Translations under genes and position numbers: made by a program
The notes under the pieces: model-generated
The model's input: only the letters and a program-made list of their open reading frames with translations
Databases searched by the model: none
Told to the model about the DNA's origin: nothing
Shown: positions 1 through 64,000 of the stretch, one piece after another
Layout of the letters: each line of letters begins with the position of its first letter
Position numbering within the stretch: position 1 is the stretch's first letter
DNA from: a bacterium
GTDB lineage: Bacteria > Zhuqueibacterota > Zhuqueibacteria > Zhuqueibacterales > Zhuqueibacteraceae
Assembly (NCBI GenBank): GCA_044869275.1
Contig: JBIOXB010000213.1
Coordinates: forward strand, 1-64,000
DNA length: 64,000 nt
Reading direction: 5' to 3'

Positions 1-579
1 ATTCATCCTAAAAGCGACCGGTCTGTTTGACATTTTACAAGCCTCGTGCCAATTTTTTGAGATGGAAACGGAACCTAAATAGATAGAAATCAAGAAGAGA
101 ATTTCGGCGCGAAAGGCCTGCTGGGAGGAAGGACGAGGGTATTTTCAGCACAAAGTGGTCGCACGCAGTGTATGATTGCCACAGACTGGCCAAATGTTTT
201 GAAGCGGTCACAGAAATCTTCATTATCGCACACTTGATACAGTGCGCTTGTGCTTCATGCCGTCACCGCAAAGGTGAGTGAGAAAATGATATGCCGCCTG
301 GCCGGCAAGGGGCGAAATCTCCGCAGAAAATGTCGAGTTGAAAGAGCAATTTCGCTGGCGCCGGTATTGTTCCGAAAAAAAATATGTCTGCGCATGCTTC
401 ATCGAAAAGAATGGAACAGAGCGTGCAACGCTTTTTCAGGTCAATTTGCAGGCGTTGCTACAAACGCACGGGCCAATTCCAAAATAGAATTCCACGAGGC
501 AACGGCCTCGAATCTATAAAAAAATCTTCCCCCAGACCAAGTTCTTGTGAACTTGAGCTCTTGAAGGAGTTCCGGACTT

Positions 580-3500
580 ATGCGCGTGGGCAGCTTGTTG
601 GTGCTATTGTACACTTGCTCATTTGCTTCTGAGCCATCCCTTCCCGCCAAGGCGGGATCACCTCGGCAAAACGAATCTTCCGTCCGAATGAGCCATAGGG
701 CTGCCGATTCCTTGCGGCAAGCACTGGGGCTTTCCCCAAACGTGCAGATCGAATGGTTCACCAGCAGCAACGGCATGGATACCATTAGCGTGCTCGACAA
801 TTTCAATCGCGCCGAGCTTGGGCCGGATTGGGCCGCGGACAGTCGCTATTGGGAGATCAAGAACGGCGAGCTCGTGCTGAGCCCGGCAGCCACCAGCGAG
901 TGGCGTTATCTTGCCGTGTTCACCAAGATCGCCAATGACGTCGAGAACAAGATTTTTTCCGTGTCGTATCGCTGGGGCAAGCAGGCGGATGCCCTTGGTA
1001 TTGGCGAGGGCGCGCATGCTTTGCTGTTGAGCAAGCCGGACGTCGATGCCGATGGTTATTGGTGCTGGCGCCGCACCAATCAAATAGCGGTGTGGCTGTA
1101 CGCGATTAAGAACGGCATTTGGGAATACACGCCGGGAGCCAGCAAAGAATACGATCAAGCCGCCGCGCGCACAACGGTTCCCAAAGCCGGCGACGTCGTC
1201 GAAGCAGTGCCGCACCTGGAAGACGATGGCATGTACTTCGACTACTATGTCAATGGCCAGTACGACGCGACCGTGGCCGATCCCTCCAAAGAGTTCGCCC
1301 AGCATTTTCCCTGGTACGCAGGCGTGTTCATTCACGGTCAAGGCCTCAATAATCAGGTTGACGATTTCCGCGTGACGATAACATCACAAGATCCGATCGC
1401 ACCCGCGAGCGTGACCGATTTGAATGCGATCAGCGCGACCCAGACTGCCATTACCCTGGACTGGACGGCAACCGGTGATAATGATTATAGTGGCAACGCC
1501 GCGCGTTATGAGATGCGTTATTCCACCTCGCCCCTCACCCCGGAAAACTACGGCTCGGCCCAGTTGGCGGGAGACCTCCCGGATCCGGGCGACCCGGGCC
1601 AGAGACAGCAAGTAACCGTCGGCGGCTTGCAGGCCTCCCGCACTTATTATTTTGCCATGCGCGTTTTCGATGAAGTTGAAAACGTCAGTGGCATGTCGAA
1701 CGTGGTGGAGGCTCGCACGCAAAACGCGGGCGTGGCCACGGCGTTGCAGTTGATCGAGGGCTGTGGCCAGACCGGTGAAGTGGGCATGGCGCTGGCGCAA
1801 AAGATCGTGGCCAGGGTCTTGGATCAATACAGTGAAGGCGTGCCGGATCACACGGTGCGCTTCGTTATCGTCTCCGGCGACGGCCACCTGCAAGGCTCGA
1901 CCAGTCTCGCGGTGCAAACCGACGGCAATGGCCGCGCTTCTGCCACGTGGACTTTGGGAGGCGCCCCCGGGCAAAACAAAATCGAAATTCGCAGCAGCGG
2001 CCTGACCGGTTCGCCGATTGCTTGCACTGCGAACGCGGTCACCGGTTCCGCGTCCCAGGTGACGGTGACTTCGAATCATCGTACGCTCTATACGGTGAAC
2101 AGCGACACCGATCCCATTGTCGTGCGAGTGGCGGATGCATTTGGCAACCCCGTAGCTGGAGGGGCCGTGAGTTTCGTTGTGATCAAGGGCCAGGGTTATT
2201 TGCTCGAGGGACAATCGCCTGAACGAAAAACTTATCAAACCCAGGCGGACGCCGGCGGCCTGGCACGTGTGACCTTGAATACCGGCGCAGTTTTTGGCGA
2301 TACCACGAAAATTTCCATCACTGCAGCCTCGCTCAGCAGCCCTGCAACGGTACAGCCGCCGCCGCATGTGGTGGCGGCGCCGCCGGATTCCGTGGTCGCC
2401 GTCAGCGGCAATCTGCAAACCGCTTTGCGCAACACGGTGCTCCCCGCGCCGCTCAAGGTGCGGATATTGGATTTGACCGGCGCGCCGGCCGCGGGCTATC
2501 CCGTGACCTTTACCATTCTCGCGGGCGGCGGCCAGTTGAACAATGGTACGGCAGAAATGCAAACGATCACGGATGGCGAAGGCTTTGCCCAGGCCACGCT
2601 GAAATTGGGCCCGCAAGCTGGTAGCAACCGTGTTCGGGCACGGGCGCTGTTCAAGGGCAGAGCCTTACGCAACTCCCCGTTCGTTTTCAACGCCACGGCC
2701 GAGGCCGGCGCGATCAGCCCGAGCTTGTCCGCGCTCATGGTTTCGCCTCTTTCGGGATTGCTCGCAGACAGCGTAAGCGCGGCCCTGGTGACGGTCGCGA
2801 TTTATGATGAATACAATACTCCCGTGTCCGGCAAAACCGTGCGCATCAGGGTGGAGGGGGAAAGAGTCTTCATCAAGCAGCCTTCTGCGCCGACGGATCA
2901 AAACGGCGAGGCCACGGCGGAAGTGCGTTCCAAAAAGCCCGGCTTCAAGGTGATTTCGGCGGTGGTGTTGCCGGAAAGTGTCGCGCTCCTTGATTCCGTG
3001 CGCGTGCGCTTCAATGAAATTGCCGCGGCGCGCATGCGGCTGTTGAGTGGCAACAATCAATCCGCGCCGGTGAGCACGATCTTGACGCAACCGGTGGTGG
3101 TGGAATTGTTCGACAAATTCGGCAACGCGCCGCGGCCGACGAGCGTCACGTTCACGGTGCTATCGGGCGGCGGCACGATCATTGGTTTTCGCAATGTCAC
3201 CACCGATAGTAAAGGCCAGGCGCGCGCCGTATGGCAATTGGGCGCCACCGCGGGCGAGCAGAGACTCGAAGCGAGCGTGAGCACTTTACCAGGCTTGCTC
3301 GTGACTTTCACGGCGAATGCCACCATCATCAGCGGCATCGAGGAAAACCCGCACGGCGCCATTCCCACGGCATTCGCGCTGCTGCCCAATGCGCCGAATC
3401 CGTTCAATCCCGAAACCAACATCTATTTCGATTTGCCCGAAGCTTCTGAAGTCGAAATGGAGTTGTATGATTTGAACGGCCGCTTCGTGGCGAGATTATT

Positions 3501-3663
3501 CAGCGGACAGAAGCCGGCAGGCCGGCATCACGTGCGCTGGAGCGGCCGCGACCATCGCGGCCAGCAGATGGAATCGGGCGTTTATATCTATCGCTTGCGC
3601 GCGCGGCACGGGCGCGGCCATCAGGAGTTCGTGGCGATGCGGAAGCTGACGCTGCTAAAATGA
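580..3663 (+). CDS. Secreted surface protein: N-terminal beta-rich domain, fibronectin type III domain, several bacterial Ig-like (Big-1-type) repeats, C-terminal FlgD-Ig/T9SS type A-like sorting domain
   Basis: 1027-aa ORF; FN3 motif (LDWTATGDN..Y.MRYS..GLQASRTYYF); repeated 'SGN.Q...G..L..P..V.V.D..G.P....V.F....GGG' units; C-terminal LLPNAPNPFNPETNI...SGVYIYRL...KLTLLK. Confidence 0.8.
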   Translation: MRVGSLLVLLYTCSFASEPSLPAKAGSPRQNESSVRMSHRAADSLRQALGLSPNVQIEWFTSSNGMDTISVLDNFNRAELGPDWAADSRYWEIKNGELVLSPAATSEWRYLAVFTKIANDVENKIFSVSYRWGKQADALGIGEGAHALLLSKPDVDADGYWCWRRTNQIAVWLYAIKNGIWEYTPGASKEYDQAAARTTVPKAGDVVEAVPHLEDDGMYFDYYVNGQYDATVADPSKEFAQHFPWYAGVFIHGQGLNNQVDDFRVTITSQDPIAPASVTDLNAISATQTAITLDWTATGDNDYSGNAARYEMRYSTSPLTPENYGSAQLAGDLPDPGDPGQRQQVTVGGLQASRTYYFAMRVFDEVENVSGMSNVVEARTQNAGVATALQLIEGCGQTGEVGMALAQKIVARVLDQYSEGVPDHTVRFVIVSGDGHLQGSTSLAVQTDGNGRASATWTLGGAPGQNKIEIRSSGLTGSPIACTANAVTGSASQVTVTSNHRTLYTVNSDTDPIVVRVADAFGNPVAGGAVSFVVIKGQGYLLEGQSPERKTYQTQADAGGLARVTLNTGAVFGDTTKISITAASLSSPATVQPPPHVVAAPPDSVVAVSGNLQTALRNTVLPAPLKVRILDLTGAPAAGYPVTFTILAGGGQLNNGTAEMQTITDGEGFAQATLKLGPQAGSNRVRARALFKGRALRNSPFVFNATAEAGAISPSLSALMVSPLSGLLADSVSAALVTVAIYDEYNTPVSGKTVRIRVEGERVFIKQPSAPTDQNGEATAEVRSKKPGFKVISAVVLPESVALLDSVRVRFNEIAAARMRLLSGNNQSAPVSTILTQPVVVELFDKFGNAPRPTSVTFTVLSGGGTIIGFRNVTTDSKGQARAVWQLGATAGEQRLEASVSTLPGLLVTFTANATIISGIEENPHGAIPTAFALLPNAPNPFNPETNIYFDLPEASEVEMELYDLNGRFVARLFSGQKPAGRHHVRWSGRDHRGQQMESGVYIYRLRARHGRGHQEFVAMRKLTLLK

Positions 3664-3717
3664 GCCTCAATCACGTGAAATAAAATATTGTTGCGGTATT
3701 CGCCGAAGTGCTCGAGA

Positions 3718-4434
3718 TCAAACGCCGGTCAAAATCTTTCGGCTTTCCTCCCCTTCATTCAAGATCAAATCCAGTATCGACAGATGGGGAATGAATTCCC
3801 CAAACTGCTGATGATATATCGGACCTGCGAATTCACTGATCTTCACAGCAACTCCCGCCTCCTCAAATTTCTCTAATTCCAGAAGTTCTCCTTCGTGGTT
3901 ATCGCAAAGATAGGCGTTGCCCTCAAGTTCTTTCAACCATGCGAGGAGGCGCTCGCTACCTCGCCCAGTCGCGCTGAGGGCCGAGCTGCGCACCAGCCGG
4001 CAATTGATTTGCAAAGCTCCACACACCCATTGCAGTAAAGCCAAATTAAACCCAGCCAGGTTTTCCCACTGTTTCTGAAAAAGGGATTCGAGCGCGTGCG
4101 CATATTTTTCAAAATATGCCGCGCGGCAATAATTGGCAACGAGCGCCTGCCAATGTTTGTGCCGCCAGTCATTGTTCTCGAGAATTTCAACCGCATTTAT
4201 TTTCTGCCCGAAGCGGCCTTGGGTGCGCACCGGTACGGTGAGCCACTGCGCGCCGTTCGCGGTCTTGATGCGGCAGCGGTTGATGAAAGCGTGCTTGCTG
4301 AATTGCAAATCATCGCCCAAAACGAAAATATCCGCCCGCGCCACTTTATGGAAATACGCGAGTGCGGGAAAATACTGCGGCGTTTCCGCCGCGAGGACGA
4401 GGGAGTGATCCGGCGTTTGTTTCATGAGCCTCAT
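3718..4434 (-). CDS. WbqC-like family protein
   Basis: Motifs PQYFPALAYF..ADIFVL.DDLQF....NRC.I......WLTVPV and YHQQFGEFIPHLSILDLILNEG; start is probably ATG 4434 or 4425, not the ORF-track 4587. Confidence 0.85.
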   Translation of the reverse strand: MRLMKQTPDHSLVLAAETPQYFPALAYFHKVARADIFVLGDDLQFSKHAFINRCRIKTANGAQWLTVPVRTQGRFGQKINAVEILENNDWRHKHWQALVANYCRAAYFEKYAHALESLFQKQWENLAGFNLALLQWVCGALQINCRLVRSSALSATGRGSERLLAWLKELEGNAYLCDNHEGELLELEKFEEAGVAVKISEFAGPIYHQQFGEFIPHLSILDLILNEGEESRKILTGV

Positions 4435-4608
4435 GCGATTGAAAAGGTCTGCACGCGCCATGTCATTCTGAAAGAATCTCTTTGAGCAGCGAGCACTGTG
4501 CTGGTGCGACAATGCGGGCCGTTCAAATGATATCTCACGGTTGTCCGAAATATTACAACCTAGTGAATTTCTCACCAGATGCAACAACGCACGCGAGGCG
4601 TTTTATGG

Positions 4609-4625
4609 TTGGCATCAGCTTTGCG
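4609..4625 (+). promoter_or_regulatory. Putative sigma-54 (-24/-12) promoter for the cytochrome cluster
   Basis: TTGGCATCAGCTTTGCG: GG(4611-12)-N10-GC(4623-24), one mismatch to TGGCAC-N5-TTGC; about 175 bp upstream of ATG 4798. Confidence 0.55.
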
Positions 4626-4797
4626 CAAAGCAGGGAGAGGCAAGCATGGCCGTCCAGTTAACTGCAAAAGTTTTCAACGCGATCGGTGCAAGAACGGGCA
4701 CGGGTCCGCGGTAAAAACCGTAATCACTTACGAATTCGAAAGCTCATTGTCCTTGCGTGAGAACAATTTGTTGCAAAGAATTTAAATTTTGGCTGCG

Positions 4798-5670
4798 ATG
4801 AAATACCTCTCTCCGAAAAAATGGCTGCAGGTTTTATTCGGCGCGCGCCTGGCGCATTGGGTCGATTCGCCGTCCTGGTATCGTATGTTCGCTGCCGGCG
4901 TTGTTGCGTGTGGCGTGGCTTATGGCTTGAATTGGACTCTGGCCGAAATCCGCCCTTACAACGCCTGGGGCTTGACTTACGGCACGCTCGCCGCGATCCT
5001 GATGGCGGGCGCGGGATTGCTGGGCGTGCGGCGCCGCATGAATCGCATGGCCCTGAGACTCAACTTGGGAAAGGCCCAACCCTGGCTGCAATTTCATATT
5101 TATGGCGGCACACTGGCGGCAGTGCTGATGTTCATGCACACCGGCTTCAAAATTCCGCACGGCGTGCTGACGTGGTGGCTCTGGATGTTGTCGATCATTG
5201 TCACGGCCAGCGGCATGCTGGGCGTAATCCTGCAGAAGTGGATTCCAAAAATTCTCAGCTCGGGTTTGGCGATCGAAGTTTTGTACGAAAGAATTCCGGA
5301 GCTGATCGTCGAGCTGCGCGAAAAAGCCAATGAGGTGATTCAAACCTGCACTGAGCCGGTGAAGGAGTTCTATCGCAAAGAAGTTGCCGTCGCTTTGGCC
5401 CGGCCGCAGCCGCGTTTTATTTATTATATCGACATCACCGGCGGCATTCATACGCGCGTCAAGCAATTCGACTATTTGCGCGGTTTGCTGGCCGCGGGTG
5501 AAAAACAGAAACTCGATCAATTGCAGAATTTCTACAGAACCAAGCTCGAAATCGACGCGCATTACACCCTGCAGCGCACGCTGCGCTGGTGGTTGTTTCT
5601 GCACGTGCCGCTGTCGCTCGTGGTGCTGGTGTTGCTGGGGATTCATTTGTTGTCGGTGTGGTATTATTGA
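4798..5670 (+). CDS. Polytopic membrane protein, putative di-heme b (ferric-reductase-like) transmembrane protein
   Basis: Several hydrophobic helices; two His-x13-His pairs (QFH..FMH, codons 5095/5137; FLH..GIH, codons 5602/5644). Confidence 0.6.
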   Translation: MKYLSPKKWLQVLFGARLAHWVDSPSWYRMFAAGVVACGVAYGLNWTLAEIRPYNAWGLTYGTLAAILMAGAGLLGVRRRMNRMALRLNLGKAQPWLQFHIYGGTLAAVLMFMHTGFKIPHGVLTWWLWMLSIIVTASGMLGVILQKWIPKILSSGLAIEVLYERIPELIVELREKANEVIQTCTEPVKEFYRKEVAVALARPQPRFIYYIDITGGIHTRVKQFDYLRGLLAAGEKQKLDQLQNFYRTKLEIDAHYTLQRTLRWWLFLHVPLSLVVLVLLGIHLLSVWYY

Positions 5671-5678
5671 GTTGAAAA

Positions 5679-5707
5679 CTCGTTCCCAAGCTAAGTTTGG
5701 GAACGAG
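5679..5707. repeat. REP-like palindrome (CTCGTTCCCAA..TTGGGAACGAG family)
   Basis: Perfect 11-bp stem, intergenic; relatives at 26409-26447, ~11027-11047 and ~19149-19167. Confidence 0.7.
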
Positions 5708-5754
5708 ATGGATACAAGCAAGAAGCAGGGACGCTCATCTTTCAATCTTAAACC

Positions 5755-7380
5755 TTGACTGTGGAAAAGGAAAACGGCAAGAAACCCAAAGGCACCTTCG
5801 GCGGGCGGTTGCTCTCAGTTGCAAAAGAGTATGTTTTTCCCGATGCCCGCCGCGCGGCAATCGTATTGGGTTCATTGGCGGGGCTGGCAAGCCTGGCATT
5901 TTTCGCGGCGGATTTTTTTATGCTCAAAAAGAGCCTCACCGCCAGCGGCCCGGTGTCCTCTTATCACGCCAAATTTGAAAAGGATTGCAACTCCTGCCAC
6001 GAGCCGTTCGGCGCCGTGACCAATGCGAAATGCTCGGTGTGCCACGAAAAAACCGGCGACGAGCTGGGTGTTTACACTTTTGTTGCGCATCAAATCTATC
6101 GCTCCGGCGAAGCCAGCCGCATCAAAGCCGCGACGGAAGAGGAAACCAGCGAAACCGCTTGCGTTCTTTGTCATCAAGAGCACCAGGGCCGCAACGCCTT
6201 CATCACCAGTGTGCCGGACACGCGCTGCATCAACTGCCACGTCTATGGCTCGTTCAACGTGAACCATCCGCAATTCGATTTTGTAGCGGAAAAAATACCG
6301 GACGACTCGACGCTGAAGTTCACGCATATCAAACACGTGAAAGACGTGATGAAGCGTGAAAAGCTGGTTGACGTTGAGCGCGCGTGCTTGTATTGCCACA
6401 ATCCACAGCCGGACGGCAGACATTTCGAGCCCATCGCTTTTGAGACGCATTGCCAGGCCTGCCATCTCACCGGCAACGTCGCAACCCCGGCGATGAAGAT
6501 CAAAAACCCGCTCGACTTCATGACTCCGGGCGTGGAAACTCTGGAAACGTTGCGCGCGCGCGGCGGACTCACGGCGGCGCGGCTGCGTTTCGTGAGCGCG
6601 AGCGATTTCACGACCAAGCCGGGAGATCGTATGGTCAAATCTCCCGTGCGCCATGAAGATGCGTGGATTATGGAAAACCTGCAACGGGTGCGGCAAACGC
6701 TGCTGGGCGAAAATGATTTCGATGATTTGGTGAAGGCTTCCGGCAAGCTGCGCGCGCAAAACAGCGCCGGGTTTTCAAAGGCAACTTATCAAGAGGCGCT
6801 GGACCTGCTGGAAAAATATGCCGAGGCGTTGCGCAGCCGCCCGGAGCGCGAGGTGCAACTCGAATTGGTCAAGATCGATTCCTTGGTGAAGGCCACGCGC
6901 AACAAGTTGCGCCAGCAGCCGGTGGTTTTGAAGGAAATGGCCTTGGTGCCGCCGCCGAGGCAAATGAATGCGGCATTGCTGCCGGCTCAGATCGAAGATC
7001 TCAATGCCCTGGCAGACAATCTCACCAAGCCTTGCCAGGAATGCCATACAGTTGCAAATGCCAGCATTCAGCGCGTGCAAAAAGAGCAACAAATTCTCGC
7101 GCGTGCGGAGTTCAATCATCGCGCACACATTTTGCAGCGCCGTTGCCTGGAATGCCACACCGGAATTCCAATTCTGCCGCCCGGAAATACCTCGCCGCCC
7201 AGCGGCGAAACCAAACCGGCGCCGGCCTGGCAAGATCGCGCGGCGATTCAGAACATTCCGGGGAGGGAAAACTGCCAGCACTGCCACAACCCGGCGGAGA
7301 CCTCGAATCGCTGCGTCACGTGCCATTATTTTCATCCGAACAAAACGCAGCGGGCAAGCATGTTGCTGTACTTGGATTGA
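5755..7380 (+). CDS. Membrane-anchored multiheme cytochrome c (10 CxxCH; cytochrome c3-like)
   Basis: CNSCH, CSVCH, CVLCH, CINCH, CLYCH, CQACH, CQECH, CLECH, CQHCH, CVTCH; N-terminal TM helix; start codon uncertain (TTG 5755 or GTG 5761). Confidence 0.9.
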   Translation: MTVEKENGKKPKGTFGGRLLSVAKEYVFPDARRAAIVLGSLAGLASLAFFAADFFMLKKSLTASGPVSSYHAKFEKDCNSCHEPFGAVTNAKCSVCHEKTGDELGVYTFVAHQIYRSGEASRIKAATEEETSETACVLCHQEHQGRNAFITSVPDTRCINCHVYGSFNVNHPQFDFVAEKIPDDSTLKFTHIKHVKDVMKREKLVDVERACLYCHNPQPDGRHFEPIAFETHCQACHLTGNVATPAMKIKNPLDFMTPGVETLETLRARGGLTAARLRFVSASDFTTKPGDRMVKSPVRHEDAWIMENLQRVRQTLLGENDFDDLVKASGKLRAQNSAGFSKATYQEALDLLEKYAEALRSRPEREVQLELVKIDSLVKATRNKLRQQPVVLKEMALVPPPRQMNAALLPAQIEDLNALADNLTKPCQECHTVANASIQRVQKEQQILARAEFNHRAHILQRRCLECHTGIPILPPGNTSPPSGETKPAPAWQDRAAIQNIPGRENCQHCHNPAETSNRCVTCHYFHPNKTQRASMLLYLD

Positions 7381-7454
7381 GAGAGCCTATTCCGCAGATG
7401 ATTTGTGGGGACGATTCGCGGGTCGTCTCTACGAGGTTCACAAGGAGCGTGATA

Positions 7455-8465
7455 ATGAGAGCGAAATTGTATTGCAAAACCGGCCTTCTGGCCGGTGCCA
7501 AATATGAATTCTCGCAAGGCGCGAGCATCGGGCGCAGCGGTGTCAACTCCATCGTGCTCGAGCCGCCATTGATTTCTGACGAGCACGCGCGCATTTTTTT
7601 TGATGCCAAACAAGGCGCCTATTTTCTGGAAGACATGGGCAGCCGCAACGGCACGTTTCTCGACGGCATACGCGTTGCCCGCCGTGAAAAATTGGGCGCG
7701 CTGCACGTCATTACCCTTGCCAGGAAATTCGACTTCATTTTTCAAATCGTCGCTGCCAAGCCGCCGGCCCCAGCAACGCCCCAGCCGGCGCAAGCAGAAG
7801 AGCTGCGCACGCCTCGCCAGGGGCAGCAGGCGCCGCCGGCGCAGAGCCACAAATCCGTACCTCCCGTTGAAGCAAAATTTGTGCGCGATCCCGCCGAGGA
7901 AAAAAGAATTCTCAGCCGCCCGGTTTGGAATGCCTCGCCGATTCGCGGCAAGAAAGACGGGAATGAAAACGAGGCTGTGTCCGAAAACGTCGCCGCTAAA
8001 GTCAAGCCTCGACCGGTGGTGCGCAAGCCTACCAACGGCAAAACCTTGATCGAAGAACTGCTGAAACAGGCACCGCGCGCGCCGAAAATGACGGAAGAGC
8101 AAGAGAATGGCGCCACGATGGTCGAGGCTCTCGGCCACGCGCCCCGCCGCACCGCGCTCGGGTCGCCCAAGCCGGTTTTGCATTTGGAGGCCGGAGCCAA
8201 TGGCGCAAAACAAATCTTCGCGCTCAAAGAAGGCGAGAATTTTATCGGCCGCTCACCGCTCTGCGAAATCTGCATCGATGATCCCTCCATTTCACGCAAG
8301 CATGCGGTGCTGCACATGGAGGCCGGCAAAGTGTGGGTGAAAGATTTGGGCAGCCGCAACCATACCTATGCCGGCGGAGCGACCGTGGCGGTGGAATTGG
8401 AAGTGACGAAAGATACGATGCTGCGCTTCGGCACGGTCGAGGCGAAGTTGGTGGAGATTGGGTAG
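7455..8465 (+). CDS. Double FHA-domain protein with Pro/Ala-rich linker
   Basis: AGGAG RBS before ATG 7455; FHA1 IGR..ISDEHA..DMGSRNGT; FHA2 IGR..SISRKHA..DLGSRNHT. Confidence 0.9.
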   Translation: MRAKLYCKTGLLAGAKYEFSQGASIGRSGVNSIVLEPPLISDEHARIFFDAKQGAYFLEDMGSRNGTFLDGIRVARREKLGALHVITLARKFDFIFQIVAAKPPAPATPQPAQAEELRTPRQGQQAPPAQSHKSVPPVEAKFVRDPAEEKRILSRPVWNASPIRGKKDGNENEAVSENVAAKVKPRPVVRKPTNGKTLIEELLKQAPRAPKMTEEQENGATMVEALGHAPRRTALGSPKPVLHLEAGANGAKQIFALKEGENFIGRSPLCEICIDDPSISRKHAVLHMEAGKVWVKDLGSRNHTYAGGATVAVELEVTKDTMLRFGTVEAKLVEIG

Positions 8466-8560
8466 TAGATCGTAGATAGTGGATCGTAGATCGTGGATAG
8501 TAGATCACCTATAAGCAGCCTATTCGATCCACCATCCACTATCTACGATCCACGATCCAC
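8464..8560. repeat. Inverted array of heptamer tandem repeats (TRGATMG / CKATCYA)
   Basis: tagatcg tagatag tggatcg tagatcg tggatag, followed by complementary cgatcca ccatcca ctatcta cgatcca cgatcca. Confidence 0.8.
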
Positions 8561-8603
8561 TGCCCCACGAGCTCAAGCATCGCCATTCAAAAAGGACTTT
8601 GAA

Positions 8604-10994
8604 TTGAACGCCTCTGCAGAATACACTCAGGACGGAACCCTGATTCTCGCACGCCCGGTGAAATTGCCGGAGGTGCTGGATCTGCTCGTCGTGGGCGGCG
8701 GACCGGCGGGCACGGCCGCGGCTTTTCGCGCGAAAGAGCTGGGCCTGGCCGCGCTGGTCATCGACTTCGACGACGTGATGAAGCGCATCCGGGATTACGC
8801 CAAGGACAAGCTGATCCTGCCGGATTACGGCGGCGGTGACAAAATGCAATTTCCCAACGGTGGCGCGATGGTGTCATTGCTGCATTTCACGCCGGTGGAC
8901 AAAGACGACATGTGCAAGCTATGGAAAGGATTCTATTGCGAGCACAATGTTCCGGCGCAAGTTGGGATGGAGCTGCTGGGCTTGCAGCAACACGAGGGCC
9001 TTTGGCGCGCGCGTGTTTATAATCATCACACCAAGTCCGAACAAAATCTTCGCGCCAAACATATCGTGATTGCCATCGGTCGCGGCGTGCCCCGGCGTTT
9101 CGATATTCCCGGCAAAACCGAAGGCATTGCGTACCGCCTGAGCGACGCCGCGCTGTACCTCGGCGCGCCAGCTTTGGTGATGGGCGGCGGTACTTCCGCT
9201 GCCGAGGCCGTGATCGCCGTGTCCCACGCCAAGGCCAAGGCCAATGATCCCAGCGCGGTGTATTGGTCATATCGCGGCAACAAGCTGCCCAAAGTTTCCA
9301 AGGCGCTCGCCGAAGTTTTTTTCGATGCCTATATGGGCAACGGCAACATCCGCCATTTTCCTTACAGCGAGCCCGTGGCGATCATCACGGACGCGGATCA
9401 GAAAGAATATCTCTCCTTGCGCGTCGATCGGCGGCAGATGAACGGCCGCCCGGCGGAAACCTCGCATCTCGAATTTCCGAAAAAATGCTGCATCGCCTGT
9501 ATCGGCGAAGATTTGCCTGTGGGATTTTTAGGCGCGATGGGCATCGAAATGGCTGCCTCCGGACCGGAGAACAAAAAGCGTTTCTTGGTCAATCCCATTC
9601 TGGAAACGCAGCAGACCAATGTTTATTTGATCGGCGATTTGCTGAGTCCGGCGTATTATGAAACGGAAAATTTCGCGAGCGATCCTGCGCACTATCGCGA
9701 AATCAAACGCCGCGGCAATATCAAAGCCGCGCTGCGCGACGGTGTGCTGGTGGCGGAGGCCGTGGCGCAGAAGCTGGCCGGCAAAAAAATCATTCACGTG
9801 GATTTGGATTTTGCGCCGGCACAGCCGCAGCCCGTGGAAAAGGCGGTGATCGCGCGCGCCACCGCGATGGTGGAAAAAGACGGACCGCCGCGCGAAAGCC
9901 TGCCGCCCGAGCGCGTGAGTGAAGAGTACCAGGCCTATCTCGTGCGCCTGCTCACGGGCAACGTGGAAGAGAATGAATATCTGATTCGATTGGATGGCAT
10001 CACCACCATTGGCCGCAACGGCTGCGATCTCAACTTTGCCGAAGATTCATTGCTGTCGGATCGTCATGCTTCGATCGCGCACGGCCCTGAAGGTTATTTC
10101 CTGCGCGACGACGGCAGCGCCACCGGCGTCTTCATTCGCATCAAAGAAGCGCGGCCGGTGGAAGTGACGCTGGGCAGCATCGTGCGCATCGGCAAGCAGT
10201 TTTTGTTGATCAGTACCGACGGCGGCCGGCTGGTGGTGGATCATCTCGAACAAAGCGGCAAACGCGTGCAGCGCTATCCGCTGACGGAGAACACCGTGGT
10301 GCTGGGCCGCAAAGCACCGGACATTACGCTGGACGGTGAAGACATGACGCTGTCGCGCCGGCATCTGTCCATCACCGTCAAAGGCCGCAGCATTTTTGTG
10401 AAAGATTTGGGCAGCGCCAACGGCAGTTTTCTGAAAGTGAAAAGCGCGATTGCGCTAGAAGCGGATGATCAATTCCGCGTGGGGCAACAAGTCTTCAAAT
10501 TCAATTTGAAAGAAGAAACCGTGCGCCGCTCGGTGGAATACAACACCGAGATCGGCAAGCTGCCCACGGCGGTGCTCGCGCGAGCGAAGGAAAAATCCGC
10601 TAAAGCAACCCCTGCGCCCAAGGCGAATCGCGCCCCGCAGCCCGTGAACGATTTGCCCCCCGCGCTCGCCAAACGCGCGGAAGCGGCCGAGCGGCCGGTC
10701 GAGGGCATGATCGTGACTTTCAAGAATTTCGGCAAAGTGTGCGCGTTCAAGCCCGGCCAAACGATTTGCGACATTGCCGAAAAGAACGGCGTGAAGATCA
10801 AAGCCGATTGCCACATCGGCAGTTGCGGCATGGATCCCATTCGCGTTCTTTCCGGCAAAGAGAATTTGAACCCCATTGGTGATGAGGAAAAAGGCACGCT
10901 GGAGGACATCAATAAACTGAAGCCGGGAGAATACCGGCTGGCGTGTATGGCGAAGCCGAAAGGGGCGGTGGTGGTGGAGGTAGTGGAGCAGTGA
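8604..10994 (+). CDS. Fusion: thioredoxin-reductase-like FAD/NAD(P)H oxidoreductase + two FHA domains + C-terminal plant-type [2Fe-2S] ferredoxin domain
   Basis: GGGPAG and GGGTSA dinucleotide motifs, YLIGD; FHA motifs IGR..LSDRHA..DDGSATG and LGR..LSRRH..DLGSANG; CHIGSCGMD...RLAC; TTG 8604 follows AAGGA. Confidence 0.85.
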   Translation: MNASAEYTQDGTLILARPVKLPEVLDLLVVGGGPAGTAAAFRAKELGLAALVIDFDDVMKRIRDYAKDKLILPDYGGGDKMQFPNGGAMVSLLHFTPVDKDDMCKLWKGFYCEHNVPAQVGMELLGLQQHEGLWRARVYNHHTKSEQNLRAKHIVIAIGRGVPRRFDIPGKTEGIAYRLSDAALYLGAPALVMGGGTSAAEAVIAVSHAKAKANDPSAVYWSYRGNKLPKVSKALAEVFFDAYMGNGNIRHFPYSEPVAIITDADQKEYLSLRVDRRQMNGRPAETSHLEFPKKCCIACIGEDLPVGFLGAMGIEMAASGPENKKRFLVNPILETQQTNVYLIGDLLSPAYYETENFASDPAHYREIKRRGNIKAALRDGVLVAEAVAQKLAGKKIIHVDLDFAPAQPQPVEKAVIARATAMVEKDGPPRESLPPERVSEEYQAYLVRLLTGNVEENEYLIRLDGITTIGRNGCDLNFAEDSLLSDRHASIAHGPEGYFLRDDGSATGVFIRIKEARPVEVTLGSIVRIGKQFLLISTDGGRLVVDHLEQSGKRVQRYPLTENTVVLGRKAPDITLDGEDMTLSRRHLSITVKGRSIFVKDLGSANGSFLKVKSAIALEADDQFRVGQQVFKFNLKEETVRRSVEYNTEIGKLPTAVLARAKEKSAKATPAPKANRAPQPVNDLPPALAKRAEAAERPVEGMIVTFKNFGKVCAFKPGQTICDIAEKNGVKIKADCHIGSCGMDPIRVLSGKENLNPIGDEEKGTLEDINKLKPGEYRLACMAKPKGAVVVEVVEQ

Positions 10995-11306
10995 AATGGG
11001 TGACTTGCACAGTGTTATTCTTCTTGCTCCCACGCTCCGCGTGGGAGTGTCTCCAAGACGCTCAGCGGCGAATACTTTCATCTGCGAACCCAAATGTGAC
11101 GCGGAGCGCCAATCATGCGTCACGACGTGGAACGTCGTGACGAGTAGCTGAAAGCAATGAGTGACTTCGCAGATTTTCGCAGAGGTGCACCCATCTGCAA
11201 AAATCTGCGAAATCTGCGGACTGATGATCTTCAATGATTTTCTTCTTTGGGCCAGGGCGAGCAGTAACTGGAACTTTAGGATGAATCTTTCAGGAGTGAT
11301 GTTATC

Positions 11307-12968
11307 ATGCGCGTGCATCTCAGGATGAACTCCGTGCTGGAGAGGAGCAATCTTTTCATTCAAATCGCCTGCCTCTGCGTGATGTTCGGCGTTTTGATTC
11401 TCATGATGTTTTCCGCTTCGGGCTGCAAATCCAACAACATGCCCACCAGCTCCGTGCCCACCAATACTCCGGTGTTGACCGTGCAAGACGTGCAAACCCT
11501 CATGGCACAGGCCGTGGAACAAGCGGTGCGCCTCAATGAAAAAATCAACGTCGCCGTGCTCGACCGCGAGGGAAATATTCTCGGTGTCTTTCGCATGACC
11601 GGCGTGCAGCCCATCGCCGCGGCAGCGCAATCCTTGTTCGGCGAAATTGCCAAAGCCCGCACCGCGGCCTATGCCAGCAGCAATCAAAATGCGTTCACGA
11701 CTTTGACCGGTTGCTACATCACGCGCAGCCATTTTCCGCCGGTAGCCGTCTCCAACAACACACCGGCCGGCCCGTTGTTCGGTGTGCCGTTTTCGCAGCG
11801 CAGCGACAGCGACATTCAACCCAACGGCGGCCCGTTGCCTCCGCTGGGTCCGGCGCAACCGCCCGCGCCCCCACAGCCGGGATTGACCAACATTCCCGGC
11901 GGCGTGCCGGTTTATAAAAACGGCCGGCTTGCAGGTGGATTGGGTATCAGTGGTGGCTCGGATACGTTTACGCTGCTGGGCCCCATCAACGATGTTTGCG
12001 CCGGCGTCACCAAAGACGAAATCATCGCGCTCGGGGCTTTGGGCGGTTATGCTACGCCCTCGGGCATTCGTAGCGATGTGATCTTGCTCGACGGTATTGC
12101 ACTGCTTTATCAAAACGCGGCCACGCCGCCGGGAAACTTCACCTTTCAATTTTTGGATCTGGCACAATACGGCGCGGTCGATCCGAATTTCCCCATTCGC
12201 CAAACGCCGCCGGCAAATTTTCCCATGCAGGGCCCGGTGGTGTGGAACAACGGCCAGTTTGATTTCAGCCCGCGCGCCGGGCAAGTGTTGACGCAAGCCG
12301 ATGTGCAGCAGATTCTCACCAACGCCGTGAATCGTGCGAATAATACGCGCGCCGCCATCCGGCAGCCGGTGGGCAGCGCCGCGCGCGTGTTCATCGCGGT
12401 CTGCGATCTGAACGGCATGATTCTCGGCATGTGGCGTACGCCGGAAGCCACGATGTTCAGCTATGACGTCTCGGCGCAAAAGGCGCGCACCTCCGTGGCT
12501 TTTAGCGATCCGAATGACGGCATGGGCATGCTGCTGCGCAGTTGGCTGGGTTTGCCGGCGGGCACGCCGCTGGCCGCGACCACGCGCGCCATTGGGTTTT
12601 TGAGCCAGCGCTATTATCCGCCGGGCCAGGATCAAGGCACGCCGTTGAGCACCATGCCGCAGTCCATGGGGCCGATGTATCTGTATGTTGACGGCCAATT
12701 CGATTTTCAATACATGCGCCTGCTGCAAACGCGCCCGCCGTTCCAAAACGGCATTCAGATTTTTCCGGGCGGCATCCCGCTGTATAAAAACGGCCAGCTT
12801 GCCGGCGGCATCGGCGTGAGCGGCGACGGCGTGGATCAGGACGATTATGTCGCGGCAGGCGGCACGCTCGGCTTCGAAGCGCCGGCAAACATTCGTGCCG
12901 ATCAATTTGCTTACAAAAACGCGAATCTGCCTTACCTCAAATTTCCGCGCCGGCCGAATCTGAATTAG
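11307..12968 (+). CDS. Tandem GlcG/HbpS-like (heme-binding) domain lipoprotein
   Basis: Two copies of LT..DVQ....AV..A....AV.D..G.ILG..R..KART...PGG.P.YKNG.LAGG.G.SG; hydrophobic stretch ending in lipobox SASGC; exact start uncertain. Confidence 0.8.
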   Translation: MRVHLRMNSVLERSNLFIQIACLCVMFGVLILMMFSASGCKSNNMPTSSVPTNTPVLTVQDVQTLMAQAVEQAVRLNEKINVAVLDREGNILGVFRMTGVQPIAAAAQSLFGEIAKARTAAYASSNQNAFTTLTGCYITRSHFPPVAVSNNTPAGPLFGVPFSQRSDSDIQPNGGPLPPLGPAQPPAPPQPGLTNIPGGVPVYKNGRLAGGLGISGGSDTFTLLGPINDVCAGVTKDEIIALGALGGYATPSGIRSDVILLDGIALLYQNAATPPGNFTFQFLDLAQYGAVDPNFPIRQTPPANFPMQGPVVWNNGQFDFSPRAGQVLTQADVQQILTNAVNRANNTRAAIRQPVGSAARVFIAVCDLNGMILGMWRTPEATMFSYDVSAQKARTSVAFSDPNDGMGMLLRSWLGLPAGTPLAATTRAIGFLSQRYYPPGQDQGTPLSTMPQSMGPMYLYVDGQFDFQYMRLLQTRPPFQNGIQIFPGGIPLYKNGQLAGGIGVSGDGVDQDDYVAAGGTLGFEAPANIRADQFAYKNANLPYLKFPRRPNLN

Positions 12969-13020
12969 TGCTCGTTCCGCCCAAGCTGGAATCGAATTTT
13001 TGGAGTTTGTCATTCAGTGG

Positions 13021-13137
13021 GAATCAGACTGTGTGAAAACGCTTGGTTTCAACGCCGGCTGAGCTTGTCGAAGCCGGATTTTTTGAGCTTAGCACCCTTC
13101 GACAAGCTCAGGGTGCGGCATTCCCAAGTTTCCACAA
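13021..13137. mobile_element. MITE-like element, copy 1 (right end degenerate)
   Basis: Near-identical to 15064-15189; internal inverted repeat CTGAGCTTGTCGAAG..CTTCGACAAGCTCAG. Confidence 0.7.
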
Positions 13138-13159
13138 AATGATTTGCGTATCAGGAAAT

Positions 13160-14995
13160 ATGCCGAATAAATTTTGGTGTCGCGTGCTGTGGAGTGGTGT
13201 GTGCGCATTGCTGTTGTTTTGTGAATCTGCCTGGAGCCAGGCCGCCCGTGATAGTTCCGCTGTGAACAGGAGAAACGCTGCGATTGAGCGAACGCGCCAG
13301 CAGAAGCGCAGCAAGGCCTCTGCGCCGCGGCGCTCCAAGGCCGTGCGTCCGGCTAGGCGTGATTCCACGGCAACGTCACAGGAAAAAACGAGCGCAGCGG
13401 CAGCACCGGCTGCTGCGCAACGCAACGCCGGCGCGGTGCCGGATTTCGTGCCGCTCACCGACCGTTGGGAAGGCATCACGCCGCCGCCTTACGAGCTGAA
13501 TGTCAAGGGCAAGTGGTACGATCCCTACAATCAGAACAAGCTCAAGGGTGATTATCCGATTCTGGGCCAGAACACTTTTCTGCTTTTGACGGCCAGTTCG
13601 GAAAGTTTTGCCGAGGCCGCGCGTGTGCCCACGCCCAGCGGCATAAGCACGAACAATCCGGTGAGCACGAATTTTTTCGGCAACGGCGATCGCATACTGC
13701 TGTCGCAGTTTTTCCGTTTGAGCTTGGAATTGTATCACGGCCAGGTCGCGTTCCGCCCGCGCGATTGGGAAATCCGATTCACCGGTGCATACAATCGCAA
13801 CTATCTTGATTTGCGCGAGAACAACGCCGTCAACATCAATCCCGCCAGCGGGTCCGACCGCTACGACCGCCAATTCGCGCTGCAGGAATTGTCCCTGGAG
13901 AAGCGTCTGCTCGATCTCAGCGAGCATTTTGATTTCGTGTCGCTGCGCGTGGGCATTCAACGGTTCAGCAGCGATTTTCGCGGTTTTATTTTCAACGACT
14001 TCAACTTGGGCGCGCGATTGTTCGGCAGCTTCGCTTCCAACCGTTACCAATACAATCTCGCCTATTTTGGCATGCTCGAAAAGGATACCAACAGCGAATT
14101 GAATACCGTCTTCGATGATCGCACGCAGGAAGTCTATGTTGCGAATTTGTACAAGCAGGATTTGTTCACGCTGGGCTATACCGGGCAAGTCAGCTTTCAC
14201 TATAACAAAGATCGCGCGAGCACTTACAACGACGACAACAATTTTCCCGTGCGCCCGGCGATCATCGGTACTTCACGGCCGCACGAGATCAACGCCTATT
14301 ACCTCGGCTGGACCGGCGACGGGCATTTCGGCAGATTCAACGTGAATCACGCGCTCTATCAAGTTTTTGGGTATGACACCTTCAACTCGCTGGCGAATCA
14401 ACGCACCACCATCAACGCGCAAATGGCGGCGCTCGAGCTTTCATATGACGTCGATTGGAAACGCTACCGCGTTTCCGCGCTCTACGCTTCGGGCGATCCC
14501 AATCCCCTCAACGGCTCGGCGAACGGTTTTGACGCGATCGTCGAACAGCCCTTCTTTGCCGGTGGGCCGTTCAGCTATTGGAACGTGCAAGCGATTGGCT
14601 TGTTGGGCGTGCGCCTGGTGAATCGACTGAGCCCGTTTCCCGATTTGACCCCGAGCAAGACTGAAGGCCAGGCGAATTTCGTCAATCCCGGCATCATGAT
14701 TTTCAACGCGGCGTTCGATGCGGAAGTCACACCCAAGATCAAATTGATTCTCAACTCGAGCTATTTGCGCTTCGCCAACACGGCGCCTTTGCAACAGTTT
14801 TTGAATCAACCGGCGATTCGCAACGACATCGGCATCGACTATGGCCTGGGCATTATCTATCGTCCGTTTTTGAACAACAACGTCAATTTTACCCTGTCGG
14901 CGACGGGACTGACCCCGCTCGGCGGATTTCAGGATCTCTACGACACCAAGCAGACACAGTACACGATTTTTTCGACGCTGGTGTTGACGTATTGA
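13160..14995 (+). CDS. Probable outer-membrane beta-barrel protein
   Basis: Signal peptide (..CESAWSQA), low-complexity linker, aromatic-rich amphipathic strands, terminal IFSTLVLTY resembling a beta-signal; ATG 13160 after AGGA. Confidence 0.7.
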   Translation: MPNKFWCRVLWSGVCALLLFCESAWSQAARDSSAVNRRNAAIERTRQQKRSKASAPRRSKAVRPARRDSTATSQEKTSAAAAPAAAQRNAGAVPDFVPLTDRWEGITPPPYELNVKGKWYDPYNQNKLKGDYPILGQNTFLLLTASSESFAEAARVPTPSGISTNNPVSTNFFGNGDRILLSQFFRLSLELYHGQVAFRPRDWEIRFTGAYNRNYLDLRENNAVNINPASGSDRYDRQFALQELSLEKRLLDLSEHFDFVSLRVGIQRFSSDFRGFIFNDFNLGARLFGSFASNRYQYNLAYFGMLEKDTNSELNTVFDDRTQEVYVANLYKQDLFTLGYTGQVSFHYNKDRASTYNDDNNFPVRPAIIGTSRPHEINAYYLGWTGDGHFGRFNVNHALYQVFGYDTFNSLANQRTTINAQMAALELSYDVDWKRYRVSALYASGDPNPLNGSANGFDAIVEQPFFAGGPFSYWNVQAIGLLGVRLVNRLSPFPDLTPSKTEGQANFVNPGIMIFNAAFDAEVTPKIKLILNSSYLRFANTAPLQQFLNQPAIRNDIGIDYGLGIIYRPFLNNNVNFTLSATGLTPLGGFQDLYDTKQTQYTIFSTLVLTY

Positions 14996-15063
14996 GGTTG
15001 GATGCTGGTTACTGATTACTGGTGTTCGCAGGTGGAGTTCTACTCTGCAAATGTCATTTGTAA

Positions 15064-15189
15064 GAATCAGACTGTGTGAAAACGCTTGGTTCAACGCCGG
15101 CTGAGCTTGTCGAAGCCGGATTTCTTGAACTTAGCACCCTTCGACAAGCTCAGGGTGCGGCATTCCCATGTTTTCACACAGTCTGAATC
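15064..15189. mobile_element. MITE-like element, copy 2 (intact terminal inverted repeats)
   Basis: GAATC-AGACTGTGTGAAAAC...GTTTTCACACAGTCT-GAATC: 15-bp perfect TIR flanked by GAATC on both sides. Confidence 0.75.
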
Positions 15190-15398
15190 TTGGTAAGCAT
15201 TGAGCACAATACTCAAATGAACCACTATTAGTATGAAGATCGGTTCTTGTTCGAAGGCCTGGAGCGAGAACATTTCAACCGTTAACCCAATCCAATCATA
15301 GAAATGAATGGGCCCCAAAATGGCGATCTGCGCTAGGACGGAGACCATCCTAATGAGATGGCAACCGAGATGAATCTAAATCAGGACGATTTTGGATC

Positions 15399-18300
15399 AT
15401 GAAATTTAACATAAACACTTTTCTGATCTTATTGTTTACCGCGCCACTTTTTGCACAAACCGATATTGCCCGCCAATCCCAAGCCGAGGCCGATCGCAAG
15501 AGCAAAGGCTGCCTCACCTGCCACACCGGCATCGAGAGCATGCACAAGGCAACTTCGGTAAAACTGGGCTGCGTGGATTGCCACCTTGGCAACCCCGAAG
15601 GCTTGACGCGCGAAGAAGCGCACGTCAAGCCGCGCTTTCCCGAGCGCTGGCCCACGGCGGCGAATCCCGAGCGTACCTTTTCTTTGTTGAATGACGAGAG
15701 CCCTGATTTCATTCAGTTCATCAATCCCGGTGATCTACGTGCCGCCGAGCGCGCTTGTGGCGCTTGCCACGCCGCGCAGGTGTTGAGCGTGCGCAAAAGC
15801 ATGATGACGACTTCGACGCTGCTGTGGGGAGGCGCGGCGTACAACAACGGCATTCTTCCGCTCAAAAATTATGTTCTCGGCGAAAGCTACAGCCGCGAGG
15901 GCCAGCCGCAGATGATCAACACCGTACCGCCGCCCACAGCCGAAGAGAAGTTGAAAAAAGGCGTGCTGCCCTTCATCGTGCCTTTGCCGCGCTGGGAAAT
16001 CACCCAGCCGGGAGACAACTTTCGCAGCTTTGAGCGCGGCGGCCGCTTGCCGCGCATCAATCCTTCGGATATCGGCATTCCGAATCCCTTGGAAGAACCG
16101 GGCCGTCCCGACAACAAACTCAGCGATCGCGGCTTGGGCACGCAATTGCTCATCAGCTCGCCGGTGTTGAATCTGCAAAAGACGCGATTGAACGATCCCC
16201 ATCTTTCGTTCCTGGGCACGAATGATCATTCCGGCGACTATCGTTCGAGCGGGTGCAGCTCCTGCCACGTGGTTTATGCCAACGATCGCTCGCCCGTGCA
16301 CTCCGGGCCGTATGCGAAATATGGCAATCGCGGCTTCACCGTCACGGAGGATAAAAACATTTCCACGAAAGAATCCGGCCATCCGTTGCTGCATCAATTT
16401 ACGCGCGCGATTCCCACGAGCCAGTGCATGACCTGCCACATGCATCAGCCCAACGGCTTCATCAATACCTTTCTCGGATTTCAGATGTGGGATTATGAAA
16501 GCGACGGAAAGTGGATGTATCCGCCGCGTGAAGTTGAGCTCACGTCGGCGGAAAAGTTCGCACGCCTCGACGCCAACCCCGAAGAAGCGGTATTGCGCGG
16601 CAATTGGGGCGATCCGGATTTCCTGCGCAGCGTGGCAAAATTGAATCCCAAGCTCAAGAACACGCAGTTTGCGGACTATCACGGCCACGGCTGGATTTTC
16701 CGCGCGGTGTTCAAGAAGGATCGTAAAGGCAATTTGCTCGATAAGGATGATAAAATCATCCCGCCGGAATCGCGGCACAAGTTTCACGGAGTGGTGCCGC
16801 TGGAGGACGGCGAAAATGATATTTGTAACGACAATTGCCGCGACGCGCAAAAAGCCGTGCATTTGAAGGACATTCACGCGGAAAAAGGCATGCACTGCGT
16901 CGATTGCCATTTCGAGCAGGACAACCACGGCAATGGCAAGCTCTACGGCGAGTTTCACAATGCCATTGAAGTGCGCTGCCAGGATTGCCACGGCAACGTG
17001 TTGCAAGCCGCGACGCTGCGCACCTCCAACAACGCCGCGTCCGCGGGCGGTACGAATTTGCTCGAGACCTTTACGCCGTTCGGGGAAAGGCGTTTTGTCA
17101 AGCGCGGCGACCGCATCATGCAACGCTCGATGGTCACCGATACCTTGATGTGGGAAGTGCCGCAAGTGGTTGACATCGTCAATCCCGAATCGAAGCATTA
17201 CAATGCCAAAGCGGCCGCCGCCAAGCTCGTGGCCACCGGCGGCGGCGAATGGGCGCGGCCCATGGCCGCGGCGCTGCTCGCGCACGGGGACAGCAAAATG
17301 GAATGCTACACCTGCCACACCTCGTGGGTGACGAACTGCTTCGGCTGCCATTTGCCGCAGCAGGCCAATTGGAAAAAGGAAATGAATCACTTCGAGGGCG
17401 AGGAGTCGCGCAATTGGACCACGTATAATCCGCAAGTGTTGCGCGACGACGGTTTCATGCTCGGCATCAGCGGCAGCACGAAGGGGAATAAAGTCCTGCC
17501 GGCGCGTTCTTCCAGCGCTATCATGCTCAGCTCGCGCAACGCCAATCGCGAGCAGATTTACAACCAGCAAGCGCCGATCTCCGCCCCGGGTTACAGCAGC
17601 CAGGCGTTCAACACGCACATGCCGCACACGGTGCGCGCCACCGAGACGCGCACGTGCAGCGATTGCCATCTTTCCGAAAAGAATGACAACAACGCGTGGC
17701 TGGCGCAAGTGCTGTTGCAGGGCACCAACTTCGTTAACTTTATCGGTAAGTATGCTTACGTCGGGCTGGGCAAAGACGGCGTGGAAGCCGTACAAGTGGC
17801 CGAAGGCGAGGAGCCGCAAGCGGTGATTGGAAGCTATTTGCACAGGCTCGCTTTTCGTGAAGATTATCAAAAGCACGTCAGGAATCGCAAGCAGCTGGAA
17901 ACGGCCTATCATCACGGCGGCTCGAACATTCAAAGCCTGCAATTACGTGGCGAGTATTTGTACACGGCCAATGGCGAGGATGGTTTGCGCGTGTATGACG
18001 TGGCCAACATCGACAACAAGGGATTTTCCGAGAGAATCGTTTCAGCACCGGTTTCGCCGTTTGGGCAGGATACGCAAGTAGACACCAAATTCGCGACGGC
18101 GGTGGCCTTGCCGACGAACATGCCGGTGGATACAGATCGCGAATACCGGCCCGAAAACCAAGAGCAGGGGCCGCTGCATCCTCTGTATAGTTACGCCTAT
18201 GTCACTGACAAGTTTGAAGGCTTGATTCTCGTGGATGTAATGACACTGGTGGACAATAATCCGCGCAACAACTTTTTGGAACGCAAGCTGGCGTTCAATC

Positions 18301-19088
18301 CCAGAGGCGCGTTGAACGGCGCGGTGAATCTGGCGCTCGCCGGCAACTACGCCTATGTTCTTTGCGACGCCGGCCTGGTGATCGTGAGCATTGCCGAGCC
18401 GTTAAAGCCCAAGATCGTGGCGAAAGTGGAAACCCCGCTGCTCAAGAAGCCGAAAGCAATTGCGATCCAATTCCGCTATGCCTTTGTGTGCGATATGGAA
18501 GGCTTAAAGGTGATCGAGGTCACTTCTCCGGAAAATCCGCAGTTGGTGAAAGGCAGTTTCGTGCCGTTGAAAGAGGCGTATGACGTCTATGTCGCGCGCA
18601 CGTATGCATATGTCGCCGCGGGCAGGCAAGGCCTGGTGATCATCAACGCCGAAAATCCCGAAGCCCTGCGCCTCGATCAAGTTTATAATTACGGCAAACG
18701 CCTCAACGACGCGCGCGGGGTGAAAGTCGGCGCGGCGTATGCGAGCATCTTTGCGTACGTTGCCGACGGCCGCAACGGCCTGCGCGTGATTCAACTGCTA
18801 TCGCCGGACAATCCCGCGTACCTCGGCTTCAGCCCGCGGCCGCAGCCGCGCTTGATTGCGACCCATCACACCCACGGTCCGGCCCTGGCCGTTTCCAAAG
18901 GCATGGATCGCGACCGCGCTGTTGACGAAAGCGGCAACCAAGTGAGTGTTTTCGGCAGGCTCGGCTCACGGCCTTTCACGCTCGAAGAGCAGCGCCGCCT
19001 GTATCTGCGCGATGGCAAAATCTGGAGGGTCTCGGATGATTTTTGGAAGAAGAAGGAGGCGCCGCCGCAGACGAGCCGGACGGAGTAG
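15399..19088 (+). CDS. Exported multiheme cytochrome c (10 CxxCH) with C-terminal LVIVD-repeat beta-propeller
   Basis: Signal peptide (..TAPLFA-Q); CLTCH, CVDCH, CGACH, CSSCH, CMTCH, CVDCH, CQDCH, CYTCH, CFGCH, CSDCH; repeats YAYV....GL.(I/V)(I/V)(D/N/S). Confidence 0.9.
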   Translation: MKFNINTFLILLFTAPLFAQTDIARQSQAEADRKSKGCLTCHTGIESMHKATSVKLGCVDCHLGNPEGLTREEAHVKPRFPERWPTAANPERTFSLLNDESPDFIQFINPGDLRAAERACGACHAAQVLSVRKSMMTTSTLLWGGAAYNNGILPLKNYVLGESYSREGQPQMINTVPPPTAEEKLKKGVLPFIVPLPRWEITQPGDNFRSFERGGRLPRINPSDIGIPNPLEEPGRPDNKLSDRGLGTQLLISSPVLNLQKTRLNDPHLSFLGTNDHSGDYRSSGCSSCHVVYANDRSPVHSGPYAKYGNRGFTVTEDKNISTKESGHPLLHQFTRAIPTSQCMTCHMHQPNGFINTFLGFQMWDYESDGKWMYPPREVELTSAEKFARLDANPEEAVLRGNWGDPDFLRSVAKLNPKLKNTQFADYHGHGWIFRAVFKKDRKGNLLDKDDKIIPPESRHKFHGVVPLEDGENDICNDNCRDAQKAVHLKDIHAEKGMHCVDCHFEQDNHGNGKLYGEFHNAIEVRCQDCHGNVLQAATLRTSNNAASAGGTNLLETFTPFGERRFVKRGDRIMQRSMVTDTLMWEVPQVVDIVNPESKHYNAKAAAAKLVATGGGEWARPMAAALLAHGDSKMECYTCHTSWVTNCFGCHLPQQANWKKEMNHFEGEESRNWTTYNPQVLRDDGFMLGISGSTKGNKVLPARSSSAIMLSSRNANREQIYNQQAPISAPGYSSQAFNTHMPHTVRATETRTCSDCHLSEKNDNNAWLAQVLLQGTNFVNFIGKYAYVGLGKDGVEAVQVAEGEEPQAVIGSYLHRLAFREDYQKHVRNRKQLETAYHHGGSNIQSLQLRGEYLYTANGEDGLRVYDVANIDNKGFSERIVSAPVSPFGQDTQVDTKFATAVALPTNMPVDTDREYRPENQEQGPLHPLYSYAYVTDKFEGLILVDVMTLVDNNPRNNFLERKLAFNPRGALNGAVNLALAGNYAYVLCDAGLVIVSIAEPLKPKIVAKVETPLLKKPKAIAIQFRYAFVCDMEGLKVIEVTSPENPQLVKGSFVPLKEAYDVYVARTYAYVAAGRQGLVIINAENPEALRLDQVYNYGKRLNDARGVKVGAAYASIFAYVADGRNGLRVIQLLSPDNPAYLGFSPRPQPRLIATHHTHGPALAVSKGMDRDRAVDESGNQVSVFGRLGSRPFTLEEQRRLYLRDGKIWRVSDDFWKKKEAPPQTSRTE

Positions 19089-19870
19089 GGGGGAGTGTAA
19101 ACGAAGATTGAAGATTGAGGATGGAAGATCGTAGAATCGGTTGGCAGACTCGTTCCGGCGATCTTCGCCGGAATGCCTTGGGGGACGCTCTGCGTCCCGT
19201 GTTTGTGTTGGACCAAAAAATGACACAAAACATTCGAGGCAGAGCATCAAAAAGACATTAGCGCGCTGAACGTGGTAACAAGAAGATCCCCGTACGCAAT
19301 TTTCAAAGTCGTCAATGTGGCAAAATTTTCTTGTTAGTTATTTGAACACGGATCGCGAGGATTAAACTGATTGATACGGATATGTGAAGAGCAAATCGGC
19401 TAAAATTTGTTGAATTAGCGTTAGGAAATCAACAATGAACGAAAAAGAAAAACTGGCCGTTCTAAGGAGAGTTTAGCGGAGCGAATACTCCGGAGCAGCG
19501 TACTTCCGTGGTGCCCTCTGCTAGTCTTACAAACCAGACGGTCCCAAAGACCGAGAAAGAGGGTGACATGATGAAAGTAAAAAACAATATGGATGCTTCC
19601 CATTTACACATTAATTGGAAACACCTTTTCCTGACGGTCTTGCACCTTGTGTATTTCTTTTGTCGGCCTCAAGTGACAAATTCATTACAGTAAAGGGCAC
19701 CGCCGCGGCGCTGCCCTAAATTCTATCTTCATTTGGTACGGAAACGCGAAAGGGCGCAAGACTCGAAGTTTTTCGCTCCGTTCGACGTTAATGCGAATAC
19801 GCTAACGCTATACGACTTTGTTAAGTGTTATTCGATTCACTGATTTAGTCTTAAGCTATTTAAGTAGTAT

Positions 19871-20407
19871 ATGAATCTCGCAGAAAAACTTTCAGCAACA
19901 TACCTTCGGCTCAATGGCTTCCTGTTACTTCCTCATTTTACGGTTTTTACTGGGCAGCAACACACCCACCTAGACTTGATTGGCTTACGCGTCGCAAATT
20001 CTAAAGAACTGGTTGGTGATTTTACGCTACCAATAGACAATGAGTTGTTTAGCGTTCTGACCAGGCTTCGTGGTCATGATGCTCTTACGTCCATTATTGG
20101 TGTTGCAGCAGAAGTTCGTACTAACGAATGCAGAGACGCGCCCAGTGATGAGCACATACATTACATACAAAATTTTTTCGGCGGAATTACTGTTTCTCGT
20201 TTGGCGTTTTTCGAAGGAAGCCATACAGTTAGCCAAAACGATAACGTGGTTGATATAGGCGTGCGTTATGCCGGCATATGGATTCAGCGCCGTGTCGATC
20301 AAATGAATAAACTCAGATTGACGAAGACCGGAAGTTGGAACTGGAGCGAATGTTTCCTCAGCGACCTACTTGTGTTACGTGCACTTGATCTTCTTAAGAA
20401 GGAATGA
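19871..20407 (+). CDS. Hypothetical protein, possible PD-(D/E)XK-fold nuclease
   Basis: AT-richer 178-aa ORF; E..SATYLRLNGF...HLDLIGLR...AEVR pattern resembles E..D..ExK, but with R instead of K. Confidence 0.4.
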   Translation: MNLAEKLSATYLRLNGFLLLPHFTVFTGQQHTHLDLIGLRVANSKELVGDFTLPIDNELFSVLTRLRGHDALTSIIGVAAEVRTNECRDAPSDEHIHYIQNFFGGITVSRLAFFEGSHTVSQNDNVVDIGVRYAGIWIQRRVDQMNKLRLTKTGSWNWSECFLSDLLVLRALDLLKKE

Positions 20408-20673
20408 ATCACCTGATATTGTTGGATTTGCACTCAACGGAGAAGCTGCGATTGGTCGAAGATCGCTGGGATGATCTTGCCTCCATTACCGAGGCCGTAC
20501 CTATTCATGAGTGGCAAACACAAGAACTGGCTTGCCGAGGAGCCAACCTCACGAGCAGTCCTGCATCGGCCCATTCCTGTTTGAGGGCTGCAAGAGAAGT
20601 CAAGTGCAGGATTCACAGCCGCGATGGTCAGCAAATTGATGGTCGCTCCAGAAGCAAAGTAGGACAGATGTGA
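20404..20673 (+). pseudogene. Degenerate putative addiction-module antitoxin
   Basis: L.STEKLRLVED.WDDLA....P..EWQ.QEL..R pattern with apparent substitutions at conserved positions and a run-on C-terminus. Confidence 0.65.
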
Positions 20674-20745
20674 AGCTTACAGATGGCGTGAAGATCGGCG
20701 GGAGGGATTAGAAGACGAATTCTCGAGGTGTATTGATGCTTGCTG
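20624..20745 (+). pseudogene. ParE/RelE toxin remnant
   Basis: Manual translation MVSKLMVAPEAK*DRCEAYRWREDRREGLEDEFSRCIDAC; in-frame TAG at 20660 and truncation. Confidence 0.65.
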
Positions 20746-21001
20746 GGAAGATTCTGTATTTCAGAACTGCCTTCCCTCAATTGCATCGCTTATTTACTTT
20801 CAGGTCTCTTTCAGCTCCCCTTACAAATCAACAATCTCTTCAAAGCTCCAATTGCTCCAAATAACTTCGTTCTTGAAGCAGCGTGCAGCCATATGAACAA
20901 AATATGCAGTTGTTATTTTTGCAAATGCTGCGTATCTTAGTTTTGTTTGTACCTAAAATGCTGTTGGAACGGAGAAGATTGTATCCTCACCGGTTTTGAC
21001 A

Positions 21002-21325
21002 ATGAAAAAGTGGGTGGTTCAAGATAGATACGGCAATACAATTTATTTGACCGAAGAGCGTTGGAACCATATTTTGGAATCGCGGCCTGAAATGGAGTTG
21101 CTGCTTGAGCAATTCCTCGAGACAATAGGTACAGGGCGGCGTAGACAAGAGGCATTAATACCGAACGAATATCGCTATTACAAGCAGTTTGACGAGTTGT
21201 TGCCTGCCAACAATCATCTTGTCGCCAAGGTTGTTTTCAAAACTTAATTGGACGAACATGGCGGCTTCATTCCCAATAATTTCGTAGTGACAGGTTGGCT
21301 TAAGCATATCGATCCCAAACGGTGA
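21002..21325 (+). pseudogene. Putative RNase-fold toxin (partner of DUF2283) with premature stop
   Basis: MKKW.VQDRYGNTIYLTEERW.HI...; TAA at 21245, but the frame continues LDEHGGFIPNNFVVTGWLKHIDPKR* and ends 4 bp before the next ATG. Confidence 0.6.
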
Positions 21326-21329
21326 TATT

Positions 21330-21746
21330 ATGAGCGAACTGAAACTGCATCGAAGCGAAGTGTTGTCTGCAAATGGGGAGAAGATACGGCTGGTATATGA
21401 CGAAAATGAGGACTTACTGGATATTTTTTTCGGCGAGAATGAACCAGCAACTGGGGTTGAACTTACGGATCATATTCTTTTGCGGGTCAATCTGCAGACT
21501 GGGCGGGCTGTGAGTTTGACGATCTGTCATTTTTCGATTCTTACCGAGCTAACAGAATATGGGCCGCGTAGTTTTCCGCTCGATAATCTTGATGAACTGC
21601 CGGAGGATCTGCGAGAATTGGCTATTCGGGTAAGCATGAAGGACCCGGTCAACCGATTCTTGAAATTGTCTCATTTTCAAGCATCTCCGACGAAGAGCGT
21701 CCCTCTTACTTATGTCGAGCCGTACCGGTTTGCATCTGCTGCTTGA
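21330..21746 (+). CDS. DUF2283-domain protein (putative antitoxin)
   Basis: YDENEDLLDIFF......GVELTDHILLR....GRAVSLTI. Confidence 0.7.
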   Translation: MSELKLHRSEVLSANGEKIRLVYDENEDLLDIFFGENEPATGVELTDHILLRVNLQTGRAVSLTICHFSILTELTEYGPRSFPLDNLDELPEDLRELAIRVSMKDPVNRFLKLSHFQASPTKSVPLTYVEPYRFASAA

Positions 21747-21822
21747 GGTGAATCCGTCGATACTATGAAGAATTCGCTTGAGAAAAAATAATGAACGATT
21801 TAAACGCCTTCCCGGATGAATT

Positions 21823-22092
21823 CTATAACTTCTTCTCCTCCGTCAAATCTTCAATTCGTATTCCCTTCCCGTTCCGCAAGCTTTGTCGAGCGGAGGCGAC
21901 ACGCTGCAAAAATCTAGGATCGTTCTCAACCCGGTAATCAAACCAATCATCTTCCGTTTTGAAGCCGACCAATACTCCGGCGGGCTTGCCGTGCCGCATG
22001 ATCACAATCTCTTCTTTTGCTGCCAGACGAAGATATTTGGACAATTGGTCTTTAATCTCAGAAAGCGCTATCGTTTTCATGTTTTTCTCCAT
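21823..22092 (-). CDS. Phd/YefM family antitoxin
   Basis: MKTIALSEIKDQLSKYLR.A..EEIVI.RHGKPAGVL; start 22092 or 22080. Confidence 0.9.
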   Translation of the reverse strand: MEKNMKTIALSEIKDQLSKYLRLAAKEEIVIMRHGKPAGVLVGFKTEDDWFDYRVENDPRFLQRVASARQSLRNGKGIRIEDLTEEKKL

Positions 22093-22369
22093 ATCGTTCA
22101 AGCCATTCAGAAGCCCGAGATTTTGGCACAATCGCCAAGATCTCAACCTCCGCCTCTTTGACGTCGTAAAAGACTCGAAAGTCGTTGACGCGCAATCGAT
22201 ATTCCGGGCGGCTGAGGCCGCGCAAGTGTTTTATTCGGCTCCGGCTCGTCTTCTTAGGCTCATGTCGTAAATGAACCTCGAGAGCCTCACGAAGCATTGA
22301 GCGCTCTCCGGCAGCCAGGCGCTTGAGGTCGTCCATGGCTTCAGGCGCCAGAATAATTTCGTAGCGCAT
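22058..22369 (-). CDS. RelE/ParE family toxin
   Basis: MRYEIILAPEA..DL..L...YRLRVNDFRVFYDV....VEILAI; overlaps the antitoxin start. Confidence 0.9.
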   Translation of the reverse strand: MRYEIILAPEAMDDLKRLAAGERSMLREALEVHLRHEPKKTSRSRIKHLRGLSRPEYRLRVNDFRVFYDVKEAEVEILAIVPKSRASEWLERYGEKHENDSAF

Positions 22370-22564
22370 TCTGGCCAGAATATAGCCAGATTTTCTTGAA
22401 CTGCCAACATATTTTTTGTGTTTAAACAGAAATACAAAAGTTGCGGTGCTGACTTTGAATGCAGGGATAAAAAACATGAATTCTACTTCCGTATTTGATC
22501 TGAGCCCTACGGAGTAGCGTATTTTCTTCTCAAGGATATAACGAGCGATGATCCTCCCATCGAC

Positions 22565-23071
22565 TTGCCCCTCGTGGTCGCTGTGGTATCAATCCCCTCC
22601 GCGATAATCATGTTTGTGCTGACCAGCCAGATTGCAATGATCTTTGCTGGCGAGAGAAATTTGCCCGAACATGCCGGAACAAAAGCACAAAACACGCGAA
22701 TGTACTCGCGTCATCGTATTTATACTTTTATGCTCCCTGCACTTGCTCTTCTGGTTTTGATGCTATATAATTGGAGCATACAAGATTTCTTTGCATGTGC
22801 TCTCCTGATACTGTTGACGGGCTTGCGGTTTGCGAGCATACCGTTGCTTTTTTCCATGCACGGAAAAACCCCGCCACCGATGAGAAGCGCTTGTACGTTT
22901 TCTCACTATGCAGTTTTTGTATTTGTTACGTTTGCCCTCGCTTTGTCGGCTTTCCATAGTTACAGCAACGTGGTGTTGGACATTATTGAGAATCCCACCG
23001 CTTCCAACGAAGACTTGAGTGGGTTGAGTGACAATTTTTTTGTGAGGCAAAACAATTGTCCAACGGATTAA
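22565..23071 (+). CDS. Hypothetical membrane protein (possibly degraded)
   Basis: AT-rich ORF with about four hydrophobic segments; weak start. Confidence 0.3.
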   Translation: MPLVVAVVSIPSAIIMFVLTSQIAMIFAGERNLPEHAGTKAQNTRMYSRHRIYTFMLPALALLVLMLYNWSIQDFFACALLILLTGLRFASIPLLFSMHGKTPPPMRSACTFSHYAVFVFVTFALALSAFHSYSNVVLDIIENPTASNEDLSGLSDNFFVRQNNCPTD

Positions 23072-23186
23072 AGAACGACCAACGGATTCAAAATAAAATC
23101 TGCTGGTCGCTTTTCCGCCATTGTGCAAGAAACTCTCAGCATCCTGTTGAGCGTGGGATGTGGAAAAATTCCAGCGATAAGGCTTC

Positions 23187-23642
23187 TTGATTGTGATCCA
23201 CGAGGCCAAAAACTGCTTAACTCTCCGTTATCCGCTTCTGCTTGGAATTCTGAGCTTTCTTTTTTTGCTCAGAGTGTTGGGGCAGATCCTGGTCGCTTTT
23301 TGCGGAGTGACTTTTCTGCCGCCCATGGAGCGTTGGTATTCGGGGCTTCTTTCCTATTCTTTCCTCCTGCCTATCCAGATCCTTTTCATCGCGGTGATGG
23401 CCAAAGTCGTGATTGATCTTTACCGCGGTCATGGCTTTTTCACGCAGCCCAGAGCGCGAGGAGGTATATTTATAAAGTGGTTCAGTTACGTCTATTTTCT
23501 GTCCATGGTCGTGCGTTATGTCATCACCATGGCGCTAACGATCTACGGAGCGGGCCACGATGAGTTTAATGGAGCCGGACGTTGCTCTGACCGATTACGG
23601 TCTTACTATAGAATGCACGGTTCTTGCCATGTTGCTCTATAA
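23187..23642 (+). CDS. Hypothetical membrane protein, probably C-terminally truncated
   Basis: LFLLRVLGQ.LV......LPPMERWYSGLL.Y..LLPIQIL helices; after ITMAL it runs about 80 bp into the next gene with atypical sequence. Confidence 0.5.
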   Translation: MIVIHEAKNCLTLRYPLLLGILSFLFLLRVLGQILVAFCGVTFLPPMERWYSGLLSYSFLLPIQILFIAVMAKVVIDLYRGHGFFTQPRARGGIFIKWFSYVYFLSMVVRYVITMALTIYGAGHDEFNGAGRCSDRLRSYYRMHGSCHVAL

Positions 23643-24216
23643 ACAGGATCGGCGCCGTGATGCCATCCGCTTCTGGTTTATCGTGCTTTTTGCCGCTTTG
23701 GGATTTGGCGCCTTCCTAGGTGGTACCGAGCACGGTTTCATCGAGAATAAAACCTCGAGGATTCACGGGCTCGTGTGGTCGGCCACGCTCATCAGCATCG
23801 GAGTCGCTGCCCTGGCCGCTTGGGCTATTGGCGCCAGATTGCTTTTTTTCGAGCAGGCTGTTCGCTGGATCACCGGCGCTGCCCTTCTCGTCTTCTTGTT
23901 TTACTCGGTGCTAGTCCTATGGCTCATTCGGGAGTTTTGGATTGCGATTGTGTATTACTTGCCGGCCGCCGTCTTTTTGCTTACGGCCTTTCTCGTCGAA
24001 TATAAACGCACACCGCGAGGATATCTTCGTGCCGGAGTTGCGGGTCTTGGGCTTACTTTTGTGGCCGCGATTGTGCAGCAAGCGGGTTTTGGCCTGCATC
24101 CGGAGTACTTCGACCATAATGCACTGTATCATCTGATCCAGGCGATTGGATTTTTCCTCATTTACCGCTGCGCTCATGGTTTGATCGCTACGAAAATCGC
24201 AAATCGGCAATCGTAA
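23560..24216 (+). CDS. Multi-pass membrane protein (DUF6962-like)
   Basis: EPDVALTDY start, GG..HG and FDHNALYHLIQ motifs, about seven hydrophobic segments. Confidence 0.65.
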   Translation: MSLMEPDVALTDYGLTIECTVLAMLLYKQDRRRDAIRFWFIVLFAALGFGAFLGGTEHGFIENKTSRIHGLVWSATLISIGVAALAAWAIGARLLFFEQAVRWITGAALLVFLFYSVLVLWLIREFWIAIVYYLPAAVFLLTAFLVEYKRTPRGYLRAGVAGLGLTFVAAIVQQAGFGLHPEYFDHNALYHLIQAIGFFLIYRCAHGLIATKIANRQS

Positions 24217-24242
24217 ATCAGTTACATAGTCAGGGAGAAAAT

Positions 24243-25739
24243 ATGAAAACGCGTCGTGAGTTTCTCCGCTTGCTCGCAAGTTCTGCAGCCGGGTTCGTGT
24301 TCTTGCCCCATGGGCAGCGGCATTTGCCCGAGGACGATCTCGGTGTACTGGTTAACGATATTCACGCCCAGCTCAATCCGACCCGCGTTCATCGGGTAGC
24401 TTCTATCGATTCCGTCGCGACTTTGCGTGCAGCGCTCAAAAAAGCCCGCGCCGACGGCAAGGCTGTGAGTATTGCCGGCGGGCGCCATTCCATGGGCGGA
24501 CAACAGTTTGGCGCCGGCACGGTGCTGATCGACACGCGACCTATGAACCGAGTCACTGGGCTTGAGCAAGAGCGCGGGATTGTCGAAGTCGAGGCTGGGA
24601 TCCAGTGGCCGGCGCTGGTCGAGGCTTTGATCAGTATGCAAGCAGGCCAGGCGAGGCCATGGGGGATCATTCAGAAGCAAACTGGCGCCGACCGATTGTG
24701 CCTTGGCGGCGCTCTGTCTTCTAATATCCACGGCCGCGGACTTAAATTTCAACCTCTCATCGCCGACATCGAGTCTTTTACCCTGATGAATGCCGAGGGC
24801 GAATTGCAGCATTGCTCCCGTGCCGAGAACGAAGAGTTGTTCCGCCTCGCCATCGGTGGCTATGGCCTCTTCGGGATTATTGTCACTGTAAAACTGCGAC
24901 TCATGCCGCGCACCAAGCTTGAACGTATGGTCGAGCTCATTGAGGTGGACAAGCTCATGCCGGCCCTCGAGCAGCGGATCGCTGCTGGCTACCTCTACGG
25001 CGATTGTCAGTTTTCCATTGAGACATCTTCGGAGGATTTCTTGAAAAAAGGGGTGTTTTCCTGCTATCGGCCGTTACCCGCAGACAGCCCCATGCCTGCT
25101 GAGCAGAAGGAGCTGGCAGAGGCGGACTGGCAGGGGCTGTATTATCTTGCCCACACCGATGCAAGAAGCGCCTTCGAGCGATATTCCTCTTACTATCTTT
25201 CCACCCATGGTCAGAGATACTGGTCGGACACGCACCAGCTTGGTGTTTATGTCGATGAGTATCATAAAAAACTAGACGAAGGTCTGGGATCTGGTGCGAA
25301 GGCTACCGAGATGATCACCGAAGTTTATGTGCCACGTTCCGCCTTGCCGCAATTTATGAACACCGTGCGCGAGGATTTCCGCAAGAACGAGGTGCAGGTG
25401 ATTTACGGCACGATCCGGCTGATCGAGCGCGACTCTGAGTCCTTCCTGGCTTGGGCCAAGGAAGCGTATGCCTGTATCGTGATGAATTTGCACGTTGTTC
25501 ATAGCGAGCAGGGCATTCGCAAGGCGGCGGAGGATTTTCGCCGTCTCATTGCTCACGCGATCAGCTTTGGTGGAAGCTATTTTCTGACCTACCACCGGTG
25601 GGCAAGCCGGGAGCAAGTGCAGATTTGCTATCCGCAGATGATCGACTTTCTAAAACTCAAGAGAAAATATGACCCAAACGAGACCTTTCAAAGCGATTGG
25701 TACCGCCATTATCGGCAGATGTTTGGATTAGACAAATAG
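24243..25739 (+). CDS. FAD-binding oxidoreductase (VAO/FAD_binding_4 type) with Tat-like signal
   Basis: TRREFL; GGRHSMGGQ; GG.LSSNIHGRG; LF.L.IGGYGLFGII; K.KYDP...F.S. Confidence 0.85.
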   Translation: MKTRREFLRLLASSAAGFVFLPHGQRHLPEDDLGVLVNDIHAQLNPTRVHRVASIDSVATLRAALKKARADGKAVSIAGGRHSMGGQQFGAGTVLIDTRPMNRVTGLEQERGIVEVEAGIQWPALVEALISMQAGQARPWGIIQKQTGADRLCLGGALSSNIHGRGLKFQPLIADIESFTLMNAEGELQHCSRAENEELFRLAIGGYGLFGIIVTVKLRLMPRTKLERMVELIEVDKLMPALEQRIAAGYLYGDCQFSIETSSEDFLKKGVFSCYRPLPADSPMPAEQKELAEADWQGLYYLAHTDARSAFERYSSYYLSTHGQRYWSDTHQLGVYVDEYHKKLDEGLGSGAKATEMITEVYVPRSALPQFMNTVREDFRKNEVQVIYGTIRLIERDSESFLAWAKEAYACIVMNLHVVHSEQGIRKAAEDFRRLIAHAISFGGSYFLTYHRWASREQVQICYPQMIDFLKLKRKYDPNETFQSDWYRHYRQMFGLDK

Positions 25740-25836
25740 GAGCATCGTGGTGAAATCTCTGCAAGAAAGCAAAAGCTTTCAGCCCATAACAACTTTGCAC
25801 TATTGTCAACCATTCGCCAACTTGCGGAGATTGAAT

Positions 25837-26357
25837 ATGAAGCCTTCTGTCCACACATATGTTGTTTTTGTGCTCGTTGTTCTCTGCATCGGCTGTCAGA
25901 ATTCTGACGTGTCGACAGAAAAACTTCGGCGCTTCCCGATCGCGAATTTGGAGAATGTGCTAACCCGATCAGGCGTTTCCTTTGATCAAACGGTCTCCAG
26001 CGACGGCAACGGCGCTTTCAAAATCGTTGCTGATCAGCCGACGACGGTACGGCTTTTTGAAGTGCGCGGCCTCGAGGTCGAGAACGCTCGTCTCCTTTAC
26101 CAGGCACGGCTCAGAACCGAAGAGGTCAAGGGTCAAGTCTATCTCGGGATGTGGTGCCAATTTCCCGGGTTAGGCGAGTTCTTTTCGCGAGGTCTGCATG
26201 CCCCGTTGACCGGCACCGTGGAGTGGACGACGCAGGAGATTCCGTTCTTTCTCCAGCGGGCCAGAATCCCGAAGTGGTCAAGCTGAACCTGGTCGTCAAC
26301 GGCCAGGGTACGGCCTGGATTGACGACATCGTATTATCAAAGGGCGCTCTCGAATGA
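25837..26357 (+). pseudogene. Frameshifted hypothetical lipoprotein
   Basis: Lipobox CIGC; frame reads ..EIPFFLQ and continues in another frame as (A)GQNPEVVKLNLVVNGQGTAWIDDIVLSKGALE*; shift near 26256. Confidence 0.65.
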
Positions 26358-26408
26358 AAGTCTGCGGTTAGCCATGGACTTACAGCCAGACGGCGGAAAA
26401 ACGCCATC

Positions 26409-26447
26409 CCCATCTCGTTCCCAAGTTCAACTTGGGAACGAGATGGG
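26409..26447. repeat. REP-like perfect palindrome between convergent genes (possible terminator role)
   Basis: CCCATCTCGTTCCCAAGTT-C-AACTTGGGAACGAGATGGG. Confidence 0.75.
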
Positions 26448-26480
26448 CAAACGAGATGGGGGATGGAACGGGATTGCAGG

Positions 26481-27608
26481 CTATTTCAATACCGTGAGCT
26501 TGCGCGTCAGCGTGATTGCTCCGCCGTGGCGTGCGCTTGCCTCAAGGCGGTAGAGATACAGTCCGCTCGTGACCGGATTGCCAAAACTGTCGCGGCCGTT
26601 CCACCGTGCTTCATGCTCACCCGCGCTTTTCGCGCCCTCGCTCAGGGTCGCGACCAGGCGCCCGGAGAGATCGTAAACCGCGAGTTTCACCTGGCTCTCC
26701 GCCGGCAGGGTGTAGCGAATTGCAGTTTCCGGGTTGAAGGGATTGGGAAAGTTTTGCGCCAATGCGAAGCGCGCCGGCAGTCCCGTGCGATCTTGATCGT
26801 CGGTGACGCCGGTGGTCAAGGAAGACAGCCGGCCAAAGCTGGAAGCATCACTGAAATTAGGATTCGTCTCATTATCCTGGCTCGACACCTGCGCGACAAA
26901 AAAATTGGCTTTTGAAACCCAGAGATAGTCAATGGTCGTCGAGCTGTCAGAGGAGAACACGACTCCCCCGACCACGGTTTTGGAAACGGTCTTGTTGTCG
27001 CTGCGAACACGCAGGCAGGCGAAATCGCCGATGGGCAAGCGCACGGTGCCCCAGGCTTCGGCGCTGTTATTCGAAGTGTTTGTGGTGGTGATGTAAAAAT
27101 CCGGTGGCGTGCCGAACGTGTCCGATTCGACCGTATTCCAGGTTGTGCCGAATTGCAGAGGCAGGGGCGCCACTTCTGACTCGAAGGGCAGCACGAAGGA
27201 AGTATCCGGCGTTTGCGCGGCGCCGCCCAGGGCGCGCAAGCTGTTGCTGGTCACTTGGGAATAGGAGTAGAATGCCGATCCTGGCTGCGAGGGCGTCGTG
27301 CTGCGCTGCGCGAAATTGGCCTGTGGAAAATCGGCGGGAAAGGGCGTGGCCTGCGGCGCGAGAAAGGCATAATCGAACCGATCCGCCTGCAATGCCACAT
27401 TGCGAAAATCCCAGATCTGATTTGCACCCCCGGCGCCGACGTTCACGGTGATGCTGCCGGTGGTGTCGGTTTCGAACTCCTGCGACTTGCCAATAAGCGC
27501 GAGAATATCATTTGACGTCACCGTGATCTGTGCGTATGCCGCGACCGCGGGGAAAAGCAACGCGCTCAACACCCAAAGCCTCCGCCTGCGAGTAGAGCTT
27601 GTCTTCAT
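26481..27608 (-). CDS. Secreted protein with FlgD-Ig/T9SS-type C-terminal domain
   Basis: Signal peptide ..AAYA-QIT; GGANQIWDF; AWGTVRLP.G; LAQNFPNPFNPET..SGLYLYRL..KLTVLK. Confidence 0.8.
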   Translation of the reverse strand: MKTSSTRRRRLWVLSALLFPAVAAYAQITVTSNDILALIGKSQEFETDTTGSITVNVGAGGANQIWDFRNVALQADRFDYAFLAPQATPFPADFPQANFAQRSTTPSQPGSAFYSYSQVTSNSLRALGGAAQTPDTSFVLPFESEVAPLPLQFGTTWNTVESDTFGTPPDFYITTTNTSNNSAEAWGTVRLPIGDFACLRVRSDNKTVSKTVVGGVVFSSDSSTTIDYLWVSKANFFVAQVSSQDNETNPNFSDASSFGRLSSLTTGVTDDQDRTGLPARFALAQNFPNPFNPETAIRYTLPAESQVKLAVYDLSGRLVATLSEGAKSAGEHEARWNGRDSFGNPVTSGLYLYRLEASARHGGAITLTRKLTVLK

Positions 27609-27691
27609 GAAGCACTCCAAGAATGGTGAAAGGTGCATGGTGAATGAAAAGGCAACATGATTCCGGGCTAGTCTGAGCGGTCGGTCTCACT

Positions 27692-29044
27692 TCAGAACCT
27701 CAGGGTAAAGACCGTTTCGGCCTCCGGCTGCGAGTGCACGCTAATCGTGCCGCGGTGCAGACGCATGATCTGTCGCGACAGGCTGAGGCCGATGCCGGAG
27801 CCGCCGGACTTCGTGGTAAAGAACGGAATGAAGATTTTTTCGATCACTTCCGGCAAAATGCCCGGCCCGTTGTCCGCGATTTGCAGCAGCACGCGGCCGC
27901 GTTCGTCCAGGCGCGAGCGCAGCTCGATTTTGGCGAGTGGCCGGTGTTCCACGGCTTGAATGGCATTCAACAAGAGATTGATGAGCACTTGCTCGATCAA
28001 CTCCGGATCGGCGGTCACTTCCAAGCTCTCCGGCACGATCGTCACGCGCAAATCAATCGCCTGCGCTGCAACTTGTGCCCGCATCAATTGCTGCACGCCG
28101 TGCAACATATTTTTGACCGGGAAGATTTGAAAATTCGGCTTGGGAATGCGGGTGAGATTGCGATAGGCGTCGACGAAATGCAGCAAGCCTTCGCTGCGCT
28201 TTTGAATGGTCTGCGCCGCGCCGCGCACATCGCTCACGGTCTCCGTTTCCAGGCCGTTGGCGGACGAGGGCTTGCCGTTGGCCAGCAGCAAATCGTTGAT
28301 GGTCGAGGCCAGCGAGGCGATGGGCGTAACCGAATTCATGATTTCATGAGTGAGCACTCGAATGAGTTTTTGCCACGCTTCCAGTTCCTTCTCTTCCAAC
28401 TCGCTTTGAATATTTTGCAGCGAGACCAGCGTATATCTTTGCTCGCGCATTTTGAGCTCGGTGGCGTGCAGCGCCAATTGCAAAACCTCATTGCGATCAT
28501 CGACTTTGACCAGCGCTCTTTCGCCGGAGCGCAATTGCAGCAGCTTTTCCACCAGCGATTTACTGTACGCTTCGAGCGTGTGAATGTTTTTCGCTGTGGG
28601 CGCGCGCAACAGGCGCCGGGCGGCATTATTGATGAGCTCGATTTCGCCGTTGGGCTGAAACGAAATCAAGCCGATGCCGACGTGTTGCACCACGGTTTGC
28701 AAATAGCGATAATGCTCTTCCTTTTCCGCACGCGCCTGCTGGAATTTCGCAATGACTTCACTGAACGCTGTTTTCAATTCGTCGAAGGCGGAGCCCAAGC
28801 CCGCGCCGGTGAAGCTTTGTGAAAAATCGCTGTGTTTGATGGCGTCAAAAAAGCGGCTAAGATCGCGGTTGGTTCTTTCGACGTAATTGAGCAGGGATTG
28901 AATTTGATACAAGCACAAACCCGCGACGATGACGATGGTCGCGTGCAAAGCGGTTTCGTAGAGTAAATAAAAAAGCAGCAGGAAGGAAGCCACGAGCAGC
29001 AGCACGCGGCCGATGACCTGCAGGCGAAAGCGCTTATAGACCAT
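27692..29044 (-). CDS. Sensor histidine kinase (2 TM, PAS-like, HATPase)
   Basis: LTHEIMNS H-box; QVLINLLLNA; DNGPG; FIPFFTTK..GSGIGL. Confidence 0.95.
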   Translation of the reverse strand: MVYKRFRLQVIGRVLLLVASFLLLFYLLYETALHATIVIVAGLCLYQIQSLLNYVERTNRDLSRFFDAIKHSDFSQSFTGAGLGSAFDELKTAFSEVIAKFQQARAEKEEHYRYLQTVVQHVGIGLISFQPNGEIELINNAARRLLRAPTAKNIHTLEAYSKSLVEKLLQLRSGERALVKVDDRNEVLQLALHATELKMREQRYTLVSLQNIQSELEEKELEAWQKLIRVLTHEIMNSVTPIASLASTINDLLLANGKPSSANGLETETVSDVRGAAQTIQKRSEGLLHFVDAYRNLTRIPKPNFQIFPVKNMLHGVQQLMRAQVAAQAIDLRVTIVPESLEVTADPELIEQVLINLLLNAIQAVEHRPLAKIELRSRLDERGRVLLQIADNGPGILPEVIEKIFIPFFTTKSGGSGIGLSLSRQIMRLHRGTISVHSQPEAETVFTLRF

Positions 29045-30413
29045 ACTTTTCCAACCGGCGATAAAGGGAAGTGCGCGTCAAACCCAATTCACGCGCAGCC
29101 TGGCTGATGTTGCCGCCGTGCTTGCTGATGGTGCGGCGAATGACGGCCTTCTCGACTTCTTCCAAATTATAATTGTCAAATACCAGCCCATTTTCTTTCG
29201 CCTCCGCGGGCAACAGCAAAAAGTCTCCGGGCTGCAATACTTGCTCCTCGCCGAGAATGACGGCGCGCTCGAGCGCATGCTGTAATTCGCGCACGTTGCC
29301 GGGCCAGGCATATTTCTCCAGCTTCTTGAACGTGGCGGCATTGACGCGCTTTAAAGGCTTTTGGTATTTTTTCGAGTACAAGTGCAGAAAATGGTCCACC
29401 AGCAGCGGAATATCCTCCAAGCGCTCGCGCAGCGGCGGCAGCTTGATTTCCACCGTGTTGATGCGATACAGCAAATCCTGCCGGAATCTTTTTTCGGCCA
29501 CCAAATCGTGAATCGGCATGTTGGTGGCACAAATCAGGCGAATGTCGATGGGGCGCGGCTGGTTGGAGCCCAGGCGCGTAATTTGGCGGTTCTGCAACGC
29601 CGTCAAAAGCTTGGCCTGCAACGGCAATGACAGGTTGCCGATTTCATCGAGAAACAGGGTGCCGCCCGAAGCGATTTCAAAGCGGCCGGCGCGTTCTTCT
29701 TTGGCGTCGGTGAAGGCGCCTTTCACGTGCCCGAACAATTCACTTTCGAACAGGGTCTCGCTCAACGCGCCCATATCGACGCTGATGAAAACTTCCCTGC
29801 CGCGCTGCGACTGGCGGTGCAGCTCGCGCGCCACCAACTCCTTGCCTGTGCCGTTTTCCCCCAGAATCAAAACATTGGCGTCCGTGTGCGCGACTTTCTT
29901 AATCGTGGCGAATATGTTCTGCATCGCGGCACTGGCGCCGACAAAATCCTGGAATTGCTGGTCGAGATCCGCGCTCAGCTGCTGCTGTTGCATTTTCAAA
30001 TGGCTGACTTCGACGCGCGATTGTCGCAGATTCATCGCCGCTGACAGAGTGGCCAGCAGTTTTTCATTTTGCCAGGGCTTGAGCACGAAATCCGTGGCGC
30101 CGGCCTTGATGGCCTGCACCGCCATTTCCACATCACCGAAGGCCGTGATTAAAACCACCACGGCCGAGGGGTCGACGGTCAAAATCTGATTCAACCAATA
30201 AAATCCCTCGCTGCCGCTGCTGACGTCGCGCGTGAAATTCATGTCCAAAAGAATGACGTCGTAATTTTCATTCTTCAGCAGCCCCGGCAGCATTTCCGGT
30301 TTTTTTTCCGTATGCACCGCGACAAAATGCTGCTTTAAGAATAAACGCGCCGCGTGCAGCACGTCCTCATCGTCGTCGATCACGAGAACTTTGCCGAATT
30401 TTTTGGTGATCAT
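29034..30413 (-). CDS. Sigma-54-dependent (NtrC-family) response regulator
   Basis: Receiver (VIDDD, LLDMN, KPW); GENGTGKE; GAFTDA; FLDEIG; WPGNVREL; C-terminal HTH. Confidence 0.95.
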   Translation of the reverse strand: MITKKFGKVLVIDDDEDVLHAARLFLKQHFVAVHTEKKPEMLPGLLKNENYDVILLDMNFTRDVSSGSEGFYWLNQILTVDPSAVVVLITAFGDVEMAVQAIKAGATDFVLKPWQNEKLLATLSAAMNLRQSRVEVSHLKMQQQQLSADLDQQFQDFVGASAAMQNIFATIKKVAHTDANVLILGENGTGKELVARELHRQSQRGREVFISVDMGALSETLFESELFGHVKGAFTDAKEERAGRFEIASGGTLFLDEIGNLSLPLQAKLLTALQNRQITRLGSNQPRPIDIRLICATNMPIHDLVAEKRFRQDLLYRINTVEIKLPPLRERLEDIPLLVDHFLHLYSKKYQKPLKRVNAATFKKLEKYAWPGNVRELQHALERAVILGEEQVLQPGDFLLLPAEAKENGLVFDNYNLEEVEKAVIRRTISKHGGNISQAARELGLTRTSLYRRLEKYGL

Positions 30414-30763
30414 GTGGGTAAGCGCCTTGACTTTCGATTGTGCAACAGACCGGGATCTGTGTTGCAGCGGAGACGAATTTACACAATCACGCCGGAAAGC
30501 GAAAGCATTTTCTCGGCGCCTGCATACGAAACCGTCCGGCCGTTGTTGCGAGACCGGGGAAGATTTGTCCTTCTTAAGACACGTGATTGGGGCCGTTGGT
30601 TGCCCGCTTCTTGCATCTTTCAGCTGAATTAGCGATTTTGATAAACTTTGCAGTGCCTGGCGCAGTTGCCGGAAAAGCGTTTACAAGCCTCTCTTTTGAG
30701 CGGGGGCAGGACCTCTTTTCGCCGCAGCAATTTCGTCGCCAGGCATGACACCTTTCGGAGGAA

Positions 30764-33190
30764 GTGATGAAGAAACGGGTGTGCCGGCAATACCGCCTCG
30801 TGCCGATCTGGCTGGCCTTCAGCTTTTGCACCCAAAGCATGGCGCAAACCAAGCCCGTGCTTTCGATTGCGAGCATCATGCGCGATCCGAAATGGCTGGG
30901 TGCGTTCCCGCAGAATCCTTACTGGTCGGAAGACAGCCGGACCCTGTACTTTTGGTGGAACCCGGAATTGCGCGAAGCCGATTCCCTTTATCAAGTGGCC
31001 CGTCTCGATCTCAAACCCACAAAAGTCCACCTGGCGGTGCAAAAAAATCTTCCGGCGCGCGACGGCCGCTACAATCGCAGCTTGACCAATAAAACCTTCG
31101 AGCGCGACGGCGATATTTTCTTGCTGGACCTTAAAACCGGAAAAAGCACGCAAATCACCAATACCTTGGAAGCGGAAAGCGAGCCGCGGTTCTCCTTCTT
31201 CGAAGAGGCCGTGGTTTTTCTGCGCGAGCGCAACTTGTTCTCTTGGAAAATCGCCGGCGGCGAGCTGGCGCAATTGACGGATTTTCGTGCGGGCGCGATA
31301 CCGCCGGAAAAAATGCCCGCAACCGAAGTGCAAAAATATCTCGCCGAAGAAGAATTGCGCTTGCTGCAAACTCTGCGCGAGCGCAAAGACAGGCTCGCCG
31401 CCAGCGAACATGCCAACAAGATGCTGGCCGCCAAAAGGCCGAAAGCCATCTATCTGGGCGAGGAAATCATCAGCAATCTTCAGCTTGCGCCCAGCGGCAA
31501 GTTCGTCACCTTCCGCTTGCAGCGCCGGGCGGGAGAAACGCGCACCGCGCAAGTGCCCAATTATGTCAACGCCACCGGTTTTACAGCAGAGATTCCCACG
31601 CGCGTGAAAGTGGGCGAGCCGACTTCAACGTTCCGTTTGGGCTTTTGGGATATGGCAGCAGACACGGTGCTGTACGTGCAAACGGACGGCCTGCCGGAGA
31701 TTTCTTTGCCGAGGGAGTTCACCAAAGCGGAAGGGAAAAAGGATACGATCAAAATCGCCACCGGCATTGCGGTAAACAATCAGACACAAGGCGCAGCGAA
31801 AACAAATCCTCGTGAGGTGAACTGGCACGGGCCATTTTGGAACGATGATGGCAAGCATGCTTTCGTCGTGGCGCTATCCCTGGACAACAAGGATCGCTGG
31901 ATCGCATTGCTGGATTTGCCTGCCACAAGCCTGAAAGTGCTCGACCATCAATATGACCAGGCCTGGATCGGCGGGCCGGGCATCGGCGGCTGGTGGAGCG
32001 CGGGCGAGGTGGGCTGGATGCCGGATAACGAAAACGTGTGGTTCTGCTCCGAAGCAAACGGCTATTCGCACCTGTACACGGTCAACGTTAGGACCGGCGA
32101 GCAGCGAGCGTTGACCAGCGGCGCTTTTGAAATTTCTTCGCCATTTATTTCACGCGACAAGAAGCGCTGGTATTTCACCAGCAATGAAGGCGATCCCGGC
32201 GAGCATCATTTTTATACGATGCCGATTGCCGGCGGCGCACGCACGCGCCTGACGACTCTGGCGGGCGAGAATGAAGTCGTGCTGTCGCCGGATGAGGCCA
32301 TGCTCGCGATTCGCCACTCCCAAGCCAACGTGCCGTGGGAGATTTATCTGCAACCCAATCAACCCGGAGCCGTCGCACAACGGGTAACCGATTCCACCAG
32401 CGAGGAATTCAAGAAATATCCCTGGCGCATGCCGGAGTTTGTCACTTACGCCGCACGCGATGGCAAGCATGTGCGCGCGCGTTTGTATCGTCCGGAAATA
32501 TCTAATAGCGCTGCCGTGATTTTCGTGCACGGCGCAGGGTATTTGCAGAACGCGCATAATGGCTGGTCCTATTATTTTCGCGAATATATGTTTCACAATT
32601 TGCTGGCCGATCGCGGCTACACCGTGCTTGATCCCGATTATCGCGCCAGCGCGGGTTATGGCCGGGATTGGCGCACTGCGATTTATCGCCACATGGGAGG
32701 AAAAGATTTGGAGGACGTCGTCGATGGCGCAAAATTTTTGAGCGAAAATTGTGGTGTCGAGGCGAAACGCATTGGCCTATATGGCGGCAGCTATGGCGGG
32801 TTCATCACGTTGATGGCGATGTTCACCACGCCGGACGTTTTCGCCGCTGGCGCAGCCTTGCGCCCGGTAACAGATTGGGCACATTACAATCACGGCTATA
32901 GCTCCAACATCCTCAACATTCCGCAAGCCGACACGCTGGCTTATCGCCGCAGCTCGCCGATTTATTTTGCGGAGGGACTAAAAGGCGCATTGTTAATTTG
33001 CCATGGCATGGTGGATGTCAATGTGCATTTTCACGACACCGTCCGTTTGGCGCAGCGCTTGATTGAATTGGGAAAGGACAATTGGGAAGTAGCCATGTAT
33101 CCGGTGGAAGACCACGCTTTCCAGGAAGCCAGCTCGTGGCGGGATGAGTATGCGAGAATTTTGAAACTGTTTGAAGGCAATTTGCGGTGA
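30764..33190 (+). CDS. S9 family (prolyl oligopeptidase/DPP-IV-like) peptidase
   Basis: GGSYGG nucleophile; HGMVDVNV; EDHAF; signal peptide and propeller region. Confidence 0.92.
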   Translation: MMKKRVCRQYRLVPIWLAFSFCTQSMAQTKPVLSIASIMRDPKWLGAFPQNPYWSEDSRTLYFWWNPELREADSLYQVARLDLKPTKVHLAVQKNLPARDGRYNRSLTNKTFERDGDIFLLDLKTGKSTQITNTLEAESEPRFSFFEEAVVFLRERNLFSWKIAGGELAQLTDFRAGAIPPEKMPATEVQKYLAEEELRLLQTLRERKDRLAASEHANKMLAAKRPKAIYLGEEIISNLQLAPSGKFVTFRLQRRAGETRTAQVPNYVNATGFTAEIPTRVKVGEPTSTFRLGFWDMAADTVLYVQTDGLPEISLPREFTKAEGKKDTIKIATGIAVNNQTQGAAKTNPREVNWHGPFWNDDGKHAFVVALSLDNKDRWIALLDLPATSLKVLDHQYDQAWIGGPGIGGWWSAGEVGWMPDNENVWFCSEANGYSHLYTVNVRTGEQRALTSGAFEISSPFISRDKKRWYFTSNEGDPGEHHFYTMPIAGGARTRLTTLAGENEVVLSPDEAMLAIRHSQANVPWEIYLQPNQPGAVAQRVTDSTSEEFKKYPWRMPEFVTYAARDGKHVRARLYRPEISNSAAVIFVHGAGYLQNAHNGWSYYFREYMFHNLLADRGYTVLDPDYRASAGYGRDWRTAIYRHMGGKDLEDVVDGAKFLSENCGVEAKRIGLYGGSYGGFITLMAMFTTPDVFAAGAALRPVTDWAHYNHGYSSNILNIPQADTLAYRRSSPIYFAEGLKGALLICHGMVDVNVHFHDTVRLAQRLIELGKDNWEVAMYPVEDHAFQEASSWRDEYARILKLFEGNLR

Positions 33191-33280
33191 GCGGATGGTT
33201 GTCTTGCAGCAGGACATTTCCAAGCGGCAGCGTCAATTTGCCGTTGTAGTACTAAAGGAGATCACGTAGATAGCGCACAT

Positions 33281-33484
33281 TCATTGTGCCGCTCTCGCTT
33301 CCAGTCCTGCAAAAATCTCCGCCACCGGCAACTCGAAACCCGGCAGCAACTCAGGCGCGGTGAGCTTGTCGCGCACGGCGTGCTTGCCTTGTGCCGTGCA
33401 CACCAAAACCTCACGCGTGCTGGGAATGACGATCCAGAAGATCTGAGCGCCCTGCTGCAAATAAGCATCGACTTTTTCCATCAC
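33281..33484 (-). pseudogene. Uma2-family endonuclease, C-terminal fragment
   Basis: EKVDAYL..G....WIV.P..R.V.......L....LLPGFELPVAEIF; N-terminal catalytic half absent. Confidence 0.75.
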
Positions 33485-33509
33485 ATAATTGCAAGCTGAA
33501 ATTCCGGCT

Positions 33510-35909
33510 TTACAGCATCATCCCCTTCGCCCGTTCCTGATACAGCAATTGAAACAGCACATGGCAGTATTGCGACAATTCGCGCTTGCCCTGGTTGGCC
33601 ACGGCGTAACGCCAGAAGCCGTACAGCGCGGTGAGATCGAGCAGTTTGTTGCTGTATAGTTTCCACGTGAATCGTTCCTGCACGCATGCGATGGCCTGGG
33701 TTGAGATTCTTTGCCAATAATCGGGCTCGCGTTCGCAACGCGTGAGGAAATCCAATAACGCCGCGCTGATGAATTCCGGCACGGTGGGATTGATCAAGAA
33801 GCCGCTCTTTTTATCCACAATGATTTCGCCTGGCCCGCCAAATTGCGTGGCGAACACCGGCAGCCCGCTTGCCATCGCCTCCAGCACCGTCAGGCCGAAG
33901 GCCTCGAAGCGCGCCGGCTGCACGAATACGCCGCGCTGATCCGCGATGATGCGATACGCTGCGCCCGTGTCTTCTTTGGATAAATGCACGCCCAGCCAGC
34001 GCATCCTGCCGTGCAAATCGTATTGCCTCATCAAATCGTGCATGTGTTGAATCTCCGCGGCCTCCTCTGTATCCGTGGTCTGCGAGGCGTCCACCTTGCC
34101 CGCGATCACGATGAGGTTGCATTTCTCTTGCAGCGCCCGGGACTTGCCAAAGCCTTCCACCAACATGGTGAGGTTTTTCACGCGGTCGAGGCGCGCCATC
34201 GTGAAAACGGGAGTCTTCTCCTTATCGTGCAAAGTGCCAATGCTGGTCTCATTCTGTGCCTCGAACATAAGCTCGGCGAGTTTTTTCCGGCGATTTGGCA
34301 GCCGTCGCTCCTCGGCGTGATACGGAAAAAAGATGTGCTCATCCACTCCCGGAGGAATGACGTTGAATTTGGGATGAAACAAGTTGACGCCGCTTTCCAC
34401 TTGCAACAGCCCGGGCATGGTGAAGAATTGATAGGATTCATATTGTCCGCGTGTGAATGGCGTGCCGGCGATTTCTTGGAACGTGCTGGTGATGATGAAA
34501 TCCGCCATGTTCATGGCGATGAGATCGGCGACGTATTGTAAAGAAAAGTGATACGCCTGCTCGAATTTTTGCCAATGCAAATCGGAGAACAAATATTTCG
34601 TCTTCTCCAGCGCGTGCGCGATGTTGCATTGGACCACATCGAGCTGCTCGGACAGCAGTGTGGCCACGAGATTGCCGTCGGTGTAATTGCCGATGATCAG
34701 ATCCGGCCGGCCGTTGAACTCGCTCGACAGCGCCAACCTGGCTTCGTAGGCAAAGCGCTGCAAATAAGGCCAAATCTCGAAACGCGAAATCCAATGGGGC
34801 ACGACCTTGCCGTGGCGGTCATGAAACGGCACGCGCAAAATCCAGGCGTCGTCAGTCTGATGAATTTTTTCGAGGCGGACGTTGCTGGTCGTGCCTTGAT
34901 GGTCCGGAATCAAGCGTGTGACTACGATGATTTTGGGTTTGGCCGTGAGTCCGTATTCTAGTAGGCGCGCCGCCAGCGTTTTCTCCAAAGCGCGGACTTG
35001 ATCTAAAATATAGACCACCTGGCCGCCGGTATCGGGCCGGCCGAGCACGTTGGTTTGTCCGAACCAGCCATGCGGGGAGATGATGGCGACTTTGGAGATC
35101 ATGGGAATGCGCGAAATGAAGCGCTCCACGTTGCCGCCGGTCGGGGACTGAAACAACTCGAGCAGAAGATTCATCGTCTCCAGAATTCTGCCGGCGGTAT
35201 TACCCCATCCCGGTTCGAAACCATGCCGGCGCATGTGCCCGATGAGGTTCTCGAGAGGTGTTTCGGGTTCGAGCGCGGCGAGGTGATCGGTGAACGCGTG
35301 AATTTCATCGACCAATTGCGGCAAACTGTGTATATCGTTCCCATCGATGAGCAATTGCTGCCCGCCCAGGCTGTGAATTTTCAAAAACTCAAACAGATAT
35401 TTGTTCCATCTATCCGGATCATTGAACAAGTTGCTCGACATGTGCCGGTTGAGAAAAGCGATGCCTTCGCCCACGCTTTTGGCGTCGCTCATCGCGGGAC
35501 CGTAATCATAAAATGGCATGAAATTCACGCGCAGCTTGCCATCGTGTTCACGCTGGTCCGGTTGCGCCAGCTTGTCGCGCAGCTCCAAAAATTCGGCAAT
35601 GCCGATGGGCTCGACGGTTTCGCCTTGAATGCTGGTTTTATAAATGAAGTATTGCGCCATGCGATGACGATGCACCAGAATCGCCTGGCCGCCCAGCAGC
35701 AGCAATTCTGGCATGCGGCTGAACAAACCGTGCAACGTGCTGTCTTGCAGCAGCTCGGACTTGTGGTTGTTGCGGCAGTATTCCTCGAATGCCAATACGA
35801 TGTCATTGCGCAGCAGATAATGGTTGGGCTTCTGCGACAATTCATAGAGGAACATTTGAAAGTCCCGCACTTCGTGGGCGGCGATCAATTCGGTCAACGG
35901 CTTGGCCAT
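33510..35909 (-). CDS. Sucrose synthase
   Basis: SPHGWFGQ.NVLGRPDTGGQVVYILDQVRALE; IAHALEKTKY; MARLDRVKN; FVQPA.FEAFGLTV.EAM; GGAG RBS before ATG 35909. Confidence 0.95.
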   Translation of the reverse strand: MAKPLTELIAAHEVRDFQMFLYELSQKPNHYLLRNDIVLAFEEYCRNNHKSELLQDSTLHGLFSRMPELLLLGGQAILVHRHRMAQYFIYKTSIQGETVEPIGIAEFLELRDKLAQPDQREHDGKLRVNFMPFYDYGPAMSDAKSVGEGIAFLNRHMSSNLFNDPDRWNKYLFEFLKIHSLGGQQLLIDGNDIHSLPQLVDEIHAFTDHLAALEPETPLENLIGHMRRHGFEPGWGNTAGRILETMNLLLELFQSPTGGNVERFISRIPMISKVAIISPHGWFGQTNVLGRPDTGGQVVYILDQVRALEKTLAARLLEYGLTAKPKIIVVTRLIPDHQGTTSNVRLEKIHQTDDAWILRVPFHDRHGKVVPHWISRFEIWPYLQRFAYEARLALSSEFNGRPDLIIGNYTDGNLVATLLSEQLDVVQCNIAHALEKTKYLFSDLHWQKFEQAYHFSLQYVADLIAMNMADFIITSTFQEIAGTPFTRGQYESYQFFTMPGLLQVESGVNLFHPKFNVIPPGVDEHIFFPYHAEERRLPNRRKKLAELMFEAQNETSIGTLHDKEKTPVFTMARLDRVKNLTMLVEGFGKSRALQEKCNLIVIAGKVDASQTTDTEEAAEIQHMHDLMRQYDLHGRMRWLGVHLSKEDTGAAYRIIADQRGVFVQPARFEAFGLTVLEAMASGLPVFATQFGGPGEIIVDKKSGFLINPTVPEFISAALLDFLTRCEREPDYWQRISTQAIACVQERFTWKLYSNKLLDLTALYGFWRYAVANQGKRELSQYCHVLFQLLYQERAKGMML

Positions 35910-36224
35910 CGGTGTGCTCCTGCCTTGCGTGAAAGTTGAATTGGCGTTGAAAAGCCGGGAAACAAAGTCCGTAGAGGGCGCAGACCTCCACGGACCAAAA
36001 GACTCGAGACTCCTGGGTGCATCTGCAATACAAACCTGCAAAACTGAGCTATTTTAGCAAAGTTACTGGTGTAGTCAGCCATAAGTGAAATCTTTGCAAT
36101 TGCGCAGAGATGAATTCCACGCGGATTAAAAAAACACGCGGATAGTTTAAAAATTTCCGTGTAGTTTTTTGATCCGTGTGGAACCATTTTGGTTGCGGCT
36201 CCGCCGCACTTTGAAATCTGCTCA

Positions 36225-38399
36225 TCAATCCTCGTTCAAGAAATCATAGTGCCGGATTCCGTCGATGACGCCGGCGGCGTGGCGTTGCGGCGAAAAATAA
36301 ACGCGCTTCAAGCCGCGCAGTTTTTTCAGCTCGGGCTGGTAGTTGCCCACGACCACGCCAGAAATTTCGCCGCGCAGCATTTCTTCGTCATTGCCCGAAT
36401 CACCGGCTACCAACACTCGCTCCAGCGGAATGCTCCATTTGTAGCACAAATAGCGCACCGCCTTGCCCTTGGAAGCGCGGAAGGGCAGCACGTCCAGAAA
36501 CTTTTTGCCGGAATAAATCAAATTCGCGCGCAGGCGATGCCGCACGATGATCTCGTGAATTTTGGCGAGATGCTCCGGCGAATCTTCCATGAAATAACTC
36601 AGCTTGAACTCGCGCTGCACCGCGGGCTCCTGCGGCTGCAGAAAGGGGAGGGTCGCGAGCAATTGCTGAATTTTTTCGCGATGCCAATGGCGGGAAATGT
36701 GCGTGCGCCAGCCTTGATCGAGCATCCAATCGCGCGCATAGTAAATCTCCGCCCCCACCGCGGCGATGATGAAATCGAGCCCGCCGACGCCATGCTTGGT
36801 GAGCACGGCCGAGGCCGATTGCAGCGACCGGCCGGTGGCCACGCCGAAGCTGAAATCGCGGCGATGCTGCTTGATGAAAGCGACGAGCCGGGCGAGCGCG
36901 GCATCGTCGCCCAATAAAGTGTCGTCGATGTCGGACACCAACAAGCGCGTCATTTTGCTCAAGCGCTTGCCGATCACGGGAACACCGCCGGCGTCGGGTG
37001 GCGACGGGCTTGGAGCTGGCAAAAGCTTGTGCGTTTCAGCGAGATATTGTGCGCAATGCGACTCCCAGGAATAGTGCGTACGCACGCATTGAATGCCGTT
37101 GAGGGAGAATTGCTTCCACAGCTCACGATCCACCAAGATCTTCTTGATGGCCGCACCCAATTCTTCGGGACGATTCACGTCCACCACAAAGCCGTTGTTG
37201 CAGTTTCGTATCACTTCGCGCGGGCCGCCGTCGTTCGTGGCCACGAGGGGCAGGCCGCACGCGGTCGCTTCAATCAAAGTCAGGCCGAAGGGCTCGGTAA
37301 ACGCGGGATTCACGAACACGCCCTGCGTGCGCGCCGCGAGGCGATACAGCTCAGGCACCTCGAACTCCGAGTCATGGCGTTTGGGGATGGCAAGCTTGCC
37401 ATAAAGATCGAATTTGTCCATCAAGAGCAGCAACTCGGTGAGCACCTCGCGCTCGTTGTCGTCCATTGTGGCAATGTCTTTGCGTATGCCGGCGAAGATG
37501 GCGAGATTGGCGATGGCTTGCAGCTCTTTGTCCTGGCCATACGCCAGAATCAATGCCGGAATGTTCTTCTTGCGCACTGGCCGTGACAAGGCCAGAATCA
37601 GCGGCTTGTCGGGATTGCTGAGAAAACGCTCCAGTTCCTTGCGCACGAAGAAATGGGCGTGCTTTTCGCGCTCACTTTTTTCCATGCCGCCCACGACGGT
37701 TTCATAATACGGGTACAAGCGCTGGTTGTCGAAGCCCGGCGCGATCACGCTAAAATGTGCAGACCTCGCCGCTTCGTACAGACCGTATTGCCCGTCGATT
37801 TCCTGCCGGCTGCTGGTGACGATCAGGTCCGCATGCTGGATGATTTTTTCTTCCGTCGCAATGCGATGATCGAGGCGGTATTTTTTGTTCATTTCCCCCT
37901 CGGATAAGCCGCGTTCGATCAGCGCCAGCTTTTTGTTGCGGCCCAACGAATGCGCGGTGAAGATGAAGGGCACATCCAGCAAGTTGGACAATTCCAAAGC
38001 CACCTCGCCCGCGTCGGCGTAATGACCGTGGATCACATCGGGAAAGCCGCTCTCCTGTTTGATGAATTGCAGCATCTTATCGACAAATTCGTCGAGGTGC
38101 GGCCACAGCAATTCTTTGCGAATGTAGCGACTGCCGCCGCATTGGATGCGTACGATCCGCACATTTTCACTCAACGGCTCGAGCGGCCGGCCGTAATCTG
38201 GCGAAAGTGTTTTGTCGCGCAGCAAGCGCGTGAATAGATCCACTTTCGCCACGCCCGGCTGTTTGCCCAGCGCCTTGGCCAGCTCAAGCACGTATTTCAC
38301 CTGCCCGCCGGTGTCGGCATTGCGGCCCATTTCCAAATTCTGTCCGCGCACCAGGCCGTGAATGCTGAAGAGTTGGAGGTAAGCTCCCTTCTGTGCCAC
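36225..38399 (-). CDS. Sucrose-phosphate synthase (GT4) with C-terminal HAD-IIB phosphatase domain
   Basis: SIHGLVRG..LEMGR.ADTGGQVKYVLELA; HGHYADAG; EPFGLTLIEA; HAD motifs SDIDDTL and GDSGND; GTG 38399 with GAGG RBS. Confidence 0.93.
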   Translation of the reverse strand: MAQKGAYLQLFSIHGLVRGQNLEMGRNADTGGQVKYVLELAKALGKQPGVAKVDLFTRLLRDKTLSPDYGRPLEPLSENVRIVRIQCGGSRYIRKELLWPHLDEFVDKMLQFIKQESGFPDVIHGHYADAGEVALELSNLLDVPFIFTAHSLGRNKKLALIERGLSEGEMNKKYRLDHRIATEEKIIQHADLIVTSSRQEIDGQYGLYEAARSAHFSVIAPGFDNQRLYPYYETVVGGMEKSEREKHAHFFVRKELERFLSNPDKPLILALSRPVRKKNIPALILAYGQDKELQAIANLAIFAGIRKDIATMDDNEREVLTELLLLMDKFDLYGKLAIPKRHDSEFEVPELYRLAARTQGVFVNPAFTEPFGLTLIEATACGLPLVATNDGGPREVIRNCNNGFVVDVNRPEELGAAIKKILVDRELWKQFSLNGIQCVRTHYSWESHCAQYLAETHKLLPAPSPSPPDAGGVPVIGKRLSKMTRLLVSDIDDTLLGDDAALARLVAFIKQHRRDFSFGVATGRSLQSASAVLTKHGVGGLDFIIAAVGAEIYYARDWMLDQGWRTHISRHWHREKIQQLLATLPFLQPQEPAVQREFKLSYFMEDSPEHLAKIHEIIVRHRLRANLIYSGKKFLDVLPFRASKGKAVRYLCYKWSIPLERVLVAGDSGNDEEMLRGEISGVVVGNYQPELKKLRGLKRVYFSPQRHAAGVIDGIRHYDFLNED

Positions 38400-38486
38400 G
38401 AGGTTGTTCCTCTGCCTGTTTATCTTGTACCCTTGCCACAACAAGCCTCATTTGCATGAAGCCCACCTCGTCATGTCATTCCATGG

Positions 38487-38614
38487 GAATCAGGCTGCGT
38501 AAAAAACGCTTGGTTTCAGCGCAGGCGAAGCTTGTCCAAGCCTGATTTTTAAACTTAGCGGCCTTCGACAGCACTCAAGTTGAGGCCTTCCCAAGTTTTC
38601 ACACAGGCTGAATC
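38487..38614. mobile_element. MITE-like element, copy 3 (diverged)
   Basis: GAATCAGGCTGCGTAAAAAACGCTTGGTTTC...TTCCCAAGTTTTCACACAGGCTGAATC aligns end to end with 15064-15189. Confidence 0.65.
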
Positions 38615-39137
38615 TTTCCAAGAGCCCGGCAAGGCCCCAGGACTGAGATTCATTCCTGCTGAATGGCGTCTGCAACAAGGAAACCGTGATGATTCTGCAA
38701 AAAATTATGCCGCGCCGGCAATACCACGAGAAAGTCGGTAGCGCAATCTGAGATGAGTCTTATTGATGGCGACTTGGGAGTGGCCAGCACTCACAACGAA
38801 GATACCCGAAGCACGTTCGGGCAGCAGGGTACTATGTAAAGCGGTCGTGATGGACGTCTGAAAACTATATGGGCATATGAGTGGAAAATGTCAACAAAAA
38901 TTTTGCTGAAACGTGAAAAGATGTCTATATTCCCTCGGCGAAGTCAGGCTTGCGCACCACGATTTTTGCAAAGCCGAAGCTTCTCAAGCGCAAGTCTGAC
39001 TCCACTTTCCGGACTTTTGGTAAATGGCTGTAAGGCCGCCGCAAGTATTTCGACAAACAATTACGACCGCGAAAATTTTTAATTGTCAATTAGTAATTGA
39101 TAATTGCCAATTGTCAACTTTTGGGAAGATTGAGAAT

Positions 39138-39770
39138 ATGGCCGATTGGAACCCCTTCAAACGCGTCGAGCTGCTCAAAGCCGCCAAGCCCAAACGCCAG
39201 CGCGATGATGATCCGCTCAACCGCGTGCCGCCGGGGCAATATACCACCACGAAGTTTCCGGTGTTGACTTACGGCGACACGCCAAAGATCTCGCTAAAAG
39301 ATTGGAGAATGAAAGTATGGGGCTTGGTGGAGAATCCCATTGAGCTAAATTGGGAACAAATACAGGCGCTGCCGCGCAAGGAGATCAATTGCGATTTGCA
39401 CTGCGTCACGCGCTGGAGCCAGCTCGACATGAAATGGGAAGGCGTGCCTTTCAGTGAGATTGCCAAACTCGTGCAGCCTCAACCCGAGGCGCGTTTTGTG
39501 ATGCAGCATTGCTACGGCGGCTACACCACGAATTTGCCAATTGAAGAAATGTATGACGACGACGCGCTGCTCGCGTTCAACTATGACGGCAAACCCTTGC
39601 CCCCCGAGCACGGCGGCCCGCTGCGCATGCTGGTGCCGAAATTATATTTGTGGAAAAGCGCGAAGTGGCTGAATGGTTTGGAATTCATGGCGCGCGACCG
39701 CCGCGGTTTTTGGGAGAATTACGGCTACCACAACCACGGCGATCCGTGGACCGAAGAACGCTTTGGTTGA
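39138..39770 (+). CDS. Sulfite-oxidase-like molybdopterin oxidoreductase (YuiH-like)
   Basis: RVPPGQ....[45 protein letters not shown]. Confidence 0.9.
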
Positions 39771-39858
39771 GACAATAATTCCATTGCAATCCAACTTGAA
39801 TTATTTTATTTTAGCCCTCATTCTTCGCGCCCAAGTTGAGTTTTGCAAAGGAATCCCC

Positions 39859-41880
39859 ATGAGCAAGATCGCCTCCCTCGAGCAATTATGCATCAATACC
39901 ATCCGCACCCTGGCGATGGACGCCGTGCAAGCTGCAAATTCCGGCCATCCCGGCACGCCCATGGCATTGGCCCCAGTGGCTTTCGTGCTGTGGGACCGTT
40001 TCATGCATCATAATCCCACGAATCCCGAATGGCCGAATCGCGATCGCTTCGTCCTTTCCGCGGGCCACGCTTCGATGCTGCTGTATGGCATCCTCCATAT
40101 CAACGGCTATGATCTTTCCCTGGACGACATCAAGAGCTTTCGGCAATTGCACAGCAAAACCCCTGGCCATCCCGAATTTGGACTGACACGAGGCGTGGAA
40201 ACGACGACCGGGCCGCTGGGCCAAGGCTGCGCCAATAGCGTCGGCATGGCGATGGCGGAGAAATGGCTGGCTGCACATTTCAATCAGCCCGGGCATGAGA
40301 TTTTCGACTACCATGTCTTCACCATCGCCGGCGACGGCGACATGATGGAAGGGCTTTCCAGCGAAGCGGCTTCACTGGCGGGCCACTTGGGCTTGGACAA
40401 TCTCATCTGGATTTACGACAACAATCGCATTACGATCGAAGGCAGCACCGCGCTCGCTTTTTCGGAAGATGTAGGCGCGCGCTTTCTGGCCTACAACTGG
40501 CACGTGCAGCGTGTCAGTGACGCCAATGATACCGACCGGCTCGAGCGCGCCATCCAAATTGCGCGTGACGAAGCGCAGCAGCCCTCATTGATCATCGTTG
40601 ACAGCCACATTGCTTATGGCGCACCGAACAAGCAAGATACCCACAGTGCACACGGTGAACCTCTCGGCGAAGATGAAATTCGCGCTGCTAAAAAGTATTA
40701 CGGCTGGGATCCGGATAAAAAGTTTTTCGTACCCGAGGAAGTCAAGGCCTATCGCGAAGAAGTTTTGGCCAAAAGCAGTAGACGGGAGGCCGAATGGCAG
40801 AAGAAATTTACCGCCTACGCCCGCGCCCATCCGCAGTTGGCGCAGGAATGGCGGCTGATGGAAAAACGCGAATTGCCGGCGGGCTGGGAAAGCCATCTGC
40901 CCACTTTTGCGGCAGATGCCAAGGGCCTCGCCAGCCGTGAGTCCAACAGCAAAGTTTTGAATGCGATCGCGGAACACGTGCCGTGGTTCCTGGGCGGGTC
41001 CGCGGATTTGGCGCCTTCTACCAAAACCTTGATCAAGAACGCCGAGAGCTTTCAGAAAGGTCATTACCACGGCCGCAATTTTCATTTCGGCATTCGTGAG
41101 CACGCCATGGCGGCGATTCTCAATGGGATGTCCCTGAGCAAGCTGCGTCCCTATGGCGCAACGTTTCTCGTCTTTTTAGATTATCTGCGCCCGGCGTTGC
41201 GCCTGTCTGCGCTGATGGAGCAGCCGGCGATTTACATTTTCACGCATGACAGCATCGGCGTGGGTGAAGACGGGCCCACGCATCAACCCATCGAACACAT
41301 CGCTTCGCTGCGTGCGATTCCGCATGTCGACGTCATTCGCCCGGCAGACGCCAATGAAGTCGCCGTCATGTGGAAACACATTATGCAGCTCCAAGACCGC
41401 CCGGTGGTACTGGTGCTCACGCGGCAAGCCATTCCCACTTTCGACCGTACGAAATACGCCTCCGCCGAAGGCGCGTTGCGCGGCGCATATATTCTCGCGG
41501 ATGCGCCGGGAACGCTTGACGTTCTGCTCATGGGCACTGGCTCGGAAGTGCAATTGTGCCTGGGGGCATACGAAGAATTGCGCAAAGAAGGCATCAACGC
41601 GCGCGTGATCAGCATGCCGTGCTGGGAATTGTTCGAACGCCAGGATCCCTCGTATTGGGAAGCCGTCATGCCGCGCGCGGTACGAGCGCGCGTCGCCGTA
41701 GAAGCGGGCTCCACTTTCGGCTGGCGGCGCTACACCGGCAGCCACGATGAGGGCGGCATCGTCGGCCTGCGCGACTTTGGCGCTTCCGCGCCGATCAAAG
41801 CCTTGCTGGCGGAATTCGGATTGACGGTGGCGGGTGTGGTGAAAGAGGTGAAGGAGACGATGGCGAGAGTTAAGAGATAG
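39859..41880 (+). CDS. tkt: Transketolase
   Basis: [47 protein letters not shown]. Confidence 0.97.
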
Positions 41881-41932
41881 TTCAGCCTCTGGACACTGGA
41901 TACTGGATACTGTACACTGGATACTGGCCACA

Positions 41933-43660
41933 ATGTCTCCTCAAAAAAGCTACCATGCCTCCCTCGGCGCATATCAATCGTCAGTTGAGAGGGCCTTGAA
42001 AGATCTGCGCGATCAAAATCTCATCCCACGCATTTGGCGGCAGGATTACACCGTTTGGAAACCCGATCCCACGGAGATCGCCAACCGCCTGGGCTGGCTG
42101 CAGAGCCCGGAAGTGATGACGGGCAATATTCCCGAGATCAAAGCCTGTGTCGAAACCTTGCGGGCGGAAGGATTCACTCAGGCGCTGCTGCTGGGCATGG
42201 GTGGCTCCAGCCTGGCGCCGGAGGTTTTTCGATTCACGTTCGGCGTACAGCCCGGCTATCTTGATCTCGCCGTATTGGACAGCACGCATCCCAGCGCGGT
42301 GTTGTCCCACGCGCGGCGGCTCGATCTCAAAAAAACGATATTCATCGTTTCCACGAAATCCGGCGGAACGGTGGAGACTTTTTCCTTTTTCAAATACTTC
42401 TACAACCTCGTGCTCAAAGCCGTGGGCAGGGAGAAAACGGGCGAGCATTTCATCGCCATCACCGATCCCGGCAGCGGCCTGGCGGATACGGCTTATGAGT
42501 ATAATTTTCGCAAGACCTTTCTGAACGACCCCAATATCGGCGGGCGTTATTCAGCATTGTCTTATTTCGGACTGTTTTCGGCTGCCCTGCTCGGAATGGA
42601 TTTGAATCTCTTGCTTGCGCGCGCCCGCGCTACGGCGCAAAACTGTAAAAGCGAAAATTTCGCGCCAGCGGGAGACAACGCCAGCGCAGTGCTGGGTGCA
42701 ATTATGGGGGAACTGGCGTTCGCCGGCCGCGATAAGCTTACGCTGTTCGCTTCGCCCGGCCTCGCTTCGTTCCGCGCGTGGGCCGAGCAATTGATTGCCG
42801 AAAGCACGGGCAAAGAGGGCCGGGGCATCTTGCCGGTGGCCAATGAGGACGAGCCCGGCACACCTGCCTTTTATGCGCAGGATCGACTGTTCGCATATTT
42901 GCGCCTGGCGGGTGATACGACCTACGACGCCAAAATGAAAGTGCTGGCCGATGCCGGTTTTCCTGTCGTGCAATTTGATTTGCAGGATCGGTACGATCTC
43001 GGCGGCGAATTCTTCCGCTGGGAAATGGCGACCGTGATTGCGGGACAGCGGCTGGGCATCAATCCTTTCGATCAGCCCAATGTCGAATCCGCCAAAGTGC
43101 TGGCGCGCAAAATGGTGGCGGAATTCCAAGAAAAGGGCAAACTGCCGGAATTGACCGCTATGGTGCATGAAAACGGCATCTCAGCGTTTGCGCAAGTGCC
43201 GGCACGATCTCTGGCAGAAGCGTTGCAGAATTTCCTGGCACAAGCACAAGGCCGCGATCATTCGCGTGTGCCACGCAGTTACGTGGCATTGCAAGCCTAC
43301 CTTGCGCCAGACGCTGCAACCGATGAAGCGCTCAAGGCTCTGGCCAATGCCATACGCGATCGCCACCGTCTGGCCACGACGATCGGCTACGGCCCGCGCT
43401 TCCTGCATTCCACCGGCCAGTTGCACAAAGGCGATGCCGGCAACGGGCTGTTCATTCAGCTCACTGCCAGCATTGCGGAAGATGCCCCCATTCCGCAAAA
43501 GGCCGGAGAAGAAGCGTCGAATATGACCTTCGGCACGCTGCTGCAGGCGCAAGCATTGGGCGATCGACAAGCGTTACTGGAAAATCATCGCAAAGTTATC
43601 CGGTTCGACCTGGGGAATAATGTCTCCGCCGGCTTGCTGCGATTAGCGGAGTGGGTTTAA
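41933..43660 (+). CDS. pgi: Glucose-6-phosphate isomerase (type seen as the PGI half of Tal-Pgi fusions)
   Basis: LGMGGSSL; STKSGGTVET; IGGRYSALS; EQLIAESTGK; NPFDQPNVE; GPRFLHSTGQLHKG. Confidence 0.9.
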   Translation: MSPQKSYHASLGAYQSSVERALKDLRDQNLIPRIWRQDYTVWKPDPTEIANRLGWLQSPEVMTGNIPEIKACVETLRAEGFTQALLLGMGGSSLAPEVFRFTFGVQPGYLDLAVLDSTHPSAVLSHARRLDLKKTIFIVSTKSGGTVETFSFFKYFYNLVLKAVGREKTGEHFIAITDPGSGLADTAYEYNFRKTFLNDPNIGGRYSALSYFGLFSAALLGMDLNLLLARARATAQNCKSENFAPAGDNASAVLGAIMGELAFAGRDKLTLFASPGLASFRAWAEQLIAESTGKEGRGILPVANEDEPGTPAFYAQDRLFAYLRLAGDTTYDAKMKVLADAGFPVVQFDLQDRYDLGGEFFRWEMATVIAGQRLGINPFDQPNVESAKVLARKMVAEFQEKGKLPELTAMVHENGISAFAQVPARSLAEALQNFLAQAQGRDHSRVPRSYVALQAYLAPDAATDEALKALANAIRDRHRLATTIGYGPRFLHSTGQLHKGDAGNGLFIQLTASIAEDAPIPQKAGEEASNMTFGTLLQAQALGDRQALLENHRKVIRFDLGNNVSAGLLRLAEWV

Positions 43661-43669
43661 GGCCAGCAA

Positions 43670-43790
43670 GTTGGATGAATGGATAAATGGATTGTTGGAT
43701 TGATGGATGGTTGGATTGATGGATGACTGGATTTTCCAACAATCCACCAATCCAACAATCCACCAATCCAATAATCCATCAATCCAATAG
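43670..43790. repeat. Inverted array of octamer repeats (TGGATT.. / AATCCA..)
   Basis: About seven TGGAT-based units followed by about seven AATCCA-based units, able to form a long hairpin. Confidence 0.85.
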
Positions 43791-43826
43791 TTCAAGGCTC
43801 TAACCTTCGCACTCAGAATAAGAGAC

Positions 43827-44033
43827 ATGCATCAACCTATTTCAGTTCAGGGCATCGATCACGTTGAGCTTTTTGTGCCTGATCGCTATGCCGCGGCTAA
43901 GTGGTATGAGGAAGTTCTGGGGCTGCGCCTTATGCCCGCGTTCGAAGAATGGGCAAGCGATCCCTACGGCCATCGCTTGGAAGTGACGACCTATAACTAC
44001 GAATATGTCGCCCAGCGACTCGCGGAGAAATAG
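43827..44033 (+). pseudogene. VOC/glyoxalase family gene with apparent internal deletion
   Basis: IDHVELFVPD...A.KWYEEVLGL is joined directly to SDPYGHRLEVTT; only 68 aa. Confidence 0.65.
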
Positions 44034-44046
44034 AATAATCGAAAAC

Positions 44047-44161
44047 TGGATTGATGGATTAAGGAAGACCATCAATCCAGTAATCCAACAATCCAACAAT
44101 CCAGTAATCCAGTAATCCAGTAATCCAGTAATCCAGTAATCCAGTAATCCAGTAATCCAGT
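44047..44161. repeat. Octamer tandem repeat (AATCCAGT)n
   Basis: About 11 units of AATCCAGT/AATCCAAC immediately upstream of rpe. Confidence 0.9.
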
Positions 44162-44183
44162 ACTTTACTTTTTGCACCATCCC

Positions 44184-44849
44184 ATGAACATTATCATCGT
44201 GCCTTCGATACTCTCTGCTGATTTCGCGCGCTTTGGCGAGCAGGTGCGTGAAGCTGAAGCCGCCGGCGCCCAGGCCGTTGAAATCGATGTCATGGATGGG
44301 CGTTTCGTTCCGAATATCACATTCGGACAGGGATTGGTGCGCGCTTTGCGGCCACTCACGAACATGAAGCTGTACGTGCATCTCATGATCGTTGAGCCGG
44401 AAAAATACCTCGCCGAATTCGCCGCGGCCGGCGCTGACCGGCTGACGGTGCATCAGGAAGCGTGTCTGCATTTGCATCGTACGCTGCAAGGTATTCGCGA
44501 TCTCAAAACCGAGGCGGGCGTAGCCCTAAACCCGGCCACGCCCATCAGCATGATCGAGAGCGTTCTCGATTTGGCCGAGGTTGTACAAATTATGACGGTG
44601 AACCCCGGTTTCGGCGGGCAGGCTTTTTTGCACAGCCAGTTGCAAAAGATCGAGAGCTTGCATCAGCTGATCGCCGCGCGCGGCTTGCCTATTCGCATCG
44701 CCGTCGACGGCGGTATTGATGTGCAGACTGCCCCTCAAGTCGTTGCCGCCGGCGCAACCATCTTGGTGGCAGGCTCGAGTATTTATCACCAGAGAGCTAC
44801 GGTGAAAGACAGCTTTCATACTTTGCAGCAGGCGGTATATCAAAAATGA
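44184..44849 (+). CDS. rpe: Ribulose-phosphate 3-epimerase
   Basis: PSILSADF; DVMDG.FVPNITFG; HLMI; MTVNPGFGGQ; VDGGI. Confidence 0.96.
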   Translation: MNIIIVPSILSADFARFGEQVREAEAAGAQAVEIDVMDGRFVPNITFGQGLVRALRPLTNMKLYVHLMIVEPEKYLAEFAAAGADRLTVHQEACLHLHRTLQGIRDLKTEAGVALNPATPISMIESVLDLAEVVQIMTVNPGFGGQAFLHSQLQKIESLHQLIAARGLPIRIAVDGGIDVQTAPQVVAAGATILVAGSSIYHQRATVKDSFHTLQQAVYQK

Positions 44850-44940
44850 TGTACCAGCTTTTGCAGTTGCCTCCGTTTCTGCCCTAAATTTGTTTTCGCA
44901 ATTTGTGTTGGACCAATAAGCCGCTCAGGAGATTTTCTGC

Positions 44941-46422
44941 GTGAAAAACACTACCATCGTCATTTTCGGCGCTTCCGGGGACCTCACCGCCCGCAAACTG
45001 ATTCCAGCGCTTTACAATAATTTCAGAAAGGGCCGCTTGCCCGCGAACACGCGCATCATCGGCATGGCGCGCAGCAAATTCACCGCCGAAGAGTTTCGTG
45101 AAAAAATGCGCGAAGCGGTGCAGGTCTTTGCGCCGCGCGAATTTCAGACGGACAAATGGCAGCAGTTTGCGCCCTCGTTGTTTTACCAGCCCGGTGACAT
45201 GACCAAGTCTGAAGCCTATCCTCCGCTTGAAAGTCGCATACGGACCCTGGCCCCAGACGGCGGCAATCGTCTGTATTATTTGTCCACGGCGCCGGAGTTT
45301 TATCCCATCGCCGCAACTTTGCTCAGCGAGCACGGCATGTCGCAGGAAGCCGAAAACGACGGTTTTCGCCGCATTATCATTGAAAAACCCTTCGGCCAGG
45401 ACCTCGCCTCCGCCATGGAATTGAATCACATAGTGCATCACGCTTTCAAAGAGTCGCAAGTCTACCGCATCGATCACTACCTCGGCAAGGAGACGGTGCA
45501 AAATATTTTGGTATTCCGCTTTGCCAATGCGATTTACGAGCCGCTCTGGAACCGCAATTATATCGATCACATGCAAATCACGGTTTCCGAAACCGTGGGC
45601 GTGGGCCATCGCGCGGGCTACTATGATAAAGCCGGTGTGCTGCGCGACATGTTTCAGAATCACCTGCTGCAATTGCTCACCCTGGTGGCGATGGAACCGC
45701 CGCACCGCTATGAAGCGGACACGCTGCGCAACAAGAAAGTCGAGGTCCTGAGCGCCTTGCGTCAAATCTCCCCCAAGGAAGTGGCGGAATACACCGTGCG
45801 TGCGCAATACGAGGGCTACCAGCACGAACCCGGCGTCGAACAGTTTTCCACCACGCCGACTTACGCGGCGCTGAAATTGTTCGTCGACAATTGGCGCTGG
45901 CAGGGTGTGCCGTTCTATCTGCGCTCGGGCAAGTATCTTGCCGAAAAAACCTCGGAAGTCACGATTCATTTCCGGCAGCCGCCGCAGCAACTTTTTCATT
46001 TCAGCTCGAATCAAACCGCACAGACCACCAACCGGTTGAGCATTTGCGTGCAACCCGACGAGGGTTTCCATCTTATTTTTGCCGCCAAGGTACCGGACAA
46101 AGGCATGGAATTGCAGCCGGTCGATATGGATTTTCACTATAAAGAATCGTTTGGTGAAGACGCGATTCCTGAAGCCTATGAGAGATTGCTTCTGGATGCC
46201 TTGAACGGCGACGCGGCATTGTTCGCGCGCAGCGACGAAATCGAACTGGCGTGGAAATTCATCGACAGTATCCACAGCGGGTGGGAGACGAAATTCGCGC
46301 CACCCATCGCCGTGTACAAGCCCCACTCGTGGGGCCCCAAGGCCGCGGACATGTTGCTGGCACGCGATGACCGGCACTGGGTTCATGGTTGCGGCAGAGA
46401 ACATGAAGCGAAAAAGCAATAA
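44941..46422 (+). CDS. zwf: Glucose-6-phosphate 1-dehydrogenase
   Basis: GASGDL..RKL.P; EKPFG; RIDHYLGKE; RDMFQNHLLQ. Confidence 0.97.
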   Translation: MKNTTIVIFGASGDLTARKLIPALYNNFRKGRLPANTRIIGMARSKFTAEEFREKMREAVQVFAPREFQTDKWQQFAPSLFYQPGDMTKSEAYPPLESRIRTLAPDGGNRLYYLSTAPEFYPIAATLLSEHGMSQEAENDGFRRIIIEKPFGQDLASAMELNHIVHHAFKESQVYRIDHYLGKETVQNILVFRFANAIYEPLWNRNYIDHMQITVSETVGVGHRAGYYDKAGVLRDMFQNHLLQLLTLVAMEPPHRYEADTLRNKKVEVLSALRQISPKEVAEYTVRAQYEGYQHEPGVEQFSTTPTYAALKLFVDNWRWQGVPFYLRSGKYLAEKTSEVTIHFRQPPQQLFHFSSNQTAQTTNRLSICVQPDEGFHLIFAAKVPDKGMELQPVDMDFHYKESFGEDAIPEAYERLLLDALNGDAALFARSDEIELAWKFIDSIHSGWETKFAPPIAVYKPHSWGPKAADMLLARDDRHWVHGCGREHEAKKQ

Positions 46423-47203
46423 TCCGAAAGAAAGCGGAATCGCATTGTCAAACCCGAAAAAAAACGCCAAAGTCTTCCGCACCCCGCCGGGGCTGGCAAC
46501 GGGAGCGGGTGAATTCATTGCGACGGTGATGAGGCAGGCCGTTGCGGCGCATGGGACGTGCACGGTTGCGCTGGCCGGCGGCAACACGCCACGCGCGGCC
46601 TATGAGACCCTGGCCGGCGGAGATCATCGCAAAAGCATGCCTTGGCCCCAAGTGCATTTTTTCTGGGGAGATGAAAGAATGGTGCCGCCCGATCATGAGT
46701 TGAGCAATTTTCGCATGGCGCAGGAGGCGTTGTTACAGCACGTCAGCGTGCCGCCGGAGAATATTCATCGCATCAAAGGAGAACTCGCGCCGGAGAACGC
46801 CGCCCAGGACTATCGCGCAGAGCTGCAGCGTTTCTTTGAACCTCGGGCCGCGCTTTCCGCTTCGCGCTTTCCGATTTTCGATCTCATTTTGCTGGGCCTG
46901 GGCGAGGATGGCCACACCGCTTCGATCTTTCCCGGCACGCATGCGGTCTGGGAGAATTCCAGAACCGCCATCGCCGTGTTTGTGCCGCACCTGAACCAAT
47001 GGCGCGTCACCTTGACATTGCCGGTGCTCAATCAGTCGCGCCAGGTGGCATATTTGATTTCAGGCAAAGCGAAAGCGCAAATTGTTGCTGCCATCTTGAA
47101 ATCGGAGCATGATCGTGTGCCATGGCCGGCGGCGAGGGTCCGGCCGGCGCACGGAGAGCTGCACTGGCTTTTGGACGCGGAGGCGGCGAGCTTGCTGCCC
47201 TGA
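46403..47203 (+). CDS. pgl: 6-phosphogluconolactonase
   Basis: LAGGNTP; FWGDERMVP; LLGLGEDGHTAS.FP; RVTLT; start uncertain (46403 or 46445). Confidence 0.93.
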   Translation: MKRKSNNPKESGIALSNPKKNAKVFRTPPGLATGAGEFIATVMRQAVAAHGTCTVALAGGNTPRAAYETLAGGDHRKSMPWPQVHFFWGDERMVPPDHELSNFRMAQEALLQHVSVPPENIHRIKGELAPENAAQDYRAELQRFFEPRAALSASRFPIFDLILLGLGEDGHTASIFPGTHAVWENSRTAIAVFVPHLNQWRVTLTLPVLNQSRQVAYLISGKAKAQIVAAILKSEHDRVPWPAARVRPAHGELHWLLDAEAASLLP

Positions 47204-47255
47204 CGCGATCGTCTGGCGCAACGATGTCTGAATTGCCTCACGAGAAATTTTCACG

Positions 47256-47283
47256 ATCTGGCAGGTTTTAAAACCTGCCAGGT
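47256..47283. repeat. REP-like palindrome
   Basis: CTGGCAGGTTTT-AAAACCTGCCAG, perfect palindrome, intergenic. Confidence 0.6.
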
Positions 47284-47292
47284 CCAAAAAAT

Positions 47293-47329
47293 AAAACGCC
47301 CGGCCATGTTATCATGGCCGGGCGTTTTT
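47293..47329. terminator. Bidirectional intrinsic terminator
   Basis: AAAACGCCCGGCCATG-TTAT-CATGGCCGGGCGTTTTT between convergent pgl and the S8 protease. Confidence 0.85.
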
Positions 47330-47345
47330 CATTGATGAAAATCAT

Positions 47346-49094
47346 CTACTTCTTCTTCCACCGCCGCAGCAGTACCAACGGCACGAGAAAGAAAACAATG
47401 TTGAGCGGAATTTCCACCGCGTATTTCGCAGAAGAATCCAACCCTTCGATGGCCATGGCGCTTTGGCCGCAGCAGCCGCCGCCATCGCCAGGATCGGGTT
47501 CACTGGTGATCTTGAAGGAATAAGTCGGGCTGAGGGTGCGGTTCCCGGAGTTGTCCACCGCGAGCACACTGTAGTTGATCGTGGTATTCAACGACTGGCC
47601 GGGAAGATTGGCGGAATAAGTATCGTTCGCGCCGGCGGCCATATTCAACGTGTCCGCCGCACCGCCGTTGAGTGAGTAAACCAAGCGCACCCGGCTGACG
47701 CCGCCGTCATCGACCACGGAGGTATTGACCGGATAGGGTCCGCTGGTATTGGGAGTGTTGCCCCAATCGGTGGTCATCGCAATGACGGGATTCGTGCCCA
47801 TGGCGCTGAAGACATTGAGCCGGCCGCCGCTCGTCATGCGGCCGATGAATTCCGATTTGCGATCAACCGAACCGAGCACGCGCACCAGCACTTGATGCGC
47901 CTGCAAGCCGGGATATCTCGCCCACACCAGCGCACATGCGCCGGCCACATGCGGCGTGGCCATGCTGGTGCCACTGAGAAATTGATAGCGGCTCAACGGC
48001 CTGGTGCTGTAAATGCTCGAGCCGGGCGCGGAGAGATCGACCGTGCGCCGGCCGTAATTCGAGAAGCTGGAAAGCTTGTCGTTGCGGTCATTGCTGGCCA
48101 CGGACACCACGTTGGGCACCTCATAATTCGAGGGATAATTCGGCGAGTTGTCGGTGTTCAAGCCGTCGTTGCCCGCGGCGGCAATGAACAGCACGCCGCG
48201 ATCGTGGGCGTATTGAATCGCGTCTTTCAAAACTTGCGAAGCGCCGCCGCCGCCCCAGCTGTTACTGAGAATTTTCGCGCCGTTGTCCGCGCCATAGATG
48301 ATCGCGCGCGCCGCGTCCGCGGTGGAGCCGGAGCCGTCGCTGCCCAAAAATTTCAGCGGCATCAACCTCACCTTCCAATTCACCCCCACCACGCCCTTGC
48401 CGTTGTTGCCCACCGCGCCGATCGTGCCGGAGCAATGCGTGCCATGATCCTGATCGTCATACGGGTCGTTATCGTTGTTGATGAAATCATAGCCACGATA
48501 ATCGTCTTTATAACCGTTGCCGTCGTCGTCAACGTTGTTGTTCTCTTTGCCGCCGCCGCTTTCGCCGGGGTTGCGCCAGATGTTGTCCTTGAGATCTTCG
48601 TGATCGTAATCGATGCCGGTGTCGATGACGCCGACGAGGACATTTTCACTGCCGGTAGTCAATTCCCACGCTTCCGGTGCATCGAGATCATTGTCACTTG
48701 CTTGATGCAGGCCATAAAGATCGCTGAAATATTGATCATTCGGAAAGACCGGTGGCGCCGCTGCCGTTTCCAAAGCGTACAGGCGGTAATTCGGCTCGGC
48801 ATATTCCACGTTGGGATCGGCCTTGCACCTGGCCAGGGCCTGGTCGAAATTTCCTCCGGCCGCGACTTTGGCGCTGACAAAGGGAATATTGGGGTACATC
48901 ACAACGCTCGTCATGCCGACGCTGCGGAGATAGTTGGCAGCATCTTGAACACCCGCCACTCCCGTTTTATATTTGATGACGATTTCGCCGGGCACGGTGA
49001 GCGGCTTGCCTTTAATTTTGACTTGCGCCGGCAGAGACGCGATCATTCCTGACAACAGTGCGCACAAGAAAAATAACCGGCTCGCGGTTTTCAT
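47346..49094 (-). CDS. S8 subtilisin-like serine protease with C-terminal membrane anchor/sorting tail
   Basis: Triad VIDTG, HGTHCSG, SGTSMATP; propeptide EYAEPNY; tail GGGCCG..hydrophobic..RRWKKK. Confidence 0.93.
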   Translation of the reverse strand: MKTASRLFFLCALLSGMIASLPAQVKIKGKPLTVPGEIVIKYKTGVAGVQDAANYLRSVGMTSVVMYPNIPFVSAKVAAGGNFDQALARCKADPNVEYAEPNYRLYALETAAAPPVFPNDQYFSDLYGLHQASDNDLDAPEAWELTTGSENVLVGVIDTGIDYDHEDLKDNIWRNPGESGGGKENNNVDDDGNGYKDDYRGYDFINNDNDPYDDQDHGTHCSGTIGAVGNNGKGVVGVNWKVRLMPLKFLGSDGSGSTADAARAIIYGADNGAKILSNSWGGGGASQVLKDAIQYAHDRGVLFIAAAGNDGLNTDNSPNYPSNYEVPNVVSVASNDRNDKLSSFSNYGRRTVDLSAPGSSIYSTRPLSRYQFLSGTSMATPHVAGACALVWARYPGLQAHQVLVRVLGSVDRKSEFIGRMTSGGRLNVFSAMGTNPVIAMTTDWGNTPNTSGPYPVNTSVVDDGGVSRVRLVYSLNGGAADTLNMAAGANDTYSANLPGQSLNTTINYSVLAVDNSGNRTLSPTYSFKITSEPDPGDGGGCCGQSAMAIEGLDSSAKYAVEIPLNIVFFLVPLVLLRRWKKK

Positions 49095-49218
49095 GAGAAG
49101 TTCTCCTGATGTTGTTGAAAATATACGGGTGTGTTACAGAATTTCGCTTCACGTTACACGTTACACCTTACACGCGTAAAGTGTAACGTGGAAGAAATCG
49201 AAATCACTCTGGCGTGAA

Positions 49219-50136
49219 TTACGTGATTGGATTGACCAGTTCCCCAAATCCGGTGATCGAAGTCACCATGGTATCACCGGGCTGCAATGGCCCGACGCCT
49301 TCGGGTGTGCCCGTAGCAATGAGATCTCCCGGTTGCAGCGTGCAGAAGCGTGAGATGAAGCTGATGAGCTCGGTGATGGGAAAAACCATATCGGCTGTCG
49401 AGCCTTGTTGTTTGATTTCCGCATTGAGTGTGAGCTTCACCTCCAAGGCTTGCGGGTCAGCCACGCAGCCGCGCGGAATTAAATAAGGGCCCACCGGACA
49501 AAAAGTATCAAAGTTTTTTGCGCGGAACCAGGGCAATCCCGCGGCGGTATCTTTTTTTTGCAGTTCGCGCGCGGTGACGTCGTTGAGTATGGTATAGCCC
49601 GCGACATAGTCGAGTGCTTCATTTGGCGCAATGTTTGCGCCGGCCTTGCCGAGCACCACGGCCAGCTCCGCTTCATAGTCGATTCGTCCGGCCTCACGCG
49701 GCAGCCGCACCGCCTCTTCGTGCGCGATCAAGGCGGATGGCGATTTGCCGAAAAAGATCGGCTCTTTCGGCAAGGGATTCTTCAGCTCAGCCGCATGGCC
49801 GCGGTAGTTCCGGCCGATGCAAAGGATCTTTTGCGGCCGCGCGAGGGGCAGTTGAAATTTCGGCTCTGCCGTTAAGATCAAATCCTGGAGCGAGCGAAAT
49901 TGTTTCAACGTGGCGAAGACTTCGTCAAAGGATTCGGCGTGAAACAAATCGAGCTCGACCATCACCTGCAAAAACACCAGATCCGGGGCCTTGTGATTAA
50001 GCTTGATTTGTTTGAAAAGCTCCCACGCGCGCGTGAAATTGTAGCGCTGGGCCGGAATTTCCGCCGGATTCTCACTCCATTCCACGCCGATTTGATGTTG
50101 CTGCTTCTGATTCAGGAAGGAAAATACGCGGGTCAA
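49219..50136 (-). CDS. Fumarylacetoacetate hydrolase family protein
   Basis: KILCIGRNY..HA.E; DYEAEL; NDVTARE; KNFDTF.P.GP; GDLIATGTP.GVG; start uncertain. Confidence 0.92.
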   Translation of the reverse strand: MTRVFSFLNQKQQHQIGVEWSENPAEIPAQRYNFTRAWELFKQIKLNHKAPDLVFLQVMVELDLFHAESFDEVFATLKQFRSLQDLILTAEPKFQLPLARPQKILCIGRNYRGHAAELKNPLPKEPIFFGKSPSALIAHEEAVRLPREAGRIDYEAELAVVLGKAGANIAPNEALDYVAGYTILNDVTARELQKKDTAAGLPWFRAKNFDTFCPVGPYLIPRGCVADPQALEVKLTLNAEIKQQGSTADMVFPITELISFISRFCTLQPGDLIATGTPEGVGPLQPGDTMVTSITGFGELVNPIT

Positions 50137-50355
50137 TGGAAATCCTTTCGTGAAACCGGTTTTTATTGCACGCGCAGATGTTAACAACTGCTGCGGCAAA
50201 AGGCAAGGGAAAAGTCAGGCGGAATTTGTCCAATCGTTGAGTGCCGCGGCCGCTGCTTTCTCCCACGCCACACACAAATATTTTTTTGACAGGATTTACA
50301 GGATTCGATTTTTTTACATCCTGTCAATCCTGCCAAAGAGCTGTTCCGAAGAAAA

Positions 50356-53300
50356 CTATCTCGCCACCATCATTTTCATGATCAACCGCTCCTTTCCCGC
50401 CACGAGTTCTGCGAAAAAGACGCCGCTCGCGGCGAGCCGGCCAGTTTGATCGCGGCCGTTCCAAGTCGTGCTGTGCCTTCCGGCGGTTTTAACGCCTTCT
50501 TCCAACACGGCAATGCGCCGGCCCTGCACATCGAAAACCGCCAAGGTCACGCGGTGCGACGCCGGTAATTCGTAATGTAACGTGGTCGCGAGATTATCCG
50601 CGAAAGCCGCGCTGCCGAAGGGATTGGGATAATTCTGTGCCAGGCGGAATGCGTGAGGGGTCGAGCCTTCCTCTGCCACCGCCACCGTGTTGCTCACGGT
50701 GAGGCGCACGGGCAGGGTGCGATTGCCGCCATTGCTCGTGACCTGCAGCTGCCCTTGATAGTTGCCCTCGCCCAAGCCCTGCGCATCAAAAGTGACCGTA
50801 ATGACTTGCGTGCTATTCGGCCCAAGCGTGCCGCTCGTGGGACTGACGGTCAACCGGCTCGGCGCATCCGTGACCGCGATCTGTCCTGAGGCCTGCCCTG
50901 TGGCGCCATTGTCGTCTGTCACAGTGAGTGTGAAAGTATAATTGCCTGCTTGCGCGTAGGCGTGTGACGTGTTCTGTTGGCTGCTCGAGGCATTGTCGCC
51001 GAAATTCCAAAGATACTGCGTGATCTGCCCGTCGGGATCGGAGGAGGCTGATCCGTCGAACGTGATGTTTGTATTGACTTGTGCTTGGGAGGTGGAAATC
51101 TGCGCCCGCGCCACCGGGGGTTGATTGGCACCGCCCAGCCTCGTCCCCGCTGCACGGATCAGAAACGCACCGTTGCTGAAGATAGTGTTGAGGTTCACGT
51201 AACGTTGATTGGCAAAATCGTAAAAATAGCTGCTGTTCTGCGTTTGCGCATCCGTGTCTGCGCCCGCGGGATAGGGAATGGCGCTGCTCGCACCGATCTG
51301 AATCGAGAATTGGCTGCCGTCGTTGAAGGTCAAAGGTGAATTGAGATTGACCAAAAACCAGCCGCCGCTGGGCGCGGTTTGAAAATTCAGCGCGCCGGAT
51401 ACGAGCGGGTTGCCATTGGCGTCGAAGACGCTGAGATTGATGGGATTGCTGAACGTATTTTCCGTGCGCATGTAAAACTCGAATGATTCCAGACGGAAGC
51501 CATAGCCGGAGAGATTGAATTCATTAAGCCAATAGAAATCGGTATTGCTGTTCGGCCCGAAGCCAATATAGTCATCCGCGAAATCATCGCCGTCATCCAG
51601 AATGATGTGGTCGACATGCGAGGCAGAGGCAGGAGGGATCATGTGTGATCGCATGGGTGCAGCCTGAGCCGCGCGCGCGGCAGCGGATGGCGTGGCCTGC
51701 TGCGCGGCGGCATGATCAAAATGAGGTATCTTGCCGGCGACGGCGCGATCCAATCCCGCCAAGTTTGCCACGAAACCCGGTGTGGAAGAATTGGACGGCC
51801 CGCTCGCCGTGATATTGAAGCCGAGATTCGCCGTGCCGGTGTTGCCCAAAGCGAATTGGGTGGAACGTGTCGCACCGGGCCGCAAGGCAATTGCAACTTC
51901 CGCCACCTCGACGTTCAGCACGGCGGCGCCGCCACCGGCGAGTTTGGTGCTATAAACACCGCGGCCATGTGTGCCCGCAACCACTACACCATCGGAGGGC
52001 CGTGCCACGATCATATCGACGACGGCATTGCCAATCGGCGTTGCGCCCTCTTGTATCCAAACGGTGTTCGCGCCATTCAATGTAGCGGTCGAAAAAATGC
52101 CCACACTCGTGGCGAGAAAATATACCTTGCCCGCAGGCGCCGGAACAATCGTGGCCCAACGCAGCGAGGGGCCGTCGTTGCCGCCGAGGTTGCCCTCGAC
52201 TTCGCTCCAACTGCCGCCGCCATTGGTGGAATAATACAAACTCGAGATGCCGTAGTTCGAAAACACTGCGAGAACTTCATTACCATCATTGGGATTCACC
52301 CCGAGGCAGGAAGGATATGAGCCGCCCGGCACATTTCCCGGCGTGATGGTGGTGCCGGAAGGATTGTTTTGCGCATTATCCACGCGCCGCAACACCGTGG
52401 TGGATTGATAATCGGTCGCGCCAAAAAACAATCTGTTCGCCGGTACTTTCGCAATCGCCAGCGTAGTGACCTGCGTGTTCGGCACGCCGGAATTATCCAG
52501 CGCCGACCAGTTGGTCGTGACCGGATCAAAATTCGCCACCGCCGGAATGGCGTCGAGATTGCTGTTGCGCCAGACGCTGTTCGCCACGGCCAAATACATC
52601 ACCCGGGGATCGTTCGGATCCAATTGATACGGCGCGATGAAGAGGAAATCCCCTTCGCCGTTCGGCGTGACCGGCTTGACCAGGCTTTGCACGAGCTGAT
52701 TACCGCTTCTCAAGTTGCGTATCACAAAGCCCTGCTGTGCAGATACATAAAAAGGAGAGCCACCCGCCACAATGTCCGTGTAAGCGCCGTCGCCGGAAAG
52801 CGGGCGCTCCCAGGGGGTGCTGTAATCGTTGGCCTCCGTAGCCACACTGCCATTGTCTTGCGTACCGCCGACGATGAAGTCGCTGCCGTTCTGCGGATCG
52901 AGAGCCACCGTGTAGAACTGCGTCGCGGCGTAGCCGTTGTTCAGCGACGTCCAGGTTTGTTGTTGCGCCAGCGCGTTCGGGGCTTTGGCAACGCCGCCGT
53001 CATTGCCGGAGATCATGGCATTGGGGTTATTCGGAAAGAATACGAGCGCGTGCTGGTCGGAGTGATGGTTCTCGAATTGTTCATAGGTATCCGGAGTGAG
53101 ATAGCCTCCCACCCGCGTGAAATTTTGACCACCGTCGGTCGAGCGATAAAGATTCGTTCCGCCGATCCACACCGTGTTGGCATTATCCGGTTTGACGGCC
53201 ACGATCTGATCGTAGCCGCCTTGCGTGCTGAAAGAAGCGTTGCCGGAAAGGCCTGGTTCGTCAGGCAGGCGGGAGGATAGATTCGTCCAGGTGTTGGTGC

Positions 53301-54411
53301 CGGCATGGTAGCGGAAGAATTGATGATCCGGGGCGGTCGCGCCGTTGCCGTTGGCCTGCACCAGCAGATAAAGCGTATTCGCGTCCGCAGGCGCAGCGCC
53401 GAGCACCATGCGATAGGGATCGCCAACCAGCTCATTGGGCGTGATGTCGGTCCACTGATCGCCGTTGTTGTTCGAGCGAAAAACGCCGTATTCCTGAAAG
53501 TTGCCGCCGTTGCGGCTTAGTGTCGCGTACACCGTGCCGTTCGCAGCAACGGCAACGTCGTTCGCCGTACTAAATGGGCCCTGATTGCGGCCCAACAACT
53601 GCACCCAATTGTTGCCGCCATCGGTGGAGCGCAAAATGGCGCCCAACGTGGCTGCGAAGATCGTGTTGGTTTGCCGGTTAATGGCGAGGCTCCAGACGAA
53701 ATCAAAAAAATTGTCGAACTGGGTCGTACTTTGCCCCACGGTTGCCGCGAGCTGCGACCAGGTATTGCCACCGTCGGTGGATTTGAAAATGCCCTGGCCC
53801 GGAATGCTGTTGGTGCCGGCTTGAGTCGAACCCATGAGCTCGCCGGTGCCGTAATACCAAACGCTGCGATTATTAGGATCCTGTACCAGGCATGTGGCGC
53901 TGGCATGCTGTGCCAGCGTGGTGGTCATGCGCCAGCTCGCGCCATCGTCTTCCGAGAGAAACATGCCGCCGGTTACGCCGCCGGCAAGGATGCGGCGATT
54001 GGTGCCGCCGTTGTAATTCAGATCGATGGCCAGCGCGCGCGTTCTGCCGCCGATATTGATGGGCCCGCGTTTCACCCAATCCGCTGTGAAAGTTTGCGCG
54101 CCACCTTTTTGCAAGCCCTCGCGTGTGGGCAATTGCGCGGCGAAGGCCAGTTCACGCACGCGTACGTCATTCGGAATCTGCCCCGTGCGCGGATCGCGCA
54201 AGCGCCGCATTTCATACTCATGCCGTGAGCGGGCATCTTCAGGATTCTTCGGCGAGAACGACGAGCGCACGTGTAGCTTGCCGCTCGTTTTCAACTGCGC
54301 GAGTGGCAAACGCTGCGGTTGCAATGAAAAATTCCGCCATGCCAAAAACATCCCGGCAGCCGCAGCTAACACAAAGCCAATAGTGATACCCTTTCTGGTC
54401 AACAATCGCAT
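50356..54411 (-). CDS. Large secreted BNR/Asp-box beta-propeller protein with PKD and FlgD-Ig/T9SS-type C-terminal domains
   Basis: GP.NIGGRTRA; repeated S.DGG..W; H.DQH; GGTQDNG; PKD FDGS.S.DPDG.I..Y.W.FGD; LAQNYPNPF.. Confidence 0.85.
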   Translation of the reverse strand: MRLLTRKGITIGFVLAAAAGMFLAWRNFSLQPQRLPLAQLKTSGKLHVRSSFSPKNPEDARSRHEYEMRRLRDPRTGQIPNDVRVRELAFAAQLPTREGLQKGGAQTFTADWVKRGPINIGGRTRALAIDLNYNGGTNRRILAGGVTGGMFLSEDDGASWRMTTTLAQHASATCLVQDPNNRSVWYYGTGELMGSTQAGTNSIPGQGIFKSTDGGNTWSQLAATVGQSTTQFDNFFDFVWSLAINRQTNTIFAATLGAILRSTDGGNNWVQLLGRNQGPFSTANDVAVAANGTVYATLSRNGGNFQEYGVFRSNNNGDQWTDITPNELVGDPYRMVLGAAPADANTLYLLVQANGNGATAPDHQFFRYHAGTNTWTNLSSRLPDEPGLSGNASFSTQGGYDQIVAVKPDNANTVWIGGTNLYRSTDGGQNFTRVGGYLTPDTYEQFENHHSDQHALVFFPNNPNAMISGNDGGVAKAPNALAQQQTWTSLNNGYAATQFYTVALDPQNGSDFIVGGTQDNGSVATEANDYSTPWERPLSGDGAYTDIVAGGSPFYVSAQQGFVIRNLRSGNQLVQSLVKPVTPNGEGDFLFIAPYQLDPNDPRVMYLAVANSVWRNSNLDAIPAVANFDPVTTNWSALDNSGVPNTQVTTLAIAKVPANRLFFGATDYQSTTVLRRVDNAQNNPSGTTITPGNVPGGSYPSCLGVNPNDGNEVLAVFSNYGISSLYYSTNGGGSWSEVEGNLGGNDGPSLRWATIVPAPAGKVYFLATSVGIFSTATLNGANTVWIQEGATPIGNAVVDMIVARPSDGVVVAGTHGRGVYSTKLAGGGAAVLNVEVAEVAIALRPGATRSTQFALGNTGTANLGFNITASGPSNSSTPGFVANLAGLDRAVAGKIPHFDHAAAQQATPSAAARAAQAAPMRSHMIPPASASHVDHIILDDGDDFADDYIGFGPNSNTDFYWLNEFNLSGYGFRLESFEFYMRTENTFSNPINLSVFDANGNPLVSGALNFQTAPSGGWFLVNLNSPLTFNDGSQFSIQIGASSAIPYPAGADTDAQTQNSSYFYDFANQRYVNLNTIFSNGAFLIRAAGTRLGGANQPPVARAQISTSQAQVNTNITFDGSASSDPDGQITQYLWNFGDNASSSQQNTSHAYAQAGNYTFTLTVTDDNGATGQASGQIAVTDAPSRLTVSPTSGTLGPNSTQVITVTFDAQGLGEGNYQGQLQVTSNGGNRTLPVRLTVSNTVAVAEEGSTPHAFRLAQNYPNPFGSAAFADNLATTLHYELPASHRVTLAVFDVQGRRIAVLEEGVKTAGRHSTTWNGRDQTGRLAASGVFFAELVAGKERLIMKMMVAR

Positions 54412-54733
54412 GAAACTTTCCTCCTAAGATCGGGGTGCGGGTTCGAGTGGAAGGGCCAGTTATCACAGCAAAAATCACGAAGATGCGAAATGATCGGATT
54501 TGTCGTGCGTGTAACATGCAAGAACCACGAAGTGTCTGCGTGAACGGACTTGGTTTTGCAGTGAAAACAGAAGAAAGCGAGTGAAATCAGTGCAAAGCGT
54601 ATGGCGCATGACACGGAGGGCTGGAAAGTTTTTCTATTGTGGCAAGATTCCCTTTGAACAAAGCTTCTGTCCGCAGTTCGCAGATGCACACAGATTCTGT
54701 AACAGAATTGCCTTGGTTCTGGTTTGAACAGAA

Positions 54734-55525
54734 CTACTCCTCCGGCCTCACCTTCATCGAGGCATTCAGCAAATTCTCCAACTCTTCTGCCGACAGATCA
54801 GGGATCAAGTTGCCCTCTTTGGCGAGCGAGATTCTGCCCGTCTCTTCCGAAACCACGATGATCACGGCGTCGGTTTCCTCGGCCAGGCCGAGCGCGGCGC
54901 GGTGGCGCGTGCCGTAGCGTTTGTCGAAACGGTCGTTTTCCGTCAAGGGCAGAATGGTTTTGGCAGCCACGATTTCTTCGTTTTCGATGACCGTCGCGCC
55001 GTCGTGCAAGGGTGATTTGGGACTGAAGAAGGAGAGCAACAGCGGGGCGGAGACTTGCGCTTGCAGCCGGATGCCGGTCTCGATGACGAACTTGAGGTTG
55101 TCATCGCGCGCGATCACGATCAATGCGCCGTGGCGCAGGCGCGACAATTCCTGCGCGGCTTTCACCACCTCGTCGATCATGCGCGAGCCGGTGACTTTGA
55201 CGAAGTAGCGAATGATCGGGCTTTGGCCGATGTACACCAGCACGCGCCTGAGCTCGGGATGAAAGATGACCACGAACGCGACCAGCCAGATGGTCTCGAG
55301 CTTGCCGAAGATCCAGCTCAGGCCGCGCATGTTGAACAATTGTGCGATGAAGGAAACCAGGAAGATCAGCACCAGACCCACGGCCATTTGCCCCGCGCGC
55401 GAGCCGCGCACGAACATGTAGAGCTGGTAGATCACGAAGCTGATCACGAGAATGTCGAGCACGTCAATCAGGGTGACCGGCACGAACAGGATGCGAAAGA
55501 GCTCGAATTTGCTGCTCATGGCCAT
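54734..55525 (-). CDS. cdaA: Diadenylate cyclase CdaA
   Basis: Three N-terminal TM helices; F.PELRR; PLHDGA; GTRHRAALG; VSEETG. Confidence 0.93.
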   Translation of the reverse strand: MAMSSKFELFRILFVPVTLIDVLDILVISFVIYQLYMFVRGSRAGQMAVGLVLIFLVSFIAQLFNMRGLSWIFGKLETIWLVAFVVIFHPELRRVLVYIGQSPIIRYFVKVTGSRMIDEVVKAAQELSRLRHGALIVIARDDNLKFVIETGIRLQAQVSAPLLLSFFSPKSPLHDGATVIENEEIVAAKTILPLTENDRFDKRYGTRHRAALGLAEETDAVIIVVSEETGRISLAKEGNLIPDLSAEELENLLNASMKVRPEE

Positions 55526-55607
55526 GCTTCAAGTTGCGGGTTGGCCACACTATTGTCACTTTTATCTGTCAGAGGGAATGACAAATCGAGGAAGGAAAAA
55601 GTTTTCC

Positions 55608-56837
55608 TCATGACTGGACTCCCAACATCGCCGGCTCCAGGCGGCCGGTAATCAAATCCGTGATCTGCGCCACGCGCCTGATCTTGGCGACATCGTGCAC
55701 GCGCACGATATGTGCGCCTTTCATAATGGCAGAAGCCGAAGCCGCGGCGGTGCCCTCGAAGCGTTGCTCCGGCGGCAGATTCAGCAGTTTTCCCACAAAT
55801 GCTTTGCGCGAAGGCCCGACCAGCAACGGACAACCCAAACCGCGCAATTCGGACAGACGGCGCAGAATCTCGTAGTTGTCCTTGAGACGCTTGCCAAAGC
55901 CAATGCCGGGATCGATGATGATCAACTCGCGCGCAATGCCGGCCTGCAAGGCAGCCTGTAATTGCGCCTGCAAATGCAGATAGACTTCATCCATCAAATT
56001 CTCATAAGCGGGATTTTGCTGCATGTCTTGCGGCGTGCCTTTGCTGTGCATGAGCACCAGCGGCGCCTTGTGGCGCGCCACGACTTCCGCCATTTTTGCA
56101 TCGAAGCGCAGGCCGCTGATGTCATTCACCATCGCAGCGCCCGCTTGCAACGCGGCTTCGGCCACACCGGCTTTGTAGGTGTCGATGCTGATGGGCACGT
56201 CGATCACGCTGCTCAGGGCTTGAATGATGGGCAGCACGCGCGCCATTTCCTCTTCGGCGGAAACAGGCTGCGCGCCTTCGCCATAAACGCCTTTAGGCCG
56301 CGTGGATTCGCCCCCGACGTCGATAATGTCTGCGCCGTCCTCGGCCATTTTGATGCCATGCGCCAGCGCCTGCTCTTGCGCCGTGTACTTGCCGCCGTCG
56401 AAAAAGGAATCCGGCGTGACGTTGAGAATGCCCATGATCATCGTGGGCCCGCCCAGAATCATTTTGCAGCGCGGCGAGTCGATGATGAACTCGTCGCGTT
56501 CCTGATGGTCCAAAAACACGCGCAGCTCTTGCGCGAAAGCAGCTTCAAAGCTGGAGAGAAAATGGCGGCTGCTCGCGAGCTCACGTAATTGCACAATGTC
56601 CGAAAACAAGTATGCCGTGCCGGGTCCGGCGAGCCAGCAGGGAATATGGCGCAGGGAAAAAGCGGAGAGCAGGGGTTTGGGCAAGTCTTCTTCACGGCAT
56701 ATGATTTTAATAACCCACGCATGGCGCCGGCAGCATGCGGTGAATTCTTCCAATTGCTGGCCGCGTTGCGCGTCGATTTCGGCCTGCATGTCGGCAGAAT
56801 GATCGAAAAATAAACGGCGAATGGAGTAGCGAGCCAT
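55608..56837 (-). CDS. folP: Dihydropteroate synthase with N-terminal extension
   Basis: MGILNVTPDSF.DGG; GGESTRP; SIDTYK; IDPGIGF; SRK.F; RVHDV. Confidence 0.95.
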   Translation of the reverse strand: MARYSIRRLFFDHSADMQAEIDAQRGQQLEEFTACCRRHAWVIKIICREEDLPKPLLSAFSLRHIPCWLAGPGTAYLFSDIVQLRELASSRHFLSSFEAAFAQELRVFLDHQERDEFIIDSPRCKMILGGPTMIMGILNVTPDSFFDGGKYTAQEQALAHGIKMAEDGADIIDVGGESTRPKGVYGEGAQPVSAEEEMARVLPIIQALSSVIDVPISIDTYKAGVAEAALQAGAAMVNDISGLRFDAKMAEVVARHKAPLVLMHSKGTPQDMQQNPAYENLMDEVYLHLQAQLQAALQAGIARELIIIDPGIGFGKRLKDNYEILRRLSELRGLGCPLLVGPSRKAFVGKLLNLPPEQRFEGTAAASASAIMKGAHIVRVHDVAKIRRVAQITDLITGRLEPAMLGVQS

Positions 56838-56916
56838 GGTTTTGGGAATCCAGTTTTACGCATTACGCTTTACGTATTACGTAATGCTTAACGCGTAATG
56901 CTTAATGATTGTCTAA

Positions 56917-58533
56917 TTACCTCGTTCTTACCGTATCCGGCAAAAGAGACTCGGGAATTTCGCCGCGGCTGAGCAGCATGCGATACAAGCGCTGTCGCGC
57001 TTCGATGGCGTAGACCTCGTCGCTGCCGTTGCTCAGACGGATGCGCGCGCGCAGGTGCTGGATGGCGGCGGTGGTATCTCCGCGTTGCATGTAGATCTGC
57101 GCGAGATAAGTATGCGCGTCGGCATAATCGGCTATTTGCAGCACGCGCTCGAAAAAGCGCACGGCGCTGTCCAGCTCATTTTGATGATAATAGGCAATGC
57201 CGAGATTGTAGAACGCCTCAAGATTTTGCGGATCGAGCTGAAGGATGGTCTCGAACAAAGGCAAAATATGAATCATATCGCCTTTTTCAATATAAATTCG
57301 CCCCAGGGCCATTAAAGTGGGCAGGTGACTGGGATTGAGCTGGCGGTATTTTTCCAGCAAAGCCAGCGCCTCGGGACGGTGATTTTCATGCAAGTAATAT
57401 TCCACGGCGCCGAGCACGGCCTCCAATTCCAGCGGGTTCAATTTGAGCGCATGTTGATATAATTCCAGCTCATTTTTAAAACCGTCTTGGGCAAAGCGGC
57501 TCGCATGGAGCTGGGCCATGTCGACATAAACTTTCGCCAGCGCGGGATCGAGTGCCCGCGCACGCCGCAGCGCGCTTTCTGCTTCACGCCATTTCTTGGA
57601 CTGCAGAAGGCATTCGCCCAGCAAAAGCATGGTTGCGGCTTCGAGAGAATCGCGGCGGGCCGCGCTGTGAAGTTGCGGCGTGAGCTTCGCAAGCGCACTT
57701 TTCCATTCCGTTTCCTGCGCGCGTTCCTGGCGCAATTGCTGCATGCGAACACGAGCTGCGAGCGCGATGAAATGGGGTTGCGTGGTATCTTGTAGTACGA
57801 GGTCTCGCGCCTGTTTTGCTGCCGGTTCCAAGCGGCGCTGCAGGAGATTCAAATAAGCAGAGTAGTACGCGCTTTGCTGCGGCGCAGGCAAAAGCGCAAC
57901 GGCAAGGCTTGGCCGCGCCCTAGCGGGCGCGAGCTCAAAATACGCGGCTACTTTGTCGCCGAGTTCCTGCGCGGCCGCGGCGATTTTCGTGGTATCCTCG
58001 ATGGTAAAAGCAGACTGCAAAACCGGCTCGCCCTCGGGCAGATCGAGCAATTGAAACTCAACCAGAATCCCTGCGCCCTCGCGGGTATATGTACCGAAAC
58101 CGATGCCGGGCAGATGGAGGCCATGGGCAAAGCGCCGGACATAATCCGAATAAGGCAAAGAATCGAAATGAGCAAAGGAGAAAACGGCTGCGGTGGGCAA
58201 AGGATAAAATTCCCGCGTGCGGCGCTGCTGCAAAGCAGCGGTGAGGAGATCTGCAAAGGCCAGGCCCCAGGGCGCGATCGTGCCGGAAACAGAAGATTTT
58301 TCAACGAAAGGAAAGATTAAAACACGCGGCGGCGCAACGGCGCGGCGGCCGTGCGTGAAAAAAAGCCCGCTGAAAACGGCAACTGCCGCAAGCGTGAGCG
58401 CGGCGGCAGTTTTCCAAAAAAAAGACCTATCAAAAGCTTTGCCGAAGCGGTGCAAATTCCACAAAACGAATAAAGCAATGCCCCAGCCCACGATGATAAC
58501 CGCCGTCCCGGCGGGAAGTTCCATGGCTGCCAA
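56917..58533 (-). CDS. Membrane-anchored TPR-repeat protein
   Basis: Two N-terminal hydrophobic segments; TPR-like repeats (A..LDP, YNLG.AY). Confidence 0.75.
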   Translation of the reverse strand: MAAMELPAGTAVIIVGWGIALFVLWNLHRFGKAFDRSFFWKTAAALTLAAVAVFSGLFFTHGRRAVAPPRVLIFPFVEKSSVSGTIAPWGLAFADLLTAALQQRRTREFYPLPTAAVFSFAHFDSLPYSDYVRRFAHGLHLPGIGFGTYTREGAGILVEFQLLDLPEGEPVLQSAFTIEDTTKIAAAAQELGDKVAAYFELAPARARPSLAVALLPAPQQSAYYSAYLNLLQRRLEPAAKQARDLVLQDTTQPHFIALAARVRMQQLRQERAQETEWKSALAKLTPQLHSAARRDSLEAATMLLLGECLLQSKKWREAESALRRARALDPALAKVYVDMAQLHASRFAQDGFKNELELYQHALKLNPLELEAVLGAVEYYLHENHRPEALALLEKYRQLNPSHLPTLMALGRIYIEKGDMIHILPLFETILQLDPQNLEAFYNLGIAYYHQNELDSAVRFFERVLQIADYADAHTYLAQIYMQRGDTTAAIQHLRARIRLSNGSDEVYAIEARQRLYRMLLSRGEIPESLLPDTVRTR

Positions 58534-58662
58534 ACGTGATGCTCCGTCTCGAATGATCTATGGAAAGTTTCGTGAACCACCATGCCTCGACTCCGCTCAG
58601 CATGACGGCCACCCCTCGCGTTCGTCCGGGGTGGCGCGACCAGCATTCTTGAAAGGGAGCAT

Positions 58663-60672
58663 TCAGCTTTTCGGTTCCGTGATTTTCTTGGATTCTTCCG
58701 CCGCCACCACGGTTTTTGCACTGCCGTTTTGCGCCTCCTCCTCGGGCGGCAAAACCTGGCCGCTCAACAGGGTGTCGATTTCTTCGCCATCCAAAATTTC
58801 GCGCTCCAACAGCGCTTTGGCGACGACGTGCAAATTCTCGAGATTGTTGCGCAGAATGTCGTGCGCCTTTTGCGTGGCTTCCATTACAATGACCCTGACC
58901 TCGGCGTCGATGGCCTTCGCCGTCTCCTCGCTGTAATCGCGATGCTGTGCGATTTCGCGGCCCAGAAAAATTTCTTCCTGTTTGGTGCCGAAGGCGAGCG
59001 GGCCCATGGTCTCGCTCATGCCCCATTCACACACCATTTTGCGCGCCAGCTCGGTGGCGCGCTCGATATCATTTCCGGCGCCGGTCGTGCTTTCGTTGAA
59101 CACCAATTTCTCCGCTTCGCGGCCGCCCATGAGATGCACCAGCATGGATTCGCAATAACTCTTCGAATAAGTTTTGCGCTCGTCCAACGGCAGCGAAGTG
59201 GTCAAGCCCAGGGCGCGGCCGCGCGGAATGATGGTGACTTTGTGAATCGGGTCCGAGCCCGGGGTGTATTTCGCCACCAGCACGTGGCCGGCTTCGTGAT
59301 ACGCGGTGATGCGTTTTTCCTTCTCGCTGATCAGCAGGCTTTTGCGCTCCACGCCCATCAACACTTTGTCCTTGGCTTCTTCGAGATCGCGCATTTCCAC
59401 GACGTTCTTGTTGTTGCGCGCCGCCAGCAGCGCGGCCTCATTGACGAGATTGGCCAGATCGGCGCCGGAGAAACCGGGAGTGCCTTTGGCCAGCACGGAG
59501 AGATCGACATTCTTCGCCAGCGGGATTTTTTTGCAGTGCACTTTCAGGATGCCTTCGCGGCCGCGCACGTCGGGCCGGTCGACCACGATTTGGCGATCGA
59601 AGCGGCCGGGGCGCAACAAGGCTTGATCGAGCACGTCAGGACGGTTGGTGGCGGCCACCAAAATTACGCCTTCGTTGGAATCGAAACCGTCCATCTCGAC
59701 CAGCAATTGATTCAACGTTTGCTCGCGCTCGTCGTGCCCGCCGCCCAGGCCCGCGCCGCGATGGCGCCCGACCGCGTCGATTTCATCGATGAAAATAATG
59801 CACGGCGCATTGCGCTTGCCCTGTTCGAATAAATCGCGCACGCGCGAAGCGCCGACGCCGACGAACATTTCGACGAAATCCGCGCCCGACATGCTGAAGA
59901 ACGGCACTCCGGCCTCGCCGGCGACCGCCTTGGCCAGCAATGTTTTTCCCGTTCCCGGCGGGCCCAACAGCAACGCGCCTTTGGGAATTTTGCCGCCGAG
60001 GCGCTGAAATCTTTCCGGGTCGCGCAGAAACTCGATGATCTCGCGTAATTCCTGCTTGGCTTCGTCCGCGCCCGCGACGTCGTCGAAGGTCACCTTGGGG
60101 CGGTTGTTGCCGGCGAGCCGTGCCCGCGATCGGCCAAAAGAAAAAATGCCCTTCGTGCCCGCGCCTTGCATGCGCCGCAGCAGGAAAAGCCAGAAGACCG
60201 CGAGCACGATCCACGGCAGCAAATTGAGAAAATAGTTCCACCATTCGATGGATTTGGGCTTGACGTCAACATCGAGGTTGTACTTGTCGTGCCAGCTGCT
60301 CACGGTCTCGAAGGAGATTTCTTTGGGCAGAAAGACTTTCACGCGCGTGTAGGGGCGCACGTCTTTTTCTTCACCGGGAAAAACCTCGGGCGAGAGCAGA
60401 TAACCGTGCACCTCGTCGCCGCGAATTACGGCTTTTTGCAGTTTTTGCCCTTCCAGCAGGCCCAGAAATTGCGTGAACGTGATCTGCTTTTCCTGTTGTT
60501 CCTGGCGGTCCCAATGCAAAGTGATCCAAATCGACAGCAACAAAATCGCCATCCAAAAAATCAGCGTCTTGGAAGCGCGCGACCATTGCGTATTTTCTTC
60601 CCGTCTGGGATTCTTGGACGAGTTTTTGCGTTTGGGAGAGTTTTTATTCGCGTTTTTGTTCTTACCGTTCAT
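58663..60672 (-). CDS. ftsH: ATP-dependent zinc metalloprotease FtsH
   Basis: [31 protein letters not shown]. Confidence 0.98.
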
Positions 60673-60799
60673 GTTTGTTCAATCATTCATTTGAATTTGA
60701 GCCAAAAGCCTTGACCACGAGCGCACCAGGCGCCACCCAGTTGCACAGAGTTTTTCCCTGTGCAGCTGGGTGCCTCCTGGCAGGCCCGGTGTGGACCAA

Positions 60800-61342
60800 T
60801 CATTCCATGACGTAGACCTGCGGCAGATTGCGAAACAGTTGAGCGTAGTCCATGCCGTAACCAACCACGAAGCGCATGGGAATATGAAAACCGATGTAGT
60901 CGCAGCGATAATCCACTTGCTTGCCTTCATCTTTCACCAGCAGCGACACGAATTTCAGCGATCGCGGCGCAAGCGCGCTCAACTTTTCCAGCAAATAATT
61001 CACCGACAAACCGGAGTCGATGATGTCTTCGACGACCACGACGTGGCGGCCTTCAATGTGGGCATCGATTTCCTTTTTCACCTTGACCACACCGGAGGTT
61101 TTCATCGCCTCGCCGTAGCTCGAAATTTTGATGAAATCCACTTCACAGTCGATGGTGATCGCGCGCATGAGATCGGACATGAACATGTAGCCGCCATTGA
61201 GCACGCCGATGAATACGGGCCTCATGCCGGCATAATCTGCCGAGAGCTGTCGTCCCAATTCTTTGACACGCTGTTGAATGATCTCCGCCGACAACAATAC
61301 CGGATACTTGCCTTGCAAAAACTGCGAGGTTTGATTGGTCAC
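60800..61342 (-). CDS. hpt: Hypoxanthine phosphoribosyltransferase
   Basis: VVEDIIDSG; FVVGYGMDY...RNLP; GTG 61342 with GGAGG RBS. Confidence 0.95.
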   Translation of the reverse strand: MTNQTSQFLQGKYPVLLSAEIIQQRVKELGRQLSADYAGMRPVFIGVLNGGYMFMSDLMRAITIDCEVDFIKISSYGEAMKTSGVVKVKKEIDAHIEGRHVVVVEDIIDSGLSVNYLLEKLSALAPRSLKFVSLLVKDEGKQVDYRCDYIGFHIPMRFVVGYGMDYAQLFRNLPQVYVME

Positions 61343-61358
61343 ATTTCCCTCCGGTGAC

Positions 61359-62810
61359 TCAAAGCGGCTCGAGCTGCAAATGCAATAGCGACTGCGTGGC
61401 GTCTGTAACTTTGAAACGATCGTCCAGCCGATAACCGCAGACCCACACCAGGCCGCAATCACATTCCACCAGCGGGATGAGTGCACGCCTGTGATAGGGG
61501 ACTTTCAGATCGATGAAAAAGTCCGACAGTTTCTTGAAGCCGGGCATGCCCAGCGGTTTGAAACGATCTCCCGGCCGTGCACAGCGCACACGCAAAGCGC
61601 CGCGAATCGCGAGCGCATCGACAAATTGTGAATGGGTGTTGATTCTTTCACGCCAATCGCCAAAATTCTGTTCCTGCGCAACGATGATGCTCACGCCCGC
61701 TTCCGGCAGGGAATGGCGCTGGCCAATCACCAAAATTTGTTGTACGGGTGTCGGGCGAAGACGGCGAAAGGCGGCACCGGTTTTGTTTGTTACAACTTCC
61801 ACGGCGTTTCGCCACAAGTACCGGCGCGTACGCGAGGCAATTTGCTGGCTTGATGTGGAAAGAAGCAGATCAAGAATGCGCACCGTTTCGGCAAAAGTCA
61901 GGGTGACTTCGTCATTCGTCAAACGGCGCATCACCAAGCGCACCATACCCGCTTGCACGATGCGAAAATACTTCCAAAATCGTTTAAGATCAAGGACAAT
62001 TTTGCCGATTTCTTGCGTCACCATCGTCTCGGCCAGCGCTTCCTGCGCGGCATGCTCCAGGAAGGCCTCGGTTTGCGCCGAAATATTAGCCAATTGCAAT
62101 AATTGCGCGTCAACGTTGGGATTGAACCGGTGCCGCAGCACCGGCAGCAGCTCGTGGCGCACGCGGTTGCGGCGAAATTGAACATCCGTGTTGCTGGCAT
62201 CATCCCGCCAGGAAAGCCCGCGTTCCTGCGCATAGGACAGAATCTGGTTCCTCGAGAAAGGCAGCAACGGCCGCAAGATCTCGCTTTCAGATTGGGGTAG
62301 CTTGCGGCGCGGTGGCATGCCGGACAGCCCGCGCCACCCGCTGCCGCGCAACAAATGCGCGAGCACGGTCTCAACTTGATCGTCGCGCTGGTGGGCGGTG
62401 ACCACGGCCGAGGCGCCGCATTTTTGCCGCATGCGATCGAGCGCTTGATAACGCAGCTTGCGGCCGGCGGTCTCCACAGAAAGACGATGCTGCCGCGCCA
62501 CGGTCTTGACCTCGACTTTTTCGCTCAGAAAAGCCAGATGATGCTGCTCCGCTAACTTTTCCACGAATTCGAAGTCACGATCGGCCGCTTCCCCGCGCAA
62601 GCCATGATGCACGTGCCCTACGGCAAGCTGCAATTGCCATGCTGCGCGCACCTGGAGCAGCAAATCGAGCAGAACGCAGGAATCCATTCCGCCGGAAACC
62701 GCCACTAATAAATGGCCACCGGATTGGATAAGACGGTTTTCAAGGCAATGGCGGCGGAAGAGCTGTAGGAGTTTTTCTTCCTGCGAGTGCATAACGTTCG
62801 GTGCAATCAA
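61359..62810 (-). CDS. tilS: tRNA(Ile)-lysidine synthetase
   Basis: AVSGGMDS; HHGLRG; AHQRDDQVET; RPLL; D.SN...RNRVR. Confidence 0.95.
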   Translation of the reverse strand: MIAPNVMHSQEEKLLQLFRRHCLENRLIQSGGHLLVAVSGGMDSCVLLDLLLQVRAAWQLQLAVGHVHHGLRGEAADRDFEFVEKLAEQHHLAFLSEKVEVKTVARQHRLSVETAGRKLRYQALDRMRQKCGASAVVTAHQRDDQVETVLAHLLRGSGWRGLSGMPPRRKLPQSESEILRPLLPFSRNQILSYAQERGLSWRDDASNTDVQFRRNRVRHELLPVLRHRFNPNVDAQLLQLANISAQTEAFLEHAAQEALAETMVTQEIGKIVLDLKRFWKYFRIVQAGMVRLVMRRLTNDEVTLTFAETVRILDLLLSTSSQQIASRTRRYLWRNAVEVVTNKTGAAFRRLRPTPVQQILVIGQRHSLPEAGVSIIVAQEQNFGDWRERINTHSQFVDALAIRGALRVRCARPGDRFKPLGMPGFKKLSDFFIDLKVPYHRRALIPLVECDCGLVWVCGYRLDDRFKVTDATQSLLHLQLEPL

Positions 62811-62926
62811 GCTTGCGCGAGACTCGTACTCTTACTCGTTCTCGCCTTACAAAAGCGAGTATGAGCAGAAGTAAGAGTAGGAGTAAAAGTGAAAACAAGG
62901 ACCCTTTTCTTGTGCGTCTGGCCGGG

Positions 62927-63457
62927 TTATTTCAATTGATACCGTTCCCGCAAGACGTTGAGGTGATGCCGCTCGTGCCCGGCAATAATATACGCCAGCG
63001 CACGCACACTGAACACCACGTTGTTCGCCGTGCCGGTCCGGTGCAATACCGGTTCGTCCAGCGAGTCAAAGAATGCAATCGTGGCCGCGCGGATACTCTG
63101 CAATTCTTCCCTCAAGCTTTGCAGCGTGCGCGCATCAAAATTCGCGGCTTTGACGTAGTCATCCTGTTCGAAGCTGGAGAGTGGCGTGGCATCCGCCCGC
63201 GCCATGCGCAAAGCGCGATAAGCCATTACGCGTTCGGTGTCGCCCATGTGCCCGAGCACTTCTTTGATGCTCCATTTTCCCGGGGCATAACGAAACATGC
63301 CGCGGCCCTCGGGAAGGTTTTGGAGCAGATGAACGGTTTCTTGAATTTGCTCGCGCAGGACAGAAAGAGCGTCGTCGCCCGGAACGCCAGCGATGTAGTT
63401 GGCATAATAAGGCGCGTACTCGCTGCTATGCGGCCGTGGAATGAGAAGTTGCGACAT
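62927..63457 (-). CDS. DinB/YfiT-superfamily protein
   Basis: YAPGKWSIKEVLGH..DTER...YR; IAGHERHH. Confidence 0.88.
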   Translation of the reverse strand: MSQLLIPRPHSSEYAPYYANYIAGVPGDDALSVLREQIQETVHLLQNLPEGRGMFRYAPGKWSIKEVLGHMGDTERVMAYRALRMARADATPLSSFEQDDYVKAANFDARTLQSLREELQSIRAATIAFFDSLDEPVLHRTGTANNVVFSVRALAYIIAGHERHHLNVLRERYQLK

Positions 63458-63622
63458 GATGCTTCGCTAATTTTGCAGGTTAGAATCTGGATTACACGTT
63501 ACACTTTACACGTTACACGTGTAAGGTGTAACGTGTACTGCGTAACATGGTGGCCACTCCCATTCAAAATGAAAATCCCGATCTTCCTGCAAATGGTCAA
63601 GGAACAATCGGGACTTTCGCGG

Positions 63623-63695
63623 TAGCGGCGGAGGGATTTGAACCCCCGACCTACGGATTATGATTCCGCTGCTCTACCGGCTGAGCTACACCGCC
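63623..63695 (-). tRNA. tRNA-Met (CAT), elongator type; 3' CCA not fully encoded
   Basis: GGCGGTGTAGCTCAGCCGGTAGAGCAGCGGAATCATAATCCGTAGGTCGGGGGTTCAAATCCCTCCGCCGCTA; folds as a cloverleaf, anticodon CAT. Confidence 0.92.
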
Positions 63696-63858
63696 ACGTC
63701 GTACCTTTTCCAAATATAAAAAAGCCGAGATGAAAGGCAAGTTCAATTTCCGCCCGATTTTTCGCAATTGCGGCTCTCTGGAAGTCCAGCAATTGATTTG
63801 CCGCGCAGAAACCGAGGAAGGAGCATGGCTTTAGATTCGCTTGAGGTCAGCCCGGTTT

Positions 63859-64000
63859 TCATCCCCCCTGCCTTTTCAGCGCCGCCTCAAAATTATCCAA
63901 TGCCAGATCCAGCTCGGCACCATCATCCTGGTTTTTCAACCGAAGCTGGCCGCTTTCTTTCTCACGCTGGCCGTAGAAGGCGACGTAGCGCACTTGCCGC
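63859..64000 (-). CDS. hisS: C-terminus of probable histidyl-tRNA synthetase (anticodon-binding domain), partial
   Basis: Manual translation RQVRYVAFYGQREKESGQLRLKNQDDGAELDLALDNFEAALKRQGG* fits a class IIa anticodon-binding domain end. Confidence 0.55.
   Translation of the reverse strand, partial: RQVRYVAFYGQREKESGQLRLKNQDDGAELDLALDNFEAALKRQGG

Follow-up and report, generated by a model that had tools for sequence, protein, structure and literature searches.

Described electron conduits and the KSB1 cluster

In the MtrCAB, PioAB and Geobacter Pcc systems, multihaem cytochromes sit beside an outer-membrane barrel and work with periplasmic relay cytochromes. Cyc2 is a fused porin-cytochrome, a single polypeptide with one haem, which oxidises Fe(II), the substrate entering the pore. 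The NOX/ferric-reductase flavocytochromes and MsrQ-Fre carry two stacked bis-His haems b on parallel helices, with a His spacing of about 13, and receive their electrons from an NAD(P)H flavoprotein in the cytoplasm; their electron export is electrogenic.

The window, that is, the whole stretch of 64,000 nucleotides analysed here, comes from an uncultured KSB1 bacterium and carries seven genes of interest, G1 to G7, all on the + strand. A sequence-only reading had described seven co-oriented genes with the domains given below, and the ORFs, Pfam matches and CxxCH counts bear this out; the cluster start that it gave, 4609, lies about 190 nt 5' of the start of G1. A terminator-like hairpin 3' of G7 (19182..19198, + strand; 7 pairs, 6 of them G-C) is the strongest on that strand within 4300-19600 and likely marks the end of the transcription unit, as judged by consensus match only; the same scan lists no + strand terminator-like site in the three long intergenic gaps. 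The seven genes do not, however, make up the complete unit, since X, a cNMP-binding 4x[4Fe-4S] protein, and G8, a c554-like cytochrome, also belong to it; both are absent from the window and are encoded on contig C125 of the same genome.

Like MtrCAB, PioAB and Pcc, the KSB1 cluster has multihaem cytochromes adjoining a barrel, together with a periplasmic relay. It differs from them in that the barrel is 18-stranded and AlgE-like and the input is apparently cytoplasmic NAD(P)H and Fe-S clusters, not quinol. A profile search finds no MtrB/PioB, MtrA/DmsE or MtrC family model reaching its cut-off in the cluster.

The redox core resembles more closely the ptdABCDEFG operon, for which extracellular electron transfer has been suggested (Elbon, Stewart & Glass, bioRxiv 10.1101/2023.11.21.568154). 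Going by domain descriptions only, PtdC corresponds to G4 (FAD/NAD(P) oxidoreductase), PtdD to G8 (tetrahaem), PtdE to X (cNMP-binding, 4Fe-4S), PtdF to G1 (ferric-reductase-like membrane protein), PtdG to G2 (decahaem) and PtdB to G6 (porin). In contrast, PtdA joins a pentahaem part to a beta-sandwich where G7 joins a decahaem part to an LVIVD propeller, the ptd passages mention neither an HbpS-like lipoprotein nor FHA proteins, and the gene order is unlike that of the window cluster. The core gene set, matched by architecture, is not new: those passages already name it ptd and give its function as unknown. The sequence-only reading had recognised no characterised system here, and this stands, the nearest being an operon that has a name without an assigned function.

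A second look-alike is the FHA-nonahaem cytochrome (NHC) three-gene module of Ferrigenium straubiae (bioRxiv 10.64898/2026.01.22.701106), whose authors favour inward flow to quinone. As described, its multihaem cytochrome has a single anchor and a cytosolic FHA domain, and its other two products are a membrane protein of five helices without domain match and a cytosolic 4Fe-4S protein; FHA-decahaem fusions in three of our loci (L043, L072 and L083) resemble it. It differs in having nine haems with the FHA domain fused to the cytochrome, and the description includes no barrel or propeller partner.

We read the window cluster, with slightly less than even confidence, as the KSB1 version of a widespread electron-export chain. 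Relatives of G7 are encoded in at least 590 stretches of species-representative genomes. Neighbours were counted in 38 well-flanked loci, those with 8 kb or more to either side. There, the neighbours of G7 are G6 (38), G5 (34), X (31), G1 (25), G2 (24), G8 (21), G4 (4) and G3 (1), while two controls, the WbqC-like and Big_1 genes that precede G1 in the window, are found in 0/38. Since the neighbours recur around G7 in distant phyla and the unrelated controls do not, the grouping goes beyond chance. Of 10 KSB1 regions compared, 3 have G1-G7 ordered as in the window, and within KSB1 G4 is often unlinked. One locus (L054) has ten genes in a row, G5-G6-G7-G8-X-G1-G2-G3-G4-PP2C.

The G1-G4 and G5-G7 blocks are found in either order, and each can stand alone: six well-flanked loci carry G6-G7 but lack both X and G1, and two genomes (G041 and G130) have G8-X-G1-G4 and no G7 match. 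This would suit two independent neighbours, an inner-membrane redox module and an unrelated outer-membrane module. We consider such a separation highly improbable, as 32 of the 38 well-flanked loci have X or G1 no more than 10 kb from G7, in several phyla and several gene orders.

A candidate route across the inner membrane

G1 (4798..5670, + strand; 290 aa, in an ORF that opens at 4789) is an inner-membrane protein with about five hydrophobic segments, possibly a cytochrome b with two haems, akin to ferric reductases or cytochrome b561. A short ORF at 4646-4714 was rejected as part of it. Hydropathy peaks lie at residues 30-48, 59-77, 127-145 and 266-284, and a His-bearing stretch at 96-116 is weakly hydrophobic. 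No Pfam or NCBIfam match reaches its family threshold; below threshold, 19 G1 sequences match Ni_hydr_CYTB (13), DUF4405 (12) and Ferric_reduct (4), and the nearest Atlas cluster, named 'ferric reductase like transmembrane component' (0.98), serves as a lead only. His-x13-His occurs twice, as H100/H114 and H269/H283, on segments expected to run in the same direction, and all four residues are invariant in 19/19 aligned sequences, paralogues of 18-23% identity included. The predicted haem layout, flavoprotein feed and electrogenic export are like those of NOX and MsrQ-Fre. Unlike these, G1 is below the PF01794 threshold, its flavoprotein is a separate chain of Pyr_redox type that would act via Fe-S clusters, and electrons would go to a multihaem chain and not straight to O2 or Fe(III).

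The flavoprotein, G4 (8493..10994, + strand; 833 aa), is a cytoplasmic FAD/NAD(P)H oxidoreductase-FHA-FHA-[2Fe-2S]-like protein, with Pfam matches to Pyr_redox_2 (63-384), two FHA stretches and Fer2 (749-823). Its true start may lie later, since homologues begin at about residue 36. Two GGG-type dinucleotide motifs and, in the C-terminal domain, C759, C773, C778 and C818 are invariant in 8/8 homologues. X and G1 form one open frame of 819-992 aa in six genomes (G025, G036, G055, G074, G076 and G106); in the fusion of L019, two cNMP_binding domains and Fer4 precede the G1 part (Pfam). In other phyla, three different NAD(P)H-type flavin modules are fused to X or lie beside it: X is joined to a Pyr_redox_2/3 flavoprotein in L047, L058, L072 and L043, has instead a NuoG-like 2Fe-2S/4Fe-4S N-terminus in L079 and L094, and adjoins a NuoE/F-like FMN protein in L079. 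Paralogous operons combine a Fer4-flavoprotein and a G1-like protein with a 20-haem (L021) or 8-haem (L026) cytochrome. On the periplasmic side, G2 (5755..7380, + strand; 541 aa) is a membrane-anchored decahaem cytochrome c with one N-terminal hydrophobic segment (residues 34-52), generic c3/c7-type Pfam matches and 10 CxxCH motifs, which its homologues retain in every inspected locus. On comparative evidence, the invariant His, the fusions and the module swaps argue for the chain envisaged earlier, from NAD(P)H flavoprotein through FeS and haem b to the anchored decahaem.

In the chain that we tentatively favour, with a probability just under one half, the cofactors and contacts, like the electron steps, direction and acceptor, are predicted from sequence. 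NAD(P)H would be oxidised at the FAD of G4, whose [2Fe-2S] domain would pass electrons to the four [4Fe-4S] clusters of X, and X would dock on G1. G1 would bind two bis-His haems b, through H100 and H269 on the cytoplasmic side and H114 and H283 on the periplasmic side, so that electrons would cross the inner membrane much as in a NOX/ferric-reductase domain, with no obligatory quinone step. The anchored G2 and the small G8 would relay them to G7, whose partners at the outer membrane would be the barrel G6 and the lipoprotein G5. If this is right, the cluster is a regulated wire that starts at NAD(P)H in the cytoplasm and leads to cytochromes at a channel of the outer membrane.

The FeS/cytochrome-b layout is shared with proteins of the NarI and CbcL types, and an alternative model makes G1 a quinol:cytochrome c oxidoreductase like CbcL, CbcBA or NarI, with X and the flavoprotein as a regulatory or side branch. 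It would account for the weak G1 matches to Ni_hydr_CYTB, a family of quinone-reactive b subunits, and for clusters without G4, and a quinone link is proposed for the look-alike Ferrigenium module (10.64898/2026.01.22.701106). However, the covalent X-G1 fusions and the three unrelated NAD(P)H-type modules make a side-branch role of the cytoplasmic partner hard to explain, and we regard this model as quite doubtful.

The flow would be outward, because inward flow to NAD(P)+ is uphill and against the membrane potential. Porin-cytochrome systems can run in either direction, and the cytoplasm might instead take up electrons from outside, for instance from Fe(II) or a cathode; but donors at the Fe(II) level would have to reduce NAD(P)+ against a gap of several hundred mV, inward electron movement opposes the membrane potential, and no coupling device is encoded. 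We hold inward flow to be extremely improbable, even though F. straubiae, which oxidises Fe(II), expresses a three-gene module of similar architecture (10.64898/2026.01.22.701106).

The barrel and the decahaem-propeller protein

G5 (11307..12968, + strand) is a tandem HbpS/GlcG-like lipoprotein: two stretches are HbpS-like (E 7.8e-27), and in the translation an N-terminal hydrophobic segment is followed by a lipobox-like ...FSASGC. G6 (13160..14995, + strand), which had been called barrel-like, has no Pfam or NCBIfam match, and its fold was predicted. The AF2 model is an all-beta barrel of 18 long strands (mean pLDDT 73.5, pTM 0.69); one conserved stretch near the N-terminus (residues 95-140, approximately) is poorly modelled. 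AlgE chains (PDB 3rbh and others) are the best Foldseek matches (E 3.8e-15; TM to target 0.67-0.71), and together with Atlas names they mark G6 as an outer-membrane barrel of AlgE-like fold, although identity to AlgE is 11-13%, no Pfam Alginate_exp match appears at E<=0.01, and no alginate genes lie nearby. Neither G6 nor G5 contains a CxxCH motif.

G7 (15399..19088, + strand; 1229 aa) is an exported fusion of a decahaem cytochrome and an LVIVD beta-propeller, with all 10 CxxCH motifs before residue 760. Ten non-motif His are invariant in 14/14 sequences, enough for ten bis-His haems. The haem domain gave no convincing match to solved folds in a structure search, so that it may have a catalytic role. 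At least 8000 proteins score E<=1e-50 against G7, all those among the matches listed being named 'hypothetical protein', and full-length relatives in other phyla share 49-60% identity. Translation and profile search show a plain Sec signal in the window's G7, without lipobox or T9SS C-terminal domain; its N-terminus is lipobox-like in four Planctomycetota loci.

G6 adjoins G7 in 68 of the 69 loci with at least 2 kb upstream, and the two ORFs overlap in three loci (L009, L010 and L054). Modelling of barrel and cytochrome together, which the sequence-only reading had proposed, gave a score of 0.48 for G6 90-611 with G7 770-1229 (runs 0.64, 0.00 and 0.48), classed as 'weak support' and with no interface given; the best of three controls scored 0.00. 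At least 28% of contacts agree among runs, and partner pLDDT is at least 75. Of 157 solved complexes, 116 reach the score mark, only 18 of them at 0.60 or below; of 215 mismatched pairs, 2 reach it, both at 0.60 or below. These counts hold only roughly here, as our own alignments were used.

The step from barrel to surface cytochrome is the weakest link of the earlier reading, since the modelled barrel has 18 strands in an AlgE-like fold in place of an MtrB-type sheath, and G7 has neither lipobox nor T9SS tail. As modelled, the barrel is too small and narrow to sheath a cytochrome, and is therefore more likely a pore for a small acceptor than an electron conductor. G6 may let a small acceptor, soluble or ionic, in or out, and G7 would reduce it at the periplasmic mouth, reversing the logic of Cyc2. 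The pairing of a small barrel with a cytochrome at that mouth would be as in Cyc2; here, however, two genes encode barrel and decahaem, and the probable direction of flow is outward.

Alternatively, G7 could be a true surface protein held by G6 and G5, its propeller binding a mineral or other insoluble acceptor and its electrons passing via a G6-bound haem segment. LVIVD repeats are described as cell-surface associated (10.1101/2022.05.06.490989). The adjacency of G6 and G7, the score of their predicted complex, the lipobox-like N-termini in Planctomycetota and the 20 ORFs with at least four CxxCH motifs in the genome would also agree with such an extracellular conduit. Against it, MtrB needs 26 strands where G6 has 18, haem-binding motifs are missing from G6 and G5, the window's G7 is exported by a plain Sec signal, its identity across phyla is unusually high for a surface cytochrome, and some records with G7 bear the names of genera that we take to be aerobic. 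We judge a surface conduit rather unlikely and retain the small-acceptor pore.

Proposed phosphothreonine control

An outward drain would cost NAD(P)H and membrane potential and would therefore be gated. G3 (7455..8465, + strand; alternative start at 7398) is a cytoplasmic FHA-FHA protein (Pfam FHA E 1.2e-30, two stretches) in which a hydropathy scan finds no hydrophobic segment; a long ORF from 7032 was rejected as its gene because it overlaps G2. GR, SxxH and NG, presumably the pThr-binding residues, are visible in its translation, and in the second FHA domain of G4 the GR/SRxH/NG residues are invariant in 8/8 homologues. These domains would respond to phosphothreonine under the control of Ser/Thr kinases and PP2C, and X would sense a cyclic nucleotide.

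Their distribution marks G3 and G4 as lineage-specific additions. Of 19 genomes with G4, 8 encode it away from the cluster, and four others (G025, G036, G074 and G076), in which no G4 was found, retain X~G1, G2 and G5-G8; G4 is therefore not essential to the chain. No kinase or phosphatase is encoded within the window. Elsewhere, an Stp1/IreP-type PP2C gene lies directly 3' of G4 in four loci (L022, L023, L029 and L054; that of L023 scores 230.5 bits against a cut-off of 230), and a Pkinase gene adjoins PP2C in the proteobacterial locus L047. Together with the FHA-decahaem fusions of other phyla, these neighbours favour the phosphothreonine theme of the sequence-only reading. A CHASE2-cyclase gene adjoins X in L058. 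Of 80 loci, 15 have FHA-like ORFs, in three cases as a fusion with the decahaem; the whole 6.67-Mb genome has only 6 such ORFs.

Gene content, neighbours and distribution of the cluster

Seven co-oriented genes, G1 to G7, lie on the + strand at 4.8-19.1 kb of the window. ORF listing and translation bear out this part of the sequence-only reading, which proposed a seven-gene cytoplasm-to-surface electron conduit under FHA control; its start at 4609 falls about 190 nt 5' of the actual start of G1. G1 (4798-5670) and G6 (13160-14995) match no family. G2 (5755-7380) carries 10 CxxCH motifs and a single N-terminal hydrophobic anchor, G3 (7455-8465) two FHA domains, and G4 (8493-10994) a Pyr_redox_2 domain, two FHA domains and a Fer2 domain. 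G5 (11307-12968) has two HbpS-like stretches after a lipobox-like signal, and G7 (15399-19088) has 10 CxxCH motifs followed by LVIVD repeats. The gaps measure 27-84 nt inside G1-G4 and 312, 191 and 403 nt ahead of G5, G6 and G7, respectively. A pattern scan lists no + strand terminator-like site in the latter three gaps; the strongest such site on this strand, a pattern match only, is at 19182-19198, 3' of G7. Sigma-70-like promoter sites give no signal (7 found versus 7.2 ± 2.9 in shuffles).

The remaining window consists of housekeeping genes, and no kinase, phosphatase or additional cytochrome gene is present at 19-64 kb. The names given to close homologues assign the contig to candidate division KSB1. 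On the - strand, at 33510-38444, a sucrose synthase gene adjoins one for a sucrose-phosphate synthase/phosphatase fusion. Directly 3' of G7, the stretch 19100-23100 has about 45% G+C, as against about 57% in the cluster, and holds small ORFs that include an antitoxin-like addiction-module gene (20404-20673; PF09720) and a DUF2283 gene (21330-21746). Relatives have two further genes, G8 and X, at this position, and the stretch may be an insertion there.

Within the phylum, the regions around relatives of G6 and G7 show two gene blocks that stay together, although which of them comes first varies. G5-G6-G7 and then G8, which encodes a c554-like multihaem cytochrome, make up the outer block; the inner block is X-G1-G2-G3-G4, where X is a protein of about 540 amino acids with two cNMP-binding domains and four DmsB/NrfC-type Cys clusters. 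The G1-G7 order of the window recurs in three of the ten fetched regions (L013, L016 and L018), and the order G7-G8-X-G1-G2-G3-G4 is found in G002:C7, G055:C1 and G114:C68. G4 is absent from the cluster in two fetched regions, both of genus g3, and lies on another contig in 5/5 g3 genomes. This survey includes G001 and G014, both flagged unpublished, and no conclusion rests on either alone. In the window's own genome, G8 (404 amino acids, 3 CxxCH) and X (536 amino acids) are found together on the - strand of the 8.7-kb contig C125, at 1370-4195 (locus L038). An exported protein without a family match follows the pair and runs off the contig end. In the closest genome (L040), the 10 kb downstream of G7 contain neither G8 nor X. 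The unit extends beyond the seven genes, and X and G8 belong to it.

X and G1 form a single open frame of 819-992 amino acids in six genomes, with the cNMP and Fer4 domains ahead of the G1 part according to Pfam. This natural fusion places the Fe-S clusters at the cytoplasmic face of G1. Frames of about 830 amino acids that hold G1 were also considered as G2~G1 fusions of the CbcL kind, an assignment that was rejected because the fused partner is X.

In a sample of 121 genomes of the phylum, full-length G7 is encoded by 21, full-length G4 by 19 and a close G1 by 23; these counts include the unpublished G001, on which alone no conclusion rests. A scan of species-representative genomes with a conserved pattern drawn from a 14-row alignment (A4) returned at least 601 stretches, at least 590 of which encode a G7 relative. 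Among the best 80 of these loci, G7 is 49-60% identical over nearly its whole length, bar three closer KSB1-like ones, and the record titles name Acidobacteriota, Planctomycetota, Alpha-, Beta- and Gammaproteobacteria, Myxococcales and others. Neighbours were counted in the 38 loci that have at least 8 kb on both sides, by searching these loci with the window's proteins (tblastn; E ≤ 1e-8, coverage of at least 30%). G6 accompanies G7 in all 38, G5 in 34, X in 31, G1 in 25, G2 in 24 and G8 in 21. G4 is matched in 4 loci (in two of them at just 22-24% identity), PP2C in 3, G3 in 1 and two unrelated window neighbours in none. These counts are descriptive, since the loci are related to one another and weak relatives escape the thresholds. 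On its own, the G7 haem domain retrieves 2814 representative clusters at E ≤ 0.001. At E ≤ 1e-50 the G7 family comprises at least 8000 proteins, with 'hypothetical protein' as the sole name among the matches listed.

Proposed cytoplasmic donors and the candidate two-haem protein G1

Residues H100, H114, H269 and H283 of G1 are invariant in 19/19 aligned sequences, including three paralogues of only 18-23% identity. They form two pairs, each spaced 13 residues, on the third and fifth hydrophobic stretches, the third being weakly hydrophobic. By the positive-inside rule, both His-bearing stretches would run from the cytoplasm outward. Ferric-reductase and NOX domains hold one haem near each membrane face, and the predicted geometry of the G1 histidines fits such an arrangement. 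G1 has the four conserved histidines, predicted to bind two haems b, that characterize the ferric-reductase/dihaem cytochrome b superfamily. The family models considered were PF01794, PF01292 and PF14358. Among the 19 sequences, sub-threshold Pfam matches are seen to Ni_hydr_CYTB in 13 (best E 0.00036), to DUF4405 in 12 (best E 0.00022) and to Ferric_reduct in 4 (best E 0.0021), three families that we take to belong to one Pfam clan. The nearest Atlas cluster name, 'ferric reductase like', is a lead only. Sequence search for a solved relative of G1 returns chance-level rows, and the G1 profile gives nothing below E 0.25. The identification of G1 and X with ExtO (NF040968) was rejected; the only match in the window's own genome is one of 24.7 bits inside G7, below the cut-off.

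Several kinds of candidate donor are fused to X or encoded beside it. The flavoprotein is not confined to KSB1, for X carries a Pyr_redox_2/3 domain as an N-terminal fusion in L047, L058, L072 and L043. X starts with NuoG-like 2Fe-2S/4Fe-4S domains in L079 and L094, and a NuoE/F-like FMN protein is encoded beside it in L079. Three different NAD(P)H-type modules converge on X/G1, and this convergence is the strongest argument for tying the chain to cytoplasmic NAD(P)H. Both dinucleotide motifs of G4, as well as four Cys residues in its C-terminal domain, are invariant in 8/8 homologues. In four genomes the system is otherwise kept but no G4 was found, which counts against a necessary role of this protein.

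Residues 333-336 of G4 form a C-x-x-C motif (CIAC) inside the flavoprotein domain, likewise invariant in 8/8 homologues, at what is presumably the position of the 'ATG' motif. The motif could act as a redox-active disulfide or supply an additional ligand. Within the phylum, a paralogous three-gene module is present in L021 (G036:C60) and L026 (G058:C76). It encodes a Fer4-Pyr_redox_3 flavoprotein of 434 amino acids, a G1-like membrane protein with the same four His as G1, and a cytochrome c with 20 haems in L021 and 8 in L026. This suggests a wider family of NAD(P)H-to-periplasmic-cytochrome modules.

Proposed phosphothreonine and cyclic-nucleotide control

The FHA domains of G3 and G4 score 106.1 and 67.9 bits, respectively, against a Pfam cut-off of 20.7. 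The GR, SxxH and NG residues by which FHA domains bind phosphothreonine are readable in the translations of both proteins, which are predicted to be phosphothreonine-binding; in the second FHA domain of G4 these residues are invariant in 8/8 homologues. A Stp1/IreP-type PP2C gene directly follows G4 in L022, L023, L029 and L054. In the Fontimonas locus a Hanks-type kinase adjoins PP2C and a G8-like cytochrome, and in a Limnobacter locus a CHASE2-cyclase adjoins the cNMP-binding X.

Of the 80 loci, 15 contain FHA-like ORFs according to a custom profile, built from sequences gathered in this analysis. In three of them (L043, L072 and L083) there is a fusion with the decahaem protein, the L043 case being confirmed by Pfam. 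In this Thermoanaerobaculia record, the G2 homologue encoded at 3714-5945 carries an FHA domain at both ends (residues 18-91 and 667-732 by Pfam), which implies a second membrane pass back to the cytoplasm. By the same profile, the entire 6.67-Mb genome of the window holds only 6 FHA-like ORFs, two of which are G3 and G4. The phosphothreonine marks that G3 and G4 would read could come from an operon unlinked to the cluster, on the - strand of contig C64 (1-9088; locus L120). Its products are a Hanks-type kinase with PEGA domains, an FHA/FG-GAP propeller protein, PP2C and a second kinase. Among the variants, that of KSB1 makes the clearest case for post-translational gating, as the FHA domains lie inside the putative donor flavoprotein, and this makes control of electron export by Ser/Thr phosphorylation directly testable.

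The outer end, the proposed electron path and related systems

G6 had been called barrel-like in the sequence-only reading, and it does model as a barrel. The AF2 model, from a 39-row alignment, has a mean pLDDT of 73.5 and a pTM of 0.69. Its 18 long antiparallel strands span residue 139 to the C-terminus. The top Foldseek matches are AlgE chains (E 3.8e-15, TM to target 0.67-0.71), with OprD-type and other porins next. At the sequence level, G6 matches no Pfam or NCBIfam model at E ≤ 0.01, MtrB/PioB models included, nor the PF13372 (Alginate_exp) HMM at the same threshold, although the fold matches AlgE. Sequence search against solved structures gives chance-level rows only. Atlas names neighbouring clusters 'alginate export' and lists an Alginate_exp cluster at 0.95, a lead only. 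A strongly conserved N-terminal stretch of low model confidence, residues ~95-140, may be a docking peptide.

MtrB-type sheaths have 26 strands and are wide enough for a decahaem cytochrome. The cluster departs from the MtrB/PioB conduits in having a small 18-strand AlgE/OprD-like barrel. It also departs from them in that G2 scores 19.7 bits on the MtrA/DmsE model TIGR03508 (cut-off 192.2) and that G7, compared with the MtrC/OmcA surface lipoproteins, has neither an MtrC-domain match nor a lipobox.

G7 bears a plain Sec signal and no T9SS tail. Its homologues mostly resemble it in this signal, while four Planctomycetota ones are lipoprotein-like. Large secreted proteins with FlgD_ig domains are encoded at 580-3663, 26481-27638 and 50356-54411, the first of which also bears a T9SS sorting tail. 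This organism therefore possesses a type IX secretion route, though not one taken by G7. Ten His residues of G7 outside the haem motifs are invariant in 14/14 sequences, enough for ten bis-His haems, and this conservation favours a predicted role in electron transfer over one in catalysis. The model of residues 1-800 has a mean pLDDT of 68.5 and retrieves nothing by Foldseek at E ≤ 0.001. A wide VIA search with the haem-domain model gives the octahaem tetrathionate reductase 1sp3 as sole match (Z 3.5, rmsd 5.7, 269 residues), which is unconvincing. The G7 sequence has no match among solved structures at E ≤ 0.1, and its profile yields only short haem-motif or propeller matches. The match to ExtM covers only residues 465-669 (90.8 bits, cut-off 800).

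The G6 and G7 ORFs overlap in several relatives. Complex prediction of G6 with the G7 propeller gives weak support (0.48, best control 0.00), with no interface reported; contact agreement between runs is at least 28% and partner pLDDT at least 75. Among solved complexes 116 of 157 reach the mark used, and among mismatched pairs 2 of 215, counts that are only rough here, as own alignments were used; 18 of the 157 solved complexes, and both mismatches that passed, did so at 0.60 or under. Because the barrel is narrow, G6 is favoured as a channel for a small acceptor, which would pass through it and be served by G7 from the periplasmic side. The main rival is that G7 is truly surface-exposed.

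In the proposed path, electrons would pass from NAD(P)H via FAD and Fe-S clusters to two haems b, then through about 23 c-type haems to the barrel-docked decahaem-propeller protein. If NAD(P)H is the cytoplasmic partner, textbook potentials make outward the sole direction that would be downhill without a coupling device. Such outward flow would spend both NAD(P)H and membrane potential, a cost that would explain the heavy gating; phosphothreonine (through FHA domains, PP2C and Hanks kinases) and cyclic nucleotide would act as the on/off switch. As a whole, we consider it possible, if rather doubtful, that the cluster is a quinone-independent, NOX-like machine for trans-envelope electron export, switched by phosphothreonine and cyclic nucleotide and serving bacteria of many phyla, aerobes included, either as a regulated sink for electrons or as a reductase acting outside the cell or in the periplasm. 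Candidate uses would be iron acquisition, redox balancing and superoxide production.

The literature holds no functional study of such a cluster that we could find, and only two preprints are relevant. The available text of one names ptdABCDEFG a 'putative porin-cytochrome complex of unknown function', whose inner components are the ones described here (10.1101/2023.11.21.568154). The ptd set described there (FAD/NAD(P) oxidoreductase, cNMP-binding 4Fe-4S protein, ferric-reductase-like protein, decahaem, tetrahaem and porin) is matched here by domain architecture only: G4, G1, G2 and G6 in the window, X and G8 on C125, and all in one row in L054. G8 of the window's genome has 3 CxxCH motifs; in the loci inspected from Proteobacteria, Acidobacteriota and Planctomycetota, G8-like ORFs carry 4 or 5. 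G7, with 10 CxxCH and an LVIVD propeller, does not correspond to the terminal cytochrome of ptd as far as that text describes it. The second preprint, in its available part, reports that in Ferrigenium straubiae an FHA-nonahaem cytochrome has a five-helix protein and a 4Fe-4S protein as neighbours, and states that FHA with multihaem cytochromes was previously unreported (10.64898/2026.01.22.701106). Function is tested in neither text, as available. New here are a variant that has FHA domains built into the putative donor flavoprotein alongside a free-standing FHA-FHA protein, the outer block of HbpS-lipoprotein, AlgE-like barrel and decahaem-propeller, and the fusion and module-swap evidence.

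Should the model prove right, one regulated wire would account for a large share, unnamed to date, of the multihaem cytochromes of bacteria; this wire would carry electrons from cytoplasmic NAD(P)H straight to the envelope, bypassing the quinone pool. Reducing power would thus have an exit from the cell independent of the respiratory chain. Models of extracellular electron transfer, of iron and manganese cycling in soil and sediment, and possibly of extracellular superoxide production by bacteria, would thereby gain a new entry point. Fontimonas sp. SYSU GA230001 (L047), the sole record among the 80 listed loci not labelled as a MAG, has the cluster with adjacent kinase and PP2C genes and could serve as test organism. 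The window's own genome contains 20 ORFs with at least four CxxCH motifs, and a second multihaem cluster at about 14.7-30.2 kb of contig C117 includes ORFs with 19, 11, 9, 6 and 4 of them.
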